In this document: positions 1 to 64,000 of the stretch, in pieces
Layout: every line of letters begins with the position of its first letter
Position numbering within the stretch: the stretch's first letter is position 1
Origin: an uncultured Acidobacteriota bacterium
Lineage (GTDB): Bacteria; Acidobacteriota; Thermoanaerobaculia; Gp7-AA8
Direction of reading: 5' to 3'
Assembly: GCA_963741955.1 (NCBI GenBank)
Contig: CAVUKB010000005.1
Location: forward strand, 832,001 to 896,000
Length of the DNA: 64,000 nt
Position numbers and translations under genes: made by a program
The notes under the pieces: model-generated
Seen by the model: the letters and a program-made list of their open reading frames with translations, nothing else
What the model was told of the DNA's origin: nothing
Database searches by the model: none

Positions 1-172
1 CCGCTTGCTGTCGCAGACGGTTCCGATCGAGGCGCGCGACATCCGCTGGATCCGTTTCGTGGAGGAAGGCTTCCCAGGTGTCGACCTTTCCGGTGCAGAG
101 ACGAATGACGGCCTCGACACGGTTCGCCTTCGCAACGATCCGAGCCTCCTGCTGCCTCCCAGTTTCAAGCAT
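1..172 (-). CDS. Partial cassette ORF (N-terminus MLETGRQQEARIV..., truncated by the window edge)
   Basis: ATG at 172-170 just after attC 193-252; open to the edge. Confidence 0.5.
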   Translation of the reverse strand, partial: MLETGRQQEARIVAKANRVEAVIRLCTGKVDTWEAFLHETDPADVARLDRNRLRQQA

Positions 173-192
173 CCAATGTGTGTCTCCAGTCC

Positions 193-252
193 GGCTAACG
201 CTCAGCATCAGCGGCGGCGCGCAGTGCCGTCCGCTGCATGTGTTTGTTGGGC
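193..252 (-). other. attC site (short type, 60 bp)
   Basis: ggctaac...catcagcggcggcgc gcagtgccgtccgctgcatg...gttgggc. Confidence 0.9.
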
Positions 253-262
253 AGCGTCTCCG

Positions 263-982
263 TCATGCTCCGGCGACAGACCCGGTACCTACCTTCTCTC
301 GCCACCTTGAGGTGTCCACGCCTTTCACGAGCAGCCAGAGCATCAACAAGAGTTCCGCCAGAGCGCCGAAGGGCAGAACGTAGGACGACAGTGTGGTGGC
401 AAGTGGCGGCCATACAAAGGTCAGCCAGCCCACACCGGCACACATCATGAAGACGCCAATGATTCGAGGAAGGAACGATGCTCTGAAGATGAGATAGCCG
501 ACCAAGAGGTCATATGCCGCAAAAAGCACAAGGGAGATGCTGAATACCTGGGCATACAATTTGAGGCCGAGCAGCGCCGTCATCTGCAACTGCTCCACTT
601 TGAACGCAACCAACAATTGACTGTCTCCAAGAATGACAAATGGAGCTAGTTGTAGGAGACCGGCAATGATCTGAATGGCACATCCTACGAGACTGAAGAA
701 CGCCGCGAGCAACGACAAGGTCCGGTTCACCGGTTCAAACAATCTGTAGAAGAGAGCTGTGACGGCTATGTAGATCAAGGTCGCGATGAGGCTAACTGCG
801 ACACCTGACCGGTACAAAGCCTCATGCGCCAGGATGTTGTTCGCCGTAGCTGCTGCGTCGCTGAGAACCACAAGCCCCTTCGCGAGGAATCCGCCAAGGA
901 AGGCCATCAGGAAATAGAACAGATACACGACACCGATCGCCCTCGCATTGGGGCATGGCGAACCTTGTTCGATCTGTTCCAT
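263..982 (-). CDS. Cassette: multi-TM membrane protein, DUF4386-like
   Basis: About 6-7 hydrophobic helices; 'DAAATANNILAHE' and 'SFLPRIIG' recall DUF4386. Start set at ATG 982 because the longer ORF runs into the attC. Confidence 0.75.
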   Translation of the reverse strand: MEQIEQGSPCPNARAIGVVYLFYFLMAFLGGFLAKGLVVLSDAAATANNILAHEALYRSGVAVSLIATLIYIAVTALFYRLFEPVNRTLSLLAAFFSLVGCAIQIIAGLLQLAPFVILGDSQLLVAFKVEQLQMTALLGLKLYAQVFSISLVLFAAYDLLVGYLIFRASFLPRIIGVFMMCAGVGWLTFVWPPLATTLSSYVLPFGALAELLLMLWLLVKGVDTSRWREKVGTGSVAGA

Positions 983-1021
983 ACATGAGCCTCCCTGTTT
1001 CACAATGCAGGCTTCGACGCT

Positions 1022-1122
1022 GCCCAACGGTTTGCCGCTGAGCCGCGGCCACCGCACACGGAAGAGTAGCACCTACGAGAACGGTGCAGCGGTGGCCGTC
1101 GGCCCCAGCGGCGGAGTTGGGC
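1022..1122 (-). other. attC site
   Basis: gcccaac...ccgctgagccgcggccaccgc...gcggtggccgtcggccccagcgg...gttgggc. Confidence 0.9.
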
Positions 1123-1130
1123 GGCGCTTT

Positions 1131-2165
1131 TCAGCGGTATCCGCCAGCAGATATGGCGCCGCCCGACAGAACCACAGCCACAGTCTCCGTGAGGTCAATC
1201 CCGCCACGGGAGTTCCTGATGATCACGGCAGGTGTCCAGATGAGACCGGGAATGCTCCACCAGCCGACGAGAGCGGACAGTAGCGAATACTTTAGCCCGG
1301 CGAGCAGCGGCTTCTGGCCCGGTTGGAGCAGAAAGATCTTCGACGGCATCATGAGACCGAGGTAGACGGCGGAGACGGTGTACTGAAACTGAACAAGGCG
1401 TACCCCATTCTTGATCGCTGTGAGCAGGGGCGAAGCCTCGGCTTGACGCTGCACCTGGTCCGGATTATCGCCCATGTTCACCATCAGAAACCGCTTGGCG
1501 TACTCGCGGTTCCACGCGAGAAACTCAAGCCGCGATTTGTCGGCACGCCACTTATCAACAACGAGATACTTTGTGAACTCCGTTGCGTGCTCGCGGCAGA
1601 CCGGAACAAGCCACGAACCACGTTCGTTGAGGCCAGCGCTCATGCGAAAAGGAACGATGGTATCTGCGGGGCGCACACAGACAGGACAGGACGCCGGGAA
1701 AGCCACGAGCGCGGAATAGACACCGACACGTAGCCAGCTGTTTTCCGTCGGGTCCAGCATCTCCGCCTTGACAGGCTGGGGCACGACGATTGGTGTTGGC
1801 TTCCAGACAGACGGCTTAACGACCGCTTCTCGTGCTGCCGCTGCCCGCGTCGCCATCTCTGCCAACGCCCGCGCGCCATTCTTGGCCAGAAAAGTGTTGT
1901 ACTTGAAAAACTGCTCGACCTGCTTCCCGTCCGCGGCCGTGTAAGTGACATGGAGAACGTTGCCGTAGACGCGAAGGTCTGCAAGGTACTGATAGTAGAT
2001 TTGGGTCGACCCAATCTCGATGCGGTCTTCAAAGGCAGACACTTGCTGCAGCCGGCGTATCCCACCATAGGAACCGTCGGGAGCCGTTACGAGCATGCCA
2101 GCCGAGAAGAATGGTCGTTGCGCTTCCATCGGGTTCGCGTTGAGATTGCGGTTCCCTCGGATCAT
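1131..2165 (-). CDS. Cassette: hypothetical protein with CxxC motif and C-terminal TM segment
   Basis: 344-aa ORF filling the cassette; CPVC...CREH motifs; hydrophobic C-terminal region. Confidence 0.8.
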   Translation of the reverse strand: MIRGNRNLNANPMEAQRPFFSAGMLVTAPDGSYGGIRRLQQVSAFEDRIEIGSTQIYYQYLADLRVYGNVLHVTYTAADGKQVEQFFKYNTFLAKNGARALAEMATRAAAAREAVVKPSVWKPTPIVVPQPVKAEMLDPTENSWLRVGVYSALVAFPASCPVCVRPADTIVPFRMSAGLNERGSWLVPVCREHATEFTKYLVVDKWRADKSRLEFLAWNREYAKRFLMVNMGDNPDQVQRQAEASPLLTAIKNGVRLVQFQYTVSAVYLGLMMPSKIFLLQPGQKPLLAGLKYSLLSALVGWWSIPGLIWTPAVIIRNSRGGIDLTETVAVVLSGGAISAGGYR

Positions 2166-2184
2166 ACCTCGGCGAGCTTGAGCT

Positions 2185-2288
2185 GCCCAACGGCCTGCGG
2201 CTCAGCGGCTTCGGACCGCCCGCGCTGAACGTGCAAACCAGAGTATACAAGGCGGCGGGCCGAAGTCCGCTGGAGCCGTTTGTTAGGT
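2185..2288 (-). other. attC site
   Basis: gcccaac...gttaggt; closely related to attC 6805-6909. Confidence 0.9.
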
Positions 2289-2293
2289 GCGGC

Positions 2294-2641
2294 TCAGGCG
2301 CTGAGCAGGCCAGCCTTGCTCGCGCGGTTGATGTAGACCAGCGTCGCAATTCCGATGATGGTTCCGAGCGGGATGTTCGGGAGCGACAGAATGGCGAGTA
2401 CGATCCCCAGCCACTTCGCCCATTTGCGCTGCGCCTCCACGCCCCGCGGAGTGATGAACGCGAGAACCGCGGTAATGAGAGACATGACGGTTGCAGTCAT
2501 CGCGAACGCCGCAGGCCGATCGGAGTACGCGACGAAGAACAGCGGTATCGCAAGAAGGTTCAAAGCCGCGATGATGTAGAACATCCGGCCGGCCTTCTCG
2601 AGACCCTTCTCGCCCGGGTCTGGGTTTAGTTGTTCAAACAT
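2294..2641 (-). CDS. Cassette: small membrane protein
   Basis: 115 aa with 3-4 TM helices; fills the cassette. Confidence 0.8.
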   Translation of the reverse strand: MFEQLNPDPGEKGLEKAGRMFYIIAALNLLAIPLFFVAYSDRPAAFAMTATVMSLITAVLAFITPRGVEAQRKWAKWLGIVLAILSLPNIPLGTIIGIATLVYINRASKAGLLSA

Positions 2642-2647
2642 GTCAGC

Positions 2648-2707
2648 AGCTAACGGTCCGCATCAGCGGCGGCGCGCGGAGCCGTCCGCTGCATGCTGTT
2701 GTTATGC
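2648..2707 (-). other. attC site (short type, 60 bp)
   Basis: agctaac...gttatgc; same family as 193-252. Confidence 0.9.
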
Positions 2708-2710
2708 GGT

Positions 2711-3107
2711 TCATCGCTCAGTGATCGCACTGCTGGCCTCCGCTCTCCTGGCTTCTCGTTCGATGCGATCCTGCTCGAAACTCGACCACGCCTGCAGGTG
2801 GTGCTGGCAAGCGAGGTACAGCTCAATCAGCTTGTCTGCTGGTGCAGCGTCGAGGTACAACGTTCTCAAGCCGCTTGACCAAGGCGTCGCTCAGCCGTGC
2901 CACCTTCGCCGCACTGTCATGTTCGAGACCGTCGCCAAGGGTGGCCCATAAGGAGGCGTACGCCTCAGCCCGACGCCGCTCTCGCGCGTCCTCCCGGCGC
3001 ATGCGTTTCAACTCGAGCCTGTGTTGCACCCAGAGGGACACCAGGGAGCTGACGAGAGCGATCACGGCCCCAAGGATGACGAGCTGAGCTTCGGGCGAGA
3101 GGTTCAC
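2711..3107 (-). pseudogene. Cassette ORF with N-terminal TM and apparent frameshift at about 2860-2890
   Basis: ORF 3107-2823 continues in another frame (LYLDAAPADKLIELYLACQHHLQAW...) to a stop at 2711, next to the attC. Real lesion or sequencing error. Confidence 0.55.
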
Positions 3108-3610
3108 GGCATCTCCCGGTCCGCGGCGTCTGCCTCGGCCGGCGCGGGCAGGATTGCCGCGAGGTCGCCCTCGACGTCGAGCCCGTACCCAGCGGCTAAT
3201 CGCGCTATGTGAACGCCAAAGACGCCTCGCAACTCACCGAGCGCGCCGTTGAACTCCCAGCTCGCCCAATGCCCGCGGTGAGCGCCGAATAGGACGATGT
3301 CCGAACGAGCGCCAACGGTGTTCAAGAACTTGCGACAGCCTGCTCGGAGTGCCCGAAGCGTGTCGGCGAGGTCGGCGCCTGTCCCAAGAGATTGTAGTTC
3401 GGTCGTGAGGAACCGCCGGATCTCCAGGACGGACTGGACGCAATGCTCCGGCACTTCCATCTCGGAGGGGACATAGAGCACCCGTCGGTCTTCGAGGAAC
3501 GTGACAACGCGTCGTGCGACCCGTACTTCGGGCTCAGGAGGATTCCACGAGACCCCGAACACCGGCGAGCTAAGACCGGTCACTCGCGCCAAGATCTCTT
3601 TGAATCGCAC
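3104..3610 (-). CDS. Cassette: DUF6650-like hypothetical protein
   Basis: 'GVSWNPP...FLEDRRVLY...HCVQSVLEIRRFLT' recalled as DUF6650; RBS GGAGGAGG upstream. Confidence 0.7.
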   Translation of the reverse strand: MRFKEILARVTGLSSPVFGVSWNPPEPEVRVARRVVTFLEDRRVLYVPSEMEVPEHCVQSVLEIRRFLTTELQSLGTGADLADTLRALRAGCRKFLNTVGARSDIVLFGAHRGHWASWEFNGALGELRGVFGVHIARLAAGYGLDVEGDLAAILPAPAEADAADREMP

Positions 3611-3628
3611 GGCTACCTCCTCCTATCC

Positions 3629-3733
3629 GCATAACGTTCTGAGCTCACCGGCACGAACCGGCGACGTGAAAAAGTATAACGCTCGCGATGCAGCAGCGCG
3701 CCGGTTCGTGCCCGGTGGAGCGCCGAGTTGGGC
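3629..3733 (-). other. attC site
   Basis: gcataac...gttgggc; loop shared with 13656-13760. Confidence 0.88.
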
Positions 3734-3751
3734 GGCGGCACCCGCTGTTCA

Positions 3752-4777
3752 TTACGCCCAGAGCTGTTTCGACAGCTTCCTCACGACCTTCTTGTTCTCG
3801 GACAGTTGTTCTGCGTTCACTTTGACGCGTTGTCCGGCGACGCTGAGCGTACCTGAGCTCATCGTAACGAACGGATTTCCGCGGGCAAATGCAACCACGC
3901 CAGAGGTCTGAAAGTCTCTCACTTCAAACATGCCATCCGCCACATTGGAGAACGTGAAGCTCGCCGGGCTGTCTTTGAGAATTGCTGAAAGATCCTGCGT
4001 GATCCCCGACAGCACTGCCGAATAGCTTTTCGCAGTGTTGATGTACTGCGTGAGACGGTTCTTCGCGACCATGTGAACCTGCGGAAGCTTCAATCCGGCG
4101 TTTTGCATACGCGTATGAAAGTTGTGCTGAGCGTACACTTCGGACGGCAACTTCAGTCCGTAGACAAGACTCATCGCATTCTGAATTCCGCGCCGCGAAG
4201 AATCGTCGGCGGTGACCGGCAGAACAAGGCGCTGGCACGCGGCCAAAGCGATCTGCGTGTACATCGAGAAGCTGGGATTCATGTCGACAAAGCAGTAGTC
4301 GAACTCGTCGTTACACGCTTCTAGAAAATCGAGCAGCCAGCTTGCGACTTTCGACCAACTATCGGTGCCGGGAATCTGCGTGTTGGCCAGCGTCGAAACA
4401 GCATTTGCCTGAAGCTCGAGCAGCGGGTCGCCGGCGAGGAGAGTGATGTTGCTCGGACTGGCAGAGTTGAAATCGTGGGGCCGGGACAGGTACCCATGAG
4501 GAGAGATGGCTGAATTGTCGAATGGCTTCGGGAGGCGGGACTGAAAGTACCCGCCTACTGAGGCTCGGCCGGGCTTGCCGTGCAGCGCGAGAAGGTTTTT
4601 TCCACCGCCATTTTCTTGCCCCCCCAGGAAGAGCTCGCTGAGATTCGCCTGCGGACACAGGTCAAGAACCAGAATCCTGTCGTCCGCGTGCTCGGTGGCG
4701 AACGTGCAAATCGTTTGAAAGGCGAGACTTGTTTTCCCCGTTCCGCCTTTGTTGTTCCAATACCCAAGAACGTTCAT
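3752..4777 (-). CDS. Cassette: ParA/MinD-superfamily ATPase
   Basis: Deviant Walker A NNKGGTGKTS, 'LVLDLCPQANLS', Walker B 'CFVDMNP'. Confidence 0.88.
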   Translation of the reverse strand: MNVLGYWNNKGGTGKTSLAFQTICTFATEHADDRILVLDLCPQANLSELFLGGQENGGGKNLLALHGKPGRASVGGYFQSRLPKPFDNSAISPHGYLSRPHDFNSASPSNITLLAGDPLLELQANAVSTLANTQIPGTDSWSKVASWLLDFLEACNDEFDYCFVDMNPSFSMYTQIALAACQRLVLPVTADDSSRRGIQNAMSLVYGLKLPSEVYAQHNFHTRMQNAGLKLPQVHMVAKNRLTQYINTAKSYSAVLSGITQDLSAILKDSPASFTFSNVADGMFEVRDFQTSGVVAFARGNPFVTMSSGTLSVAGQRVKVNAEQLSENKKVVRKLSKQLWA

Positions 4778-4859
4778 ATACTACCTCCGCATGTGATAAC
4801 GCAACATGCGCACGTAGTATTTCAACATCTCGACGTCGTGGGCTCTGGCCTTCCGAGCC

Positions 4860-4952
4860 GTCCAACATTCGCTGCTCAGCGCCTGCGGCCGAGCGCTGAA
4901 CGAAAGCACACCCCAAACGCACCGAGGACGCAGGCCGCTGGAGGCGTTAGCG
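4860..4952 (-). other. attC site, degenerate at one end
   Basis: gtccaac...ctcagcgcctgcggccg...gccgctggaggcgttagcg; the right box looks shortened relative to relative 18058-18155. Confidence 0.7.
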
Positions 4953-4953
4953 G

Positions 4954-5718
4954 CTAGGCCGACTCCTGCCAGGCTTGCCGCCAAGCGTGAAAGTTGAATG
5001 CCACGTCGTCCTGCCTTAGGGAACGTACGGTGTCGACGATCATCGTTTCAAGATCGCTAATGACAGCCCCGGAGGCGATTGTCCCGACGATCGTTCCGCC
5101 CGTCCCGTCGCCATCCGGCTCGAGATGCCTCCTGTGCCATTCGAAGCGTGAGGTGATCACGTTAGTGAAGTACTCATCCGCCCCCTGTGAACCGAAGTGC
5201 TCAGGTGGGTAAAACGACGCCAACGCGACTAGAAATGAATGAAGTGTGCGAATGAGAGCATAGCTTGCATTCATCGTGTCGGCAGTTACTCCACTGTCCC
5301 AACCTTTTTGCGCTTCGCCGTACGCGGCGGCTCGCTGTGCTGGAAGAGAATCTATGTAGGCCGTTTCAGAAGACCCTCTTCCTTGTGCGACCTCGTGTTT
5401 CTCTCCGCCGCGCGACTCCTTTTCGATTTGCAACGGAGCTTTGCGCCGTCGATCCACCGCGGCGTACCAATCCTCGCGATAGAGCGTGATCTGGTGCGCA
5501 TCGAGTTTCCGATCGAACCCACCACGGATTTGAGTGTCGCGATGGCAATCGAAACAAAGAACAGCCAGGTTTTCCTCGGCGTGATTAGTCGGATTTTCAT
5601 CGACGTGATGCAGTTGGACCGGTCGTCCACGTTCACGACACACGCAGCAGATTCGATCCGATCGAAAGAGGACTCGAGCAGCGATATCGGACGGGATGTT
5701 CGTGCGATCCTTCGCCAT
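4954..5718 (-). CDS. Cassette: HNH-endonuclease-domain protein
   Basis: CCVC...QLHHVDENPTNHAEENLAVLCFDCH (HNH with Zn CxxC pairs) plus an unknown C-terminal domain. Confidence 0.85.
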   Translation of the reverse strand: MAKDRTNIPSDIAARVLFRSDRICCVCRERGRPVQLHHVDENPTNHAEENLAVLCFDCHRDTQIRGGFDRKLDAHQITLYREDWYAAVDRRRKAPLQIEKESRGGEKHEVAQGRGSSETAYIDSLPAQRAAAYGEAQKGWDSGVTADTMNASYALIRTLHSFLVALASFYPPEHFGSQGADEYFTNVITSRFEWHRRHLEPDGDGTGGTIVGTIASGAVISDLETMIVDTVRSLRQDDVAFNFHAWRQAWQESA

Positions 5719-5727
5719 GTCGTTGCC

Positions 5728-5831
5728 GCCCAACGCCAGCGCTGAGCCGCTTCAACGCGCACGCGCCGCATAAACACGATATCAGAACCTGGTGTTGCGC
5801 GTTGAAGGCGGCTCGAGCGCGATAGTTAGCC
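5728..5831 (-). other. attC site
   Basis: gcccaac...gcgctgagccgcttcaacgcgc...gcgcgttgaaggcggctcgagcgc...gttagcc. Confidence 0.9.
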
Positions 5832-6173
5832 GGCGGCGAGCAACGCCTCTACAACCCGTCGGCTCTCTGGGGAGACCGCGAGCAGGCCCGTACGGATGTC
5901 TTGGCGAGTCAGCTCGAGGAGGCGCCGCTCCTCGGCCGTGAGCGACGAATACCGTATTCCGATGATACGCAGGTCGGCCTCCACGGTGCGAGATGCAACC
6001 GGTGCCGCGCTCGGTGCCACCTTCGCTACATCTCGAGCGACCGCGATATCTCTGGCCAAGGTTGCGAAGTTCCGTTCACGAACACTGGATCTTTCGAGAA
6101 CGATGCCCGTGCCGAGCGAGCACGCGACTCCGATGAGCAGACCTACGAGAATACTTCCTCTGGAAATTTGCAT
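5826..6173 (-). CDS. Cassette: small protein with N-terminal TM/signal
   Basis: ATG 6173 (MQISRGSILVGLLIG) with AAGGA upstream; stop lies inside the attC box. Confidence 0.65.
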   Translation of the reverse strand: MQISRGSILVGLLIGVACSLGTGIVLERSSVRERNFATLARDIAVARDVAKVAPSAAPVASRTVEADLRIIGIRYSSLTAEERRLLELTRQDIRTGLLAVSPESRRVVEALLAAG

Positions 6174-6268
6174 TTGCGATCCTTTGCGGATTCGATGGCT
6201 TCTCTCCTGCGACGAAGGGCGGAGAAGAAGGTTTCGGCAAGGAGGCCAGAAGCGGTCGATCACCCGCC

Positions 6269-6366
6269 GGCTAACGTTGCGCGGTTCAGCGGCGCCGCCG
6301 ACGCGCAGAACGAAAGGATACCGCAAACGCATCGAGGCGGCGTCCGCTGGAACCGCTAAGTTAGCT
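6269..6366 (-). other. attC site
   Basis: ggctaac...gcggttcagcgg...ccgctggaaccgc...gttagct. Confidence 0.9.
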
Positions 6367-6789
6367 GCCGCTCTGGTATTTCGCGATTCTCCATTTTGCT
6401 TGCTGGAGCGAGTCACCGGGCCAAAGGTCCACGAGGCTGCCTTCCGCGAAATACTTGTCGGCGAAATCTCTCGCGAACTGCTCGGGCTCGTAAACCACGT
6501 CTGCCTTCTCTCCGATTTCGCGGTTGCGATACCACAGGTCAAGAATCGCTACGTCGATTGTGTCTGAAAGGTGGAGACTTTCGCGTACCGCGCCCCGCCA
6601 ACCGGTCGCTTGGGTTTTGAGCGCGATGTGGAGATTGATCTTCTCGAGTTTCGATTCACGGTCTGATGGAAGGACACCGATCACATCGAGGATGAACGCT
6701 TCGAAGAAGAGGTCAATCGGCGAGTGCTTGTACCGATTTGCGAGATCTTCCACTTGTTGGCTAGGCGGTTTCTTCGGGAACGGCCACAT
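6361..6789 (-). CDS. Cassette: hypothetical protein (MWPFPKK...)
   Basis: 142-aa ORF filling the cassette; stop inside the attC box. Confidence 0.75.
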   Translation of the reverse strand: MWPFPKKPPSQQVEDLANRYKHSPIDLFFEAFILDVIGVLPSDRESKLEKINLHIALKTQATGWRGAVRESLHLSDTIDVAILDLWYRNREIGEKADVVYEPEQFARDFADKYFAEGSLVDLWPGDSLQQAKWRIAKYQSGS

Positions 6790-6804
6790 TGTCGTGTCAC
6801 AGGC

Positions 6805-6909
6805 AGCTAACGGTGCGCGCTTCAGCGGCTTCGGCCCGCACGCGCAACACCTGCAAAACCAAGTATACAAGGCCGCGGGCCGAAGTCCGCTGCGAGCGCA
6901 GGGTTAGGC
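6805..6909 (-). other. attC site
   Basis: agctaac...gttaggc. Confidence 0.9.
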
Positions 6910-7344
6910 GGCGGGCACCTCGTTGCTTTCGATCGGCATTCGGAGTAACTGGAAACCTGCCCATATGATCGTTTCGGTGACGACGAATGCGACCAGCAGA
7001 ATAGAAAGGAATAGCCACGACATTTCAGGAACGAGGAGCGACTGCCCGACGGTAGCGACTGTCCAAACAGCGAGCGCAGCCATCAAAGCCACCAGCGTCA
7101 AGTAACGCAGCCGGCGCAGCACTCGACCTGCGCCGATTGCGATTGTTGCGAGAACCAAGGCGGTAAAAAGAGCGATGAAATATGCGACGTCAGCCGCAAT
7201 CATAACGATTTCAAGAATCGATTGGACAGTTGACCCCTGTTGGCGCGTCCATTGAAAAGCGAGCGAGATAACCAACTGCACTACGAGCAGAATGAACCAG
7301 AACATCAGAAAGAGTACCCCTCGACGTCGGTGAATTCGGTTCAT
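6904..7344 (-). CDS. Cassette: 4-TM membrane protein
   Basis: 146 aa with four hydrophobic segments. Confidence 0.75.
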   Translation of the reverse strand: MNRIHRRRGVLFLMFWFILLVVQLVISLAFQWTRQQGSTVQSILEIVMIAADVAYFIALFTALVLATIAIGAGRVLRRLRYLTLVALMAALAVWTVATVGQSLLVPEMSWLFLSILLVAFVVTETIIWAGFQLLRMPIESNEVPAA

Positions 7345-7357
7345 GCTCTTTTCGGCC

Positions 7358-7421
7358 GCCTAACGCTCCGGTTCAGCGGCGGGCCGCGCAGCGGACCGTC
7401 CGCTGCAACCGGTTGTTGGGC
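7358..7421 (-). other. attC site (short type, 64 bp)
   Basis: gcctaac..ccggttcagcggcgggccgc gcagcggaccgtccgctgcaaccgg..gttgggc. Confidence 0.9.
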
Positions 7422-7467
7422 GGCCGTCTCGCGGGTCGGTAACAGCATCGTTCGCGCAGGCCATGCG

Positions 7468-8478
7468 CTACGCGGGACTGATCCGGAACTCGATCAGCCA
7501 TTTCAACTTCCCCCGATCTCCATTCAGGTATGCCTCGATACTCTGCACGAGTTCATCGACGCGCCCGATTGGCACCACGTAGTCGAAGACGTTCGCCATT
7601 ACGCGCAGGGTTTCGCCGGTCCATTCACCTTCGACAACGAGCACGGCGAGGAGATCGGGCGTCTTCCCTTTCCAGTTGATCGCCGAAAACATCTTGTCCT
7701 TCGCGTAAAGAGATGCGTGTCTCGACGACGACTTCCGAACCTCGATGAACACCTTCGGTGCTGTTGCATCGGGCAATATGAAGTCTGCACGGAAGTCGTA
7801 AACAACGCCAGCGAGTGAATCGTATTGGTCTTCTCTCAGAAATGGCAGTCCGCGCTGGCGCAGAGCGGCATCGACGATGGACTCCAGAAGGACGCGTCCG
7901 ACAAGGTCTCGGACGATACCTTCAAGCGTCGACTCAAGCCGCTTCAGTATCTCCCCCTTCACCACATGTGCAGGATCGACGCGGTCGGAAAGGAGCTTCG
8001 ACAGCCGTTCTGCCGCCGGCTTCGAAATGCCATTATCGGACACAGAGCCGACCAACTCTTTTAGCTTCGCTTTGCTGAACATTCCGGCCAGATGCTGGAT
8101 GAGCGGCAGGAGGTGCGGGTTCTCCTTTAGATATCCTGCGTCGAACCGTGTGAAGGCGTCGGTGGCCGCGCTCAACTGCTCGTAGAATGTCTCGGCTACG
8201 GCTCTCAAGTTCGTGTAGACGCCGGCCGTGATTCCCGTCTCCAAGTCGAACACCAGCGCTTGGCGACGTTGCCACTCCGAGCAGACTTCTTCCGCTGTCG
8301 CCGGTCGCGCCGTGATGCCGAGACCCGCCATCACGATCACTCGCCCGCGATCTTCAGGAAGATGCTCGGGCAGAAGTGCAGTAAGGCCTTTCGATTGCTG
8401 CACCAGCTTCAAATACACATCGATGCAACGGCGACTCTCACCGTCGGCAATCTGATAAAGGGTCTCTGGGGCTGTCAT
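7468..8478 (-). CDS. Cassette: probable type II restriction endonuclease
   Basis: PD-(D/E)xK-like 'RADFILP...KVFIEVRKS'; coupled to the MTase through a TGATG overlap. Confidence 0.7.
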   Translation of the reverse strand: MTAPETLYQIADGESRRCIDVYLKLVQQSKGLTALLPEHLPEDRGRVIVMAGLGITARPATAEEVCSEWQRRQALVFDLETGITAGVYTNLRAVAETFYEQLSAATDAFTRFDAGYLKENPHLLPLIQHLAGMFSKAKLKELVGSVSDNGISKPAAERLSKLLSDRVDPAHVVKGEILKRLESTLEGIVRDLVGRVLLESIVDAALRQRGLPFLREDQYDSLAGVVYDFRADFILPDATAPKVFIEVRKSSSRHASLYAKDKMFSAINWKGKTPDLLAVLVVEGEWTGETLRVMANVFDYVVPIGRVDELVQSIEAYLNGDRGKLKWLIEFRISPA

Positions 8479-9800
8479 CAGCTTGCGCTCTCCCGCTTCG
8501 CGACGATGTGGTATTCACCAAGGCCCGTCGGCGAGCCGTCCCTCTTGTCCAGGACCCAGCGGTGCCCTCGATCCCTAAGCTTGATACATTGCACGGCAGT
8601 GAAACCCATTTCGGACATGGCGGACGCTAGGAACTGCGGAGTGCTCACGTGAATGCCATAGAATGCAGCATCAGCGATCACGACGTGAGCGGTACCCCCA
8701 GATGTAAGACAACGCAGCGTCTCAAGCAGAACGTTCGTCATCTGTGCGAAGTAGGGATACACGAGCAGATCGTATTCCTTCTTGCCGGCACGAACGCGGC
8801 GCTCTTGTGCCAACGCCGACACGATACGGTCCAACTCCGGCAGCAGCGAGCCTGCGATCCGATCGCGGTACTGCGATTGAATGTCGCGGTGTCCCGTTAG
8901 TGCGGTAGTTGTGTTGACAACAAGCTTAGCCCGTACACCATCTGTGATCTCTCGCCAGGAGCCGCAGATGCCCCAGAAATACAGGTGCATTCGCGTCATT
9001 TCGGCAAAGTCGAAATTATTTAGATACGGCGGCGACGTGACTGCGACATCGACGCTCCCCGTCTCGATGAGGCTCATCTCCTCGGACGATCCTTGATGCA
9101 GAACAGCGGCCGGTGACGCTTCCATTTGTCTGGCCTCAGCAGCGTCACGCCGAACCTGTTCAACCACGGTACGGATCGCATCGACCGGCGAATCGGCTTT
9201 CTTCGCGGAAGTCGGTGCCTTGTAGATTCCGTCGGTTTGGGCTTTGGAACACATGTCGATTATACGAGAGAGCAAGAGGAACGCTAAATCGTCCTCGTCT
9301 AGGGCGACATCCTCGAGAGCCGTGCGTGCGCCTAGCAACTGACGAAGTGTGTGCTCTTCGAACAGCTTCACGAGAAAAGCCTCAGCAGGCCCCGTAAGGG
9401 CAGCAGCTCGCTCCGGCGCGTGAATTCCAGAGAGAAGCGCCGCCTCGATCGTCCGCAGCCGGGTCTCCGTGGGAGGCGCCTCAGTTTTTGCTCGTGCGAT
9501 TCGGACAAAAACCGGATGCGGCTCAAAGCCTACTGCCCGATGACCGAGACTCTGCGCTACTACTAGGGATGTTCCGCAACCAGCAAACGGGTCCAGGAGT
9601 ACCCCGCCAGTGGAGGTGGGGCACTGTTGCGCAACGAATTCTGGAGCGAACCCCGCGATGAAATTGAACCAACGGTGGACCGCATGGCGATTTGCGGTCG
9701 TGTTCGTCGGAAGCCGTTCGCGCGACACTTCGGCAAAGCGCGGTCGGTTGTCGAACCCGGGGAGGTTCATCTGTCCTGTCGCCGACACGGATGATTTCAT
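8478..9800 (-). CDS. Cassette: DNA amino-methyltransferase (likely N4-cytosine)
   Basis: Motif I LLDPFAGCGTS precedes motif IV VTSPPY; N-terminal 'HRWFNFIAGF'. Confidence 0.9.
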   Translation of the reverse strand: MKSSVSATGQMNLPGFDNRPRFAEVSRERLPTNTTANRHAVHRWFNFIAGFAPEFVAQQCPTSTGGVLLDPFAGCGTSLVVAQSLGHRAVGFEPHPVFVRIARAKTEAPPTETRLRTIEAALLSGIHAPERAAALTGPAEAFLVKLFEEHTLRQLLGARTALEDVALDEDDLAFLLLSRIIDMCSKAQTDGIYKAPTSAKKADSPVDAIRTVVEQVRRDAAEARQMEASPAAVLHQGSSEEMSLIETGSVDVAVTSPPYLNNFDFAEMTRMHLYFWGICGSWREITDGVRAKLVVNTTTALTGHRDIQSQYRDRIAGSLLPELDRIVSALAQERRVRAGKKEYDLLVYPYFAQMTNVLLETLRCLTSGGTAHVVIADAAFYGIHVSTPQFLASAMSEMGFTAVQCIKLRDRGHRWVLDKRDGSPTGLGEYHIVAKRESAS

Positions 9801-9844
9801 GCCCTATTTACTCCGTTCGAGCCGCACGGCCTAGCTTCCTGTCC

Positions 9845-9946
9845 GCCCAACGCTACGCATCAGCCGCACCGACGCGGCCACGCAGCCCGAACAGTTTACA
9901 ACACTTGGTGTGCCGCGTCGGTGTCGGCTGCATGCGCTAGTTAGGC
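9845..9946 (-). other. attC site
   Basis: gcccaac...gcatcagccgcaccgacgcggc...gccgcgtcggtgtcggctgcatgc...gttaggc. Confidence 0.9.
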
Positions 9947-9954
9947 GGTTCCTG

Positions 9955-10632
9955 TCACCAAAACTGCCACCATGGCTTTGCTTTCTTCGGTTTCTGAAGG
10001 CGCGGCAGCGTTTCCTCGCCGCCAGGTGCGATGGCCAGCATTCCCTCTGACACTTCAACCTCTCTCCCTTCCAGCTCGGTAGGATTGACGCTCCACTTGC
10101 CGGCCACGAGCATTACGCTTTCCTCTGTAGGGAACGAGAGATCCGTGCGGTTCCAGTAATCGTCTTCGGTCGCCTCGGACGACCGCTCGTCAAAGAAGCG
10201 GAATCCAAGCTCCTGCTCTTCGGCGGTTTGGGGGCCGATGTCCGTGGTCGTTTCGCCCCTCTCACCGATGTACTCGTAGGCGCGGATCAGCCCGTGCGGA
10301 GTCGCGCGAGCCCAAGCGTGGGCCTCGACAACCCGATGGGTCCCAAAGAACTGCACTTCCGTTCCCAGGGCGGCGGAAAGTTTGGTGGTCTGCTCTACGA
10401 ATCGCTCGGTATCCGTCAGGTCGAGGAGGCCGGTACCTACACAGATCGTCCAGCCATCGATAGGCGGCGTGAGAAAGACTTTCTGAGAGCCGAACTGGTA
10501 TGCCGCGTCGATGCCCGGGCCCCATTCGCAAGCCCCAGCCAACTCGAAGCCAAGCGCGCGAGCGATTGCCGCGGGGTCGCCGTCTCTCACGGCAAACCAC
10601 ATGTTCTTGTACCCGAATCCGTCCAGTCGCAT
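9955..10632 (-). CDS. Cassette: acidic hypothetical protein ending KPWWQFW
   Basis: 225-aa ORF filling the cassette. Confidence 0.8.
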   Translation of the reverse strand: MRLDGFGYKNMWFAVRDGDPAAIARALGFELAGACEWGPGIDAAYQFGSQKVFLTPPIDGWTICVGTGLLDLTDTERFVEQTTKLSAALGTEVQFFGTHRVVEAHAWARATPHGLIRAYEYIGERGETTTDIGPQTAEEQELGFRFFDERSSEATEDDYWNRTDLSFPTEESVMLVAGKWSVNPTELEGREVEVSEGMLAIAPGGEETLPRLQKPKKAKPWWQFW

Positions 10633-10639
10633 CAGAACC

Positions 10640-10744
10640 GCCTAACGGATAGCGCTAAGCCGCCTCAACGCGCCCGCGCTACCCCAGCAGGTTACCAAAA
10701 TTTTGAGCGGCGCGTTGAGGTCGGCTTGAGCGCGATAGTTAGGT
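10640..10744 (-). other. attC site
   Basis: gcctaac...gttaggt; related to 5728-5831. Confidence 0.9.
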
Positions 10745-11302
10745 GGCGCCGGGACGATACTCATAGATGAAATCGTAGTCATGTGAGGTTGCAAGCAAAG
10801 GGAATGAGAGCAAGCCCATCATCGGAGCACTGGCTTGGATGAGTTGCTGAAACCTCACCACCACCAGCAGCGACGCGTAGTCGGCTGCCTCTCGGTTCTT
10901 CTTGTCTTTGAAGGCGCGGGACGCGTAGACCTTTTGAAGTCGTTCCATTCCGGTGAGAGTGACATCTCGGAACGGAGGAGTGTCCCATTCGGCAATCCAG
11001 TCAAACTCGCCCACACCGCCATACTTGCGATATCCGAATAGCTCGAAGAACCACCTCTTTGGGTTGATATCAAATCCGTTGGTTTCCGTGTAAACCGCTG
11101 CCAAAGTCTGGTCACGCCGGATGAAGCGGTCAAAATGCTCCGCCACCTGCTCGGGTGCGTTCGTGAACCTCATATCCAGCGCGAGATGAAATGGGCCGCT
11201 CGGCTGGCTAGCGAGCGCCGCCGAAACGCGCTTGTCGCATTCGGCCAAATCGCCAGCACGAAGGGAAGGCTCCAGCTCATTCACTAGGTCAAACCATGAC
11301 AT
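10739..11302 (-). CDS. Cassette: hypothetical protein
   Basis: 187-aa ORF; stop inside the attC box. Confidence 0.8.
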   Translation of the reverse strand: MSWFDLVNELEPSLRAGDLAECDKRVSAALASQPSGPFHLALDMRFTNAPEQVAEHFDRFIRRDQTLAAVYTETNGFDINPKRWFFELFGYRKYGGVGEFDWIAEWDTPPFRDVTLTGMERLQKVYASRAFKDKKNREAADYASLLVVVRFQQLIQASAPMMGLLSFPLLATSHDYDFIYEYRPGAT

Positions 11303-11313
11303 GATGTTTAGCC

Positions 11314-11416
11314 ACCTAACGGACCGCGCTTCACCCGCCCGGGCCCGCAGGGAGACCTTACCACGTTGCGAGCGTGGAACGGCGGGCCCGGGTCGGGTGC
11401 AAGCGCATAGTTAGGG
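11314..11416 (-). other. attC site
   Basis: acctaac...gcgcttcacccgcccgggcccgc...gcgggcccgggtcgggtgcaagcgc...gttaggg. Confidence 0.9.
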
Positions 11417-11428
11417 CTCGCAGCACAG

Positions 11429-11908
11429 CTACTCCTTGGTTTCAGAGTATCGAACACCGAGTGCCGGACGGAGAAGTGCTGCTGCCTTCGCCGCCTCCTC
11501 TCGACTCGGAAGAACGAAACGGATTGGCTCACCACCGACTGGCAAGATGCGAAGGGAGTTGGCAAACCACAGCCCTTTGGTGTTCTCGAGCCTTCGGATG
11601 GAGTCAAAGAGGATCTCCCGGGAGGCGATGCTCGACGACTTGAATCCGAACGTCTTCTGGGCGTTGATCGCTGCGATAGCATTCTGCGTCTCTTCAAGGG
11701 TTGGCATGCCGGTTTTTGCATGGTCTTTCAGCCCGACGGCCTCGTGGCGACGACCACCGCTGAGAAAAACCGACGGGAGCTGATTGAGCGCGCTCCCTAC
11801 CTTGACGAGGGCGACGCGATCCGGAAATACGAAGAACTGGAAAACGGTGTTCGGGTCAGCGGAGAGAAGCTTGTAGTACTGGGCTCGAAAGACCCCGAGT
11901 GCTTGCAC
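11429..11908 (-). CDS. Cassette: hypothetical protein
   Basis: 159 aa; GTG start with AGGAGG RBS. Confidence 0.78.
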   Translation of the reverse strand: MQALGVFRAQYYKLLSADPNTVFQFFVFPDRVALVKVGSALNQLPSVFLSGGRRHEAVGLKDHAKTGMPTLEETQNAIAAINAQKTFGFKSSSIASREILFDSIRRLENTKGLWFANSLRILPVGGEPIRFVLPSREEAAKAAALLRPALGVRYSETKE

Positions 11909-11968
11909 GAACCAACCTCCTAGTCTCTGGCGGGGGGCCCTCTCGTTCTTTTCGATTGCTCCGGAGAG

Positions 11969-12098
11969 CCCTAACGACTCTTCACATCAGCCGCTCCGGG
12001 CCCAGCGAGCGCGTTGGCAGGAGCGAGAGAGGTGAAGGCTGAGAGATTGTAACCCATGGAACGGCGGGCCCGGAGTCGGCTGCATGTGACAGTTAGCC
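11969..12098 (-). other. attC site (long, 130 bp)
   Basis: ccctaac...cacatcagccgctccgggccc...gggcccggagtcggctgcatgtg...gttagcc. Confidence 0.9.
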
Positions 12099-13118
12099 GG
12101 CGCGTTTTCGGCGCTTCTGGGAGAACTTTGCGATTGCGCTCTTGGCAAGCTGAAACAAGGCGGGCCGCCACTGATGCGTCACGTCTTCCTCTTGCAGTAT
12201 CGACGGTGCATGGATCAACGTGCGGTGAATGTACTTGGCGTGGACGAATGAGTTTCGGAACTCATACATGGCTTCGCCCAGGGCCTTCCCTGTTGGTTTA
12301 GATATCAACCCCTTCGCCACGGCCCGAGCAAGGAGCCGTTTCCCAGCGAGACGTTCGACGAGCCGCACGATGGGTGTCTTTTCATCTCGATAGACGAGCG
12401 CTGCGACCTTGCTGAGAAACTCGCGGTCGGTCAATGAAGAGTCCGAGCGCAGGGCGGCAACACCCTTCTGGATTTCAAAGAAGGCGTAGAACTCCAAGAC
12501 TCGATAGAACTGGAGGCAAGCGGACTCATTGGTGTATTCGCGTCTTCCACGCCACAGGAACCGCATTGGCTCAAGGTCCAACGGAACGGCAGCAATGCTG
12601 TCAGGCGGAGCCGCGAGCTCTGGTGCCTCCCAAAACTCCACTGGACCGAAGGGTATCAGGCCGACGGCTTCTAAAGAATGGTCGTCGAGAATGTGGAGTG
12701 TCTTGAGAAGGTAGGCTTCGAGCTGATCTTCCGGGAGACCCTCGATTTGTATGGTGGTCTTGTAGTACTCCCACTCGTCGCCGTGAGCCTTCCGATGGTA
12801 GTCACCTTCGAAAAGCACCATGGCGAGGGGACTCGTGTCGCCAACCAGGACTGTTGCCCCGGGCATTTCAATCTCAGCGCCGTCATCGACCCCGTACACG
12901 AAGAACTCGTGAAAATCCCCGAGGGAGTAACCGTAGTAGCTGTGAAACGTTAGGTTTGGGTTGTGACGAAGCAGGTTCCCCCGTCTTGTTGGGTTGATCA
13001 CGGACGCACGGATCGATCGGCCGGATACATCCCATGTGATGGTGTGAAGGCGGCCGTGCTTCTCTAGGGATAAGCCGGACGGATCATAGGCAGCAAGTTC
13101 GTAGGTCTCCGATACCAT
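12093..13118 (-). CDS. Cassette: HEPN-domain protein (ApeA/MauJ-like)
   Basis: C-terminal 'LQFYRVLEF...YEFRNSFVHAK' carries an R-x4-H HEPN motif. Confidence 0.7.
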   Translation of the reverse strand: MVSETYELAAYDPSGLSLEKHGRLHTITWDVSGRSIRASVINPTRRGNLLRHNPNLTFHSYYGYSLGDFHEFFVYGVDDGAEIEMPGATVLVGDTSPLAMVLFEGDYHRKAHGDEWEYYKTTIQIEGLPEDQLEAYLLKTLHILDDHSLEAVGLIPFGPVEFWEAPELAAPPDSIAAVPLDLEPMRFLWRGRREYTNESACLQFYRVLEFYAFFEIQKGVAALRSDSSLTDREFLSKVAALVYRDEKTPIVRLVERLAGKRLLARAVAKGLISKPTGKALGEAMYEFRNSFVHAKYIHRTLIHAPSILQEEDVTHQWRPALFQLAKSAIAKFSQKRRKRAG

Positions 13119-13157
13119 CTCACGACCTCATCGACCCGTGACAATACCACTGGCGCC

Positions 13158-13262
13158 GGCTAACGTCCCGCGGTTCACGCGCGCGGGCCGCGACGGGAGG
13201 ATTATACAACCTGGAGATGCAGCATGCCGCGGCCCGCGTCGCGTGCAACCGCTAAGTTAGGC
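13158..13262 (-). other. attC site
   Basis: ggctaac...gttaggc. Confidence 0.9.
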
Positions 13263-13649
13263 CCGCCGGAGGGTCGCGAGCGCGCGTTCCGCCTGTGCAA
13301 ACGTGCGCAGTGTTGAAGCCGGATCGCCGTTGTAGGTTATGAACAGAAGAAGCGAATCGTTGGCGAGCCAATAGCGGCGCCACGCGACACCGAGGTCCTC
13401 GTATGAGGTGCCGAGCCCGTGAAACTCCCCGAAGGTCGCTTCAAAGGGGCGCCCGGTGAGCGCGGCCTGCCGAGTGGCAAGCTCCTCAAGCTCTCCGTTC
13501 GTGATCGGCCCGTTCTCTTTCGATGCGGAGCTGAATTGAAGTGAACCGTCGTTCGTCGCCGGCGTGAGCGTAAGGCACTCCACGTGCTCGGTCACCGTCC
13601 AACCGTCCGGCACGTCCATGAGCCAGTCACTTTCACCTGCGCTTGTCAT
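13257..13649 (-). CDS. Cassette: hypothetical protein (DUF3805/PsbP-like fold possible)
   Basis: 'WLMDVPDGW...GSLQFSS...LLFITY'; start placed downstream of the attC. Confidence 0.7.
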   Translation of the reverse strand: MTSAGESDWLMDVPDGWTVTEHVECLTLTPATNDGSLQFSSASKENGPITNGELEELATRQAALTGRPFEATFGEFHGLGTSYEDLGVAWRRYWLANDSLLLFITYNGDPASTLRTFAQAERALATLRRA

Positions 13650-13655
13650 CAGCGG

Positions 13656-13760
13656 GCCTAACGTGCCGTGGTTCACGCGCGCGAACCGCGACGCGAAGAA
13701 GTATAGCGCTCGCGAGGCAGCAGCGCGCGGTTCGCGTCGCGTGCAACCGCAAAGTTAGCC
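13656..13760 (-). other. attC site
   Basis: gcctaac...gttagcc. Confidence 0.9.
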
Positions 13761-13766
13761 GCGCGA

Positions 13767-14297
13767 CTATGGCTCACAACGGAGACCGCGGAGCGCAAGC
13801 GACTGGCATACACGCTGAACAACAGCGTCTGTGTCGTCCGCGGTGACGAAGTACGTCTCGCCCGCGCGGAGTCGTTCCATGGCCGAGGGGAATGCGAAGA
13901 CTTCAGCGTCGAAGTTGCGGATTGAGCCCTCCAAATAGTAGTCCCACGCCCCGTCGGGGTGCACGATTGTGAACTCGCCGAGCCATGTCCGCAGTTCGCG
14001 CGCTACGGCATGGAGCTTCGGAAATTGCTTCCGCAGAGGCGTAGCCAAGAAGTGAATCTCGCCCGCTGTCCAGAGGATGCCGCGCTTTCTCGCCGGTGCA
14101 AATACGTTCACGATGGGACAGCGCATGGCGTCGATCGCCCCGTCCGATCGGCGTTGTAATTCACCTATCGTGTTGAAGAGAGCGGAAAAGCCCTTGCTGG
14201 TCGGCGAGAGGAGTGGAGCCTCGCGGTGCGCAGTGAACCAGTCGGCGACGAGTTCCGCGTCGTCAGCCACGGCAAGGTAGCGGTAGGTTACTCCCAT
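13767..14297 (-). CDS. Cassette: hypothetical protein
   Basis: 176-aa ORF filling the cassette. Confidence 0.8.
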   Translation of the reverse strand: MGVTYRYLAVADDAELVADWFTAHREAPLLSPTSKGFSALFNTIGELQRRSDGAIDAMRCPIVNVFAPARKRGILWTAGEIHFLATPLRKQFPKLHAVARELRTWLGEFTIVHPDGAWDYYLEGSIRNFDAEVFAFPSAMERLRAGETYFVTADDTDAVVQRVCQSLALRGLRCEP

Positions 14298-14305
14298 ATT
14301 GAAGC

Positions 14306-14383
14306 GGCTAACGTTGCTGCTAACCGGCAGACCGCAGACGGCGAAGCCGGCTGTGGTCTGTCCGGTTGAGCAGCGGGTTAGCC
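14306..14383 (-). other. attC site (78 bp)
   Basis: ggctaac..gctgctaaccggcagaccgcag...ctgtggtctgtccggttgagcagc..gttagcc. Confidence 0.9.
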
Positions 14384-14390
14384 GTCAGTT

Positions 14391-15047
14391 TCACGGAACG
14401 ACGGGCGAGGTCTTCTGGCCGCGAGCAGGCCAGATGAAGAGCCCCACCGCTACTACACCGGCCACGAGCAGCCCGAGGTCGGGTTTGACATCCAGGAGAA
14501 AGGCGGCCTGACTACCCACCAAGGACCAAAGGATGGGCACAGTGAGGACTGCGCGCATCTTCGCTCCCGACGCGAGCGCGAGCAAACCGATGGTAAAGAT
14601 GGTGGTTGGACACGGCAGACCAAACGTCGGGAGTTCAGGATACGCGTGCCCAGCAAGCGTGGACCAAACGGGATACGCGACGAGTGCGAAGGCGAGTAGG
14701 AATATCCCGAGAACGGTACGAACGCTCCTGGCAAAGGCAAACTCGATTCGGCGGTGAATCACGCCGTGCCAAGCGAACAGAAGACCTCCGATGATTGACA
14801 GTGCGCCAAACCCGTAAGCCACAGGGTTGATGCGCGCGAAGAACGCCAGGTGGTAGGCTGCACCAAGCCAAACCCAGAGAAAGGTCAAAACGGCTGACAC
14901 TCCCACACTGGACCACGGACGCCGAAGCGCGATGAAGATCACGGCCAGCACTGCAAGCAGAATCAGGAAGACCTGCGCCGGCCAGACGGTGCTGTTGTAC
15001 AGCCTGAAGACGCCAAAGAACTGCTCAGTGGTGAAGGGTAGCTGCAT
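14391..15047 (-). CDS. Cassette: DUF6064-like membrane protein
   Basis: 'LPFTTEQFFGVFRLYN..VWPAQ' and 'FGLPCPTTIFT' recalled as DUF6064. Confidence 0.8.
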   Translation of the reverse strand: MQLPFTTEQFFGVFRLYNSTVWPAQVFLILLAVLAVIFIALRRPWSSVGVSAVLTFLWVWLGAAYHLAFFARINPVAYGFGALSIIGGLLFAWHGVIHRRIEFAFARSVRTVLGIFLLAFALVAYPVWSTLAGHAYPELPTFGLPCPTTIFTIGLLALASGAKMRAVLTVPILWSLVGSQAAFLLDVKPDLGLLVAGVVAVGLFIWPARGQKTSPVVP

Positions 15048-15060
15048 GATGGCTCTTGAC

Positions 15061-15164
15061 GGCTAACGTTGCGCGGTTCACCGGCGCGAACCGCGCGCCG
15101 AGACCGCGGCTCTTGCAGGACAGTAAAGCAGCGGTTCGCGTCCGGTGCAACCGTTTTGTTAGGC
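15061..15164 (-). other. attC site
   Basis: ggctaac...gttaggc. Confidence 0.9.
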
Positions 15165-15316
15165 GGCTGGGCCGAACACGCGGTTGATTTGGCGAGCAGC
15201 GTACATGCCGATAACCGTTCCAGCGAGACCAGCTGCCGAAGGAAGAATGGCCGGTGGCATCGCTGCGGCGAAACGACGCATCCGATCGAGTATCGACGAA
15301 TAACACCCGCTAGGCG

Positions 15317-15769
15317 TTATTTCTTCACTGAGGGTACCAACTCTGGGTTGTACTTCTTCCAAACTGCAACGAAGCGATCCGCCGCTCGGCTGCTTGGCCG
15401 CCGGCCGAATCGAAAGGTGTTTTCGTCTCCCCACTGCCAGAGAATTCGGAGCGTCTGTTGGTCCTGAACGACCTTCGCAGCCTTGAGTTCCGTGTACGGA
15501 TTCCCGCGGCTGGTTATTACGGAAGACACAACGATGATTAACTCGGCATCTTCGGGTGTGTCGACGATCGTGAGCGGTGAGGGCTCCGGGAGATCATCGA
15601 GCATCTCCTTCACGATGTTATTGTGAAGTTCCAAGTCGCCGTCAGTGTCGATGAAGATTTTCGTTACACCGTGAAGTTCTTCTTCCTTACCATATTGGAG
15701 AGTTCCGGCGGCTGCCTGAATTGCAAAGAGCAGAGCTACTACCGAAATCAGAGAAACGCGACGACTCAT
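15317..15769 (-). CDS. Cassette: secreted hypothetical protein
   Basis: ATG 15769 with GAGGAG RBS; signal peptide MSRRVSLISVVALLFAIQAAA. Confidence 0.78.
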   Translation of the reverse strand: MSRRVSLISVVALLFAIQAAAGTLQYGKEEELHGVTKIFIDTDGDLELHNNIVKEMLDDLPEPSPLTIVDTPEDAELIIVVSSVITSRGNPYTELKAAKVVQDQQTLRILWQWGDENTFRFGRRPSSRAADRFVAVWKKYNPELVPSVKK

Positions 15770-15797
15770 CTCCTCGCTCCTGCGCCGTTCAACTGGC

Positions 15798-15897
15798 GCC
15801 TTACACTTCTTGCTCAGCGGCTGCTGCCGAGCGCTGAACCAAACCATACCGCAAACGCACCGTGACCTCAGGCCGCTGGAGACAGCGGGTTATAGGC
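15798..15897 (-). other. Degenerate attC site
   Basis: gccttac (instead of gcctaac)...gttataggc (2-bp insertion); the body matches family 18058-18155. Confidence 0.7.
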
Positions 15898-15901
15898 GGC
15901 A

Positions 15902-16372
15902 TCACATCTTTTGAAGGGCGAGACGGCAGAGCCTCTCAACTTCTGCGGCATTTCTGTTTTCCCGGTGCCTACTGAAGGCTCCCTCAAGTTTTCGGAGACT
16001 GTCCGCGACATGAGCACTCCTGAGCGTCGTTTCGCTGCCAAGTAAGTCGCGGATGCACATCGGCGCCTCGTTTTCTCTGAGATACTCATCGTCGATTTCA
16101 GCCATGGCAGCCCACGTACAAAGAACGATGTCGCGCTTCCATGTAGTCTGCTCCTCGACTTTTCGCCAGAAGACATGATGCTTCTGAAGCGAACGTGACG
16201 GGCGATGCTTGGGACAATAAAGTTTGAGAGGCTCGGCTGTGAGGCAAAGCCAGCCCTCCTCGTGAGCTGCAGCAAGGGCCCTTAGAAGGGTGTCTCCAAT
16301 TCCTCCCGCAAAGTCGAGCGCGAGAGGACAACCTTCACTGGAGCATGTCATTCGAAAGCTGGCGATGGTCAC
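15902..16372 (-). CDS. Cassette: hypothetical protein with putative Zn ligands
   Basis: CxxxxC...CxxH; GTG start with GAGGAG RBS. Confidence 0.7.
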   Translation of the reverse strand: MTIASFRMTCSSEGCPLALDFAGGIGDTLLRALAAAHEEGWLCLTAEPLKLYCPKHRPSRSLQKHHVFWRKVEEQTTWKRDIVLCTWAAMAEIDDEYLRENEAPMCIRDLLGSETTLRSAHVADSLRKLEGAFSRHRENRNAAEVERLCRLALQKM

Positions 16373-16391
16373 TTGTGCGACTCCTCATGCC

Positions 16392-16493
16392 GCCTAACGG
16401 CTGTTGCTCAGCCGCCGGAACGCGCCACCAAGAACGAACGAGCTGCGACGACCGTGGGGCGCGTTCCGGTCGGCTGCAGCAACTTAGTTAGGT
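16392..16493 (-). other. attC site
   Basis: gcctaac...gttgctcagccgccggaacgcgcc...ggcgcgttccggtcggctgcagcaac...gttaggt. Confidence 0.9.
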
Positions 16494-17062
16494 GGCCCGG
16501 CGAGGAGCCGGTAGGAACTGCCCACCTTTTCCCGGCGGATTCGCCCAACCTTCTCAAGCCACGAGCAGAGGTTAGCGAACTCGCGGCCATCCGCGACCCC
16601 AAGCAACGACTTTGCGTCTTTCTGAGCGACCGATCGTTGCGCCTGTATCAGCGCCACAAGTCGGTCGCCCACCAACGCGAGTTCTGCGCGGGCCGAGACG
16701 TCGGCTGCCCAACCTTCCAGCTCTCGCACGGAGCTCAACGCTTGCTGCATCTCACGGAGGCCGGCATGGTCACCGAGTGCCATCAGGACAGGCGCGCCGT
16801 CTCGCACGGCGACGGACTGAGCGATGTCCCAGCTCCCGTACTTTCGTCGCTCGCTGGTTACCACCTGTGCGAAGAGCGGCGTGGTCGCCTTCGCGAGCGC
16901 GGCGACCCGAGCGTATTGCTTCGCCGACTTTGCCTGCAGAATCTGGTCATGGAGGGCGAAGTAGCGATCGACCGAGTTGGAGGGGAGAGGAGAATCTGCA
17001 ACCCGGTCCGGTTCTGCGGTCGCCGCGCTACCTTGAAAAAGCCGTTTGAAGAACGATGTCAT
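16484..17062 (-). CDS. Cassette: hypothetical protein (MTSFFKRLF..., possible C-terminal wHTH)
   Basis: 192 aa; the ORF runs into the attC. Confidence 0.78.
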   Translation of the reverse strand: MTSFFKRLFQGSAATAEPDRVADSPLPSNSVDRYFALHDQILQAKSAKQYARVAALAKATTPLFAQVVTSERRKYGSWDIAQSVAVRDGAPVLMALGDHAGLREMQQALSSVRELEGWAADVSARAELALVGDRLVALIQAQRSVAQKDAKSLLGVADGREFANLCSWLEKVGRIRREKVGSSYRLLAGPPN

Positions 17063-17069
17063 TCAGGGT

Positions 17070-17170
17070 ACCTAACGGCCGCGGTTCACCTGCACGGGCA
17101 CGCCCCGCGACCGCAGCTTCATCAGTAATGGTAGCGCGTGCCCGTGTCAGGTGGAACCGCTTTGTTAGGT
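17070..17170 (-). other. attC site
   Basis: acctaac...gttaggt; near-identical to 17488-17588. Confidence 0.92.
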
Positions 17171-17482
17171 GCGCGATGCGTCTGGCGATGAGAGTGATAC
17201 GGTGACTTCGTCCACCTCGGGGCGAGCGCGAAACCAGGCATCGATTTTTGAGCGTTCACGGTCACCGATGGTCCGAGGGTTAGACTTGAACGTGATCGTG
17301 CCTCTCCACTCGCCCTCGGTTCCTACGGCACTCATCTCCAGATCCGCAGGCCCGAGAACCTCGCAAAAAAACGCGCGCATGGCGAGGCGCTGCTGATCGT
17401 GCGAGTAGTTCGCTTGAGCGCGCCATTGGAAGGTCACGCGTTCAGCACGGCGTTTCAGTTTTTCTCTCACGCGGTTCCGCAC
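17165..17482 (-). CDS. Cassette: small hypothetical protein
   Basis: 105 aa filling the cassette; stop inside the attC box. Confidence 0.65.
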   Translation of the reverse strand: MRNRVREKLKRRAERVTFQWRAQANYSHDQQRLAMRAFFCEVLGPADLEMSAVGTEGEWRGTITFKSNPRTIGDRERSKIDAWFRARPEVDEVTVSLSSPDASRT

Positions 17483-17487
17483 GAAGC

Positions 17488-17588
17488 ACCTAACGGCCGC
17501 GGTTCACCTGCACGGGCACGCCCGCACACCGCAGCTTCATGGGTAATGGTAGCGCGTGCCCGTGGCAGGTGGAACCGCTTTGTTAGCT
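17488..17588 (-). other. attC site
   Basis: acctaac...gttagct. Confidence 0.92.
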
Positions 17589-17593
17589 GCCGT

Positions 17594-18055
17594 ATGCTGA
17601 TGTTGATGAGAGTGGGTGATGTGATTGCAGTTCCTGCAGGCGATGCCGAGCGGGAGTGCCAGGTGCTGTACGTTTCTACATACTTTCGAGACGTTGTGCT
17701 TCTGGGAGTACTCCCGGCCGTGCAGGGCGAGCGTTATGAATTGCTGATCTACACAGCCGCGCTCGCGTCCGTGCGAGCGGGCGACTGGAAAATCGTTGGT
17801 ACGAAAGAACCGTTTGAGCCGGAACTCCTTTCGACGCGAATTGTGGCAACAGACGTCTGGAGAGGCGATGAGAAGCTGCGGCCGGCGAACAGTTCGGATC
17901 GTACATTGCTGCCGACGATGAGAGTGGCGGGACAGGGAGCTGTCGAAAAGATGCTTCAATCTCTGACGGCGAACGACCAGTCAAAGATGCTGATGCTCGC
18001 GCTCGGGGAAACTGCTCGGCTATTGGAAGGCGTTGAGCGAGGGGCGGTCGCTTAG
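17594..18055 (+). CDS. Cassette ORF in inverted orientation; Imm26-like immunity protein
   Basis: The plus-strand ORF spans the cassette exactly; 'MRVGDVIAVP...CQVLYVS.YF..VVLLGV' resembles the Imm26 N-terminus. Confidence 0.65.
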   Translation: MLMLMRVGDVIAVPAGDAERECQVLYVSTYFRDVVLLGVLPAVQGERYELLIYTAALASVRAGDWKIVGTKEPFEPELLSTRIVATDVWRGDEKLRPANSSDRTLLPTMRVAGQGAVEKMLQSLTANDQSKMLMLALGETARLLEGVERGAVA

Positions 18056-18057
18056 GC

Positions 18058-18155
18058 AGCTAACGATTTGCTGCTCAGCGGCTGCCGCCGATCGCTGAAC
18101 AAAAGTGTAACGCAAAAGGACCGAGGCGGCAGTCCGCTGTAGCCGCGGGTTAGGC
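18058..18155 (-). other. attC site
   Basis: agctaac...gttaggc. Confidence 0.9.
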
Positions 18156-18503
18156 GGCGGGCTCTCGAAGCTTCAAAACGCCACGGTCGACCATCGTGCT
18201 CCAGAATGCCGGATCCTGCAGCGCGTATTCGAGAACGAAGCTGGCCGCACTTGTCCGCGTCGCCGGCATGATGACAAAGCCGGCGATCACTGCTGCGACG
18301 CACCAATACCAAGGCAGCCAAATGAAAGAAAGCAGACCGGCGATCGGCATGAGGCACCCAAGATTCTTCCAGAACAGGTGTGCGGCACGGACATTCGTTG
18401 GTAGTGCGCCCTTCTGATCGCAAACGTGCATTGCTGCCGAGCGGTCGACCGCGACCTCGATCTTTCCCTGTTTATAGGCACTGATGAACTCATCGTGCGT
18501 CAT
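18150..18503 (-). CDS. Cassette: small 2-TM membrane protein
   Basis: 117 aa; AAGGTGG RBS; stop inside the attC box. Confidence 0.78.
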   Translation of the reverse strand: MTHDEFISAYKQGKIEVAVDRSAAMHVCDQKGALPTNVRAAHLFWKNLGCLMPIAGLLSFIWLPWYWCVAAVIAGFVIMPATRTSAASFVLEYALQDPAFWSTMVDRGVLKLREPAA

Positions 18504-18592
18504 TGAGCCACCTTGAAAGCAGAGATTGGCCGCGCAGCCTGAGCTTGGGGCCTGACGCGATCCGGTTCATGTCCATTCGGTGGGCGCCACGA

Positions 18593-18904
18593 TTACCGCA
18601 TCCGTGAGTAGTGGTGCGCCGATATTCGACGGGCGGTCTCCTCGAGCGCTGAGGTGTGTTTGTGATTCGGCAAATGACGACGTGCGTCTTCAGCGATTCG
18701 ACCCAGCGACTCCGCGTGCGCTCCTTTCAAAGTCTTCCCACCGTTGAGAAGGACTCGCAGGTGCTGAACCATGTCTTCGTCACGATCGTATGAAACTGGC
18801 ATTGCACGACGAACCTGTTCCGCTTTCTCAAGGAACTCGCGACGTTCTAAATCCTTCGTCTTGATGCGTCTCTCGCAGAGCTCTTCGAATGAAAGGCGCG
18901 GCAT
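18593..18904 (-). CDS. Cassette: small helical hypothetical protein
   Basis: 103 aa; strong RBS GAGGAGG; first ORF of a two-gene cassette. Confidence 0.7.
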   Translation of the reverse strand: MPRLSFEELCERRIKTKDLERREFLEKAEQVRRAMPVSYDRDEDMVQHLRVLLNGGKTLKGAHAESLGRIAEDARRHLPNHKHTSALEETARRISAHHYSRMR

Positions 18905-18940
18905 GTACTACCTCCTCGCGAAACAAGGGCGGCCCTCGCC

Positions 18941-19042
18941 GCCTAACGCCCGTGGCTGAGCCGCCAGCGCACGGCTCGGAAATGTTGCAAGATCGAGTAG
19001 TGGCTGAACGTGCGCTGGTCGGCTCGAGCCACTTTGTTAGGT
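18941..19042 (-). other. attC site (first in the array)
   Basis: gcctaac...gtggctgagccgccagcgcacg...cgtgcgctggtcggctcgagccac...gttaggt. Confidence 0.9.
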
Positions 19043-19068
19043 GGGGCGCGGCATGCTGAGGCCGACGA

Positions 19069-19521
19069 TTAATTATTCTCGCAGGTGGCAACGAAGCTCA
19101 TCGCGTTCTGTTTACCGAAGTCGACATTTGTGAAGGTTTTATTATAGAGAACCGTCCCGTATCTGTAGTTGAGAACCACGGTGATCAGATTCTGTTCGTC
19201 GAGGTAGACGGCGAATGTCTCGTTCTCGTTGCTGCGCACGATCCTGTATGGCTGGTTGTCAACCATGAGCACATCGTCTCGTTCGAGAAGATGAATACGC
19301 AGAGGGCTTGAGTTCTTCTCCTTGAGGATCTCGACCACATGCTGCCCACTTTCGCCACGAGTCATGCCTGCCCACACATAATCGGCTCCTGAGCAAACAA
19401 TAGGAAACCCTTTCGCAACAGGCGAATTCGCACGTGTCGCCCTAAAATCGGCCGCGGTCGCTGGCGAGAAAGACAACAGGGCGAGCAAGAGCGTGCACGC
19501 GATGACAAAATTGATTCTCAT
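19069..19521 (-). CDS. Cassette 1: secreted hypothetical protein
   Basis: Signal peptide; GGAGG RBS; two further Cys in the mature part. Confidence 0.8.
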   Translation of the reverse strand: MRINFVIACTLLLALLSFSPATAADFRATRANSPVAKGFPIVCSGADYVWAGMTRGESGQHVVEILKEKNSSPLRIHLLERDDVLMVDNQPYRIVRSNENETFAVYLDEQNLITVVLNYRYGTVLYNKTFTNVDFGKQNAMSFVATCENN

Positions 19522-19545
19522 CGATCCTCCGCTGGAAGGTACCGG

Positions 19546-19758
19546 CTACTCCTTCCCCTGTTCTAAGTCGCTCAGGGTCTCACCGACTACCCGATGATCG
19601 GCCAACTGGTGGCGACAGGCACAGGACTCGTTCTCCGCTCCGTTCTCAAACCCATAGCCGCCTCCCTCGAGAAGAACCGCCGAAACCGAGCGAGAACATT
19701 CACAACGATCATGATCGCAGACGATGTCCACGGTCACTCGGAGAGATTCCCGAATCAT
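19546..19758 (-). CDS. Cassette 1: small Cys-rich protein
   Basis: ATG overlaps the upstream stop (TAATG); CDHDRCEC...CACRH. Confidence 0.5.
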   Translation of the reverse strand: MIRESLRVTVDIVCDHDRCECSRSVSAVLLEGGGYGFENGAENESCACRHQLADHRVVGETLSDLEQGKE

Positions 19759-20138
19759 TACATGCCTTTCCACGCCCATCTGTAGAGTGTGCCCTTACTG
19801 TTCGCCCAGAACATCCTGTACGCCGTGTACCCATTAACGGCAGCCGGCGTATAGGTCGTTGTGCTGGTAGCCCACCCCGTATTGCCGGAAACGGTTGCCG
19901 TCGTGTTCGTGGTGGCTCGTCCGGGAGTTGTCCAAGTGCGGTCTGCAGCCCAGACTAGGACTTTGCCTCCCGAACCGTCGTCGAACACCTGTTGAGGGGG
20001 GCCCCAGCTCGCGATGAGGTCGTTAACATTCGCTCCCATCCAGGACTCCATCACCTTGTTTACGCTGCTGGCACACGATGTCGTGAATGGCAGAAGAGCG
20101 AGTAGCGGGAGAACCAACCATGCTTTGCGTTGCCGCAT
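19758..20138 (-). CDS. Cassette 1: putative lipoprotein
   Basis: ATG 20138 with AGGAGG RBS; hydrophobic stretch then FTTSC; 'SWMG..VNDLIASWGPP'. Confidence 0.78.
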   Translation of the reverse strand: MRQRKAWLVLPLLALLPFTTSCASSVNKVMESWMGANVNDLIASWGPPQQVFDDGSGGKVLVWAADRTWTTPGRATTNTTATVSGNTGWATSTTTYTPAAVNGYTAYRMFWANSKGTLYRWAWKGM

Positions 20139-20193
20139 ATGCGCCTCCTGGACAGCTAGACGAAACAGCATATACCACGGATGACCCAGAAGC

Positions 20194-20212
20194 CCCTAAC
20201 TAGTGATTAAGC
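20194..20212 (-). other. Candidate attI site
   Basis: Minus strand reads GCTTAAT-CACTA-GTTAGGG (L box, 5-bp spacer, R box). There is no attC-type palindrome; the R box nearly complements the R'' of the first attC. Confidence 0.75.
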
Positions 20213-20213
20213 G

Positions 20214-20242
20214 ATTGTAGTAGACCTATCGAAAATTGAGAA
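20214..20242 (-). promoter_or_regulatory. Candidate cassette promoter Pc
   Basis: TTCTCA-N17-TACAAT on the minus strand, spanning the intI stop codon and pointing into attI. Confidence 0.45.
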
Positions 20243-21398
20243 ACCGGACGAGTTTTGACCAATAAAACCCGAACGAGGACATCGGAGATGACGACGTAAC
20301 TCCTTCATCATTCAAGGAGTTCTCCGCTTCGGTCGTTTCCGTGGCCGGTTGTTTCCGGACATTTCGTGACGCTTCATCCGCAATTTCGCCCGCGACGGAC
20401 CGGGCGGGTTCCTCGGCCAGAACCAGCCCGTCCGCGGGACTCCGCACCCCCTTCGTCCCGGGGCGGTTCAGTACGTGCGTGTAGATCATCGTCGTCGTCA
20501 CGTCGGCGTGTCCGAGCAGCTCCTGCACTGTTCGAATGTCGTAACCGTCCTCGAGGAGATGCGTCGCGAACGAGTGCCGGAAGCTGTGGCAGGTGACTTT
20601 CTTCGAGATCCCCGCTCGCGCCGTCGCCTCCTTCACCGCCCGCTGGAGGTGCTTCTCCATGACATGGTGGCGGCGCCGGATGCCGCTCCGAGGATCGGTC
20701 GACACGTGTCGTGACGGAAATACCCACTGCCACGGCCACTCCCGCCCCGCGTTCGGATACTTCCGCTCCAGGGCATCCGGAAGCCACACCCCCGCAAGCC
20801 CCTCCTCACGGTCCGACTTCCACAACCCTTCGAGCCGGGCGAGGTGCGCACGCAGCGGCGCGACGAGCGTTTCCGGCAGCGTGGTCACCCGATCCTTTCT
20901 CCCCTTCCCGTCCCGGACGGTCACCTCCAGCCGCTCGAGCTCGAGATCCTTGATGCGCAGGCGCAGGCACTCGATCTGCCGCAATCCTCCCCCATAGAGC
21001 AGACCCGCCATCAGCCGCGGCGTCCCACTCATCTGCCCAATCAGCTTCGCCACCTCGATCCTGGTGAGCACCACCGGGAGCCGCTTCGGCTTCTTCGCAC
21101 GAATCACCTCCAACGGCTGAAGCTCTTCCTTCAACACCTCGCGATACAGGAACAGGATCGCCGACAACGCCTGGTTCTGGGTCGAAGAGGAGACGTGCCC
21201 GTCGACCGCGAGATGCGTGAGATAGCGGTTGATCTCCTCCGATCCCATCGAGGAGGGATGGCGTTTGTTGTGGAAGAGGATGAACCGCCGGATCCATTGA
21301 AGGTAGGTTTCTTCGGTGCGGGAGCTGTAATGCTTCGCCCGGATCGTGTCGCGTACCTGATCAAGAAGCTTCGGAGGCTTCGGTGCGGCGTCGTACAT
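20226..21398 (-). CDS. intI: Integron integrase (tyrosine recombinase) with about 65-aa C-terminal extension
   Basis: [39 protein letters not shown]; IntI-specific insertion '[26 protein letters not shown]'. Confidence 0.97.
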
Positions 21399-21884
21399 CG
21401 GGACCGAGGTTCCCTCGGTCGGGACGGAGAGTCAAGGGCATCCTGTTTTCACGCGCCATCTCGCGCCACCGGCGCCGGACGGACTCCGTCCCCTTCGGTG
21501 TACATGGGCGCCGACGAGAGAGAGCATTTGTGGTCATTGTACCTCGGCGGCCGTGTCGGGGGAGTGTGCCCGTCGCGGTTCGTCCTGGCCTGACGAGGAG
21601 CGGCGTTTACGGCCCGCGGTTCTCGCGCACGATTTGCGCGACAACGGACGGACTCCAACCCACGTCGGTGCACGATGGACCATTCCCCGTCCGTCGACGC
21701 CATCGCTCCGGAGGCGCGACCCGGTTTGCGTGGCGTCTCAGGCGGTGCCGCACCGGGTCTGCAGGAGCTTGCCCATTCGCCGATGCCAGCGCGACCGGCA
21801 GAAGCACCACACCAGCGAGATCACGATCGGGACGATCGAGAAGACGAGGAGGCGCCGGCGTCGTTCGCCTCAGCTCCGCACCCC

Positions 21885-22763
21885 TCACTCCCCCGGCACG
21901 TCTCCCTCTCCCGCGATCAACTCCCGTCCCCTCTTCGCTCCCGACTCGTACGCCGGTCGCAGCATCTCCACGATCGGCTCCTCTCCCCTCCAGAACGGCA
22001 CCCCGCCCAGTCGTTGAAGGAGCGCGGCAGGTCGGGCCTCCGCCCCCGGCTCGACCGCGAACGACACGTCCGGCCGCCGACCTTCCCAGAAAGTCCCGGG
22101 CGGCGGTGACCCTCGCTGCAGGATCTCGCTCACGCCGTCGCCGGCATCCTCCTCGATCTCCATCTCCATCGCGCCCGCGCTCCCGACCAGCTCTGCCGGA
22201 TCGATTCCCCGCATGCGGAAGATCAGAAACGGATCGCGATCGAACTCCTCGCCGAGGAGGTAGTAGACCGCCGCGATGTGCTTGCACGGGTTCGACCAGT
22301 CGGGGCACGAGCAATCCGTTCGCAGCTCGCTGGCGCGCGAAGGGAAGAGCGACACGTTCGCGGTCCGGAAAACCTCTTCGATCTCCTCCGGCATCTTTCC
22401 CGCGAGCAGCGTTGCCGGGATGTACGGCTGCCCGGCGACTGCACGCTGCAACCTGCCGATCTCCTTCGTCTCCGCGACCGGAACGTGGATCGAGACCAGA
22501 TACGGCCGCGGTCTCGATCCTTGCACCGATGCGCGAACGTTTCCGGGCTCGATCTCGATCGACAAGACCTGACCCTTCCGCGCGTACGACCGCCCGCGCT
22601 GGAGTCGTCCTCCCAGGTTCAACGATTCGAGCACCTCGATCCATCGGCGCGCCCACCACTGCGTGGCGAACGCTCCCCGTTTCGATCGCGATTTGATTCC
22701 ACCCTTCGCCGCGATCGGCGTCGACTTCGGGTAGAAATTCCGCCACCAGCCGTCTCGACTCAT
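21885..22763 (-). CDS. SWIM zinc-finger protein
   Basis: CSCPDWSNPCKH; 'RLQRGRSYARKGQV'; overlaps the SNF2 stop by 4 nt. Confidence 0.92.
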   Translation of the reverse strand: MSRDGWWRNFYPKSTPIAAKGGIKSRSKRGAFATQWWARRWIEVLESLNLGGRLQRGRSYARKGQVLSIEIEPGNVRASVQGSRPRPYLVSIHVPVAETKEIGRLQRAVAGQPYIPATLLAGKMPEEIEEVFRTANVSLFPSRASELRTDCSCPDWSNPCKHIAAVYYLLGEEFDRDPFLIFRMRGIDPAELVGSAGAMEMEIEEDAGDGVSEILQRGSPPPGTFWEGRRPDVSFAVEPGAEARPAALLQRLGGVPFWRGEEPIVEMLRPAYESGAKRGRELIAGEGDVPGE

Positions 22764-25700
22764 TCGCCCACCGCCTCCGCGCGAAGCGTGAAGACGTCGC
22801 GCAGTTCCCGGTTCGACAGCTTCGTCAGCCAGCTCTCACCCGTCCCGACCACGTTCGTCGCCAATTCCAGCTTCCCTTCGATCATCGCGTCGATCCGCTC
22901 TTCGAACGTGCCGCCGCAGACGTACTTGTGCACCTGCACGTTGCGTTTCTGACCGATACGGAACGCCCGATCCGTCGCCTGATTCTCCACTGCCGGATTC
23001 CACCAGCGGTCGAAATGGAAGACGTGATTCGCGCGGGTCAGATTCAATCCGGTTCCGCCGGCCTTCAGTGAGAGGACGAACACCGGACACTCGCCGTCCT
23101 CGTTCTGAAAACGTCGCACCATTTCGTCGCGCTTCTTCCGCGGTGTTCCGCCATGGAGGAACAGAACCTCACGCCCGAACTCCTCCTGCAGGTGGAGACT
23201 CAGGATCTCTCCCATCTGCGAGAACTGGGTGAAGACGAGCGCCTTGTCCCCCCCCTCGATCAACTCGCCCATCATCTCGGTCAGGCGCGCGAGCTTCCCC
23301 GATCGCCCCTCGATCCTGGAGTTGTCGCCGAGAAACTGCCGGGGGTGATTGCATACCTGCTTGAGGCGCGTGAGCATCGCGAGGATCAGACCGCTCCTCG
23401 CGATCCCTTCCGCCGGCTCGAGCTGCTCCTGCACGTCGTCCAGCACCGCCTGATACAGCGACGCCTGCTCCGCGGTCAGCGTGCAATACACCTTCATCTC
23501 GTTTTTCTCCGGCAGATCACTGATGATCGATCGGTCCGTCTTGAGCCGCCGGAGGATGAAGGGCGAGGTCAGCTTTTTGAGCAGCCCGATCGCTTCCGGG
23601 TTCCTCCCGCTCTGGATCGGAAGGAAGAACCGCTCCCGGAACGATGACGCGCTCCCCAGCAGTCCCGGATTCAGAAAGTCCATGATCGACCAGAGATCGC
23701 CCACGTTGTTCTCCACCGGGGTGCCGGTCAGCGCGATCCGAAAATCTCCTTCCATCGAGCGCGCGGCTCTCGCCTGGCGCGTCTCCGAGTTCTTGATGTT
23801 CTGCGCTTCGTCGAGGATGACCCCGTTCCACTTCACCCCCCGAAGCTGCTCCTGGTCCCTCGTGAGCAGCGCGTAGCTCGACACGACGATGGCGCTCTTC
23901 ATCGCCTTCTTTGCAAAGCCGGCTCCTCGGGTTCGGTCGCTCCCGTGATGCAGCAGCACCGGCAACGACGGCGTGAACCGCGCCGCTTCGTGAACCCAGT
24001 TCGTGGTGACCGAGGTCGGACAGATCAACAGCACTGGGCCCTTCTTCCTCGCCCACTCCTTCTGGATCAACGCCAGCGTCTGCACCGTCTTCCCGAGCCC
24101 CATATCGTCCGCGAGACACGCCCCGAACGACACTTCGCGAAGAAAGTCGAGCCACGAGAAGCCACGCGCCTGATACGGCCGGAGCTCGCCACGGAATCCG
24201 ACCGGCGCGGGAAGCTCGTTCCACTCCCGCTTCCCTTCCAGCCGTTCCAGCAGTTCGCGTGCGGCCCCTTCGGCCGTCACGTCCGCGACGTCGAGCTGCG
24301 TCGCATCCGCCGCGGAACCGGTCAGGCTCATGCGCACCAGTTCCTGCACGCTCATCGCGGTCTTCTTCTTCTGCAGGAATCGGATCGCCTCTGCGATCTC
24401 CTCTCCGGCCAGCTGCACCCACTCGCCGCGCACCTGCACCAGCCCCGACTTCATCTTCGCCAGTGCGCGAAGCTCGGTCAGCGACAGTTTCTCGTCGCCG
24501 AGCGCGACGCCCCACTGGACCTCGACGAGGTCTCCGAAGCCAAGCCCCGACGCGCTGGTGAACTTCGGTGGCCGCGCCTTCGCGGAGAGCGCGAGCCGCC
24601 GCTTCGTTCCGCGCGGAGACCACCACGACGGGAGAAACACCGCGAACCCCGCCTGCTCGAGCGATCCCGCGTCCCGCGTGAGAAACTCCAGAGCGCCGTT
24701 CGAGTCCGTCGTGAACTGCGACGGCTCGGGACGCCTCAAAGTCTCCCCGATTTTCCCACTGATCGACCCCGCCTCGGCGAGCGACCGAAGGAGAAACTGC
24801 ATTCCATCCACGCCGCTCCCGCCCGCGCTCAACAGCTTCGCGACTGCCGCGCTCTTCGTTCCTCGCTTCTTCTTCGGCGGACTCCAGACCTCCTCCATCG
24901 CGACGATCAGACTCGGATCATCGCTCCCTTGAAGGAGAAAGCGCACCCGCCAGTCGTTCTCCTGCCCGGAAGGTTCCTCCAGGCGAAACCCGACCCGGAA
25001 TGCCGCCTCGGCCTGTTCGGCCACGGGTCGCGCCCAACGCCGCACCACCCTCCGCAGTTCCGCCGCTTCGTTTGGTTTCGCGTCGAGAGTGCCGTCGGGC
25101 GAGCAGAGAGCGTCGATCCAGCGGTCGTGCAGCGACGTGGCTGCGATCGCCGGCCGCGGAGCGCTCGATCGGTAGATCGCATCCCCGATCGTCGCGACGA
25201 AGCCCGCGATGGTCCTGCGCCGGTCGACCAGCGGCGGATCGTCGCTCTTCCGCCCCAACGCGAAGACCGCCTCCGGCGCCGAGCCGGCGAGCGACGCGAG
25301 CTCGCTCCTTTCGGTTCCCATCGGTGCGAGCATCCAGCGCGCGCGCCACCCCTCGAGTGACTCCTCGAGCGACGGGAGAAGGTGCCCTCGCGCGCCGAGC
25401 GCGGCGGCGAAGCGCATCGCGGTCGCGAGGTACGCGAGGTCCGCGCCGACCATCAGGCCCGGCGCGAGCATCCGCTTCCCTACCGCGTGCGCGAGAACCT
25501 CGGGCACCACGCGAGGTTCGAGGAAAATCGCCTCGATCGTCCACGGGTGAATGGTCGTTCTCGCGAGCGGCAGCGCTTCCCCGAGAAGTGGAGTGGAAGG
25601 GAGAGGCTTCGCGTCCGCCGTCGGGAGCCACGCGATCACATCGAGCGCCTCGCCTTCGATGCCGACGCCCAGCTCATCGAGCCGCTGCCGCACTTCGCCC

Positions 25701-25843
25701 GCCGGCATCCCCGTCCGCGGCGGTGGCGGCAGCTCGCTCTTCCGCATCCGTCCGCGCCGCCGCGGCGACGGCTGCTCCACGTGCGCAATCTCCCCCCACA
25801 ACACCACGGCGCCATCGACGAGAGATCCGTGCAGGACGAGCAT
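22760..25843 (-). CDS. SNF2-family DEAQ-box helicase/ATPase
   Basis: LADDMGLGKT, DEAQ, LTGTPVEN, QATDRAFRIGQ. Confidence 0.96.
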   Translation of the reverse strand: MLVLHGSLVDGAVVLWGEIAHVEQPSPRRRGRMRKSELPPPPRTGMPAGEVRQRLDELGVGIEGEALDVIAWLPTADAKPLPSTPLLGEALPLARTTIHPWTIEAIFLEPRVVPEVLAHAVGKRMLAPGLMVGADLAYLATAMRFAAALGARGHLLPSLEESLEGWRARWMLAPMGTERSELASLAGSAPEAVFALGRKSDDPPLVDRRRTIAGFVATIGDAIYRSSAPRPAIAATSLHDRWIDALCSPDGTLDAKPNEAAELRRVVRRWARPVAEQAEAAFRVGFRLEEPSGQENDWRVRFLLQGSDDPSLIVAMEEVWSPPKKKRGTKSAAVAKLLSAGGSGVDGMQFLLRSLAEAGSISGKIGETLRRPEPSQFTTDSNGALEFLTRDAGSLEQAGFAVFLPSWWSPRGTKRRLALSAKARPPKFTSASGLGFGDLVEVQWGVALGDEKLSLTELRALAKMKSGLVQVRGEWVQLAGEEIAEAIRFLQKKKTAMSVQELVRMSLTGSAADATQLDVADVTAEGAARELLERLEGKREWNELPAPVGFRGELRPYQARGFSWLDFLREVSFGACLADDMGLGKTVQTLALIQKEWARKKGPVLLICPTSVTTNWVHEAARFTPSLPVLLHHGSDRTRGAGFAKKAMKSAIVVSSYALLTRDQEQLRGVKWNGVILDEAQNIKNSETRQARAARSMEGDFRIALTGTPVENNVGDLWSIMDFLNPGLLGSASSFRERFFLPIQSGRNPEAIGLLKKLTSPFILRRLKTDRSIISDLPEKNEMKVYCTLTAEQASLYQAVLDDVQEQLEPAEGIARSGLILAMLTRLKQVCNHPRQFLGDNSRIEGRSGKLARLTEMMGELIEGGDKALVFTQFSQMGEILSLHLQEEFGREVLFLHGGTPRKKRDEMVRRFQNEDGECPVFVLSLKAGGTGLNLTRANHVFHFDRWWNPAVENQATDRAFRIGQKRNVQVHKYVCGGTFEERIDAMIEGKLELATNVVGTGESWLTKLSNRELRDVFTLRAEAVGE

Positions 25844-26132
25844 CGCCGCGCATTATACCGGCGCCCGGGAGCATGGGCTCATGGCCTGCGCTTCGTAACC
25901 CACTCCCGCTCCCACACGCAGCAGATTCATCGTGCCTGCGGCACTCCGCGAGCAGCGCGAGGAAGATGAGGCGTCCCGCATCGGAGCAGAGGATCTTCTG
26001 CCGTTCCTTCCCGCTGCTCCACTTCTCCTGCGGACCACGTGACGTACCGCCCGGAGAAGCGAAGCTCCAATACGTCGTGTTCAAGGCATGCCGCGTGCAG
26101 CTTTCCCGACTGGAGCAGAAGGAGGAGCGGAA

Positions 26133-26648
26133 ATGAATCGAATCGACGAGATGGCTTCGAATGCCATGGGTAAGGCGAAGGAAATGAAAGACGCCGCGAC
26201 CGGACTCAAAGGCGTGTTCCGGACTCTGGCGGAGCAGCATGGGGAAGTGAGTGCTCTGCTCAAGCGGGCCAGGAGCACCGATGATGCGGAAAAGCGCGCC
26301 GAGCTTTGGCGGAAGATCCGCGTGGAGTTGCTCTCACACGAGCGCGGCGAGATGCGCGAGGTCTATCCCGTGCTGCGAGAGCACGCGGAAACGAGATCGC
26401 TCGCCGACCACCACGATCGCGAAGCGAAAGAGCTCGAATCGATGATCTCGCGGCTCGATGCGATGTCCACCGGTTCGGATGAGTGGGAAGACCTCTTCTC
26501 GGAGATCGCGGATACAGTGCAGCACCACGCCAGAGAAGAGGAGAACGAATTCTTTCCGAAGGCGCAGGAGACCATCGGAAAGGCGGAAGCGGAACGGCTC
26601 GAAGCGCGCTTCATGCAGACGAAGAAGCGGATCGTGAGCCAGCTCTGA
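26133..26648 (+). CDS. Hemerythrin (HHE) domain protein
   Basis: H...HERGE...YP...H...HHAREEE; GGAGG RBS. Confidence 0.85.
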   Translation: MNRIDEMASNAMGKAKEMKDAATGLKGVFRTLAEQHGEVSALLKRARSTDDAEKRAELWRKIRVELLSHERGEMREVYPVLREHAETRSLADHHDREAKELESMISRLDAMSTGSDEWEDLFSEIADTVQHHAREEENEFFPKAQETIGKAEAERLEARFMQTKKRIVSQL

Positions 26649-26676
26649 CGCGGGTCGGAGCATGAAGTGAGCACCT

Positions 26677-26700
26677 CGAAGCCGGCGCCCGCCGGCTTCG
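26677..26700 (+). terminator. Hairpin after the hemerythrin gene (possible terminator)
   Basis: CGAAGCCGGC-GCCC-GCCGGCTTCG; no clear U tract. Confidence 0.45.
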
Positions 26701-26854
26701 CACTTCAAACCTCACGTCCGGCGGACCCTGCCGGCTCCGGACGTCTCACTCCGGGGCCAGCATGAGAGTTGAGGAGCGAATTCGCCGTCTGACGCCGCAG
26801 ACGGGCCCGACTGGCGCTCCGCAGCAGAAGTCCCGTGAATAATCCGGGCTCAAT

Positions 26855-27074
26855 CCAATGGCCCGAACTCAAGGGGCACTGTGGGTGTTCACGGAGCCGA
26901 TGCGCGGGGTTACTGCGCATCTGCCACAGGTGCCGTCTCGTTCCGTTCTGAAGGCGATCTGCGCGGCCACGGCGGGAGCCGTGGCGCCCCTCGGAGAGGG
27001 GATCCTTCGCTGCCCAGCAAGGTCGCGCTGACTCCCGGCTGACACGCGGATCTTGCTCGAGTTCGGGCCATTGG
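26855..27074. repeat. 220-bp IR-bounded, multi-hairpin element (MITE-like or structured RNA)
   Basis: 16-bp perfect terminal IR CCAATGGCCCGAACTC/GAGTTCGGGCCATTGG; internal hairpins at 26899-26921, 26966-26985 and 26987-27001. Confidence 0.7.
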
Positions 27075-27179
27075 GACTCAATCCAATCGGAGCGAGGCTT
27101 CTCAGGGCGTGCTCCCGACTTCACTACTGTCGAAGGATCTGCCCGATTGCCGCTCAATGTCTAACCCGGATCACCTCTC

Positions 27180-28745
27180 TCAGTGCATGGCCGCGGCATA
27201 GAACGCGGCGAGGTCCTGCTTGAGCTGTTTCCGCGCAGGCGGGTGGATGTAGATCATGTGGCCGGACGGGTAGTAGCCCCAGGAGAGGTTCTTCTCGAGC
27301 GCCGGGTCGAGGCCCATGTGGGATACGGTGTACTCGGTCTCGAAGAACGGCGTGGCGAAATCGAAGTATCCGTTGGCGAAAAAGACTTTCAGGCCCGGGT
27401 TGGCGGACATCGCCTGCCGCAGATCCTCCGCCACGTCGGGCATGGGAGCCTTGCGGAACCCCTGACCGTGCCGGTCGTCCCACTCCTTCCCCACCTCCGG
27501 GTAGTTCGTCGGCTTGTAGAGATCGTCCGACTGGTAGTTCAGATCGCCGCGCGAATACGTGTTCCACGCTGCGACGAACGCCGCGCCGAAGGCGGAATCG
27601 GCTGCGTCGTCTTCAGGGCGCTCACCCGCGGCGTCGTGGTCGATGCCGGTGAAGCGCGAGTCGAGGCGGCCGACCGTGCGCCGTTCGCCGCGCAGCAGCT
27701 CCTTTTCGAAGCGCGAGGGGTCGATGCGGATGTTCGCCTGACGAAGGAAGTCCTCCGGCATCGCGGTGTAACGATGCAGCTTCGCGACCACGGCGTCGCG
27801 CTCCTTCTCTCCGAGACGGCTCCCTTTGGCGAGCGCTGCCGCGTATTCGCCGAGGGCGAACTGGCGGACTTCCTGGACGAATGCGGCGAGGTCGGCGGGT
27901 TTCGGATCGAGGCGGTCGTGGTACCAGGCCGTCGCGGCCATGGTGGGAAGATAGAACTCGTAGGGAAGGTCATTCGAGAACGGCGGCCCGTTGAAGTCGT
28001 CGTATGCATTGAGGTACGACGAGATCATCACTGCGCCGTTGAAGGCCATCCCTTTGTTCTGCAGCCACGCCAGGAGTCCGGAGGAGCGCGTGGTGCCATA
28101 CGATTCGCCGAGAAGGAACTTCGGCGAGTTCCATCGCCGGTTCGTGCTCACCCATCGCTCGATGAACTGCCCGAACGCGGCGATGTCGGGATCGGTGCCG
28201 TAGAAGTCCTTCGGCGTTCCCTTGCCGATGATGCGTGAGTATCCGGTTCCCATGGCGTCGATGAAGACGAGATCGGTGACGTCGAGGAGGCTCTCCGGAT
28301 TCGACTCGATCCGGTAGGGCGGCGGAGGGGTGGGCTCAGCATCAGAGGCGTCGACGCGCACCGGCCCGAACGAGCCCATCTCCAGCCACAGCGTGGACGA
28401 GCCGGGTCCGCCGTTGTAGCAGAAGGTGACGGGTCGTCTGGTGGCGTCGCTCACTCCGTCCTGGGTGTAGGCGACGTAGAACATCCGTCCGATCGGTTCG
28501 TCCTTGCCGTTCTTCAGATCGATCGTCGCGGCGGTGGCCGTGTACGGGATCGTCTTTCCGTCGATGACGATCCGATGGTGGGTGATTGCCGGCGCCGGAG
28601 CGGGTTTCACTTCCTCCGGCTTCGCCTTCTCGACTTCTTTCTTCGCCCCCGAGTCGGGCGGATCGGCGCTCCATGCAGTGGTGGAGCCGGCGAGAGCGAG
28701 AGCGAGAAACGAGGCGGTGACCCACTTCGAAGTTCGATTCATCAC
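27180..28745 (-). CDS. Secreted S10-family serine carboxypeptidase
   Basis: NGGPGSS, GESYG, GYFDFATP, SGHMIY; signal peptide. Confidence 0.93.
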   Translation of the reverse strand: MMNRTSKWVTASFLALALAGSTTAWSADPPDSGAKKEVEKAKPEEVKPAPAPAITHHRIVIDGKTIPYTATAATIDLKNGKDEPIGRMFYVAYTQDGVSDATRRPVTFCYNGGPGSSTLWLEMGSFGPVRVDASDAEPTPPPPYRIESNPESLLDVTDLVFIDAMGTGYSRIIGKGTPKDFYGTDPDIAAFGQFIERWVSTNRRWNSPKFLLGESYGTTRSSGLLAWLQNKGMAFNGAVMISSYLNAYDDFNGPPFSNDLPYEFYLPTMAATAWYHDRLDPKPADLAAFVQEVRQFALGEYAAALAKGSRLGEKERDAVVAKLHRYTAMPEDFLRQANIRIDPSRFEKELLRGERRTVGRLDSRFTGIDHDAAGERPEDDAADSAFGAAFVAAWNTYSRGDLNYQSDDLYKPTNYPEVGKEWDDRHGQGFRKAPMPDVAEDLRQAMSANPGLKVFFANGYFDFATPFFETEYTVSHMGLDPALEKNLSWGYYPSGHMIYIHPPARKQLKQDLAAFYAAAMH

Positions 28746-28858
28746 GTTGTGACCTCCTGGACCGACCGGACATTATGGAAGATCTCGCTCGCGTGACCAA
28801 GTCGGTAACCCGGATTAAACGACGCACCTCCGGCGGAATCGTGGAATAGAATCAATGG

Positions 28859-31171
28859 ATGAACCGGCGCCTCCATCCGTACCTTCAGTCGATGCGCGAT
28901 CTCAGAGCTCTTCTCGTCGTCTTCTCCCTGATCCTCCCCACGTTCGCGATGGCGGATCCGATCGTGTCGCCGCCACGGGACATCGGCGACTTTCCTCTGA
29001 TGCAGGCGGTCTGGGATCAGAGTGGTCCGGAGGCCGTTTCGAACGGCGAGGACTACCTCGTGGTCTACGTCCATGGAACCCGGGGGCGGTTTCTGCGTGC
29101 GACGAGGATCACCGCAAACGGCGATGTGCTCGATCCATTCGGCATCGCGATCGGCAGCACCGGCTCATCGCTCCACCCCTTCGATGTTCTCTGGAGCGGC
29201 AGTGAGTACCTGATCGCATGGACGAGGTCCAACTGTGACGACGGCGGCTCCTGTCTCCAGTTCACGACGGTGACGCCGGACGGCGAGGTCGAGCAGGGAA
29301 TGTCGCTTCCTCCGGTCGAAGAGGCGCGATTCGCGCTGCGATCAGGCGTCCTTCTCGTGGCGTGGAGCGAGCCCGATCGTCTGCAGGCGCGGATGATCCC
29401 TCTCGGTGGTGAACCCGGCGAACCGATCGATCTCCTCGACGTGGTGGACCGCTACGTGTCGATCGAGAAAGTCGTCGCGACGAGCTCCGGATTTCTGGTC
29501 TTCGCGCATGCCGGGGCGACGAGAACCGGTTCGGCCGCGAAAGAGCAACTGCTCGTGATCCCGGTAGATGCATCAGGAAACGCTGGCGCGGCACATGTTC
29601 TGCTCGAGGGAGGAGCCGATCTCGAGCCGCTGCGGTTCGGTTCGATCTCGACCACGGGTCAGACGACGGCGGTACTCTTCGGCGCCGGTTCGGCTTCGAG
29701 AAGTCTTGCGATCCTCGGTCCCTCCGGAGAGGATCTCGTGCGCCTCGATCCGTTCACCGCGTTCGTTCCGGACGACACGCTTCTCCTTCCTGATGGCGAG
29801 GACTTTCTCATGGCGTCTCGCCAGGCCGAGACCGTCGTCATTCAGACGCTCGGCTCATCGGGCGCGACCGGTCCGGTATGGACTCTTCAGCCCGGGATCG
29901 ACCGGAATCAAAGCCTGAGTGCGTTCGCCGGTACGCCGTCGACTCTTCTTCTGGTCCGGGAGGAACGGAAGGGAGACGGCTGGAGCGAACCGGGAGGTCT
30001 CAACCAGATCGTCCGGACCTGGGATCGCGCACTCGAACCGCTCGCGCCCGCGTCGCCGCTGATGCTCAGCGCACCGGTCCAGCGAAGCTCCGCGGTCGCC
30101 GCCGCGGGCGACACGGTTCTTCACGTGTGGGACGAGTACCGCGACGGCATCTGGCAGCTCTACTCGCAGCCGATGAGCGCCGACGGCCAGGCGACTGCAT
30201 GGCCGGTCGACCACCCGTACAACAGACAAGGTTTTTCGCTCACCTCGGATGGGGAAACCTTTCTGCTGGCGACGGGACGAAGCAGCTGGACCCCCGAAGA
30301 GGGATGGAAGCGGTTCGTGGAGCTGACCACGATTGCGCGCGACGGCTCGGTGGTCGCGCGCACCGAGATCGCGAATGCGGTGCAACCGGAGATCGTCTTC
30401 GACGGAAAGCATTTCGTCCTACTCTGGTGGGAACGGCTCGAGGGAAGATATCCCGACGTCGCAATGCTCACGGTGCTGGACGATTCGATGGAGCCCGGGA
30501 CGACGATCGAGATCGGTGATTATCTCCATGCTGCCGGCTTCGACGGCGGCGTCTACATCCTCGGCGTCATCGAGGGCGAACGTCTCTATCCGGACCTCCC
30601 GCCGACCCGTGGCCTCGACGTTCGCGTCGCCTCGACCGCGGGAGCCGTCTCGATCGGGCCACGAACGGTGGTCATCGAGCCGAGTGTGAATCCGGTGCGG
30701 GATGTCCGTCACGAGACGATCACCTCCAATCGAATGGACGCTCTGATCTACTGGCAACAAGCCGAGAGCGACGGCGGCCCGTGGGGGTATCGCGAAGAGT
30801 CGGCCCTCGTGAACCGCGATGGAAACGTCGTCGCGGAAACCCCGGCTCTTCTCGAGCAGAGCGGCGACACGGCGGCCGGAATGATGACGTGGGACGGGAG
30901 GAATTTCGTCTCGGCGAACATGGGCGAGCACGGAGACCGTCTGCTGGTTCAATACCTCGATCGACGAGGGAGGTTCGGGGAGAGACTCCGGATTCCGGTC
31001 GACTCCTACGGAAATGCCGAGGTATCGATCACTTCGGTCGGTGATGGAAGGACGGTCGTCGACGACTCTGCGTTCGTGACGGATCCGCGGGTCGGCATCG
31101 ACGTCGAACGCGTCTTCACGCAGGAGATCACGAAGGAGACGGAGAGACGCCGGTCCGTCCGGCGACCCTGA
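28859..31171 (+). CDS. Large secreted beta-rich protein ending RRRSVRRP
   Basis: Signal peptide; recurring 'xDGxxF/YLVxW' beta-propeller-like units. Confidence 0.8.
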   Translation: MNRRLHPYLQSMRDLRALLVVFSLILPTFAMADPIVSPPRDIGDFPLMQAVWDQSGPEAVSNGEDYLVVYVHGTRGRFLRATRITANGDVLDPFGIAIGSTGSSLHPFDVLWSGSEYLIAWTRSNCDDGGSCLQFTTVTPDGEVEQGMSLPPVEEARFALRSGVLLVAWSEPDRLQARMIPLGGEPGEPIDLLDVVDRYVSIEKVVATSSGFLVFAHAGATRTGSAAKEQLLVIPVDASGNAGAAHVLLEGGADLEPLRFGSISTTGQTTAVLFGAGSASRSLAILGPSGEDLVRLDPFTAFVPDDTLLLPDGEDFLMASRQAETVVIQTLGSSGATGPVWTLQPGIDRNQSLSAFAGTPSTLLLVREERKGDGWSEPGGLNQIVRTWDRALEPLAPASPLMLSAPVQRSSAVAAAGDTVLHVWDEYRDGIWQLYSQPMSADGQATAWPVDHPYNRQGFSLTSDGETFLLATGRSSWTPEEGWKRFVELTTIARDGSVVARTEIANAVQPEIVFDGKHFVLLWWERLEGRYPDVAMLTVLDDSMEPGTTIEIGDYLHAAGFDGGVYILGVIEGERLYPDLPPTRGLDVRVASTAGAVSIGPRTVVIEPSVNPVRDVRHETITSNRMDALIYWQQAESDGGPWGYREESALVNRDGNVVAETPALLEQSGDTAAGMMTWDGRNFVSANMGEHGDRLLVQYLDRRGRFGERLRIPVDSYGNAEVSITSVGDGRTVVDDSAFVTDPRVGIDVERVFTQEITKETERRRSVRRP

Positions 31172-31196
31172 TCACGCCCCAATTTTCCAGGGCTAG

Positions 31197-31355
31197 GAGT
31201 CTGCGCGATAGAAACGTCCGTAGCGAGAAAGCGGAGCAACGAGGCCAAATTCGTTCGGATTTGAGGTGCGTAGCGGTGGCTACTCGCCGAAAATCCGGGT
31301 GGATTTGGACCGTTGATCCGCTTTCGCAGTAGGACAGTTTCTACCGCGCAGACTC
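31197..31355 (-). mobile_element. 159-bp MITE cognate to the adjacent IS1182-family element
   Basis: Ends GAGTCTGCGCGATAG...CTACCGCGCAGACTC, flanked by CTAG (31193-31196, 31356-31359); no ORF. Confidence 0.85.
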
Positions 31356-31359
31356 CTAG

Positions 31360-32950
31360 GAGTCTGCGCGGTAGAAACCCGGTTCGCGGCAAATCGGCAT
31401 GATAAAAGGTGAATGGTTAGTAGTAACGATAATATGTTAAGATTAGGTCATGCCGACCACGTATAGGCCATACCGACCGGAGCAGTCGCTGCTGCTTCCG
31501 CCCTCGCCATACGAGTGGCTCCCTGAGGGTCACTTGGCGCACTTCGTTTCCGACATGATCGATCAGCTTGATCTGAGTGCATTCTACGAGCGGTACAAGG
31601 GCGACGGCAGGCGGAAGCAGCCCTACGAGCCGAGGATGATGCTCAAGTTGATCACCTATTCGTACCTGACGGGAACGTTCTCCTCGCGCAAGATTGCCCG
31701 GCGGATCGATGAAGATATCGCCGTCCGGTATCTTGCAGCCGGGAACTTTCCATCGCATCGGACCATCTGCGACTTTCGGCTTGAAAACGTGGACGCATTC
31801 AGCTCATTGCTGGTCCAGATCATTCGGACCGCTCAGGAGGCAGGGTTAGTTACGCTCGGGAGGATCGCAATCGACGGGTCGAAGGTGCGAGCGAATGCCA
31901 GCAAGCACAAGGCGATGAGCTACGATCGGATGAAGAAGGAAGAAGCGAAGCTCGAGAAGGAGATCGCGGAGATTTTGGCCACAGCGGCGGAAGAGGATGC
32001 CCGGGAGGATGCCGAGTACGGGGTTGATCGACGCGGGGATGAGTTGCCCGAAGAGCTCCAGCGCCGGGAAACACGCATCCGAAAGATCAGAGATGCACGA
32101 GAGCGACTCGAACAGCGACAGCGGGAACTGGACACGAAGGCTGGTCGCTCCGAAGGCGACGATGATCCGGCCAGGAAGAAGGGTAAGCCATTCAAACGGA
32201 AGTTCGGCGTACCTGAGGACAAAGCGCAAGAGAACTTCACCGATTCCGAGAGCCGAATCATGAAGTCCCAGGAAGGATTTCAGCAGTGCTACAACGCGCA
32301 GATCGCAGTCGATGCCGATAACCAACTCATCGTCGGATTCGAGATCACACAATCTGCGGCGGACAGCGGATCACTCGTGCCTTTGGTCGAGGTGGTCGAA
32401 CAGAATTGCGAAACAAGCCCCGACCAGGTTGTTGCCGACACCGGTTACAAGTCGGAAAGCTCGTTCATCGAGTTGGAGGAGAAGAAGATCGATGCGTATG
32501 TTTCTCTCGGACGAGAAGGCAAAGAAACCGCAGCTGAGACGACGCTCCCCGCTACTCTGCGGATGAAGCAGAAGTTGGACTCACCTGCAGGCAAGGCGGT
32601 CTATCGCCGGCGAAAGGCGATCGTTGAGCCGGTGTTTGGCTGGGTCAAAAACGTTCTCGGCTTTCGACGATTCAGTCTCCGCGGGACGCGCAAAGTTGCC
32701 GGCGAATGGGCTCTGGTGTGCCTGGTGATCAATCTGAAGCGAATGAGCGCTCTGGTTGCGGTCGAATAGCCCCGGCAGAGCAGTATCCAACCCCGAAAAG
32801 TCCCGCCGAGCAAGTGTTTCGCGCTGCCACCTCCCCGAGAACGGCTCCATCAACCCCAAGGCGCTTCGATGGCCCGGTTCTGCCGCTCGCGAGCGGACGT
32901 CACCCGAGATCATCAGGAAGCGCCGAACTTACGTCCTATCGCGCAGACTC
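31360..32950 (+). mobile_element. IS1182-family insertion sequence (1591 bp)
   Basis: IRL GAGTCTGCGCGGTAG and IRR CTATCGCGCAGACTC; CTAG direct repeats at 31356-31359 and 32951-32954. Confidence 0.92.
31450..32769 (+). CDS. IS1182-family DDE transposase
   Basis: 'QSLLLPPS..EWLPEGHLA', 'SSRKIAR', IDGSKVRANAS, ADTGY, YRRRKAIVEPVFG. Confidence 0.95.
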   Translation: MPTTYRPYRPEQSLLLPPSPYEWLPEGHLAHFVSDMIDQLDLSAFYERYKGDGRRKQPYEPRMMLKLITYSYLTGTFSSRKIARRIDEDIAVRYLAAGNFPSHRTICDFRLENVDAFSSLLVQIIRTAQEAGLVTLGRIAIDGSKVRANASKHKAMSYDRMKKEEAKLEKEIAEILATAAEEDAREDAEYGVDRRGDELPEELQRRETRIRKIRDARERLEQRQRELDTKAGRSEGDDDPARKKGKPFKRKFGVPEDKAQENFTDSESRIMKSQEGFQQCYNAQIAVDADNQLIVGFEITQSAADSGSLVPLVEVVEQNCETSPDQVVADTGYKSESSFIELEEKKIDAYVSLGREGKETAAETTLPATLRMKQKLDSPAGKAVYRRRKAIVEPVFGWVKNVLGFRRFSLRGTRKVAGEWALVCLVINLKRMSALVAVE

Positions 32951-33350
32951 CTAGCCCGCATTTCTCACATCGTCTCGTCGCGAGGAGGCGGAGAGTGGCC
33001 TGGATGCAAGGCGCACCCGGCTTCGGCAACGAAGGCATAGTGGTGACTATGTCGAGGAGCCGAAGCAGGCCGCAACGCAGCAGACAGGCCGCTATCCGTC
33101 TCCGCAGCAGAGATGGTGTGAGAAATGCGGGCTAGGCGCGGAACGGCTGTGGAGTCCACGTCTTCGCGGCGTCTCCCGCTCCGGATGGCGCGACCGCTGA
33201 GGTACGCGATCTCTTCGCCGGCGTGTCGGGTGCGATCTCGCCCCGCAGATTCGAAGACAGTCGTCCATTCTGCAGCCCCGATCTGCAGTTCTCGAACTCC
33301 ACCTGCATCAGTCCGCCGGATTCGATGCGATAATGGGTCATTCCTCGACA

Positions 33351-35981
33351 ATGACTCTCGAAGCAGGCACGCGCCTCGGACCGTATGAGATTGTGGATTC
33401 CCTCGGATCAGGGGGTATGGGAGAGGTCTTCCGAGCCCGCGACACGCGTCTCGACCGCAGCGTCGCGATCAAGATCCTTTCCTCCGAGTTCGCGGGCAAC
33501 GCCCAGCTGAAGCTGCGTTTCGATCGCGAGGCGAAGACCATCTCGCAACTCAATCACCCGAACATCTGTACGTTGCACGATGTCGGACACGAGCGCGACG
33601 TCGATTTCCTGGTGATGGAGCTTTGCGATGGACAGTCGCTCGCCGACCGTCTCCTGAAGGGACCGTTGCCGCTCGAGCAGGCGCTGAGGATCGCAATCGA
33701 GATCGCCGGTGCGCTCGACCTCGCCCACCGCAGCGGCGTCGTCCACCGCGACCTCAAGCCGGGAAACATCATGCTCACGAAGTCGGGGGCGAAGTTGCTC
33801 GACTTCGGACTGGCGAAGGGAAGCTCTCAGAATTCCGCCGGAGGGAACGAGCTCACCGGGCTCCTGACGGAGCAGAAGCCGCTCACCGCCGAAGGGACGA
33901 TCCTCGGCACGGTCCAGTACATGGCGCCCGAACAACTGGAAGGCGCCGAGGCGGACGCGCGTGGCGACATCTTCGCGTTCGGTGCCGTGCTGTACGAGAT
34001 GGTCACCGGCCGGCGCGCGTTCGATGGAAAGACGAGGGCGAGCGTGATCGCTTCGATCCTCGACCGCGACCCGGTGCCGCTCTCGCAGATCCAGCCGGTC
34101 GCGCCGGTCGCGCTCGAGCGGATCGTCAAGGCCTGTATCGAGAAATCACCCGAGAAGCGATGGCAGAGCGCGCACGACCTGAAACGCGAGCTGGAGTGGC
34201 TGGTCGACAGCGGCCCGGATGAGACGCGGGAGGTTCGCGGCAAACGCCGGATGCGTGCACCACTCGTCGCTGCTCTGATCGCGCTGCCACTGATCGCCGC
34301 AGCGGCGACATTCGTCTCTCTTCGCCTGACGGCGCCGGCCCCCCGCCGGCTGATGTCGAACATCAGTCCGCCCCCCCACACGCACTTCGTCGTTACCGGC
34401 GACGCTGCGGGACCGGTGACGCTCGCGCCGAACGGCCACATGGCCGCTTTCGTGGCCACGGACGGAACGGTGCCGCGACTGTGGCTGCAGTCGCTCGACA
34501 GCGGGGCGGCCCGAGCGCTTCCCGCAACGGAGAATGCCATGTTCCCGTTCTGGAGTCCCGACAGCCACTCGATCGGGTACTTCTCCACCGGGAAGCTGAT
34601 GGCCATCGACATCGACGGCTCGACTCCCCGGCAGATCGCGTACGCTCCGGATGGACGCGGCGGGATGTGGCTACCGGATGGGAGGATCATCTTCACCCCA
34701 TTCACGCAAGCGGGTCTCTACAGCGTGCGTGCAACCGGGGGGAACCCGAAGCAGATCACGTTTCCCAAGCCGCCGTACACCACCGATCGCTGGCCGTCTC
34801 CCACTGCAGACGGGAAACACATGGTGTACATCGAGGCGATGCACGGCTCGCCGGCAGATCCAGGCACCGCGCTCGTCATCTCCACGCTGGACGGGAAGGA
34901 TCCGCACAAGCTCACGCCTGCGGCCAGCAGTGGGTTGGTGTTTCGCGATCATCTCCTTTTCGTCCGCAGCGACAGGCTCATGGCCCAGAAGCTCGAGAAC
35001 GGCGCTTTGTCCGGGCCGGTCATCTCGCTCCTCGACGGAGTGCTGACCGATCCCGGAACGTGGCGCTCGATCGTGTCGGTCTCGAATGACGGACTGCTGG
35101 CGACGTATCCCAGCGGGGGCGGCAGCGGAAACCTGAGATTGATATGGATGGACTCCTCCGGAAAGGAGATCGGTGAGGCGGGTCCTCCAGCCGTCTACCG
35201 CGACGTCGCGCTGTCGCCGGACGGACAGAAGCTGGCCCTGACCATCGGGGATCCCAACGCGCTCCTCTACGTGGAAGACATCGGCCGCGGCACCCGCTCA
35301 CGCCTTTCCTTCCTGAACAACACGGCCGATCCGGTCTGGACCCCCGACGGCAAATCGGTCGTCTTCCAGCAATCCCTGAACGGCTCCTATTCACTGATGA
35401 TCAAACCGGCCGACGGCAGCGCCATGGAACGGACGATCGTCACGGCGCCCTACGCAATTCAGCCGACCTCGATCGACGGAGAGAGGGGCGTGGTCATCTA
35501 CAACGCCCTTCTGCCGGGAGATACGAACATCATGGCCGTCCCCCTCTCGGGAGGGACCGCGCGAACGGTGCTGGGCGGGCCGGGACAACAGCAGAACGGA
35601 GCGATCTCGCCGGACGGGCGGTGGCTCGCGTACGTCGATGCGAGCACCAGCGGCCGCTACACGTACGTGACGACGTATCCGGAGCCCGGCCCGAAGTGGC
35701 AGGTGTCGGATGACGCCACGTACAAGTTGTGGTGGAGCGCGAACGGGAAAGAGATCCGTTATCTGAGAGACGACGGTCAGATCAGAAACGTCGCGGTGAT
35801 GGTGGAAGGGAAAGCGGTTCAGTTCGGACCGCCGCGGCTCGGCACCCGGGTGAACATCAACACCAACCGGGAGGCGATCTCTCTCAGTTCCGACGGATCA
35901 CGATTCATCGCGGCGACGCTCGTCAGCTCGGATCCTGGACCGGCCACGCTGGTCGTGAATTTCGATCAGCCGTTGAAGTGA
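33351..35981 (+). CDS. Hanks-type Ser/Thr kinase with TM and TolB/PD40-like beta-propeller
   Basis: GSGGMG, VAIK, HRDLKPGN, DFG, YMAPE; repeated (W)SPDG motifs. Confidence 0.95.
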   Translation: MTLEAGTRLGPYEIVDSLGSGGMGEVFRARDTRLDRSVAIKILSSEFAGNAQLKLRFDREAKTISQLNHPNICTLHDVGHERDVDFLVMELCDGQSLADRLLKGPLPLEQALRIAIEIAGALDLAHRSGVVHRDLKPGNIMLTKSGAKLLDFGLAKGSSQNSAGGNELTGLLTEQKPLTAEGTILGTVQYMAPEQLEGAEADARGDIFAFGAVLYEMVTGRRAFDGKTRASVIASILDRDPVPLSQIQPVAPVALERIVKACIEKSPEKRWQSAHDLKRELEWLVDSGPDETREVRGKRRMRAPLVAALIALPLIAAAATFVSLRLTAPAPRRLMSNISPPPHTHFVVTGDAAGPVTLAPNGHMAAFVATDGTVPRLWLQSLDSGAARALPATENAMFPFWSPDSHSIGYFSTGKLMAIDIDGSTPRQIAYAPDGRGGMWLPDGRIIFTPFTQAGLYSVRATGGNPKQITFPKPPYTTDRWPSPTADGKHMVYIEAMHGSPADPGTALVISTLDGKDPHKLTPAASSGLVFRDHLLFVRSDRLMAQKLENGALSGPVISLLDGVLTDPGTWRSIVSVSNDGLLATYPSGGGSGNLRLIWMDSSGKEIGEAGPPAVYRDVALSPDGQKLALTIGDPNALLYVEDIGRGTRSRLSFLNNTADPVWTPDGKSVVFQQSLNGSYSLMIKPADGSAMERTIVTAPYAIQPTSIDGERGVVIYNALLPGDTNIMAVPLSGGTARTVLGGPGQQQNGAISPDGRWLAYVDASTSGRYTYVTTYPEPGPKWQVSDDATYKLWWSANGKEIRYLRDDGQIRNVAVMVEGKAVQFGPPRLGTRVNINTNREAISLSSDGSRFIAATLVSSDPGPATLVVNFDQPLK

Positions 35982-36008
35982 GTGTCGCGGTGGGAGCGGG
36001 TCACACTC

Positions 36009-37613
36009 TCATCCCAGAATCTCGACCGCGACTGCCTCCGCGACGCGGATGCCGTCGATCGCCGAGGAGAGAATGCCTCCCGCGAAACCGGCGCCTTCTC
36101 CGGCCGGGAAGAGGCCGGGAGTGCTGACGCTCTGAAGAGAGTCGTCGTGGCGCGCGATGCGGATCGGAGAGGAGGTCCGCGTTTCGACACCGGTCAGAAC
36201 GGCGTCGGCCATCGCGAAGCCGGGCAGGGTTCGATCGAACGCCGGAATCGCCTCACGGATCGCGGCGGTGGCCCAGTCGGGAAGGCTCGAGTCGAGCTCG
36301 GTCGGAGTCACGCCGGGAGTGTAAGACGGGATGACCTCGCCCACTCCGGAGGAGGGACGACGCAGGAGAAAGTCCCCGACGCGCTGAATCGGGGCCCGAT
36401 AGTCGCCGCCGCCGAGACGAAAGGCCCTCCCCTCCCACTCTCTCTGGAACGCGATGCCGGCCAGTGGGCCACCCGGATAGTCGGCCGGTGAGATGCCGAC
36501 CACGATTCCCGCATTCGCGTTCCGGTCCGCCCGCGCGTACTGGCTCATTCCGTTGGTGACGACGCGACCGGGCTCGGATGTGGCCGCGACGACCGTCCCT
36601 CCCGGGCACATGCAGAAGCTGTAGACCGAGCGGCCGTTGCTGCAGTGATGAGTCAACTTGTAGTCGGCCGCGCCGAGTCGGGGATGCCCCGCGGCGTCGC
36701 CGAATCGGCTACGATCGATCAGGCTCTGTGGGTGCTCGATCCGGAACCCGATCGAGAATGGCTTCGGTTCGATCCGGACGCCCGAAGCGAGGAGCATCTC
36801 GAACGTATCGCGGGCGCTGTGGCCGACCGCGAGGACGACCTGATCGGCCCGGATCTCCTCACCGCTGGCAAGAACCACCCCACGCAACCGGCCCTCGTCG
36901 AGGTGCAGTTGCACCACGCGAACTCCGAAACGCATCTCACCGCCCAGAGCCTCGATCTTCTCCCGGATGTTCTCGACCATCTTCACCAGTCGGAAGGTCC
37001 CGATGTGGGGCTTGCTCGACCAGAGAATCTCACTCGGGGCGCCGGCCTCCACCAGCTCCGTGAGGACCTTGCGCCCGAGATGACGCGGATCGCGGACCTG
37101 GCTGTAAAGCTTGCCGTCGGAGAACGTCCCCGCTCCTCCTTCGCCGAACTGGACGTTCGACTCCGGATCGAGAGTGCCCGTCCGCCAGAAGCCGAACGTG
37201 TCGGCGGTGCGCTCGCGGACCTTCTTCCCGCGCTCCAGCACGATCGGTCGAAGTCCCATCTGCGCGAGGACGAGCGCGGCAAAGAGACCACAGGGGCCCA
37301 TTCCGATCACCACCGGACGCGGCTCGATCGTTCGTCCCGCCGCATTCGCGACGAAGCGATACTCCATGTCGGGTGTCTCAGCCACCTCCGGGTCGTCTTT
37401 CATCCGGGAGAGGATCGCCGCCTCCTCCGGCGTCTCGACATCGACGGTGTACACGAGGACGATCGCCCGCTTCTTCCGCGCATCGTGGCTGCGCCTGAAC
37501 ACGGTGAGCTCGAGCGGAGTTCCGGCGTCGAGCCCGAGGCGCCGGCGGACCGCGGCATCGAGCTCGGCCTCGTCATGGTCGAGAGGAAGGCGGAGTTGAG
37601 AGATTCGAATCAA
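36009..37613 (-). CDS. NAD(P)/FAD-dependent oxidoreductase (COG2509-like)
   Basis: GMGPCG, GEGGAGTFSDGKL, FCMCPGG, GVETRTSSP; probable TTG start. Confidence 0.9.
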   Translation of the reverse strand: MIRISQLRLPLDHDEAELDAAVRRRLGLDAGTPLELTVFRRSHDARKKRAIVLVYTVDVETPEEAAILSRMKDDPEVAETPDMEYRFVANAAGRTIEPRPVVIGMGPCGLFAALVLAQMGLRPIVLERGKKVRERTADTFGFWRTGTLDPESNVQFGEGGAGTFSDGKLYSQVRDPRHLGRKVLTELVEAGAPSEILWSSKPHIGTFRLVKMVENIREKIEALGGEMRFGVRVVQLHLDEGRLRGVVLASGEEIRADQVVLAVGHSARDTFEMLLASGVRIEPKPFSIGFRIEHPQSLIDRSRFGDAAGHPRLGAADYKLTHHCSNGRSVYSFCMCPGGTVVAATSEPGRVVTNGMSQYARADRNANAGIVVGISPADYPGGPLAGIAFQREWEGRAFRLGGGDYRAPIQRVGDFLLRRPSSGVGEVIPSYTPGVTPTELDSSLPDWATAAIREAIPAFDRTLPGFAMADAVLTGVETRTSSPIRIARHDDSLQSVSTPGLFPAGEGAGFAGGILSSAIDGIRVAEAVAVEILG

Positions 37614-37903
37614 GGATGGTCTCCAGGCAGAGAAGACGATCATAACTCCGACCGGCGAGCTCCCACCGCGGGATCTCCGATCCATCCGAAAATTTCGGAG
37701 CGATGCGCGGCCTCGCGGAGAGGAGGAGGAGTCGAGTGCCGGCGACCGCTACGCTCGACATCCCTCTGATCAGGAACCACGAGTTGCGCGGAGCTCATCG
37801 CGGAAGATCACCATGGCCCGGAGGAGTGGTAGCAAACGCAAGATTCGGAACCCGTCCATGCGGGCCCGGGAGCTGACCGGCGGGAAAAGGACGAGGTGGA
37901 ATG

Positions 37904-37933
37904 GTACGAACGGGGTTCGGCGTTCGTACGAAC
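37904..37933. promoter_or_regulatory. Probable TA operator palindromes
   Basis: GTACGAACG..CGTTCGTAC inverted repeat and GTTCGTACGAAC palindrome directly before the antitoxin ATG. Confidence 0.55.
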
Positions 37934-38161
37934 ATGAGCAAGCGACTGGTGCGCACTGGCAACAGCCTCTCGCTGATCCTCGATCGTCCGCTGCTCGAAC
38001 AAACCGGGATCGACGAGAACACGGACCTCGAGATCTCCACCGACGGCGATGTGGTGATCATTTCCCCCGTTCGGACCAGTGCCCGCAACCGGAAATTGAA
38101 ACGGGCGGTCGACGAAATCAATGATCGCTATGCCGGGGTGTTTCGGCGGCTGGCGGAGTGA
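37934..38161 (+). CDS. AbrB/MazE-type antitoxin
   Basis: 'KRLVRTGNSLSLIL'; upstream of a Doc toxin. Confidence 0.88.
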   Translation: MSKRLVRTGNSLSLILDRPLLEQTGIDENTDLEISTDGDVVIISPVRTSARNRKLKRAVDEINDRYAGVFRRLAE

Positions 38162-38164
38162 CGG

Positions 38165-38554
38165 GTGTCCCCCGTCTTCCTCACGCTCGACGAGGTTCTG
38201 GCAATTCACGCGGATCAGCTGCGCCGGTACGGCGGACGTGATGGTCTGCGAAGCGTCTCCTTACTGGAGTCGGCCATAGGGATGCCCGAGGCCAGCTTCG
38301 CCGACCAGTTCCTTCATCCAACGGTTCCGGAGATGGCTGCGGCTTACGGCTGGCACATCGCCAGAAACCACCCGTTCATCGACGGGAACAAACGAGCCGC
38401 CCTGGCCTCCATGCTCGTGTTTCTCTGGTTCAATGGGCTCTGGGTGGAGGCGGATGAGGACGCGCTGACGGAGTTGATGCTCGGGGTCGCATCCGGGAAG
38501 GTGTCGAAATCGGAGCTGGCGATCTTTCTGGAACGTCACGCGAGAGAACGGTGA
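38165..38554 (+). CDS. doc: Doc/Fic-family toxin
   Basis: HPFIDGNKR motif; 'HADQLRRYGG..GLR'. Confidence 0.92.
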   Translation: MSPVFLTLDEVLAIHADQLRRYGGRDGLRSVSLLESAIGMPEASFADQFLHPTVPEMAAAYGWHIARNHPFIDGNKRAALASMLVFLWFNGLWVEADEDALTELMLGVASGKVSKSELAIFLERHARER

Positions 38555-38674
38555 TCGAAACATCCGGGATCGAAATATTCGGGGTCGCATCCGGGGTCGC
38601 CCATCACATGCCGCTGTGCCGTGCGCACTCACCCCTCCTCCCTCGCGGAGCGAGAATGCTTGCGGGAGCGGATA

Positions 38675-41383
38675 ATGCAAACATCCGTGGAGGCTGCCAT
38701 GACCGCGTCCGAGATCGTCGATCCACTGCACCTGATGCGTTTCGCCGCCGACGTCGTGCTCCGGAACGGGACCACTCTCCGGCTCCGCCCGGTATTCGCC
38801 GCAGACGCTCCCCGCGTGCTCGAGTTCCTCGAGCATCTCTCCAGGGAAAGTCTCGAGCTCCGTTTCTGCTCTCCGCGCGTTCCCGACGAGAAGATGGCGA
38901 AGGAGATGGCGGTCAGCGATCCGGAGACGACGTTCGGGCTGGCCGGTGAGTTCGACGAACGGATCGTCGCGATCGCCCACTACTACCGCACGGCGCCCGG
39001 CGGCGATCGCGCCGAGGTCGCGTTCACCATCGCAGACGGGATGCAGGGACTTGGAGTCGGCACGCGCCTTCTCGAGCGTCTCGCCGACGTGGGACGCCAG
39101 TACGGCATCCGTCTGTTCGAAGCGGAAGTCTCACCGACCAACTACGCGATGATGAAAGTGTTTCTCGACTCCGGGTTCGAGCTGCAGGAGAGCGCGAGCG
39201 GGAGGCACTTCGAGATGCTGATCGAGCCGACCGAGTCGTACGAGGACCGCTCTTCGGATCGGGCACGCCAGGCGGCGACGGCGTCGATGAAGGCGCTGTT
39301 CGAGCCGCGGTCGATCGCGGTGATCGGAGCAGGCCGCCACCCGCGTCATCTTGGTGCGGAGCTCTTCAACAATTTGATGCGCTTCGGTTTCAAGGGACGG
39401 CTCCATCCGGTGAACCCCACCGCGAAGGAGATTCAGTACGTCCCGGCGTACCCCACGGTTCAGGACGTCCCCGGGGAGGTCGATCTCGCGTTCATCGCCG
39501 TCCCGGCCGGCGAAGTGGAAAAGGTCATCGACGACTGCATCGAGAAGAAAGTGCGCGCCGTGGTGGTGATGACCGGCGGATTCAGTGAAGCGGGAGCGGA
39601 AGGACATGCCCGAGAGCTCCGGCTGGTGGAGAAGATCCGCTCGGCCGGAATCCGGATGGTCGGGCCGAACGCGATGGGCCTCCTGAACACGGATCCCTCG
39701 ATCTCCCTTCACGGAACGTTCGCCGAGATGGAGGCACCTCCCGGCAACGTCGCGATGTCGACCCAGAGCGGCGCGCTCGGACTCGCCACACTCGATTACG
39801 CGCGGCAGCTCAACATCGGCTTCTCCACTTTCATCTCCGTGGGCAACAAGGCCGACGTCTCCGGCAATGACCTGATCCAGTACTGGGCGGACGACCCGCG
39901 CACGGAAGTCATCCTTCTCTACCTCGAGAGCTTCGGAAACCCGAAGAAATTCGCGCGTATCGCGCCCCGCGTCGCGCGGAAGAAGCCGATCGTGGCGGTC
40001 AAATCGGGACGTTCGCAGACCGGCGCACGCGCCGCTCTCCGCCACTCCGGCGCGACGCTCGCGAGCGACACGGTGGTCGCGAATCTCTTCCGCCAGGCCG
40101 GAATCATCCGCACCGACACGCTCGAGGAGATGTTCGACGTGGCGATGCTCCTCGCGAACCAGCCGCTGCCGCGCGGGCCGCGGGTGGCCATCGTCACCAA
40201 TGCAGGAGGGCCCGCGGTTCTCGCCGCCGATGCATGCGAAGCACGAGGACTCCAGCTCGCCTCGCTCAGCAGCGAGACAGTGGAAGAGTTGCGCGCGTTC
40301 ATCCCCGAGCCGGCCGCGATCGAGAACCCGGTCAATCTCTCCCCCGACTCCCCTGCCGAGAGGTACTGGCGGACGATGGAAGTCCTTCTCGACGATCCGG
40401 ACGTCGACTCACTTCTCGTCATTCACATCCCGGTCTTCGCCGAGGATACCGAATCGGTGGTGCGGGGAATCAAAGAGGGAGCGGCGACGTCGAACGGCAA
40501 ACCCGTGGTCGGCACGATCATGAGCGCGCAGGGAATCCCGGAGGAGCTCGCGCCCCTTCCCTGCTTTCCTTTCCCCGAGCGTGCGGCGGCCGCCCTCGCG
40601 AGAATCACCACCTATGCGGAGTGGCGGAGAAGACCGGTGGGACGGATGCGCCGCTTCGACGACATCAATGCCAACGGAATCCGGGAGATCGTACGCCGTG
40701 CAGCAGCGGAGCGTGCGGCGTGGCTGCCGCCCGAGGACGCGAGGAAGCTGCTCGCACTCGCAGGCATCCGGGTGCTCGAAGCCGTGCACGTGGCGACGCC
40801 GAAAGAGGCGATCGCAGCGGCCGAGCGGATCGGTTTCCCGGTGGTGCTGAAGGCGATGGTCTCGTCACTGAGACGAGAGGTCGAGACGGCGTCGGTACGG
40901 GAGGCAATCTCTGCGGGTGACGTCCGCGAAGTGTGGGACGACATGCACGAGCGCTTCGGGACGCGGCTCAGGCAGATCGTGGTCCAGAAGCTGGTCGAAG
41001 AAGGGATGGAAGTGATGATCGGCGTGACGGAACAGCCGACCTTCGGACATCTCCTCTTCTACGGCAGCGCCGCGTCCGACTGCTTCCTCACTCCGGAAGT
41101 CGCGTTCCGCTTCCATCCGATCACCGACGTCGACGCGGCAGATCTGATGCGGGAAGTGCGGGCCACGACGATGCTCCTCCAGAATCCGGAGACGACCGAC
41201 GGAGTCCCGGAGATCGAGGAGATGCTGTTGCGTCTCTCGGCAATCCTCGATGGCTGTCCGGAGATCCGGGAGATCGAGATCTCGCCGTTCCGCTTCATCG
41301 GCTCACGCCCGCTCGCCCTCGAAGCGCACGTCCGGGTCGGCGCGCCGGAGCCCAACGGAAGCGCGAGAAGAATCCAGTATTAA
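38675..41383 (+). CDS. GNAT + NDP-forming acyl-CoA-synthetase-like fusion (Pat-type protein lysine acetyltransferase)
   Basis: N-terminal GNAT (AEVAF...QGLGVGT), CoA-binding domain (GPNAMG, QSGA), TNAGG, ATP-grasp C-terminus. Start uncertain (38621-38699). Confidence 0.88.
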   Translation: MQTSVEAAMTASEIVDPLHLMRFAADVVLRNGTTLRLRPVFAADAPRVLEFLEHLSRESLELRFCSPRVPDEKMAKEMAVSDPETTFGLAGEFDERIVAIAHYYRTAPGGDRAEVAFTIADGMQGLGVGTRLLERLADVGRQYGIRLFEAEVSPTNYAMMKVFLDSGFELQESASGRHFEMLIEPTESYEDRSSDRARQAATASMKALFEPRSIAVIGAGRHPRHLGAELFNNLMRFGFKGRLHPVNPTAKEIQYVPAYPTVQDVPGEVDLAFIAVPAGEVEKVIDDCIEKKVRAVVVMTGGFSEAGAEGHARELRLVEKIRSAGIRMVGPNAMGLLNTDPSISLHGTFAEMEAPPGNVAMSTQSGALGLATLDYARQLNIGFSTFISVGNKADVSGNDLIQYWADDPRTEVILLYLESFGNPKKFARIAPRVARKKPIVAVKSGRSQTGARAALRHSGATLASDTVVANLFRQAGIIRTDTLEEMFDVAMLLANQPLPRGPRVAIVTNAGGPAVLAADACEARGLQLASLSSETVEELRAFIPEPAAIENPVNLSPDSPAERYWRTMEVLLDDPDVDSLLVIHIPVFAEDTESVVRGIKEGAATSNGKPVVGTIMSAQGIPEELAPLPCFPFPERAAAALARITTYAEWRRRPVGRMRRFDDINANGIREIVRRAAAERAAWLPPEDARKLLALAGIRVLEAVHVATPKEAIAAAERIGFPVVLKAMVSSLRREVETASVREAISAGDVREVWDDMHERFGTRLRQIVVQKLVEEGMEVMIGVTEQPTFGHLLFYGSAASDCFLTPEVAFRFHPITDVDAADLMREVRATTMLLQNPETTDGVPEIEEMLLRLSAILDGCPEIREIEISPFRFIGSRPLALEAHVRVGAPEPNGSARRIQY

Positions 41384-41386
41384 AGC

Positions 41387-41483
41387 ATCTGGTATCTGAG
41401 ATCTGGTATCTGGTATCTGAGATGTCTGAGATGTCTGAGATGTCTGAGATGCCTGAGCTCTGATATCTGGTATCTGATATCTG
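41387..41483. repeat. Short tandem repeats (ATCTGGT/ATCTGAG heptamers, ATGTCTGAG nonamers)
   Basis: Directly visible between convergent stops. Confidence 0.9.
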
Positions 41484-41519
41484 TTGGAGGTCCGGCGGGT
41501 CTCCGATCGCGGAAGCTTC

Positions 41520-42173
41520 TCAGACCAGCTTCTTCTGAAACGCGAACGCGACCGCTTCGGCTTTCGAGTGGACCTCGATCTTCTCCATGATCTTCTGGAT
41601 GTGATTCCGCGCGGTCAGCGGCGCGATGTGGAGGGAAGTCGCGATCTCGTGCGTCGACATCCCGGTGGCCATCATCCGGAGCACTTCGTGCTCCCGCTGG
41701 GTGAGGCTCCGGACCCGGGCGTCGAGAGATTCGCGGACCAGCGCCAGTGGCGGACGCGGAAGTTCTCCGGCCGTTTCAGGGGCCTCGTCCGCTGGAATCA
41801 GGACGTGCACGAGGTAGAAGTTGTCCCGGCTCACGTCGAGATTCATGATGGTGACGTTCACGCCGACTGAGCTTCGATCTTTCGCCCGAAGCTGCAGATT
41901 GAAGTGCCGAACCGTCTCGTGCCGCGCCGCCATCTCCACGATAGGACAGTGGTCGGAGCAGTAGCGGTTCCCGAATGCATCCGAGCCCTGGAGCTTTCCC
42001 GCGCAGGAAGCACCCACCATCTCCTCCCTGCTGTATCCGAGCAGCTGCTCCGCGGCATCGTTCCAGAAGACGATCCGGTTTCTCCGGTCCGTGGCCATGA
42101 CCGGTTCGCGCGCCATGGAGAGAACGGCGAACAGTTGTTCCGGATCAGGAACAAGATCGGTGACGAGTGGCAT
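41520..42173 (-). CDS. PAS + LuxR-HTH transcriptional regulator
   Basis: 'IVFWNDAAEQLLGYSREEMVG'; 'LTQREHEVL...EIA..L.IAPLTARNH'. Confidence 0.92.
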   Translation of the reverse strand: MPLVTDLVPDPEQLFAVLSMAREPVMATDRRNRIVFWNDAAEQLLGYSREEMVGASCAGKLQGSDAFGNRYCSDHCPIVEMAARHETVRHFNLQLRAKDRSSVGVNVTIMNLDVSRDNFYLVHVLIPADEAPETAGELPRPPLALVRESLDARVRSLTQREHEVLRMMATGMSTHEIATSLHIAPLTARNHIQKIMEKIEVHSKAEAVAFAFQKKLV

Positions 42174-42391
42174 CGGCTGACTTCCCGTAGTTCGGCCGCG
42201 ACGCCCCGTTCAACCCCCGGATATCCGGTCCGGCGGGGCGCACTACAGATTCCGCCATCATACGCTCGAAGTGGTGCCTTTTCACCACGTCGAATGGTGC
42301 ATTCCGACGATTCGAATCATCGGCCGGCCGCCTAGAGTGCCGAAATGCCGCTCCCCCTCCCGAAATCCGGGAGCGGATAGAAGGAGACCAC

Positions 42392-43486
42392 GTGCAATCG
42401 GCAGGCACTTCAGGGAGACACATTCCTCTCGCCCTCCTTGCAATCCTCGTCCTCTCTCTCTTTGCCATGACTCCGCCTCTCCACGCGCAGATAGTGGTGA
42501 AAGGAGGAGACGACGTCTCGCTCCGCCTCGGACTCCTCGCACAGCCGCAGGCGCAATGGACGGAAGACGCTTCCGGCGGAAACGCACAGGATCTCTTCAT
42601 CCGGCGACTCCGCATACTCCTCGGTGGCCAGATCTCGAAGAACTTCTCGTTCTTCGTCGAGACGGACTCGCCGAATCTCGGCAAGACGGCCGGCGGAAAG
42701 AAGAACACCTCTCAGAACGTGTATCTCCAGGATGCGTTCGTCAGTTACAAGTTCACCCCCGCCGCGATCGTCGACGCCGGGCTGATCCTCATTCCGATGT
42801 CGAGAAACGGTCTGCAGAGTGCAGCCTCGCTTCTCCCCATCGACTACGGGACGTACACGTTCACCCAGAACGCCGCAACACAGTCGATCGTCGGCCGCGA
42901 CACCGGCGTTCAGCTGCGTGGCAATCTCGCAGCGAATCATTTCGAGTACCGCGTCGGCGTCTTCCAGGGAGCCCGTGACGCAGCATCGCACAACGGATTC
43001 CGTTCCGCCGGACGCGTGCAGTACGACGTGTGGGAGGCCGAGAGCGGCTTCTTCTACACCGGCACGTATCTCGGGAAGAAGAAGGTGCTCGCATTCGGCG
43101 CCGGGTACGACATCCAGGACGACTACAGTGCATGGGACGGCGATGCCTTCATGGATCTTCCGACTCCCGGCGGTGCGTTCACCGGGCAGCTCGACTACAT
43201 GCACTTCGACGGCGGTACTTTCCTCACCTCGATCAAGAAGCAGAACGACGTCCTCGCGGAGCTCGGCTATCTCATCCGATCGGCGAAGCTCACTCCTCTC
43301 GTTCAGTACACGCGACGCGACGTCACCGGCGGAGATGCCGGCGACGAGTCGCGCATGAGCGCAGGCGCGGCGTACTGGCTCTCCGGACACAACGCGAACG
43401 TGAAGGCCCTCTACACGCGGATATCACCCGGCGTGGGGAGCGATACGAATCAGTTTTCGGTTCAACTGCAACTGTTCTACTACTGA
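42392..43486 (+). CDS. Outer-membrane porin (OprO/P-like)
   Basis: Signal peptide; alternating beta strands; 'FIRRLRI', 'GRDTG'; C-terminal QLQLFYY. Confidence 0.75.
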   Translation: MQSAGTSGRHIPLALLAILVLSLFAMTPPLHAQIVVKGGDDVSLRLGLLAQPQAQWTEDASGGNAQDLFIRRLRILLGGQISKNFSFFVETDSPNLGKTAGGKKNTSQNVYLQDAFVSYKFTPAAIVDAGLILIPMSRNGLQSAASLLPIDYGTYTFTQNAATQSIVGRDTGVQLRGNLAANHFEYRVGVFQGARDAASHNGFRSAGRVQYDVWEAESGFFYTGTYLGKKKVLAFGAGYDIQDDYSAWDGDAFMDLPTPGGAFTGQLDYMHFDGGTFLTSIKKQNDVLAELGYLIRSAKLTPLVQYTRRDVTGGDAGDESRMSAGAAYWLSGHNANVKALYTRISPGVGSDTNQFSVQLQLFYY

Positions 43487-43507
43487 GCAGACGGAGGAGA
43501 TTGAATC

Positions 43508-44770
43508 ATGAGCTCTTCGGAAGAATCGATCAATCGCTGGTGGCGCGTGGTCGGCGCCCTTCTGATGAACCTTTCACTCGGATCGCTTTACGCATGGAGC
43601 ATCTTCGTTGCACCGCTGGAGAAGGAGTTCGGCTGGAATCGCCAGCAGACTTCCTGGATCTTCACCATAGCGATCGTCGTCTTCGGCGCCTCCTTCGTCG
43701 TCGCAGGGCGCCTCCAGGACCGCCTCGGCCCGTTCAAGATCTCTCTGATCGGCGCCGTCGCGCTCAGCGCGGGCTTCATCCTCGCGAGCTTCACCCATTC
43801 TCTGACCTGGAGCATCATGACTCTCGGCGTGGTGGTCGGACTGGGGAACGGTTTCGGCTATGCGACTCCGATCCCCGTGCTCTCCAAATGGTTCCCGGAC
43901 AAGCGCGGACTCGCGGTCGGTCTCGCGGTCGCCGGCTACGGCGGCGGTTCTGCGATCTTCGCGTTCATCGGACCGCCGATGCTCGCCCGGCTCGGCTGGA
44001 GCGGAACGTTCCGCTGGATCGGCATCGGCTTCTTCATCGCCACGGTCGTCGCGGCTTTCCTCCTGAAGAATCCTCCGGTCGGATGGAAGCCCGAAGGATG
44101 GGTCCCCGCGACCAGTTCGAAAGCGGCGTCCTCGGGGGTCGAGCTCGCACCGACCCAGATGCTCCGCAAGAAGCAGTTCTACCTGATGTGGGTCGCGTAC
44201 TGCCTCGGGGCGGCCGCCGGCCTGATGACCATCAGCCAGCTCATTCCATTCGCCAAGAGCGTCGGCCTTCCGGCCACCGCCGCGACCCTGACCCTCCTGA
44301 TCGCCGCGTGCGGCAACGCGATCGGGCGCATCTTCTCCGGATTCCTCTCGGACAAGATCGGCCGCCTGCAGACGCTTCGACTGATGATCCTCATCTCCGC
44401 GATCATCATGCCGATCGTAGCGAACACCTCGAACCTCGAAGCGGTATACATCCTGATCTTCGGTGTCTACTACTGCTTCGGCACACTGCTGTCCGTCTTC
44501 CCGTCCACCACGGCCGACTTCTTCGGGACCAGAAATCTCGGAGTCAACTACGGCTGGATGTTCACTGCTTACGCCGTGGCCGGCATCGTCGGCCCCATGA
44601 TCGGCGGATCGATGTTCCGCACTTATCAGAACTACACCATCGCCTTCTACACTGCTGGCGTCCTTTCCGTCGTCGCGCTGATCTCGATCGTGCTCGCACG
44701 CCGGCCGGAAGCCTCTGAAGCGTTTCCTGCCGGAGCCGTACCAGCCGCCGCCGGTTCGCTGAAGGGATGA
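43508..44770 (+). CDS. OFA-family MFS transporter (oxalate/formate/monocarboxylate)
   Basis: 12 TM; 'GSLYAWSIF', 'KWFPDKRGLAVG', 'DFFGTRNLGVNYG'. Confidence 0.9.
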   Translation: MSSSEESINRWWRVVGALLMNLSLGSLYAWSIFVAPLEKEFGWNRQQTSWIFTIAIVVFGASFVVAGRLQDRLGPFKISLIGAVALSAGFILASFTHSLTWSIMTLGVVVGLGNGFGYATPIPVLSKWFPDKRGLAVGLAVAGYGGGSAIFAFIGPPMLARLGWSGTFRWIGIGFFIATVVAAFLLKNPPVGWKPEGWVPATSSKAASSGVELAPTQMLRKKQFYLMWVAYCLGAAAGLMTISQLIPFAKSVGLPATAATLTLLIAACGNAIGRIFSGFLSDKIGRLQTLRLMILISAIIMPIVANTSNLEAVYILIFGVYYCFGTLLSVFPSTTADFFGTRNLGVNYGWMFTAYAVAGIVGPMIGGSMFRTYQNYTIAFYTAGVLSVVALISIVLARRPEASEAFPAGAVPAAAGSLKG

Positions 44771-44784
44771 GACGAGGAGAAAAC

Positions 44785-46887
<2,103 letters not shown>

Positions 46888-46912
46888 TCGTTGGCAATGG
46901 CTGGCACTGACA

Positions 46913-46940
46913 GGCGGGTCCGAAAGGGCCCGCCTTTTTT
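46913..46940 (+). terminator. Rho-independent terminator
   Basis: GGCGGGTCC-GAAA-GGGCCCGCC-TTTTTT. Confidence 0.9.
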
Positions 46941-47209
46941 GAGAGGCGAGAGGCGAGAGGCGAGAGGCGAGAGGCGCAGAATAATATTCTCTCGACGGAC
47001 GTAAAGACAGAATGTTATTTCTTACAGCGGCCAGAAAACAGCATAAACTTCTTTAAAGCGGTCGGGCGTGCCGGAGTCCCACGCTGCTGAACCCCTCGCC
47101 TCCCTTCTCCCTTCTCCCTTCTCCCTTCTCTCGTCTCTCGTCTCTCGCCCCTCGCCCCTCGCCTCTCGCCTCTCGCCTCTCGCCTCTCGCCCCTCGCCTC
47201 TCGCCTCTC
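46941..47209. repeat. Inverted pair of heptamer tracts around an AT-rich core
   Basis: (GAGAGGC)5 at 46941-46975; about 16 GCCTCTC/CCTTCTC-type units at about 47093-47209. Confidence 0.88.
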
Positions 47210-47271
47210 ACGGAACGCCCATTGCACACGCAGATCCGCGTTATTGAATGCAGGAGAACGGGGGGCAGAAC

Positions 47272-48540
47272 ATGAAAGCCGTCGTCTTTCACGCCATCGG
47301 GGACATCCGTCTGGAAGACGTTGAAGAGCCGAAAATTCAGGAGCGGACGGACGCCATCGTCCGCCTCACGACCAGCGCCATCTGCGGAACCGACCTCCAC
47401 ATGATCCGCGGAACGCTTCGAAAGATGAAGAATGGAACCATTCTCGGCCACGAGGGAGTCGGGATCGTGGAGGAAGTCGGCAACGGAGTTCGCAACTTCC
47501 GGCGCGGTGACCGGGTCATCATCCCTTCGACGATCGCCTGCGGGACCTGCTCCTACTGCCGTGCCGGGTACTACGCTCAGTGCGATCATGCGAACCCGAA
47601 CGGGCCGAACGCCGGCACCGCGTTCTTCGGAGGCCCCGAGAGCAGCGGTCCCTTCAACGGACTGCAAGCCGAGCTCGCACGGGTTCCTTACGCCAACATC
47701 GGACTGGTACGCGTACCGGACGAAGTTTCGGACGATGACGCGATTCTCCTGTCGGACATCTTTCCCACCGGCTACATGGCCGCGGACATCGCGGAGATCG
47801 GGGCCGGGGACACCGTCGCCGTCTTCGGTTGCGGACCGGTCGGGCAGTTCGCGATCGTGAGCGCGATGCTGCTGGGAGCGGGCCGCGTGATCGCCATCGA
47901 TCGGGTCGATTCACGACTCGACAAGGCGCGCGAGATCGGGGCGGAAGTCGTCAACTTCGAGCGTGAGGATCCCGTCGAGACGATCCGGGAGATGACCGGC
48001 GGAATCGGCGTGGACCGCGCGATCGACGCGGTCGGGATCGACGCCGAGACCGCCACCTCCGGACCGGCCCACAGCGAAGCGAACAAGAAGAGCGACGAGT
48101 TCCGTGAGGAACGGAAGACCGTCGCACCGGAGAAGCATCCGAAAGGCGACCTCTGGCAGCCGGGCCATGCTCCGTCGCAGGTATTGCAGTGGGCGGTGGA
48201 CTCGCTGGCCAAAGCCGGGACCCTCTCGATCATCGGTGTCTATTCCGAGAAGCTCGAGACGTTCCCGATCGGGAAGGCCATGAACCGCAACCTCACCCTG
48301 CAGATGGGCAACTGCAATCACCGGAAATACATCCCGATGCTGCTCGACCTCGTTCAAAGCGGAGCGGTCCGTCCGGACCGCGTGCTCACGCAGCATGCTC
48401 CGATGGCTTCGATCATCGATGCGTATCAGCACTTCGACCAGCGCGAGCCCGGGTGGTTGAAAGTCGCCGTCGAGCCGTCGCAGGAGCGACACCGAGAACG
48501 GGTCGCGCGGGCCGAAGAAGAGAGACCGGAAATCCGCTGA
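47272..48540 (+). CDS. Zn-dependent MDR alcohol/formaldehyde dehydrogenase
   Basis: ICGTDLH, GHEG, CxxCxxCx7C, GCGPVG. Confidence 0.92.
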   Translation: MKAVVFHAIGDIRLEDVEEPKIQERTDAIVRLTTSAICGTDLHMIRGTLRKMKNGTILGHEGVGIVEEVGNGVRNFRRGDRVIIPSTIACGTCSYCRAGYYAQCDHANPNGPNAGTAFFGGPESSGPFNGLQAELARVPYANIGLVRVPDEVSDDDAILLSDIFPTGYMAADIAEIGAGDTVAVFGCGPVGQFAIVSAMLLGAGRVIAIDRVDSRLDKAREIGAEVVNFEREDPVETIREMTGGIGVDRAIDAVGIDAETATSGPAHSEANKKSDEFREERKTVAPEKHPKGDLWQPGHAPSQVLQWAVDSLAKAGTLSIIGVYSEKLETFPIGKAMNRNLTLQMGNCNHRKYIPMLLDLVQSGAVRPDRVLTQHAPMASIIDAYQHFDQREPGWLKVAVEPSQERHRERVARAEEERPEIR

Positions 48541-48672
48541 AGCGAACTTCATCAGAATCCAGGAGAGGACCGGACGGAAGATCCCGATTACTGCATATCG
48601 GAGTGCATTCTCAACGGCATCGCGGCGCGCTCTGCTCCGGCGGGGCGCAACGCAGCGCCGACGAGGCGTTCC

Positions 48673-49062
48673 TCAGCAGGTTCCGTGAGCGAGGAGCGCC
48701 ACGTGCTTCCCTTCACCCAGAAGGCTGGTGAACGTCCGGCAGGCTTGGGGAGTCCGCTCGAGGCGGACGTCGGCGATGCCGTGATCCCGCAGTTCCTGAA
48801 TGACGCTCTCCGGGCACTCGATCGCCCCATAGACGCCGACTCCGATCACCAGGGTGTCGATCCCGTGATCGTAGATGGCGGCGAGCATCGACGGGTTCAG
48901 GGAATGCCCCTTCCTCTCCTGCCACTCCGAGACCTCGTGCTCGATGACCCGGATGTCCTTTCCCATCCCGGTTTTTCCCTGCGGAGTTCGGGCATGTGTC
49001 TGGCCGAAGATGCTGAAGGTGCCCCAGTCGACCCATTCGACGCTCTCGGGAGTTCTTGCCAT
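48673..49062 (-). CDS. Mth938-like (DUF498) protein
   Basis: 'LVIGVG', 'TPQACRTF', C-terminal HGTC. Confidence 0.8.
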   Translation of the reverse strand: MARTPESVEWVDWGTFSIFGQTHARTPQGKTGMGKDIRVIEHEVSEWQERKGHSLNPSMLAAIYDHGIDTLVIGVGVYGAIECPESVIQELRDHGIADVRLERTPQACRTFTSLLGEGKHVALLAHGTC

Positions 49063-49517
49063 TGAGTCTCCTCCTGTCCAAACCGGGCCGTGCGTGTCCG
49101 AACGGCCCCTTTTTTGAAGATCGTTCCGAAACTACGGCTGTGCAAGAGTGGTGCGGGAGGAAAGGATCTCGCCTTTCCCGCCGCGGTCCGTATAATGTCG
49201 CGTCGAGCTCGTCCCGGAGGCGTTCGGGGCGGGTGGACAATGCGCGATCTCCGGTTCCGGGCGAGTGGAATGGATCGGAGGAGCGACGTCCCGGTCGTCG
49301 GAACGACGACTCGTGCCGGTGATCCACCGGCGAGCACGCATCGTGAATCGTCAGCAGGAAGACTCCCGAGCAGTCGAGTCTGCGAGTCGAAATTCCTCGG
49401 AAAAGCGACAACCGGATAACCGAACCATCGGCCGCCCGCATGACATTTCCTATCAAGAGCTGAATCCAGATGGAACGATCGGGAGGAGAACGTCCCGCTC
49501 GTGCCGGAGGAAACACA

Positions 49518-50560
49518 TTGACCGAACAGACGACCACCGCAGCAGAGATCGGCCTCCCACGCGAGGCGCTCCTCGAAATGAATTACTACATGAGGATGAC
49601 GCGCTCGCTCGAAGAGCGGATCGTCATCCTCTTCCGGCAATCCAAAGTGATCGGAGGCATCTACCGTTCCCTCGGGCAGGAAGGCGAAGCGGTCGCGGCA
49701 GCGTACGCGCTCGACTTCGCAAGTGGTGACGTCGTCTCCCCTCTCATTCGGAACATGGGCGCGATGCTCGTGGCGGGAGCAACACCGCTGGAGATCCTCC
49801 GCCAGTACATGGCGAAGGGAAACGCTCCTTCCCGCGGTCGCGATCTCAAATCCACTTCACGGATCTCGACCGCGGCTTCGTCGGTCCCATCTCGATGCTC
49901 GGCGACATGATCTCGGTGATCTCCGGCGTGGTGCTCGCCCGCCGGATGCAGAAGCGACAGAGCGTCGGAATGGTTTTCATCGGAGACGGCGCCTCCTCGA
50001 CCGGAGCATTCGCGGAAGGGATGAACTTCGCCTCGGTCAAGAAACTCCCTCTGGTGGTGGTGATCGAAGACAACGGGTACGCCTACTCGACGCCAACCTC
50101 ACGTCAGACCGCCGCGAGAACCCTCGCGGACAAGGCCATGGCATACGGCTGCTTCGGCGAGACCGTCGACGGCAACAATCCCCTCGCCGTCTACCGCGCC
50201 GCCCGTAGCGCGGTGGATCACGCCCGACGAGGTGAAGGCGTGACCCTCCTCGAGGTCAAGACCTTCCGGATGCGCGGTCATGCGGAACACGATAACCAGG
50301 CCTACGTCCCGAAAGAGTTGATCGAAGAATGGAAGAAGAAGGACCCGATCGACCGCTTCGAGCGTTTCCTCCTCGACTCCGGAACCGCGTCCGAAGACGA
50401 CCTCCAGCAGATCCGCGAGAAAATTCGTGCGGAGCTCGATCACGCAGTGCAGGAGGCGGAGGCGTCGCCGATGCCTCTTCCGGAGGAAGCGCAGTACGGC
50501 GTGTGGCACGGAGATGGGTTCTGGGAGAACCCGCCTCTCTGCGAGGGAGGTGAGCGATGA
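49518..50560 (+). CDS. 2-oxoacid dehydrogenase E1 alpha (PDH/BCKDH type), 1-nt frameshift near 49849
   Basis: GQEGEA in the first frame, GDGASSTG...N and RMRGH in the second; adding one base restores GRDLxIHFTDLDRG. Confidence 0.9.
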
Positions 50561-51555
50561 GCGCCGAAGCTCCGAGAGCAGGTGGAGAGACCACCTACCT
50601 CGAAGCAATCCGTCAGGCGATGTGGGAAGAGATGGAGCGCGACGAGCGCGTCTTCCTCATCGGGGAGGACGTCGGGATCTACGGCGGCGCGTTCAAGACC
50701 AGCGCCGGACTTCTCGACCGCTTCGGCGAGGAGAGAGTGATCGACACGCCGATCTCGGAGACGGCGATCGTCGGCGCGGCCGCGGGAGCGGCGATGGCCG
50801 GGATGAGGCCCATCGCCGAGATGCAGTTCATCGACTTCATCTCGGTCGCATTCGACCAGCTGACGAACTTCGCCTCCAAGCTCCGTTACCGAAACGGCTA
50901 CGGCTGTCCGCTCGTCGTGCGCGGTCCTTCGGGCGGAGGCGTTCACGGCGGCCCGTTCCACTCCGGGAATCCGGAGGCATTCTTCTTCAACACGCCGGGG
51001 CTGAAGATCGTCGCGCCGGGGACGGCGCGTGACGCCAAGGGGCTGTTGAAAGCGGCGATCCGGGACGAGGATCCCGTGATCTACCTCGAGCACAAATTCC
51101 TCTACCGCCGGATCAAGGAAGAGCTCCCGGCGGACGATTACGTCGTCCCGATCGGAAAGGCCAACGTTCGTCGTGAAGGAAAGGACCTCACCATCCTCAC
51201 CTGGGGAGCGATGAACTACGTCGCGGACGAGGCGGCGGACGAGCTCGCGAAGGACGGCGTCTCCGTGGAGATCGTCGATCTCCGGTCGATCCGTCCGTTC
51301 GACGAGGAGACGATCCTCGCGTCGGTGGCGAAGACCAACCGCGCGATCATTCTCCACGAAGCACCGCTCACGGGCGGAGCAGGGGGTGAGTTCGCGGCAC
51401 GGATCGCGGAGAAGGCATTCGAATACCTCGACGCACCGATCCGCCGCGTCGCGTCGAACGACACTCCTCCTCCCTATTCCCCGCCGCTCGAGGAGTTCTT
51501 CCTCCCGAACAGGGAGAAGCTCCTCACGGTAGCCAGGGAGCTGCTGCGGTACTGA
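50557..51555 (+). CDS. 2-oxoacid dehydrogenase E1 beta
   Basis: GEDVG, DTPISE, EMQFIDF, GPFHS. Confidence 0.95.
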   Translation: MSAEAPRAGGETTYLEAIRQAMWEEMERDERVFLIGEDVGIYGGAFKTSAGLLDRFGEERVIDTPISETAIVGAAAGAAMAGMRPIAEMQFIDFISVAFDQLTNFASKLRYRNGYGCPLVVRGPSGGGVHGGPFHSGNPEAFFFNTPGLKIVAPGTARDAKGLLKAAIRDEDPVIYLEHKFLYRRIKEELPADDYVVPIGKANVRREGKDLTILTWGAMNYVADEAADELAKDGVSVEIVDLRSIRPFDEETILASVAKTNRAIILHEAPLTGGAGGEFAARIAEKAFEYLDAPIRRVASNDTPPPYSPPLEEFFLPNREKLLTVARELLRY

Positions 51556-51675
51556 TGGGAACGGCGCGTGCAAAGTTGACACGCGACCCCGGAAGCGGAA
51601 GGATTGAATCTCGCGCTCGCGTGAAGGGCGTCTGCGCGTGAAGAGAAATCGAGCGAACGAAGGACGAAGCGAGAC

Positions 51676-53045
51676 ATGGCTACCGATGTCGTAATGCCAC
51701 AGATGGGCGAGTCGATCGCCGAGGGAACGATCTCCCGCTGGATCAAGAAGCCGGGAGAGAAGGTGGAACGGGACGAACCGATCTCGAGATCTCGACCGAC
51801 AAGGTCGACGCGGAGATTCCGGCGCCGGTCTCGGGGACGCTCGCCGAGGTCCTGGCGAACGAAGGGGACACCGTCCCGGTCAACAGCGTGATCGCGAGAA
51901 TCGCGGCGGAAGGAGAAGCCGCACCGCCCCCGCAGGCCGCACCGGCACCGAAGCCGGAGGCGACGCGCCCCTCTGAACCCGCCGAGCAGCCCCAGGCTGC
52001 GGCGCCGCAGCCGAAGCCGTCCGCTCCGGAACCGGCAGCTGCACCACAGCCGGCGCCGCAGGCCTCGCCGGCGCCGCAGGCCGAGGAGAACGTCACGTCC
52101 CTCGAGGAACGGCGCCGCACCAGGTCCTCTCCGCTGGTCCGGAAGATCGCACGCGAGAACGACATCGACATCTCGCAGAACGAAGGGAGCGGCGTCTCGG
52201 GAAGAGTGACGAAAGACGACATCCTCGAGTACATGGAGCGGCCGCGAGCAGCAGCGTCCGTACAGCCGGCTCCGCAACCGCGACCCTCCTCTCCTCCCGC
52301 CGCGCCGCAGCGAGAGCCGGGGCAGCCATCCGCGTCTCCCGGGGGCGAGAACATCCGGATCGAGCCGATGTCCGTCATGCGCAAGAAGATCGCCGATCAC
52401 ATGGTCTTCTCCAAACGGACCTCCGCACACGTCAGTACCGTGTTCGAGGTCGACTTCACCGCGATCGACCGACTGCGCAAACAGCACAAGGCTTCCTATG
52501 CGGAGCGAGGCGTCAGCCTGACCTACATGGCGTTCATCGTCCAGGCGGTGATCACGGCATTGCGCGAGTTCCCCATCATCAACTCGTCGATCGACGGCGA
52601 CAACATCATCTATAAAGACGATCTGAACATCGGCATCGCCGTCGCGCTCGATTGGGGACTGATCGTTCCCGTCCTCAAGCGCGCCGACGAGAAGAACATC
52701 CTCGGGATCGCGCGCTCGATCAGCGAGCTCGCCGAACGCGCCCGCACCAAGAAGCTCAATCCGGAGGACGTACAGGGCGGGACATTCACGATTACCAATC
52801 CCGGCGTCTACGGCGGTCTCTTCGGACTTCCGATCATCAACCAGCCGCAGGTCGCGATTCTCGGAGTCGGAGGAGTGAAGAAGCGTCCGGTGGTGGTGGA
52901 GACGGAGGCCGGCGACGCGATCGTGGTCCGCTCCATGTGCTATCTCTCGCTCACCTTCGATCATCGAATCATCGACGGCGCGGTGGCGGACCAGTTCATG
53001 GCCAGAGTGCGGTCCATCATCGAGGCGGGGCAGTACAGTCTGTAA
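51676..53045 (+). CDS. Dihydrolipoamide acyltransferase E2, 1-nt frameshift near 51783
   Basis: MPQMGESI; EISTDKVDAE lipoyl motif after the shift; SPLVRKIA; DHRIIDG. Confidence 0.9.
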
Positions 53046-53105
53046 CGGCCCCACTCGCGCGGAGACGGTACGACACTGAGCTCCATCCTTGTAATCATCT
53101 TCCTG

Positions 53106-53753
53106 GTGGTCCTCGCGATCGTCGTCCCGGCGCTCGCGTGGATGAGCCGCCGCGCTCTCGAGAGCGGAGCTCGGATCCCACGACTCCCACTCTACGCGGA
53201 GGTGGTCGTCCTCCAGCTTCTCCTCTTCGGGCTCGCGATGCTGGTGGCATGGAGCGGACGATTCTCGATCTTCAGCCGCCGGCTTCCGACTCTCGATGGG
53301 TGGGCCGCCGGCGCGATCCTCCTCCTGATTGCCACCGTTGCGATGTTGCTGAACCTCCGGTTCGGAACCGCCGATCACGACGATCCTCTCTACCGCATCG
53401 CTCCCGAATCGATGATCGAGAAGCTCGCATGGATCGGAGTCTCGTGCGTCGCCGGAGTCAGCGAGGAGGTGATTTACCGCGGAGCCGCGTACGTGGTGAT
53501 CCAGCGCCTGGTCCACGGGATCTGGCCTCCCATCCTGATCGCATCCGTCCTCTTCGGGATGGCGCATCTGACTCAGGGCATCCGCCGCAGCGCACTGGTC
53601 GCCCTCTTCGGATTCGGCTTCCACCTCGTCGTCCTCTACTCCGGAAGCCTCTACCCCGCTTTCGTCGTTCATGCTTTGTATGACATCCTCGCAGGGCTGG
53701 CGCTCGCCCGCGACCGCCGCCGGAGGAACTGGACCGAACATGCGACTCTGTGA
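53106..53753 (+). CDS. CPBP/CAAX-family intramembrane protease
   Basis: EEVIYRG, FGMAH, HALYD; start uncertain. Confidence 0.85.
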   Translation: MVLAIVVPALAWMSRRALESGARIPRLPLYAEVVVLQLLLFGLAMLVAWSGRFSIFSRRLPTLDGWAAGAILLLIATVAMLLNLRFGTADHDDPLYRIAPESMIEKLAWIGVSCVAGVSEEVIYRGAAYVVIQRLVHGIWPPILIASVLFGMAHLTQGIRRSALVALFGFGFHLVVLYSGSLYPAFVVHALYDILAGLALARDRRRRNWTEHATL

Positions 53754-54831
53754 GCTGCGCAATCTCGATCTCGTCACGTATGAGAACGGCATGCAGATGC
53801 AGCAGGAGCTGGTCACGCTCCGTCAGGAAGAGCGCATCCCCGACCAGCTCCTCCTTCTCCAGCATCCCCCGGTCATCACCCTGGGACGCAGCGGACACGA
53901 AGAGAACCTCCTCGCGTCTCCAGCCGCACTCGCTGCGGAAGGGGTGCGCTTCTACGAAACGACCCGCGGAGGCGACATCACGTATCACGGGCCGGGACAG
54001 CTCGTCGGCTATCCGCTGATCTCGCTCGGCGAGGGACGCCGCGATGTCCGCCGCTACGTGACGAACCTCGAGGAAGTGATCATCCGCACCGTCGCCGCTT
54101 TCGGCATCGAAGCCGGTCGTTGGGAAGGCCACCGGGGCGTCTGGGTGGGGCGTGAGAAGATCGCCGCGATCGGAGTCCGCGTCGCGAAATGGGTCACTTC
54201 CCACGGCTTCGCGCTCAACGTCGATCCGAACCTCCACCACTTCGACCTGATCACTCCCTGCGGGATCCCGGATGCGGGAGTCACATCGATTGCCAGGCTT
54301 ACCGGACGGTCGATCACGGTCGAGGAAGTCCGTGAGGCGCTCGTCCCGCACTTCGCGGATGTCTTCGAGCGGGAGATCCGCCCCAACCCCCCCGATCTCG
54401 CCCTGGTGAAGGTCGTCGTGCACGACGGCAATCGCATTCTTCTCCTCCACCGGCGTCCCGATTCGGGAGATTTCTGGCAGCCGATCACCGGACGGATCGA
54501 AGCGGGAGAAGTCGCCGAAGCCGCGGCCCGCCGGGAGATCGTGGAGGAGACGGGAATGGGTGGAGAGCCGGAAAGCCTCGATCTCCGGCAGTCGTTCCTG
54601 ATCGAGGCGAAGTACCTGAAGGACGCCTCGGATCTCCCGATCTTCGCGGACGAGATCGCGTTCGCCGCATGGATCGATGCGTCGCGAGCGCTTCGTCTCG
54701 ACGCTTCAGAGCACGACCGCTACGGCTGGTTCTCCACCGAAGAGGCGCTCGCGAAGATCCGCTGGAGCGACGATCGGGAAGCGATCGAGCGGCTCGTCGT
54801 TCGAGCGCTCTCGGCTTCGGCCGTGGGATGA
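53740..54831 (+). CDS. lipB: Octanoyltransferase LipB fused to a C-terminal NUDIX hydrolase
   Basis: RGGDITYHGPGQ, KIAAIG, HGFALN, PCG; then GRIEAGE...AARREIVEETG. Confidence 0.92.
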   Translation: MRLCELRNLDLVTYENGMQMQQELVTLRQEERIPDQLLLLQHPPVITLGRSGHEENLLASPAALAAEGVRFYETTRGGDITYHGPGQLVGYPLISLGEGRRDVRRYVTNLEEVIIRTVAAFGIEAGRWEGHRGVWVGREKIAAIGVRVAKWVTSHGFALNVDPNLHHFDLITPCGIPDAGVTSIARLTGRSITVEEVREALVPHFADVFEREIRPNPPDLALVKVVVHDGNRILLLHRRPDSGDFWQPITGRIEAGEVAEAAARREIVEETGMGGEPESLDLRQSFLIEAKYLKDASDLPIFADEIAFAAWIDASRALRLDASEHDRYGWFSTEEALAKIRWSDDREAIERLVVRALSASAVG

Positions 54832-54876
54832 TGCGGCGACCGCGGGCGGTTGTGACCCGATGAGAGATCGAAAGGA

Positions 54877-55779
54877 ATGATCAACAAACGCGCAGGAGAA
54901 CGGCCCGAGTGGCTGAAGATTCGCGTTCCCGGCGACCTCGATCGTCTGCCGGTGACGAGACTGATCAACGACCTCGCCCTCAACACCGTCTGCCAGGAAG
55001 CCCGCTGTCCGAACATTTTCGAATGCTGGGCCGCAGGGACCGCGACGTTCATGATCCTCGGCGAAGTCTGCACCCGCCGCTGCACGTTCTGCGCGGTGGC
55101 GAAGGGCGCACCACTCCCCGCCGACCCCGGCGAGCCGCGCCGGGTCGCGGAAGCGGTCGCGAAGATGAACGTGCGGCATGCGGTGATCACCACGGTGAAC
55201 CGTGATGATCTTCCCGATGGAGGAGCCGAGCACTTCGCGAAGACGATCGAGGAGGTTCAGGAGGGAAGCGAGGCAACGGTCGAAGCTCTGATCTCGGATC
55301 TGGAAGGCGATCGTGACGCGCTTCGCACCATCCTGGCCGCTCGGCCGAAAGTGCTCGCGCACAACATCGAGACGATTCCGCGGCTCTACGCGCAGGTTCG
55401 GCCGACGGCGAAGTACCAACGCTCCCTCGACATCCTCCGCTGGGCTTCCGAAGAGCGGCACGAAGGTATGCTCACCAAGTGCAGCATCATGCTCGGGCTG
55501 GGAGAGACTCCTGAAGAAGTCCTCGAGGTGGCCGCGGATCTCCGGGATGCCGGGGTGGACATCTTCACCATGGGCCAGTATCTCGCGCCGACCGAACGGA
55601 ACCACCCGGTGCGGCGGTACTACTCGCCCGAGGAGTTCCGGGATCTCGGCCAGGCGGCGAAACGACTCGGATTTCAGCACGTCGAGTCCGGACCTCTGGT
55701 CCGGAGTTCCTATATGGCGCATCGTGCCGTAGAATCTTCGGCCGGCCCCGCCGATGCGGAGAGCGGTACCCTCGGATGA
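54877..55779 (+). CDS. lipA: Lipoyl synthase
   Basis: CQEARCPNIFEC, CTRRCTFC, RSSY. Confidence 0.97.
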   Translation: MINKRAGERPEWLKIRVPGDLDRLPVTRLINDLALNTVCQEARCPNIFECWAAGTATFMILGEVCTRRCTFCAVAKGAPLPADPGEPRRVAEAVAKMNVRHAVITTVNRDDLPDGGAEHFAKTIEEVQEGSEATVEALISDLEGDRDALRTILAARPKVLAHNIETIPRLYAQVRPTAKYQRSLDILRWASEERHEGMLTKCSIMLGLGETPEEVLEVAADLRDAGVDIFTMGQYLAPTERNHPVRRYYSPEEFRDLGQAAKRLGFQHVESGPLVRSSYMAHRAVESSAGPADAESGTLG

Positions 55780-55783
55780 CACG

Positions 55784-56062
55784 ATGCCTCGAGTGACGTT
55801 CGAAGATCAGGATCAGACTGCCGACTTCGAATCCGAACGAACACTTCTGAGCTGCGCCATCGACATGGGGATCCGGATCAGCCACGTCTGCGGTGGAGAC
55901 GGCGCCTGCGGCACGTGCCGCATCGCCGTGGTCGACGGATGGGACCAGCTCTCCCCTCCGACGCCCGATGAGACGTACAAGGAGCTCGAGCCACCGTACC
56001 GGCTGAGCTGCCAGGCGAAGCTGAAAGGCGACGTCGTGGTGAAAGTCGCAAAAATCGAGTGA
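55784..56062 (+). CDS. [2Fe-2S] ferredoxin
   Basis: CGGDGACGTC...RLSCQ. Confidence 0.92.
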   Translation: MPRVTFEDQDQTADFESERTLLSCAIDMGIRISHVCGGDGACGTCRIAVVDGWDQLSPPTPDETYKELEPPYRLSCQAKLKGDVVVKVAKIE

Positions 56063-56071
56063 GAGGAAGTC

Positions 56072-56575
56072 ATGACGGAAACCGTATCGACGATGACCGA
56101 GACCGAACAGAGGCTGGGACTCGTTTTCCAATACACGGTCGAAGCCTACAAGGTGTTCGAGAAACTTGCTGAAGTGCTGCCGAATCCGATCACCGCGGGG
56201 ATGTTCGAGAACTTCGCCGAGGATGAGCGCGGGCTTCGCGATCTGCTGGAGATCAAGTATTCGGCAGGACACGCGCGACTGAAGATCACCCTCGGCGCGG
56301 ATCTCCGCTACCTCGACATGGTGGAGGGCGATCTCTCCTATCGCGAGATGACCGAGATGATGATCGCCCGCGAGCGGGCCATGGAAAAGAAGCTGAACGA
56401 ATGGGTGGCGAACGGCTCGGAGTCCGATCGTAACCTCTTCCACTATCTGGCCGCGACCAAGCGCGCGCATCTCGTATTTCTCGACCGCGAGCTGACGCTG
56501 ATCCAGTTCTACCCCCAGTGGTTCCGCCGCGAAGACGCCGAGTCGCTCATCGTGCACGGAACTTCCGAAGAATGA
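56072..56575 (+). CDS. Ferritin/rubrerythrin-like helical protein with degenerate ligands
   Basis: 'FENFAEDE' and 'LFHYLAATKRAH' four-helix-bundle pattern. Confidence 0.55.
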   Translation: MTETVSTMTETEQRLGLVFQYTVEAYKVFEKLAEVLPNPITAGMFENFAEDERGLRDLLEIKYSAGHARLKITLGADLRYLDMVEGDLSYREMTEMMIARERAMEKKLNEWVANGSESDRNLFHYLAATKRAHLVFLDRELTLIQFYPQWFRREDAESLIVHGTSEE

Positions 56576-56865
56576 GCCCCAACATCTCCATCACTCCGGA
56601 GGCCTCCGCCCGATTGCAGAGCGATCTGCAGGGGGGAGTCCTCCGGATCTCCTTCACCACCGGATGTGGAGGGAGCGGATACCGGATTGCGTCTTCCTCC
56701 GCTCCTCTGGATGAGGATGTGGTGGTGGAGGTGGGAGAGGTCGTGGTCGCCCTCGACCAGATGGCCGCGCGTAACCTGGATGGTGCGGAGATCGTGTACG
56801 ACGAGGAAGAGTCGGGCTATTCGATTCTGCATCCGAACGCGGTCAGCGCGGTCTGGTGCGGGTGA
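56572..56865 (+). CDS. IscA/HesB-like A-type Fe-S carrier (divergent)
   Basis: 'ISITPEA', GCGGSGY, 'LDGAEIVY', 'HPNA', C-terminal WCG. Confidence 0.8.
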   Translation: MSPNISITPEASARLQSDLQGGVLRISFTTGCGGSGYRIASSSAPLDEDVVVEVGEVVVALDQMAARNLDGAEIVYDEEESGYSILHPNAVSAVWCG

Positions 56866-56891
56866 GCCGGCGGGAGAGGAGCTCCGGCCGG

Positions 56892-57386
56892 TCAGACGAA
56901 TCGCGGCTCCGATGTCCCCAGAATCCCTCCGCGATTGAGAAGCACCAGCTCGAGCTCGCGGATCTGTGAGCCGTTGCCCGACCGGAGAATCATCCTGCAA
57001 TCGGTCAGAGGGAAAAAGGGGTCGCGCTGGAGGAGGTAATCCGAGACTCTGACTCCGGTTCCCACCCAGAGCGTGCCACTGATCACTCCCCCGTTGAACG
57101 CGCACGAAACATCCTTCTCGCTCGCGTTCGCTACGACTTTCGCGCTCGGCTCCGGGACGTCGGGAATGATCAGGATCACCGTCCGCCGTTGAAGAGCGAA
57201 GAAAGGAACGCGCTTATCGAGCCCCGGAAGGGCCACGTCTTTCAATTTGAAAAAATCGTGCTGGTGATTCACGTAGTCGGTGAGGCTTCGCCGCGCCGGC
57301 ACCATGAACCAGCCGCGAACCCATCCTGCGGTGGTCAGAAGCTGTGCCCCGAGGTCACGCTGAGTCGGAGGCGTGTACTGACTCAT
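56892..57386 (-). CDS. Hypothetical protein (DUF6812-like, internally duplicated)
   Basis: Two similar halves ('RGWFMVP..RSLTDYVN' and 'SGTLWV..GVRVSDYL'). Confidence 0.7.
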   Translation of the reverse strand: MSQYTPPTQRDLGAQLLTTAGWVRGWFMVPARRSLTDYVNHQHDFFKLKDVALPGLDKRVPFFALQRRTVILIIPDVPEPSAKVVANASEKDVSCAFNGGVISGTLWVGTGVRVSDYLLQRDPFFPLTDCRMILRSGNGSQIRELELVLLNRGGILGTSEPRFV

Positions 57387-57552
57387 GCTCCACTCCGTGA
57401 TCGGAATCGCCGGCACCGGACGAGATGATTCGTGATGCGGCGACGGCGAGGCCGGATCTTCGATATCGGTACCGTGGCATTCTACAGGTTATGCAGATAC
57501 GAAACCGAACGCAGATTCCGGGACAGCCGCGCACGCCGACGGGAGCGCGGCC

Positions 57553-59850
57553 GTGCGGATCAGAGGATCCGCGCTCCCCAACGCCGGGGAATGCGCCGAG
57601 GGGAGCGCGGATCCTCTGATCCGCACGCCACACTCGCGTTCAGATCGGATCGAGACCATCCTGCGGCAGAAGCGGAGCTGTTCGCTCGAGACGCTGGACC
57701 ACCGACGCTTCGCGCCAGCACAGCTTCTCTTCTCGCGTAAACCGATTCGCGCGGCGGATCGGAGGACCGCTCGACGCGTGCGGCGGATCGCGCCGGGAGG
57801 GAGAGAAGAGAATATGAGAGGATGATTATTATATATATATTTTAGCCGGGGGGAGCGGCGGGGGAGCGCGGATCCTCTGATCCGCACGCCACACCGCGCA
57901 GATCGGACGAGACCACCTGCGGCAGAAGCGGAGCTGTCGCCGAGACGCTGGAACCACCGACGCTCGCGCACAGCCGCAGCCCTCCACGCGTACAACACGA
58001 TCGCGCGGCGGATCGGAGGACCGCACCCCCTCGAACGCGTGCGGCGGAACGCGCCGGGGGGAGCCAGCGCCGGGGGAGCGCGGATCCTCTGATCCGCACG
58101 CCACACCGCGTCAGATCGGATCGAGACCATCCTGCGGCAGAAGCGGAGCTGTTCGCTCGAGACGCTGGACCACCGACGCTTCGCGACAGCCGCAGCCTTC
58201 GTCTTCATCGCGTACAACACGATCGCGCGGCGGATCGGAGGATCCGCACCCCCTTCGAACGCGGGCGGCGGATCGCGCCGGGGAGCCAGCGCCGGGGGAG
58301 CGCGGATCCTCTGATCCGCACGCCACACTCGCGTTCAGATCGGATCGAGACCATTCCTCCGGCAGAAGCGGAGCGGTTCGATCGAGACGATAGCGCCACC
58401 GACGCTTCGCGCCCACCCACAACTTCCCTCTTCATCGCGTACAACAAGATTCGCGCGGCGGATCGGAGGATCCGCACCCCATAGAACCCGCGCAGCGAAA
58501 CGCGCCGAGGAGCACCCGCCGTGGGGAGCGAGCGCCGAGGGGACACCCGCCAAGGGGAGTACGCACCGTGGGGAGTACGCACCGAGGGGAGCGCGGATCC
58601 TCTGATCCGCACGCCACACTCGCGTTCAGATCGGATCGAGACCATCCCTGCGGCAGAAGCGGAGCGGTTCGATCGAGACGATAGCGCCACCGACGCTTCG
58701 CGCCCAGCCACAACTTCCCTCTTCATCGCGTACAACACGATTCGCGCGGCGGATCGGAGGATCCGCACGCCATAGAACGCGCGCAGCGAAACGCGCCGAG
58801 GAGCACCCGCGCCGAGGAGAGCGCGGACGGGAGTACCTGCCGTGGGGAGCGCGGATCCTCTGATCCGCACGCGATAATCGCGTTCAGATCGGATCGAGAC
58901 CATCCCTGCGGCAGAAGCGGAGCGGTTCGGTCGAGACACCGGAAACCACCGACGCTTCGCGCCCAGCCACAACCTTCCTCTTCATCGCACGAACACGATT
59001 CGCGCGGCGGATCGGAGGATCCGCACCCCATAGAACCCGCGCAGCGGCACGCGCCGAGGAGCACCCGCCGCGGGGAGCGAGCGCCGTGGGGAGTACGCGC
59101 CGTGGGGAGTACGCACCGTGGGGAGCGCGGATCCTCTGATCCGCACGCGATAATCGCGTTCAGATCGGATCGAGACCATCCTGCGGCAGAAGCGGAGCGG
59201 TCGTCGAGACGCTGGAACACCGCGCTTCGCGCCAGCCACAGCCTTCCTCTTCATCGCGTACAACACGATTCGCGCGGCGGATCGGAGGATCCGCACCCCA
59301 TAGAACCCGCGCAGCGGCACGCGCCGAGGAGCACCCGCCGCGGGGAGCGAGCGCCGTGGGGAGTACGCGCCGTGGGGAGTACGCACCGTGGGGAGCGCGG
59401 ATCCTCTGATCCGCACGCGATAATCGCGTTCAGATCGGATCGAGACCATCCCTCCGGCAGAAGCGGAGCGGTTCGATCGAGACGATAGCGCCACCGACGC
59501 TTCGCGCCCACCCACAACTTCCCTCTTCATCGCGTACAACACGATTCGCGCGGCGGATCGGAGGATCCGCACCCCATAGAACGCGCGCAGCGAAACGCGC
59601 CGAGGAGCACCCGCGCCGAGGAGAGCGCGGACGGGAGTACCTGCCGTGGGGAGCGCGGATCCTCTGATCCGCACGCCACACTCGCGTTCAGATCGGATCG
59701 AGACCATCCCTCCGGCAGAAGCGGAGCCGTTCGATCGAGACACCAGAATCCACCGACGCTTCGCGCCCACCCACAACTTCCCTCTTCATCGCACGAACAC
59801 GATTCGCGCGGCGGATCGGAGGATCCGCACCCCATAGAACCCGCGCAGCG
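57553..59850. repeat. Tandem array of nine about 210-290-bp REP-doublet (BIME/REPIN-like) units
   Basis: Anchor GGGAGCGCGGATCCTCTGATCCGCAC at 57601, 57862, 58074, 58296, 58587, 58845, 59121, 59391, 59649, plus an inverted copy at 57553-57578. Each unit carries an inverted partner GCGGATCGGAGGA(T)CCGC. Confidence 0.95.
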
Positions 59851-59854
59851 GAAG

Positions 59855-60895
59855 CTACCGGTAGCTCTGGGCGTACTCCATCGCGTGGTACGTGATGATC
59901 AGATCGGCTCCGGCACGCTTGATGGAGGTGAGGATCTCGCCGGCGATGCGGGGGCCGTCGATCCAGCCTCGCTCCGCCGCCGCCTTGACCATCGAATACT
60001 CGCCGCTGACGTTGTACGCGACCACCGGAAGGTTGAACCGTTCCCTCGCCGCCCGGATCAGGTCGAGATACGAGAGGGCGGGTTTGACCATGATCATGTC
60101 GGCGCCTTCGAGGACGTCGAGCTCGAGCTCGCGTACTGCTTCCCGCGCGTTCGCCGGATCCATCTGGTAGGTCCGACGGTCGCCGAACTTCGGTGCCGAC
60201 TCCGCAGCGTCGCGGAACGGTCCGTAGAACGCCGAAGCGAATTTCGCGGAGTAAGCCATCACGCCGATCTCCGGATATCCCCGCTCGTCGAGCGCTTCGC
60301 GAATCGCGGCGACGCGTCCGTCCATCATGTCCGAGGGGGCGACGAAGTCGACTCCCGCATCGGCGAACGAGAGGCTCTGCCGGACCAGCAGCCCGAGGGT
60401 CTCGTCGTTCGAGACGTCCTTCCCGCCGGGCGTGTCGACCAGCGCACCACAATGTCCGTGATCGGTGTACTCACACATGCAGACGTCCGCGATCACCACC
60501 ATCCCGGGAATCTCCCGTTTCAGTGCTTCGATCGCGCGCTGCACCGGACCGGCCGGATCCCACGAGACCGCGCCGATCGGATCCTTATGCTCGGGGAGAC
60601 CGAACAGGAGAACGGACTTGACGCCGAGGTCCCATGCGCGCTTGCACTCTTCGATCAAGTCGGAGACACGATTCTGGTAGATCCCGGGCATCGACGCGAT
60701 CTCGACGCGCGGTCGCGAATCGGGGACCACGAACTGCGGCATGATCAGATCGGCGGGAGCCACGTGCGTCTCGCGCACCATGTCCCGGATCGCTTCGCTG
60801 CGCCGCAGGCGGCGAGGGCGGATCGTGGGGGTCAGGACTGTGGTGACCTCGTCACTCGTCCCAGTGCTTTTCGTCTCGGTCGATATCGTCGTCAT
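59855..60895 (-). CDS. hemB: Porphobilinogen synthase
   Basis: RPRRLRR, DVCMCEYTDHGHCG, PSDMMDGR, YGPFRDAA, MVKPAL, VSGEY. Confidence 0.97.
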   Translation of the reverse strand: MTTISTETKSTGTSDEVTTVLTPTIRPRRLRRSEAIRDMVRETHVAPADLIMPQFVVPDSRPRVEIASMPGIYQNRVSDLIEECKRAWDLGVKSVLLFGLPEHKDPIGAVSWDPAGPVQRAIEALKREIPGMVVIADVCMCEYTDHGHCGALVDTPGGKDVSNDETLGLLVRQSLSFADAGVDFVAPSDMMDGRVAAIREALDERGYPEIGVMAYSAKFASAFYGPFRDAAESAPKFGDRRTYQMDPANAREAVRELELDVLEGADMIMVKPALSYLDLIRAARERFNLPVVAYNVSGEYSMVKAAAERGWIDGPRIAGEILTSIKRAGADLIITYHAMEYAQSYR

Positions 60896-61082
60896 CTTCC
60901 TGGTCTCCGTAAAAATAGATCTGGCCGCATCTCTCGCTGCAGAAACGCCGCCCGAATCCCTTGAACGCGCAGTCTGCACAGAAGAAGAGATTGCACACCA
61001 GGCAACGCTCGAGATACGCGGCTTCGCCGCTGATTCCGCATCCCCGGCACTTCCGTTCTGCGATTTCGGGAGTCTCGCTCAT
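60852..61082 (-). CDS. Small 8-Cys zinc-finger protein with acidic tail
   Basis: CRGC, CLVC, CADC, CSERC; overlaps the hemB start. Confidence 0.75.
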   Translation of the reverse strand: MSETPEIAERKCRGCGISGEAAYLERCLVCNLFFCADCAFKGFGRRFCSERCGQIYFYGDQEDDDDIDRDEKHWDE

Positions 61083-61137
61083 TGAAAACTCTTTCGGGCG
61101 TGAATTTTCCACTCTGCGGGCCGGTTCAGTATAGCCG

Positions 61138-61166
61138 TTGACGGCACGGGCTGCTCTCCTTAGAAT
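61138..61166 (+). promoter_or_regulatory. Sigma70 promoter of the tRNA
   Basis: TTGACG-N17-TAGAAT. Confidence 0.8.
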
Positions 61167-61181
61167 CGTCCGGCCCCGAAT

Positions 61182-61258
61182 GGCGGTGTAGCTCAGTTGG
61201 TCAGAGCGGGCGTCTCATAAGCGCTAGGTCACTGGTTCAAATCCAGTCACCGCCACCA
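61182..61258 (+). tRNA. tRNA with CAT anticodon (probably elongator tRNA-Met)
   Basis: GGCGGTG/CACCGCC acceptor stem, TAGCTCAG, CTCATAA loop, GTTCAAATC, encoded CCA. Confidence 0.95.
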
Positions 61259-61356
61259 CCCCCTCTTCACTCGGTCTTAACACGACCGGCGCGATGGGAT
61301 TCCCGCGAAGGGAGTCAGCTCGTTCTCACCAGCCGCGCCTCCTGTATGCTTCTCCG

Positions 61357-62754
61357 GTGAATCCCGTTGCTGCTGCGGTTCGCCGCTTCCTCGCCGCGGA
61401 GGAGCTCTCACCCCGGCGCGTGCTGGTCGCTTTCTCCGGCGGCCCCGATTCGACCGCCCTCCTAGCCGGCCTGGCCGAAGACCACGACCGGGGGTTCGAT
61501 CTCGTGGCCGGTCACGTCAATCACCACCTTCGCGGATCGGAATCGGATCACGACGAGGAGTTCGTCCGTGAGACCGCGCAGAGTCTGCACATCCCTCTCG
61601 AGATCGCGGATGCCCGTCTCGATCCCGAACAGATCCGCCAGGTCGGCCTGGAGGCGGCGGCTCGGAAGAGACGGTACGCGTGCCTGGAGAGCATGCGGCA
61701 GAGCAGCGGCTCGGATCTGGTGGCAACGGCGCACCACCTCGACGACCAGGCCGAGACGGTGCTGATGCGGCTCATGACCGGTAGTGGCACCCGGCGGTTA
61801 CAGGGGATCTCACCGCATCGCGGAACGCTGATTCGTCCCATCCTCGAGCTCTCCCGGCGTGAGATCGACCAGTTCCTCGCTGACCGCGGCATCGCCCCCC
61901 GCTCCGACAGCACCAACCGCGAACCGCGCTTTCTCCGGAACCGGATTCGCGCCGAAATCCTCCCGCTCCTCGAGGAGATCAACCCGCGCATCACGTCGAC
62001 TTTCGGGGAGACCGCACGTCAGGCGCGCGAGGAGGCCCGGGCCTTCGACCATCTTCTCGAGATCTCCAGCGCGGCGTGGATCGTCCAGGAGCCGAATTCG
62101 ACCTCATTCGATCCGGCGGCCGTCCCTTCAGACGCATGGATCGTGAGGGCGGCGCTACTCCGGGAGATTCACCGGCTGGACCCCGAGGCGCGGAATGTTT
62201 CGGCGCAGGACCTGCGGAGACTCGGATCGGAGCTCGGTCTGATCCGGCGGCAACGCGTCACCCGCGCGCTCGAGCTCGTCCGCGAAGGGGATCGTCTCCG
62301 CCTTCGCCATCTCCCTCTTCCGGAAGAGGATGCCCCTTTCGACGCCCCCATCGGCGTCGGAGAGGTGCGGTTCGTCGAGGAGATCGGCGCGGCAGTCCGC
62401 CTGCGGCTCGTTCATCCCGACGAGAACGCTCCCCTCTCCGCCGCGGCGCCCCTCCGTCAATGTTTTCAGCTTCCCGAAGGCGCCGGCGACGCATCCGGAT
62501 TCCGGCTGAGGAACCGCCGGAAAGGCGACGTTTTCCGCCCCCTCGGCAGCAGAGACGAGAAAAAACTGAAGGATTTCCTGATTGATCGTAAAATTCCGGT
62601 AGGGATCAGAAATCAATTGCCTCTACTCACCTTCCGCGACGAGATCGTCTGGGTTGCGGGAGTGGAGGTTTCCGACAGGTTCAGAGTGACCGGTCCGCCA
62701 TTGCCGATGTACGAGATCGCGATCGAGCTCAGAAATGATCAGCAAGACGACTGA
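61357..62754 (+). CDS. tilS: tRNA(Ile)-lysidine synthetase
   Basis: SGGPDS, LEAAARKRRY, AHHLDDQAET, RNRIR, TilS C-terminal domain. Confidence 0.95.
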   Translation: MNPVAAAVRRFLAAEELSPRRVLVAFSGGPDSTALLAGLAEDHDRGFDLVAGHVNHHLRGSESDHDEEFVRETAQSLHIPLEIADARLDPEQIRQVGLEAAARKRRYACLESMRQSSGSDLVATAHHLDDQAETVLMRLMTGSGTRRLQGISPHRGTLIRPILELSRREIDQFLADRGIAPRSDSTNREPRFLRNRIRAEILPLLEEINPRITSTFGETARQAREEARAFDHLLEISSAAWIVQEPNSTSFDPAAVPSDAWIVRAALLREIHRLDPEARNVSAQDLRRLGSELGLIRRQRVTRALELVREGDRLRLRHLPLPEEDAPFDAPIGVGEVRFVEEIGAAVRLRLVHPDENAPLSAAAPLRQCFQLPEGAGDASGFRLRNRRKGDVFRPLGSRDEKKLKDFLIDRKIPVGIRNQLPLLTFRDEIVWVAGVEVSDRFRVTGPPLPMYEIAIELRNDQQDD

Positions 62755-63262
62755 TATCGAGACCCTCCACTCCGCGGCCGAGATCCACGCCCGGATCGAG
62801 CAGCTCGGACGTGACATCCGCCAGGACGCCGGTGACCGCGAGATCTGCCTGGTCGGCATACTGAAGGGAGCGCTCGTTTTCCTCGCCGACCTTCTCCGAT
62901 GCATTCCAGGGCCGGTTCACTACGAGTTCATCGACGTGATCCGCGACATCAGCGACACCGAAGTCGCGGAGGCGATGGAGATCGATTTCCTCACCCACTT
63001 CAGCATCGAAGGGAAGTACGTCTATCTCCTGAAGGATGTGGTGAGCACGGGAGTGATCGAGACGTGGCTGACCAATCAGCTCCGCCAGCGGAACCCCGCA
63101 TCGATCCGGATGGTGGCCCTTCTCGACCGCCCCGAACAACGGACCGTCGATTTCGACGTCGATTTCGCGGCGTTCCGCGCCCGGGACGGCGTCTACGCAG
63201 GGTTCGGCCTCGAGTACGAAGGCCACGAGGGCAATCTCCCGTTCATCGGCAGGATCATCTAG
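62735..63262 (+). CDS. hpt: Hypoxanthine phosphoribosyltransferase-like protein (degenerate active site)
   Basis: GILKGA..F.ADL, GFGLEY, GNLPFI; tilS-hpt-ftsH synteny; PRPP loop reads LLKDVVSTG. Confidence 0.8.
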   Translation: MISKTTDIETLHSAAEIHARIEQLGRDIRQDAGDREICLVGILKGALVFLADLLRCIPGPVHYEFIDVIRDISDTEVAEAMEIDFLTHFSIEGKYVYLLKDVVSTGVIETWLTNQLRQRNPASIRMVALLDRPEQRTVDFDVDFAAFRARDGVYAGFGLEYEGHEGNLPFIGRII

Positions 63263-63447
63263 ACACGACCGAAGGCTCCGCCGAGCCGCTCCGAGCGCTC
63301 CGTCAGTGCTGGCACCGATTTGGATAGAATTTAGAAGTCGGGTCCGGGGTTAATGACGGCAGCGGACGCCGGCGGGGGGCGAACTCCAGGATTTCCGCCT
63401 CCCTTTCGGCGCTTTCGATAACGCGTCTCCCCGCTCTGGAGGTATTT

Positions 63448-64000
63448 TTGAGCTCAACGATCAAGACAGCACTCCTTTGGGTGGTCATCATCGTTCTCGT
63501 GTTCCTTCTGTGGAGCCTCTTCCAGACTTCGAAGTCGACCACGGAAACCGTGCCGTTCAGCACGTTCCTCGACTACGTCCAGAAGAACGAGGTCGAGAAG
63601 GTCACCATCCGCGGTAGCGAGATCACCGGCGATCTCCGTTCGACGGCTCCCGCCGCGCGGAAGGAATTCAAGACCATCATGCCGCCGAATTACGACGCCC
63701 TCGTGCCGGAGCTTCGGGCGAAGAACGTCGTCATCAACGCGGAAGAACCGCGCGACAACTCGTTCGTGACTGCCCTGATCACCTGGGCTCCCATCCTCTT
63801 CCTGATCGGCTTGTGGATCTTCTTCATGCGCCAGATGCAGGCGGGTGGGAACAAGGCGCTTTCTTTCGGGAAATCGAAAGCGAAACTCCTCTCCGGCTCG
63901 GCGAAGAAGGTCACGTTCAAGGACGTGGCGGGAGTGGACGAAGCGAAGGTCGAGCTCCAGGAGATCATCGAATTCCTTCGTGACCCGCAGAAGTTCACCA
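63448..64000 (+). CDS. ftsH: ATP-dependent metalloprotease FtsH (5' part, truncated by the window)
   Basis: TTG start after GGAGG; TM1; 'FFMRQMQAGGNKALSFGKSKAK', 'VTFKDVAGVDEAKVELQEIIEFLRDPQKF'. Confidence 0.96.
   Translation, partial: MSSTIKTALLWVVIIVLVFLLWSLFQTSKSTTETVPFSTFLDYVQKNEVEKVTIRGSEITGDLRSTAPAARKEFKTIMPPNYDALVPELRAKNVVINAEEPRDNSFVTALITWAPILFLIGLWIFFMRQMQAGGNKALSFGKSKAKLLSGSAKKVTFKDVAGVDEAKVELQEIIEFLRDPQKFT

Follow-up and report, generated by a model that had tools for sequence, protein, structure and literature searches.

In the window analysed here, 64,000 nt of an Acidobacteriota genome that resembles Thermoanaerobaculia, lies what is very probably a complete integron of the sedentary chromosomal kind, with the inverted-integrase (or reverse) layout. 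The integron integrase gene (intI) lies on the minus strand, which is also the top strand of the cassettes, and its 3' end faces the attI-like site at the head of a long array that spans 20 kb and has at least 24 cassettes. The co-orientation of intI with its cassettes and the position of attI at the 3' end of intI had been proposed in the original prediction, and both are borne out by the polarity of 24 attC sites, which is independent of the open reading frames (ORFs).

The integrase and its chromosomal setting

The integrase gene and the part of it that extends beyond the known protein family are as follows.

20226-21398, minus strand: intI, integron integrase of 390 aa (TIGR02249, PF13495 and PF00589), including the stop codon at 20228-20226
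20229-20423, minus strand: C-terminal extension of IntI (residues 326-390), past the end of TIGR02249 and of the 2a3v alignment

IntI reaches 465.4 bits against TIGR02249 (cut-off 265), with residues 11-325 covering the full model (1-315), and its residues 12-323 align to VchIntIA (2a3v) with an E-value of 8e-92. The extra-domain region of VchIntIA aligns without a gap to residues 200-240, where W221, W223, Q224, and F227 are invariant among 22 aligned IntIs, which places the protein in the IntI family together with its IntI-specific additional domain. Likewise invariant (22/22) are R140, K165, H271, R274, H297, and Y306, which we take, from their spacing in IntI1 and XerD, to be the catalytic R-K-H-R-H-Y set. 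None of the LexA-box-like motifs searched for was found upstream of intI, and stress control of the gene is therefore unsupported.

The flank to the right of intI includes housekeeping genes (SNF2/SWIM, acs, pyruvate dehydrogenase E1, hemB, and tilS are encoded there), and the same IntI occurs on a contig of 1,466,178 nt, both of which support the predicted chromosomal location. Next to intI there are no transposition genes, and the closest IS-like ORF is at 31450-32769. The host probably belongs to the Thermoanaerobaculia within the Acidobacteriota, as judged from gene relatives: among the 120 HemB relatives listed, all 10 that are named by organism are Acidobacteriota (9 of them Thermoanaerobaculia), and the two named nearest IntIs are from Thermoanaerobaculia as well. 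The earlier proposal of an Acidobacteriota host agrees with this.

The attC array and its cassettes

For the detection of attC sites, a covariance model (R1, 104 positions) was built from 12 sites of the window. In this seed, 97.5% of the cells pair, 15 of the 23 pairs show compensatory changes, and none of 500 shuffles reaches the observed values. A search of all 64 kb with R1 and filters off returned 64 matches at E<=10. Of these, 24 are plus-strand matches at E<0.01, located between 193 and 19042; the original prediction had the same number of attC sites. They are listed below in array order with their R1 scores on the plus versus the minus strand.

18941-19042, plus strand: attC 1, 90.3 versus 33.7 bits
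18058-18155, plus strand: attC 2, 59.6 versus 21.1 bits
17488-17588, plus strand: attC 3, 78.4 versus 29.4 bits
17070-17170, plus strand: attC 4, 87.1 versus 34.3 bits
16392-16493, plus strand: attC 5, 89.0 versus 37.5 bits
15798-15897, plus strand: attC 6, weak, with degenerate R boxes, 21.6 bits (E 0.0035); 80% identical to the 4867-4946 repeat
15061-15164, plus strand: attC 7, 67.8 versus 20.5 bits
14306-14383, plus strand: attC 8, short (78 nt), 45.1 versus 24.3 bits
13656-13760, plus strand: attC 9, 69.1 versus 22.0 bits
13158-13262, plus strand: attC 10, 84.5 versus 33.7 bits
11969-12098, plus strand: attC 11, long (130 nt), 61.4 versus 14.7 bits
11314-11416, plus strand: attC 12, 80.6 versus 36.8 bits
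10640-10744, plus strand: attC 13, 91.9 versus 34.6 bits
9845-9946, plus strand: attC 14, 84.4 versus 35.3 bits
7358-7421, plus strand: attC 15, short (64 nt), 46.5 versus 23.4 bits
6805-6909, plus strand: attC 16, 89.5 versus 30.8 bits
6269-6366, plus strand: attC 17, 78.7 versus 25.7 bits
5728-5831, plus strand: attC 18, 81.5 versus 28.9 bits
4860-4952, plus strand: attC 19, weak, 27.2 versus 10.6 bits
3629-3733, plus strand: attC 20, 38.4 versus 10.3 bits
2648-2707, plus strand: attC 21, short (60 nt), 33.1 bits, no minus-strand match listed
2185-2288, plus strand: attC 22, 91.2 versus 24.0 bits
1022-1122, plus strand: attC 23, 78.1 versus 24.9 bits
193-252, plus strand: attC 24, short (60 nt), 36.4 versus 10.2 bits

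Apart from the two weak sites, the scores range from 33 to 92 bits. All sites fit one model, with a mean column identity of only 54% and lengths from 60 to 130 nt, and they show the RYYYAAC/GTTRRRY boxes, unpaired spacer, and extrahelical bases of attC sites in a single polarity. The only other match at E<0.01 (57545-57633) is a perfect hairpin that scores equally on both strands and has no AAC/GTT boxes, and it was rejected. Because the array passes the left edge of the window, the number of 24 is a minimum.

At all 24 sites, the minus-strand match is lower or absent and two unpaired bases are present in the 3' arm of the plus strand; the plus strand is thus the recombining bottom strand, and the cassettes are on the minus strand. 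The inner extrahelical base is a T in 19 of the 24 sites, and the outer one is a C in 12, a G in 11, and a T in 1; according to the part of PMC2727003 concerned with these bases, extrahelical T and G sit on the recombined bottom strand. From this polarity it follows that attI lies at the high-coordinate end, against the 3' end of intI, which excludes the previously raised scenario of a canonical attI at the left end outside the window. To the right of intI (its 5' side), no attC site was found in the R1 search of all 64 kb.

The content of the cassettes agrees with this polarity. The longest within-cassette ORF is on the minus strand in 22 of 24 cassettes, in line with the prediction that intI and nearly all cassette ORFs share that strand. 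Of the scanned ORFs, 7 of 32 on the minus strand reach the Pfam cut-off and none of 4 on the plus strand matches anything; at the thresholds used, family matches among the cassette ORFs are confined to the minus strand.

18947-20199, minus strand: cassette 1 (1253 nt), three ORFs
19758-20171, minus strand: cassette 1 ORF, 137 aa, signal-peptide-like N-terminus with a Cys; AGGAGG 8 nt before the ATG
19546-19779, minus strand: cassette 1 ORF, 77 aa
19069-19521, minus strand: cassette 1 ORF, 150 aa
199-18946, minus strand: cassettes 2-24, most ORFs without a family
17165-17482, minus strand: YggL-like ORF
14391-15047, minus strand: DUF6064 ORF
7364-9850, minus strand: two-gene cassette of a methyltransferase and its partner, whose ORFs share one base
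8478-9800, minus strand: type II DNA methyltransferase (PADLOC MTase_II, 155.9 bits; PF01555)
7468-8478, minus strand: methyltransferase partner, 336 aa, without a family
4954-5733, minus strand: HNH-like ORF (weak)
3752-4777, minus strand: ParA-like AAA_31 ORF
3104-3610, minus strand: DUF6650 ORF
263-1072, minus strand: DUF4386 ORF
1-198, minus strand: further, cut-off cassette; its ORF (2-208, minus strand) passes the window edge

The methyltransferase cassette (7364-9850) is a probable restriction-modification cassette. For the three ORFs of cassette 1, no family match was found, nor did R1 find an internal attC in that cassette.

The intI-attI junction and cassette expression

Between intI and the first attC, two candidate elements were located.

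20194-20212, minus strand: attI-like simple site, with an L-like box GCTTAATC (20212-20205), the spacer ACTA, and the R box GTTAGGG (20200-20194)
20214-20242, minus strand: promoter-like site TTCTCA-17-TACAAT (candidate Pc), straddling the intI stop codon

The attI-like site begins 13 nt past the intI stop codon, at the position originally claimed, and its GTTAGGG core begins 25 nt past it. It heads the array on the side that the attC polarity demands, and crossover would take place between G20200 and T20199. The L box is imperfect, and the last base of the R box is a G where a pyrimidine is usual. A search for the pattern gave a single match in the window and two in 1 Mb of loci (both times downstream of intI in inverted loci), and similar attI-like sites are found downstream of intI in 7 related loci.

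The promoter-like site is the sole match in 19000-22000 (expected 0.8), one of two such matches on the cassette strand in 22 kb, and lies inside a GC trough of 0.35-0.48. Cassette transcription would most likely start from a promoter in this AT-rich 3' end of intI, for which TTCTCA-17-TACAAT (20242-20214) is the candidate. As no terminator-like site was found on the minus strand between 20226 and 20100, read-through from intI may add to it. Expression of the cassettes mainly through read-through from the intI promoter, tied to induction of the integrase and without a dedicated Pc, an idea that goes back to the original prediction, seems rather unlikely to us. The genes are co-oriented with a stretch of only 25 nt from stop codon to attI core and no terminator-like site in it, and in 7 of 8 related loci (the window being the exception) the 150 nt that precede the attI candidate contain no consensus-like promoter, although the sigma-70 consensus may not suit this phylum. 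On the other hand, the window has its promoter-like site exactly at the intI-attI junction, and in all 8 loci the GC content drops to 13-20 points below the locus value over the 100 nt leading up to the attI candidate. In addition, reverse integrons are drawn with separate PintI and PC in Figure 1b of PMC6557892, and cassette genes that are needed constitutively, as the methyltransferase may be, would not fit with induction-only expression.

The same junction includes the end of the IntI tail. Of the 22 aligned IntIs, 10 have the tail; its linker varies, and its end (residues 379-389, coded by 20232-20264) is conserved in the nearest relatives. GC3 drops from 0.83 in the IntI core to 0.60 in the tail linker, and the last 15 codons have a GC content of 0.40 with no codon-position pattern. 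These codons fall within 70 nt of the crossover, on its upstream side, and include part of the -35 hexamer, so the conservation could reflect a constraint on the DNA (attI accessory sites or a promoter) instead of a functional peptide, a reading to which we give slightly less than an even chance. The pLDDT of about 30 that AF2 assigns to the tail counts for it, yet the same model has a short helix at 377-386. A peptide is also favored by the motif itself, which keeps its reading frame in 10 of 10 long-form relatives although the linker before it varies in length, and in which substitutions are conservative (L/I/V, F/L, and K/R).

Inheritance of the layout and comparison with known integrons

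The co-oriented layout is inherited within an IntI clade, and its origin in an assembly error is very unlikely. Of the 80 related loci listed, 9 are co-oriented (6 of them Acidobacteriota), 25 canonical, and 46 unlabelled; 5 of the 9 inverted labels rest on one attC match, and the canonical labels of L010 and L044 on matches with E-values of 0.016-0.031. In the tree of the 34 labelled loci, the two layouts part at one branch (split support 97/92). One layout change is needed; a single change is found in 94% of 200 bootstrap trees, and none of 500 shuffles does as well. All 10 co-oriented rows are on one side of this branch, next to canonical soil/freshwater IntIs including IntI1 (L066/L067). 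The co-oriented layout is the rule within the IntI clade of the window, whose own subclade comprises 13 rows, with DNA context for the window alone and the other 12 being proteins without contigs. In the data set discussed in PMC4889954 the inverted IntI group is paraphyletic, in contrast to the one change in our tree, which was sampled without the classical inverted members Treponema, Chlorobium, and Blastopirellula.

That a canonical integron was rearranged by a recent local inversion, or was assembled wrongly, is accordingly extremely improbable. The window taken alone is compatible with a join near 20200, and an isolated class 1 integron with an inverted intI is on record in PMC4889954. 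However, misassembly at this position, which had been named as a risk, is unlikely because 9 independently assembled relatives have the same layout and fall on the same side of the 97/92 branch as the IntI of the window; 7 of these 9 have an attI-like core of the same form after intI. The IntI ORF, moreover, passes smoothly into the AT-rich attI region with a tail conserved in 10 relatives. Somewhat less remote, but still very unlikely, is that the array is a fossil, a decaying or static attC cluster that lacks a working attI and on which the neighboring integrase has ceased to act. Two degenerate attC sites, the three ORFs of cassette 1 with no internal attC (which could mean lost sites), and the imperfect attI match would fit such decay. 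Against it stand an intact intI with all conserved positions, near-perfect pairing with compensatory changes kept in 22 attC sites, a single polarity kept by all 24, and cassette ORFs that are intact and co-oriented.

The integron preferred here would work as follows. IntI, transcribed towards the attI site just past its own stop codon, would recombine the folded plus (bottom) strand of an attC site, either incoming or resident, and the double-stranded core of attI, with G20200|T20199 as the point of exchange. Cassettes would thereby be added at position 1, with their genes reading on the minus strand, like the at least 24 cassettes that follow.

Compared with class 1 integrons (L066 and L067), the parts (IntI, attI or in the window its candidate, and attC-bounded cassettes) and the attC architecture are the same. 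Class 1 IntIs are about 55% identical to the IntI of the window. In class 1, transcription of intI and of the cassettes is divergent and attI is at the 5' end of intI (in L066, R1 finds attC upstream of intI on the plus strand), whereas in the window intI and the cassettes are co-oriented, with attI at the 3' end of intI; class 1 integrons are mobile with short arrays, whereas the present array is chromosomal and long.

Publications have described the inverted-integrase type since 2004. It was first described in Treponema denticola, the example given in the original prediction, according to PMC3607928 and PMC6557892; the 'unusual' or 'reverse' integron of strain ATCC 35405 (Coleman et al. 2004) is described in these and in PMC4909258. 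The inverted IntIs are a sub-clade of the soil/freshwater group according to Boucher et al. 2007 (cited in PMC8352920 and PMC4889954), and the layout is handled routinely in the methods of PMC13323075 and in parts of PMC8352920. As far as these descriptions go, the T. denticola integron and the window share an intI directed towards attI and along a long cassette array, a chromosomal location, and a GTTAGG-type R box between intI and the first attC. They differ in phylum (Spirochaetota versus Acidobacteriota) and in the 65-residue tail of the window IntI, owing to which the attI core is only 25 nt past the stop codon. Sedentary chromosomal integrons of Acidobacteria gave a taxon-specific attC model of 106 positions from 120 sites (PMC8352920), compared with the 104 positions of R1, and likewise form chromosomal arrays in the same phylum; no statement on intI orientation in these genomes was found in the main-text passages of PMC8352920 on them.

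The element, located in what is probably a soil-type Acidobacteriota chromosome, is therefore a further case of an already known integron type, with a layout that is uncommon in textbooks and common to its relatives. Two minor points are new, namely the clade-specific 65-residue IntI tail running into the AT-rich attI-proximal region and the promoter-like site over the stop codon, from which the cassettes may be expressed.

Polarity of the attC array and the attI candidate

A direct-repeat search returned families of imperfect palindromes whose ends read ...YAAC and GTTR.... Twelve clean attC examples were aligned, and the covariance model built from their consensus fold was applied, with filters off, to the full window. 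The fold has an R-box helix of 5 pairs, then an unpaired spacer, then a stem of 18 pairs with two unpaired bases in the 3' arm. In the 12-site alignment, 97.5% of the cells pair, both partners have changed in 15 of the 23 pairs, the observed pairing values were reached in none of 500 shufflings of the columns, and sliding the partners by one to three columns lowered pairing to 26–41%. The model delivered 64 matches at E ≤ 10, including 24 on the plus strand with E < 0.01 between 193 and 19042, the number of attC sites that had originally been predicted. Twenty-two of the 24 score 33–92 bits, the weak sites being 4860–4952 (27 bits) and 15798–15897 (22 bits, degenerate boxes), and at every site the reverse-strand match is lower or absent. 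The array has no match in Rfam. A pattern-plus-folding attC scan was also tried, but its 123 candidates over the window fell mostly in ordinary genes, and the covariance model was used instead of this too noisy approach.

The only other model matches below E 0.01 in the window lie at 57545–57633 and were rejected as attC, as their hairpin is symmetric and lacks R boxes and they belong to an unrelated repeat array. That array (57500–59900), located just upstream of hemB and without a match in Rfam, comprises about nine head-to-tail copies of a 215–290 nt unit with the same 28-nt core in each, and its first copy holds a perfect 28-nt hairpin (57552–57579 with 57600–57627).

The model alignment places two extra bases in the plus-strand 3' arm of all 24 attC sites. 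The inner one is T in 19 sites, G in four, and C in one; for the outer base the literature gives G, whereas C (12 sites) and G (11 sites) are found here besides a single T. Such T and G extrahelical bases are described as sitting on the folded bottom strand and deciding which strand is recombined (PMC2727003, PMC12614218). Given this published placement, the plus strand is the bottom strand and the cassettes are read on the minus strand. This agrees with the longest in-cassette ORF, which is on the minus strand in 22 of 24 cassettes, and every family-matched cassette ORF is on that strand too. With the top strand on minus, the array has its head at high coordinates, near 20200, where intI ends; on the other side of intI no attC was found by the covariance model within the 64-kb window. 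A canonical attI beyond the left edge of the window, which could have overturned the original prediction, is excluded because it would require the opposite attC polarity. The elements at the head of the array are as follows.

Elements at the intI–attI junction
20226–21398, minus strand: intI, an ORF encoding a 390-residue protein
20212–20194, minus strand: candidate attI, with an L-like box GCTTAATC, a 4-nt spacer, and the R box GTTAGGG at 20200–20194
20242–20214, minus strand: promoter-like TTCTCA-17-TACAAT, which spans the stop codon and stops 13 nt short of the R box

Past the stop codon (20228–20226) the minus strand reads GTCTACTACAATCGCTTAATCACTAGTTAGGGGC, in which the attI-like site indeed starts 13 nt after the intI stop, and the GTT of its R box 25 nt after it. 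The attC at 11969–12098 likewise ends in GTTAGGG. Similar sites occur 63–686 nt past the intI stop in seven related loci (L003, L022, L033, L046, L048, L055, and L074), all of which either have the co-oriented layout (intI 3' end facing attI, also called inverted-integrase layout) or fall in the clade of that layout; the site of L055 is almost identical to that of the window. The attI pattern has one match in the window and two in the fetched loci (1 Mb in all), each of these two downstream of intI in an inverted locus; as it was drawn from those very sites, all that is informative is the lack of further matches. In L055 (Elusimicrobiota), the 686 nt between the intI stop and the attI-like site (2198–2885) leave room for a small gene. 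In the Desulfuromonas locus L008, TTTATACAG is repeated several times within 290 nt (10972–11260) downstream of the intI stop, before the contig ends, and these repeats could be protein-binding repeats of an attI region.

The integrase, its relatives, and the host

The product of intI scores 465 bits over the whole length of the NCBIfam integron integrase model TIGR02249 (curated cut-off 265) and contains both Pfam domains of tyrosine recombinases. Its residues 12–323 align to the structure of the Vibrio cholerae integron integrase (2a3v, E 8e-92), the IntI-specific extra-domain stretch included. R140, K165, H271, R274, H297, and Y306, which we take to be the catalytic positions from the spacing in IntI1 and XerD, are invariant in an alignment of the window IntI and 21 relatives. 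Two short consensus patterns, which we presume to represent LexA boxes and which may be wrong for this class, gave no match in 21399–21900 and no excess across the window, and SOS control of intI is not supported. Inverted repeats upstream of intI amount to short GC-rich pairs.

The layout was compared in the best 80 of 590 confirmed IntI loci from species-representative genomes, a set separate from the window's genome and its nearest relatives. All were searched with the window attC model, 17 of them again with filters off. With intI set on the plus strand, significant attC matches occur in just two configurations, either plus upstream (canonical) or minus downstream (co-oriented). Nine loci are co-oriented (L003, L022, L023, L033, L046, L048, L051, L054, and L055), five of these labels resting on one attC match each; by their titles, six belong to Acidobacteriota and the rest to Coriobacteriia, Lentisphaeria, and Elusimicrobiota. 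Another 25 are canonical, including a class 1 integron (L066) and an Acidobacteriota locus (L047), with the labels of L010 and L044 resting on matches of E 0.016–0.031. The other 46 loci, many with little flank on one side, carry no label. Weaker matches (E > 0.01 in the filters-off searches), some of them in other configurations, were left out of the labelling.

A maximum-likelihood IntI tree of 93 rows was built from the window, the 80 loci, and 12 proteins without contigs taken from the 120 listed relatives (P0002–P0007, P0009–P0012, P0016, and P0020). A single branch parts the two layouts (ultrafast bootstrap 97, SH-aLRT 92), one layout change suffices in 94% of 200 bootstrap trees, none of 500 label shuffles did as well as the real labels, and quick trees agree with this split. 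The co-oriented side of the drawn quick tree holds 26 rows, namely 10 labelled ones, four loci left unlabelled whose downstream flank is nearly absent, and the 12 proteins that lack DNA context; in the window's own 13-row subclade (support 100/97), DNA context is available for the window alone. The window IntI thus belongs to a lineage in which the co-oriented layout is the rule. Misassembly near 20200, the other objection foreseen with the original prediction, or a private inversion would give the same arrangement in the window, but both are very unlikely when nine related loci share it on one side of so well supported a branch.

The window IntI has a record on a 1.47-Mb contig. Both named IntIs in its nearest twelve, among the matches listed, are from Thermoanaerobaculia, and the ten organism-named HemB proteins among 120 listed relatives (71–77% identity) comprise nine from Thermoanaerobaculia and one from Vicinamibacterales. 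The GC content is 57–62% in the array and 61–68% in the flank. On its right, intI is flanked by a SWIM zinc-finger ORF and an SNF2 helicase; this flank also encodes a hemerythrin, a peptidase, and an IS-type transposase, together with a Ser/Thr kinase, acetyl-CoA synthetases, and a pyruvate dehydrogenase E1, and it contains hemB, tilS, hpt, and a tRNA. The SWIM ORF and the helicase (1027 aa, SNF2 family with DUF3670; 21885–25843, minus strand) lie immediately upstream of intI and share its strand, with a 486-nt gap in between. The transposase ORF (DDE_Tnp_1, DUF772; 31450–32769, plus strand) sits among chromosomal genes 10 kb from intI and does not adjoin the integron.

The junction, the cassettes, and the IntI tail

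By the family mechanism and the attC polarity, we infer that IntI would bind the folded plus strand of attC together with double-stranded attI, that strand exchange would take place at G20200|T20199, and that incoming cassettes would enter position 1 in minus orientation. The 140 nt around the intI stop form a GC trough (0.35–0.48) inside a 60% GC region. The promoter-like TTCTCA-17-TACAAT is the sole such match in 19000–22000, where 0.8 is expected by chance, and one of two on the minus strand in 22 kb. The first cassette ORF begins 29 nt past the R-box GTT, behind AGGAGG. Across eight loci, the 100 nt before the attI candidate show a GC dip of 13–20 points in every one, and a consensus-like promoter is present there in the window alone. 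The dip in all eight loci and the promoter-like site at the junction favour, with moderate confidence, transcription of the cassettes from a dedicated promoter in the AT-rich intI–attI junction. No terminator-like site was found on the minus strand between intI and attI, and read-through from intI is therefore also possible as a supplement to such a promoter.

Most cassette ORFs have no family. Those that do match DUF4386, DUF6650, a ParA-like ATPase, DUF6064, YggL-like, HNH-like (weak), and a type II DNA methyltransferase.

Two cassettes with more than one ORF
7364–9850, minus strand: two-gene cassette in which a 336-aa ORF without family shares one base with the ORF of a type II DNA methyltransferase (PADLOC MTase_II, 156 bits)
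18947–20199, minus strand: first cassette, 1253 nt, three ORFs

The methyltransferase and its 336-aa partner are probably a restriction-modification system carried as a cassette. In the first cassette no internal attC was detected, and it is either a multi-gene cassette or a set of fused cassettes that lost their sites.

Residues 326–390 of IntI form a C-terminal tail outside both TIGR02249 and the solved structure 2a3v. A tail of similar length is present in 10 of the 22 aligned IntIs, every one in the window's subclade, of which three other members stop about 20 residues past the core. It consists of an unconserved linker rich in Pro, Glu, Thr, and Ala and a conserved end (YWTKLVRFLGF-like; YW[ST]K[LIV]VR[FL][LF]). 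AlphaFold2 gave a pLDDT of about 30 for the tail, with a short helix at 377–386. A search with the tail alone found the query itself only, so that its spread is known solely from full-length matches. L070, whose match covers residues 9–390, was rejected as a second tailed IntI, as the match crosses a stop codon after the core; this locus has no tail and a canonical layout. The IntIs of L022 and L033 (Acidobacteriota) are extended by about 47 residues and have an acidic end; this extension differs from the window tail and shows that IntI tails vary between subclades of the inverted group.

In the window intI, the core has a GC3 of 0.83, which drops to 0.60 in the linker; the last 15 codons (GC 0.40, without a codon-position pattern) are the AT-rich stretch with the -35 hexamer, within 70 nt of the crossover. 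The conserved tail end may be a peptide with its own role, or it may be the shadow of a conserved attI or promoter DNA element that is read in frame. A bolder scenario, which we regard as improbable, is that in this Thermoanaerobaculia subclade the intI frame has grown 65 codons into its own attI/promoter region, with AT-rich 20201–20270 serving as IntI C-terminus, -35/-10 elements of the cassette promoter, and attI flank. If that were true, integrase translation and transcription, occupancy of attI, and expression of the first cassette would be coupled through the shared stretch, and more tightly than has been described for any integron. The tail is the single feature for which no counterpart was found in the literature, and together with the junction architecture it is the only part that might repay more work.

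Place among known integrons

A co-oriented intI was first described in T. denticola in 2004, with later cases in other Treponema, Chlorobium phaeobacteroides, Blastopirellula marina, and one Acinetobacter class 1 integron (PMC3607928, PMC4909258, PMC6557892, PMC4889954). Inverted IntIs were reported as a sub-clade of the soil/freshwater clade (PMC8352920) and as paraphyletic in one study (PMC4889954), and a recent soil metagenome study treats the inverted type as one of two expected structures (PMC13323075). For chromosomal integrons of Acidobacteria, a taxon-specific attC model (106 positions, 120 sites) has been provided (PMC8352920). Among the papers covered, our literature search found none on the inverted layout in Acidobacteriota, which Supplementary Figure S2 of PMC4889954 and Supplementary Figure 2 of PMC8352920 may show, and none on any integron in Thermoanaerobaculia.

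With 24 attC sites of one polarity, a co-oriented intI, and an inherited layout, the observation is confirmed and the reading originally given to it is supported. The integron extends current understanding and does not change it: the window is a clean, long inverted-integrase example in Acidobacteriota, a dominant but little-studied soil phylum, and the comparison shows that the layout in this IntI clade is inherited, not accidental.

Integron experiments have mostly been performed on the divergent class 1 and Vibrio platforms, in which Pc and PintI face each other. On a co-oriented platform Pc/PintI interference is gone and intI transcription is free to enter the cassettes, which makes it a natural system for studying the link between cassette expression and integrase induction. 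The mostly family-less cassette proteins and the probable restriction-modification pair fit the idea that chromosomal integrons store accessory and defence genes.
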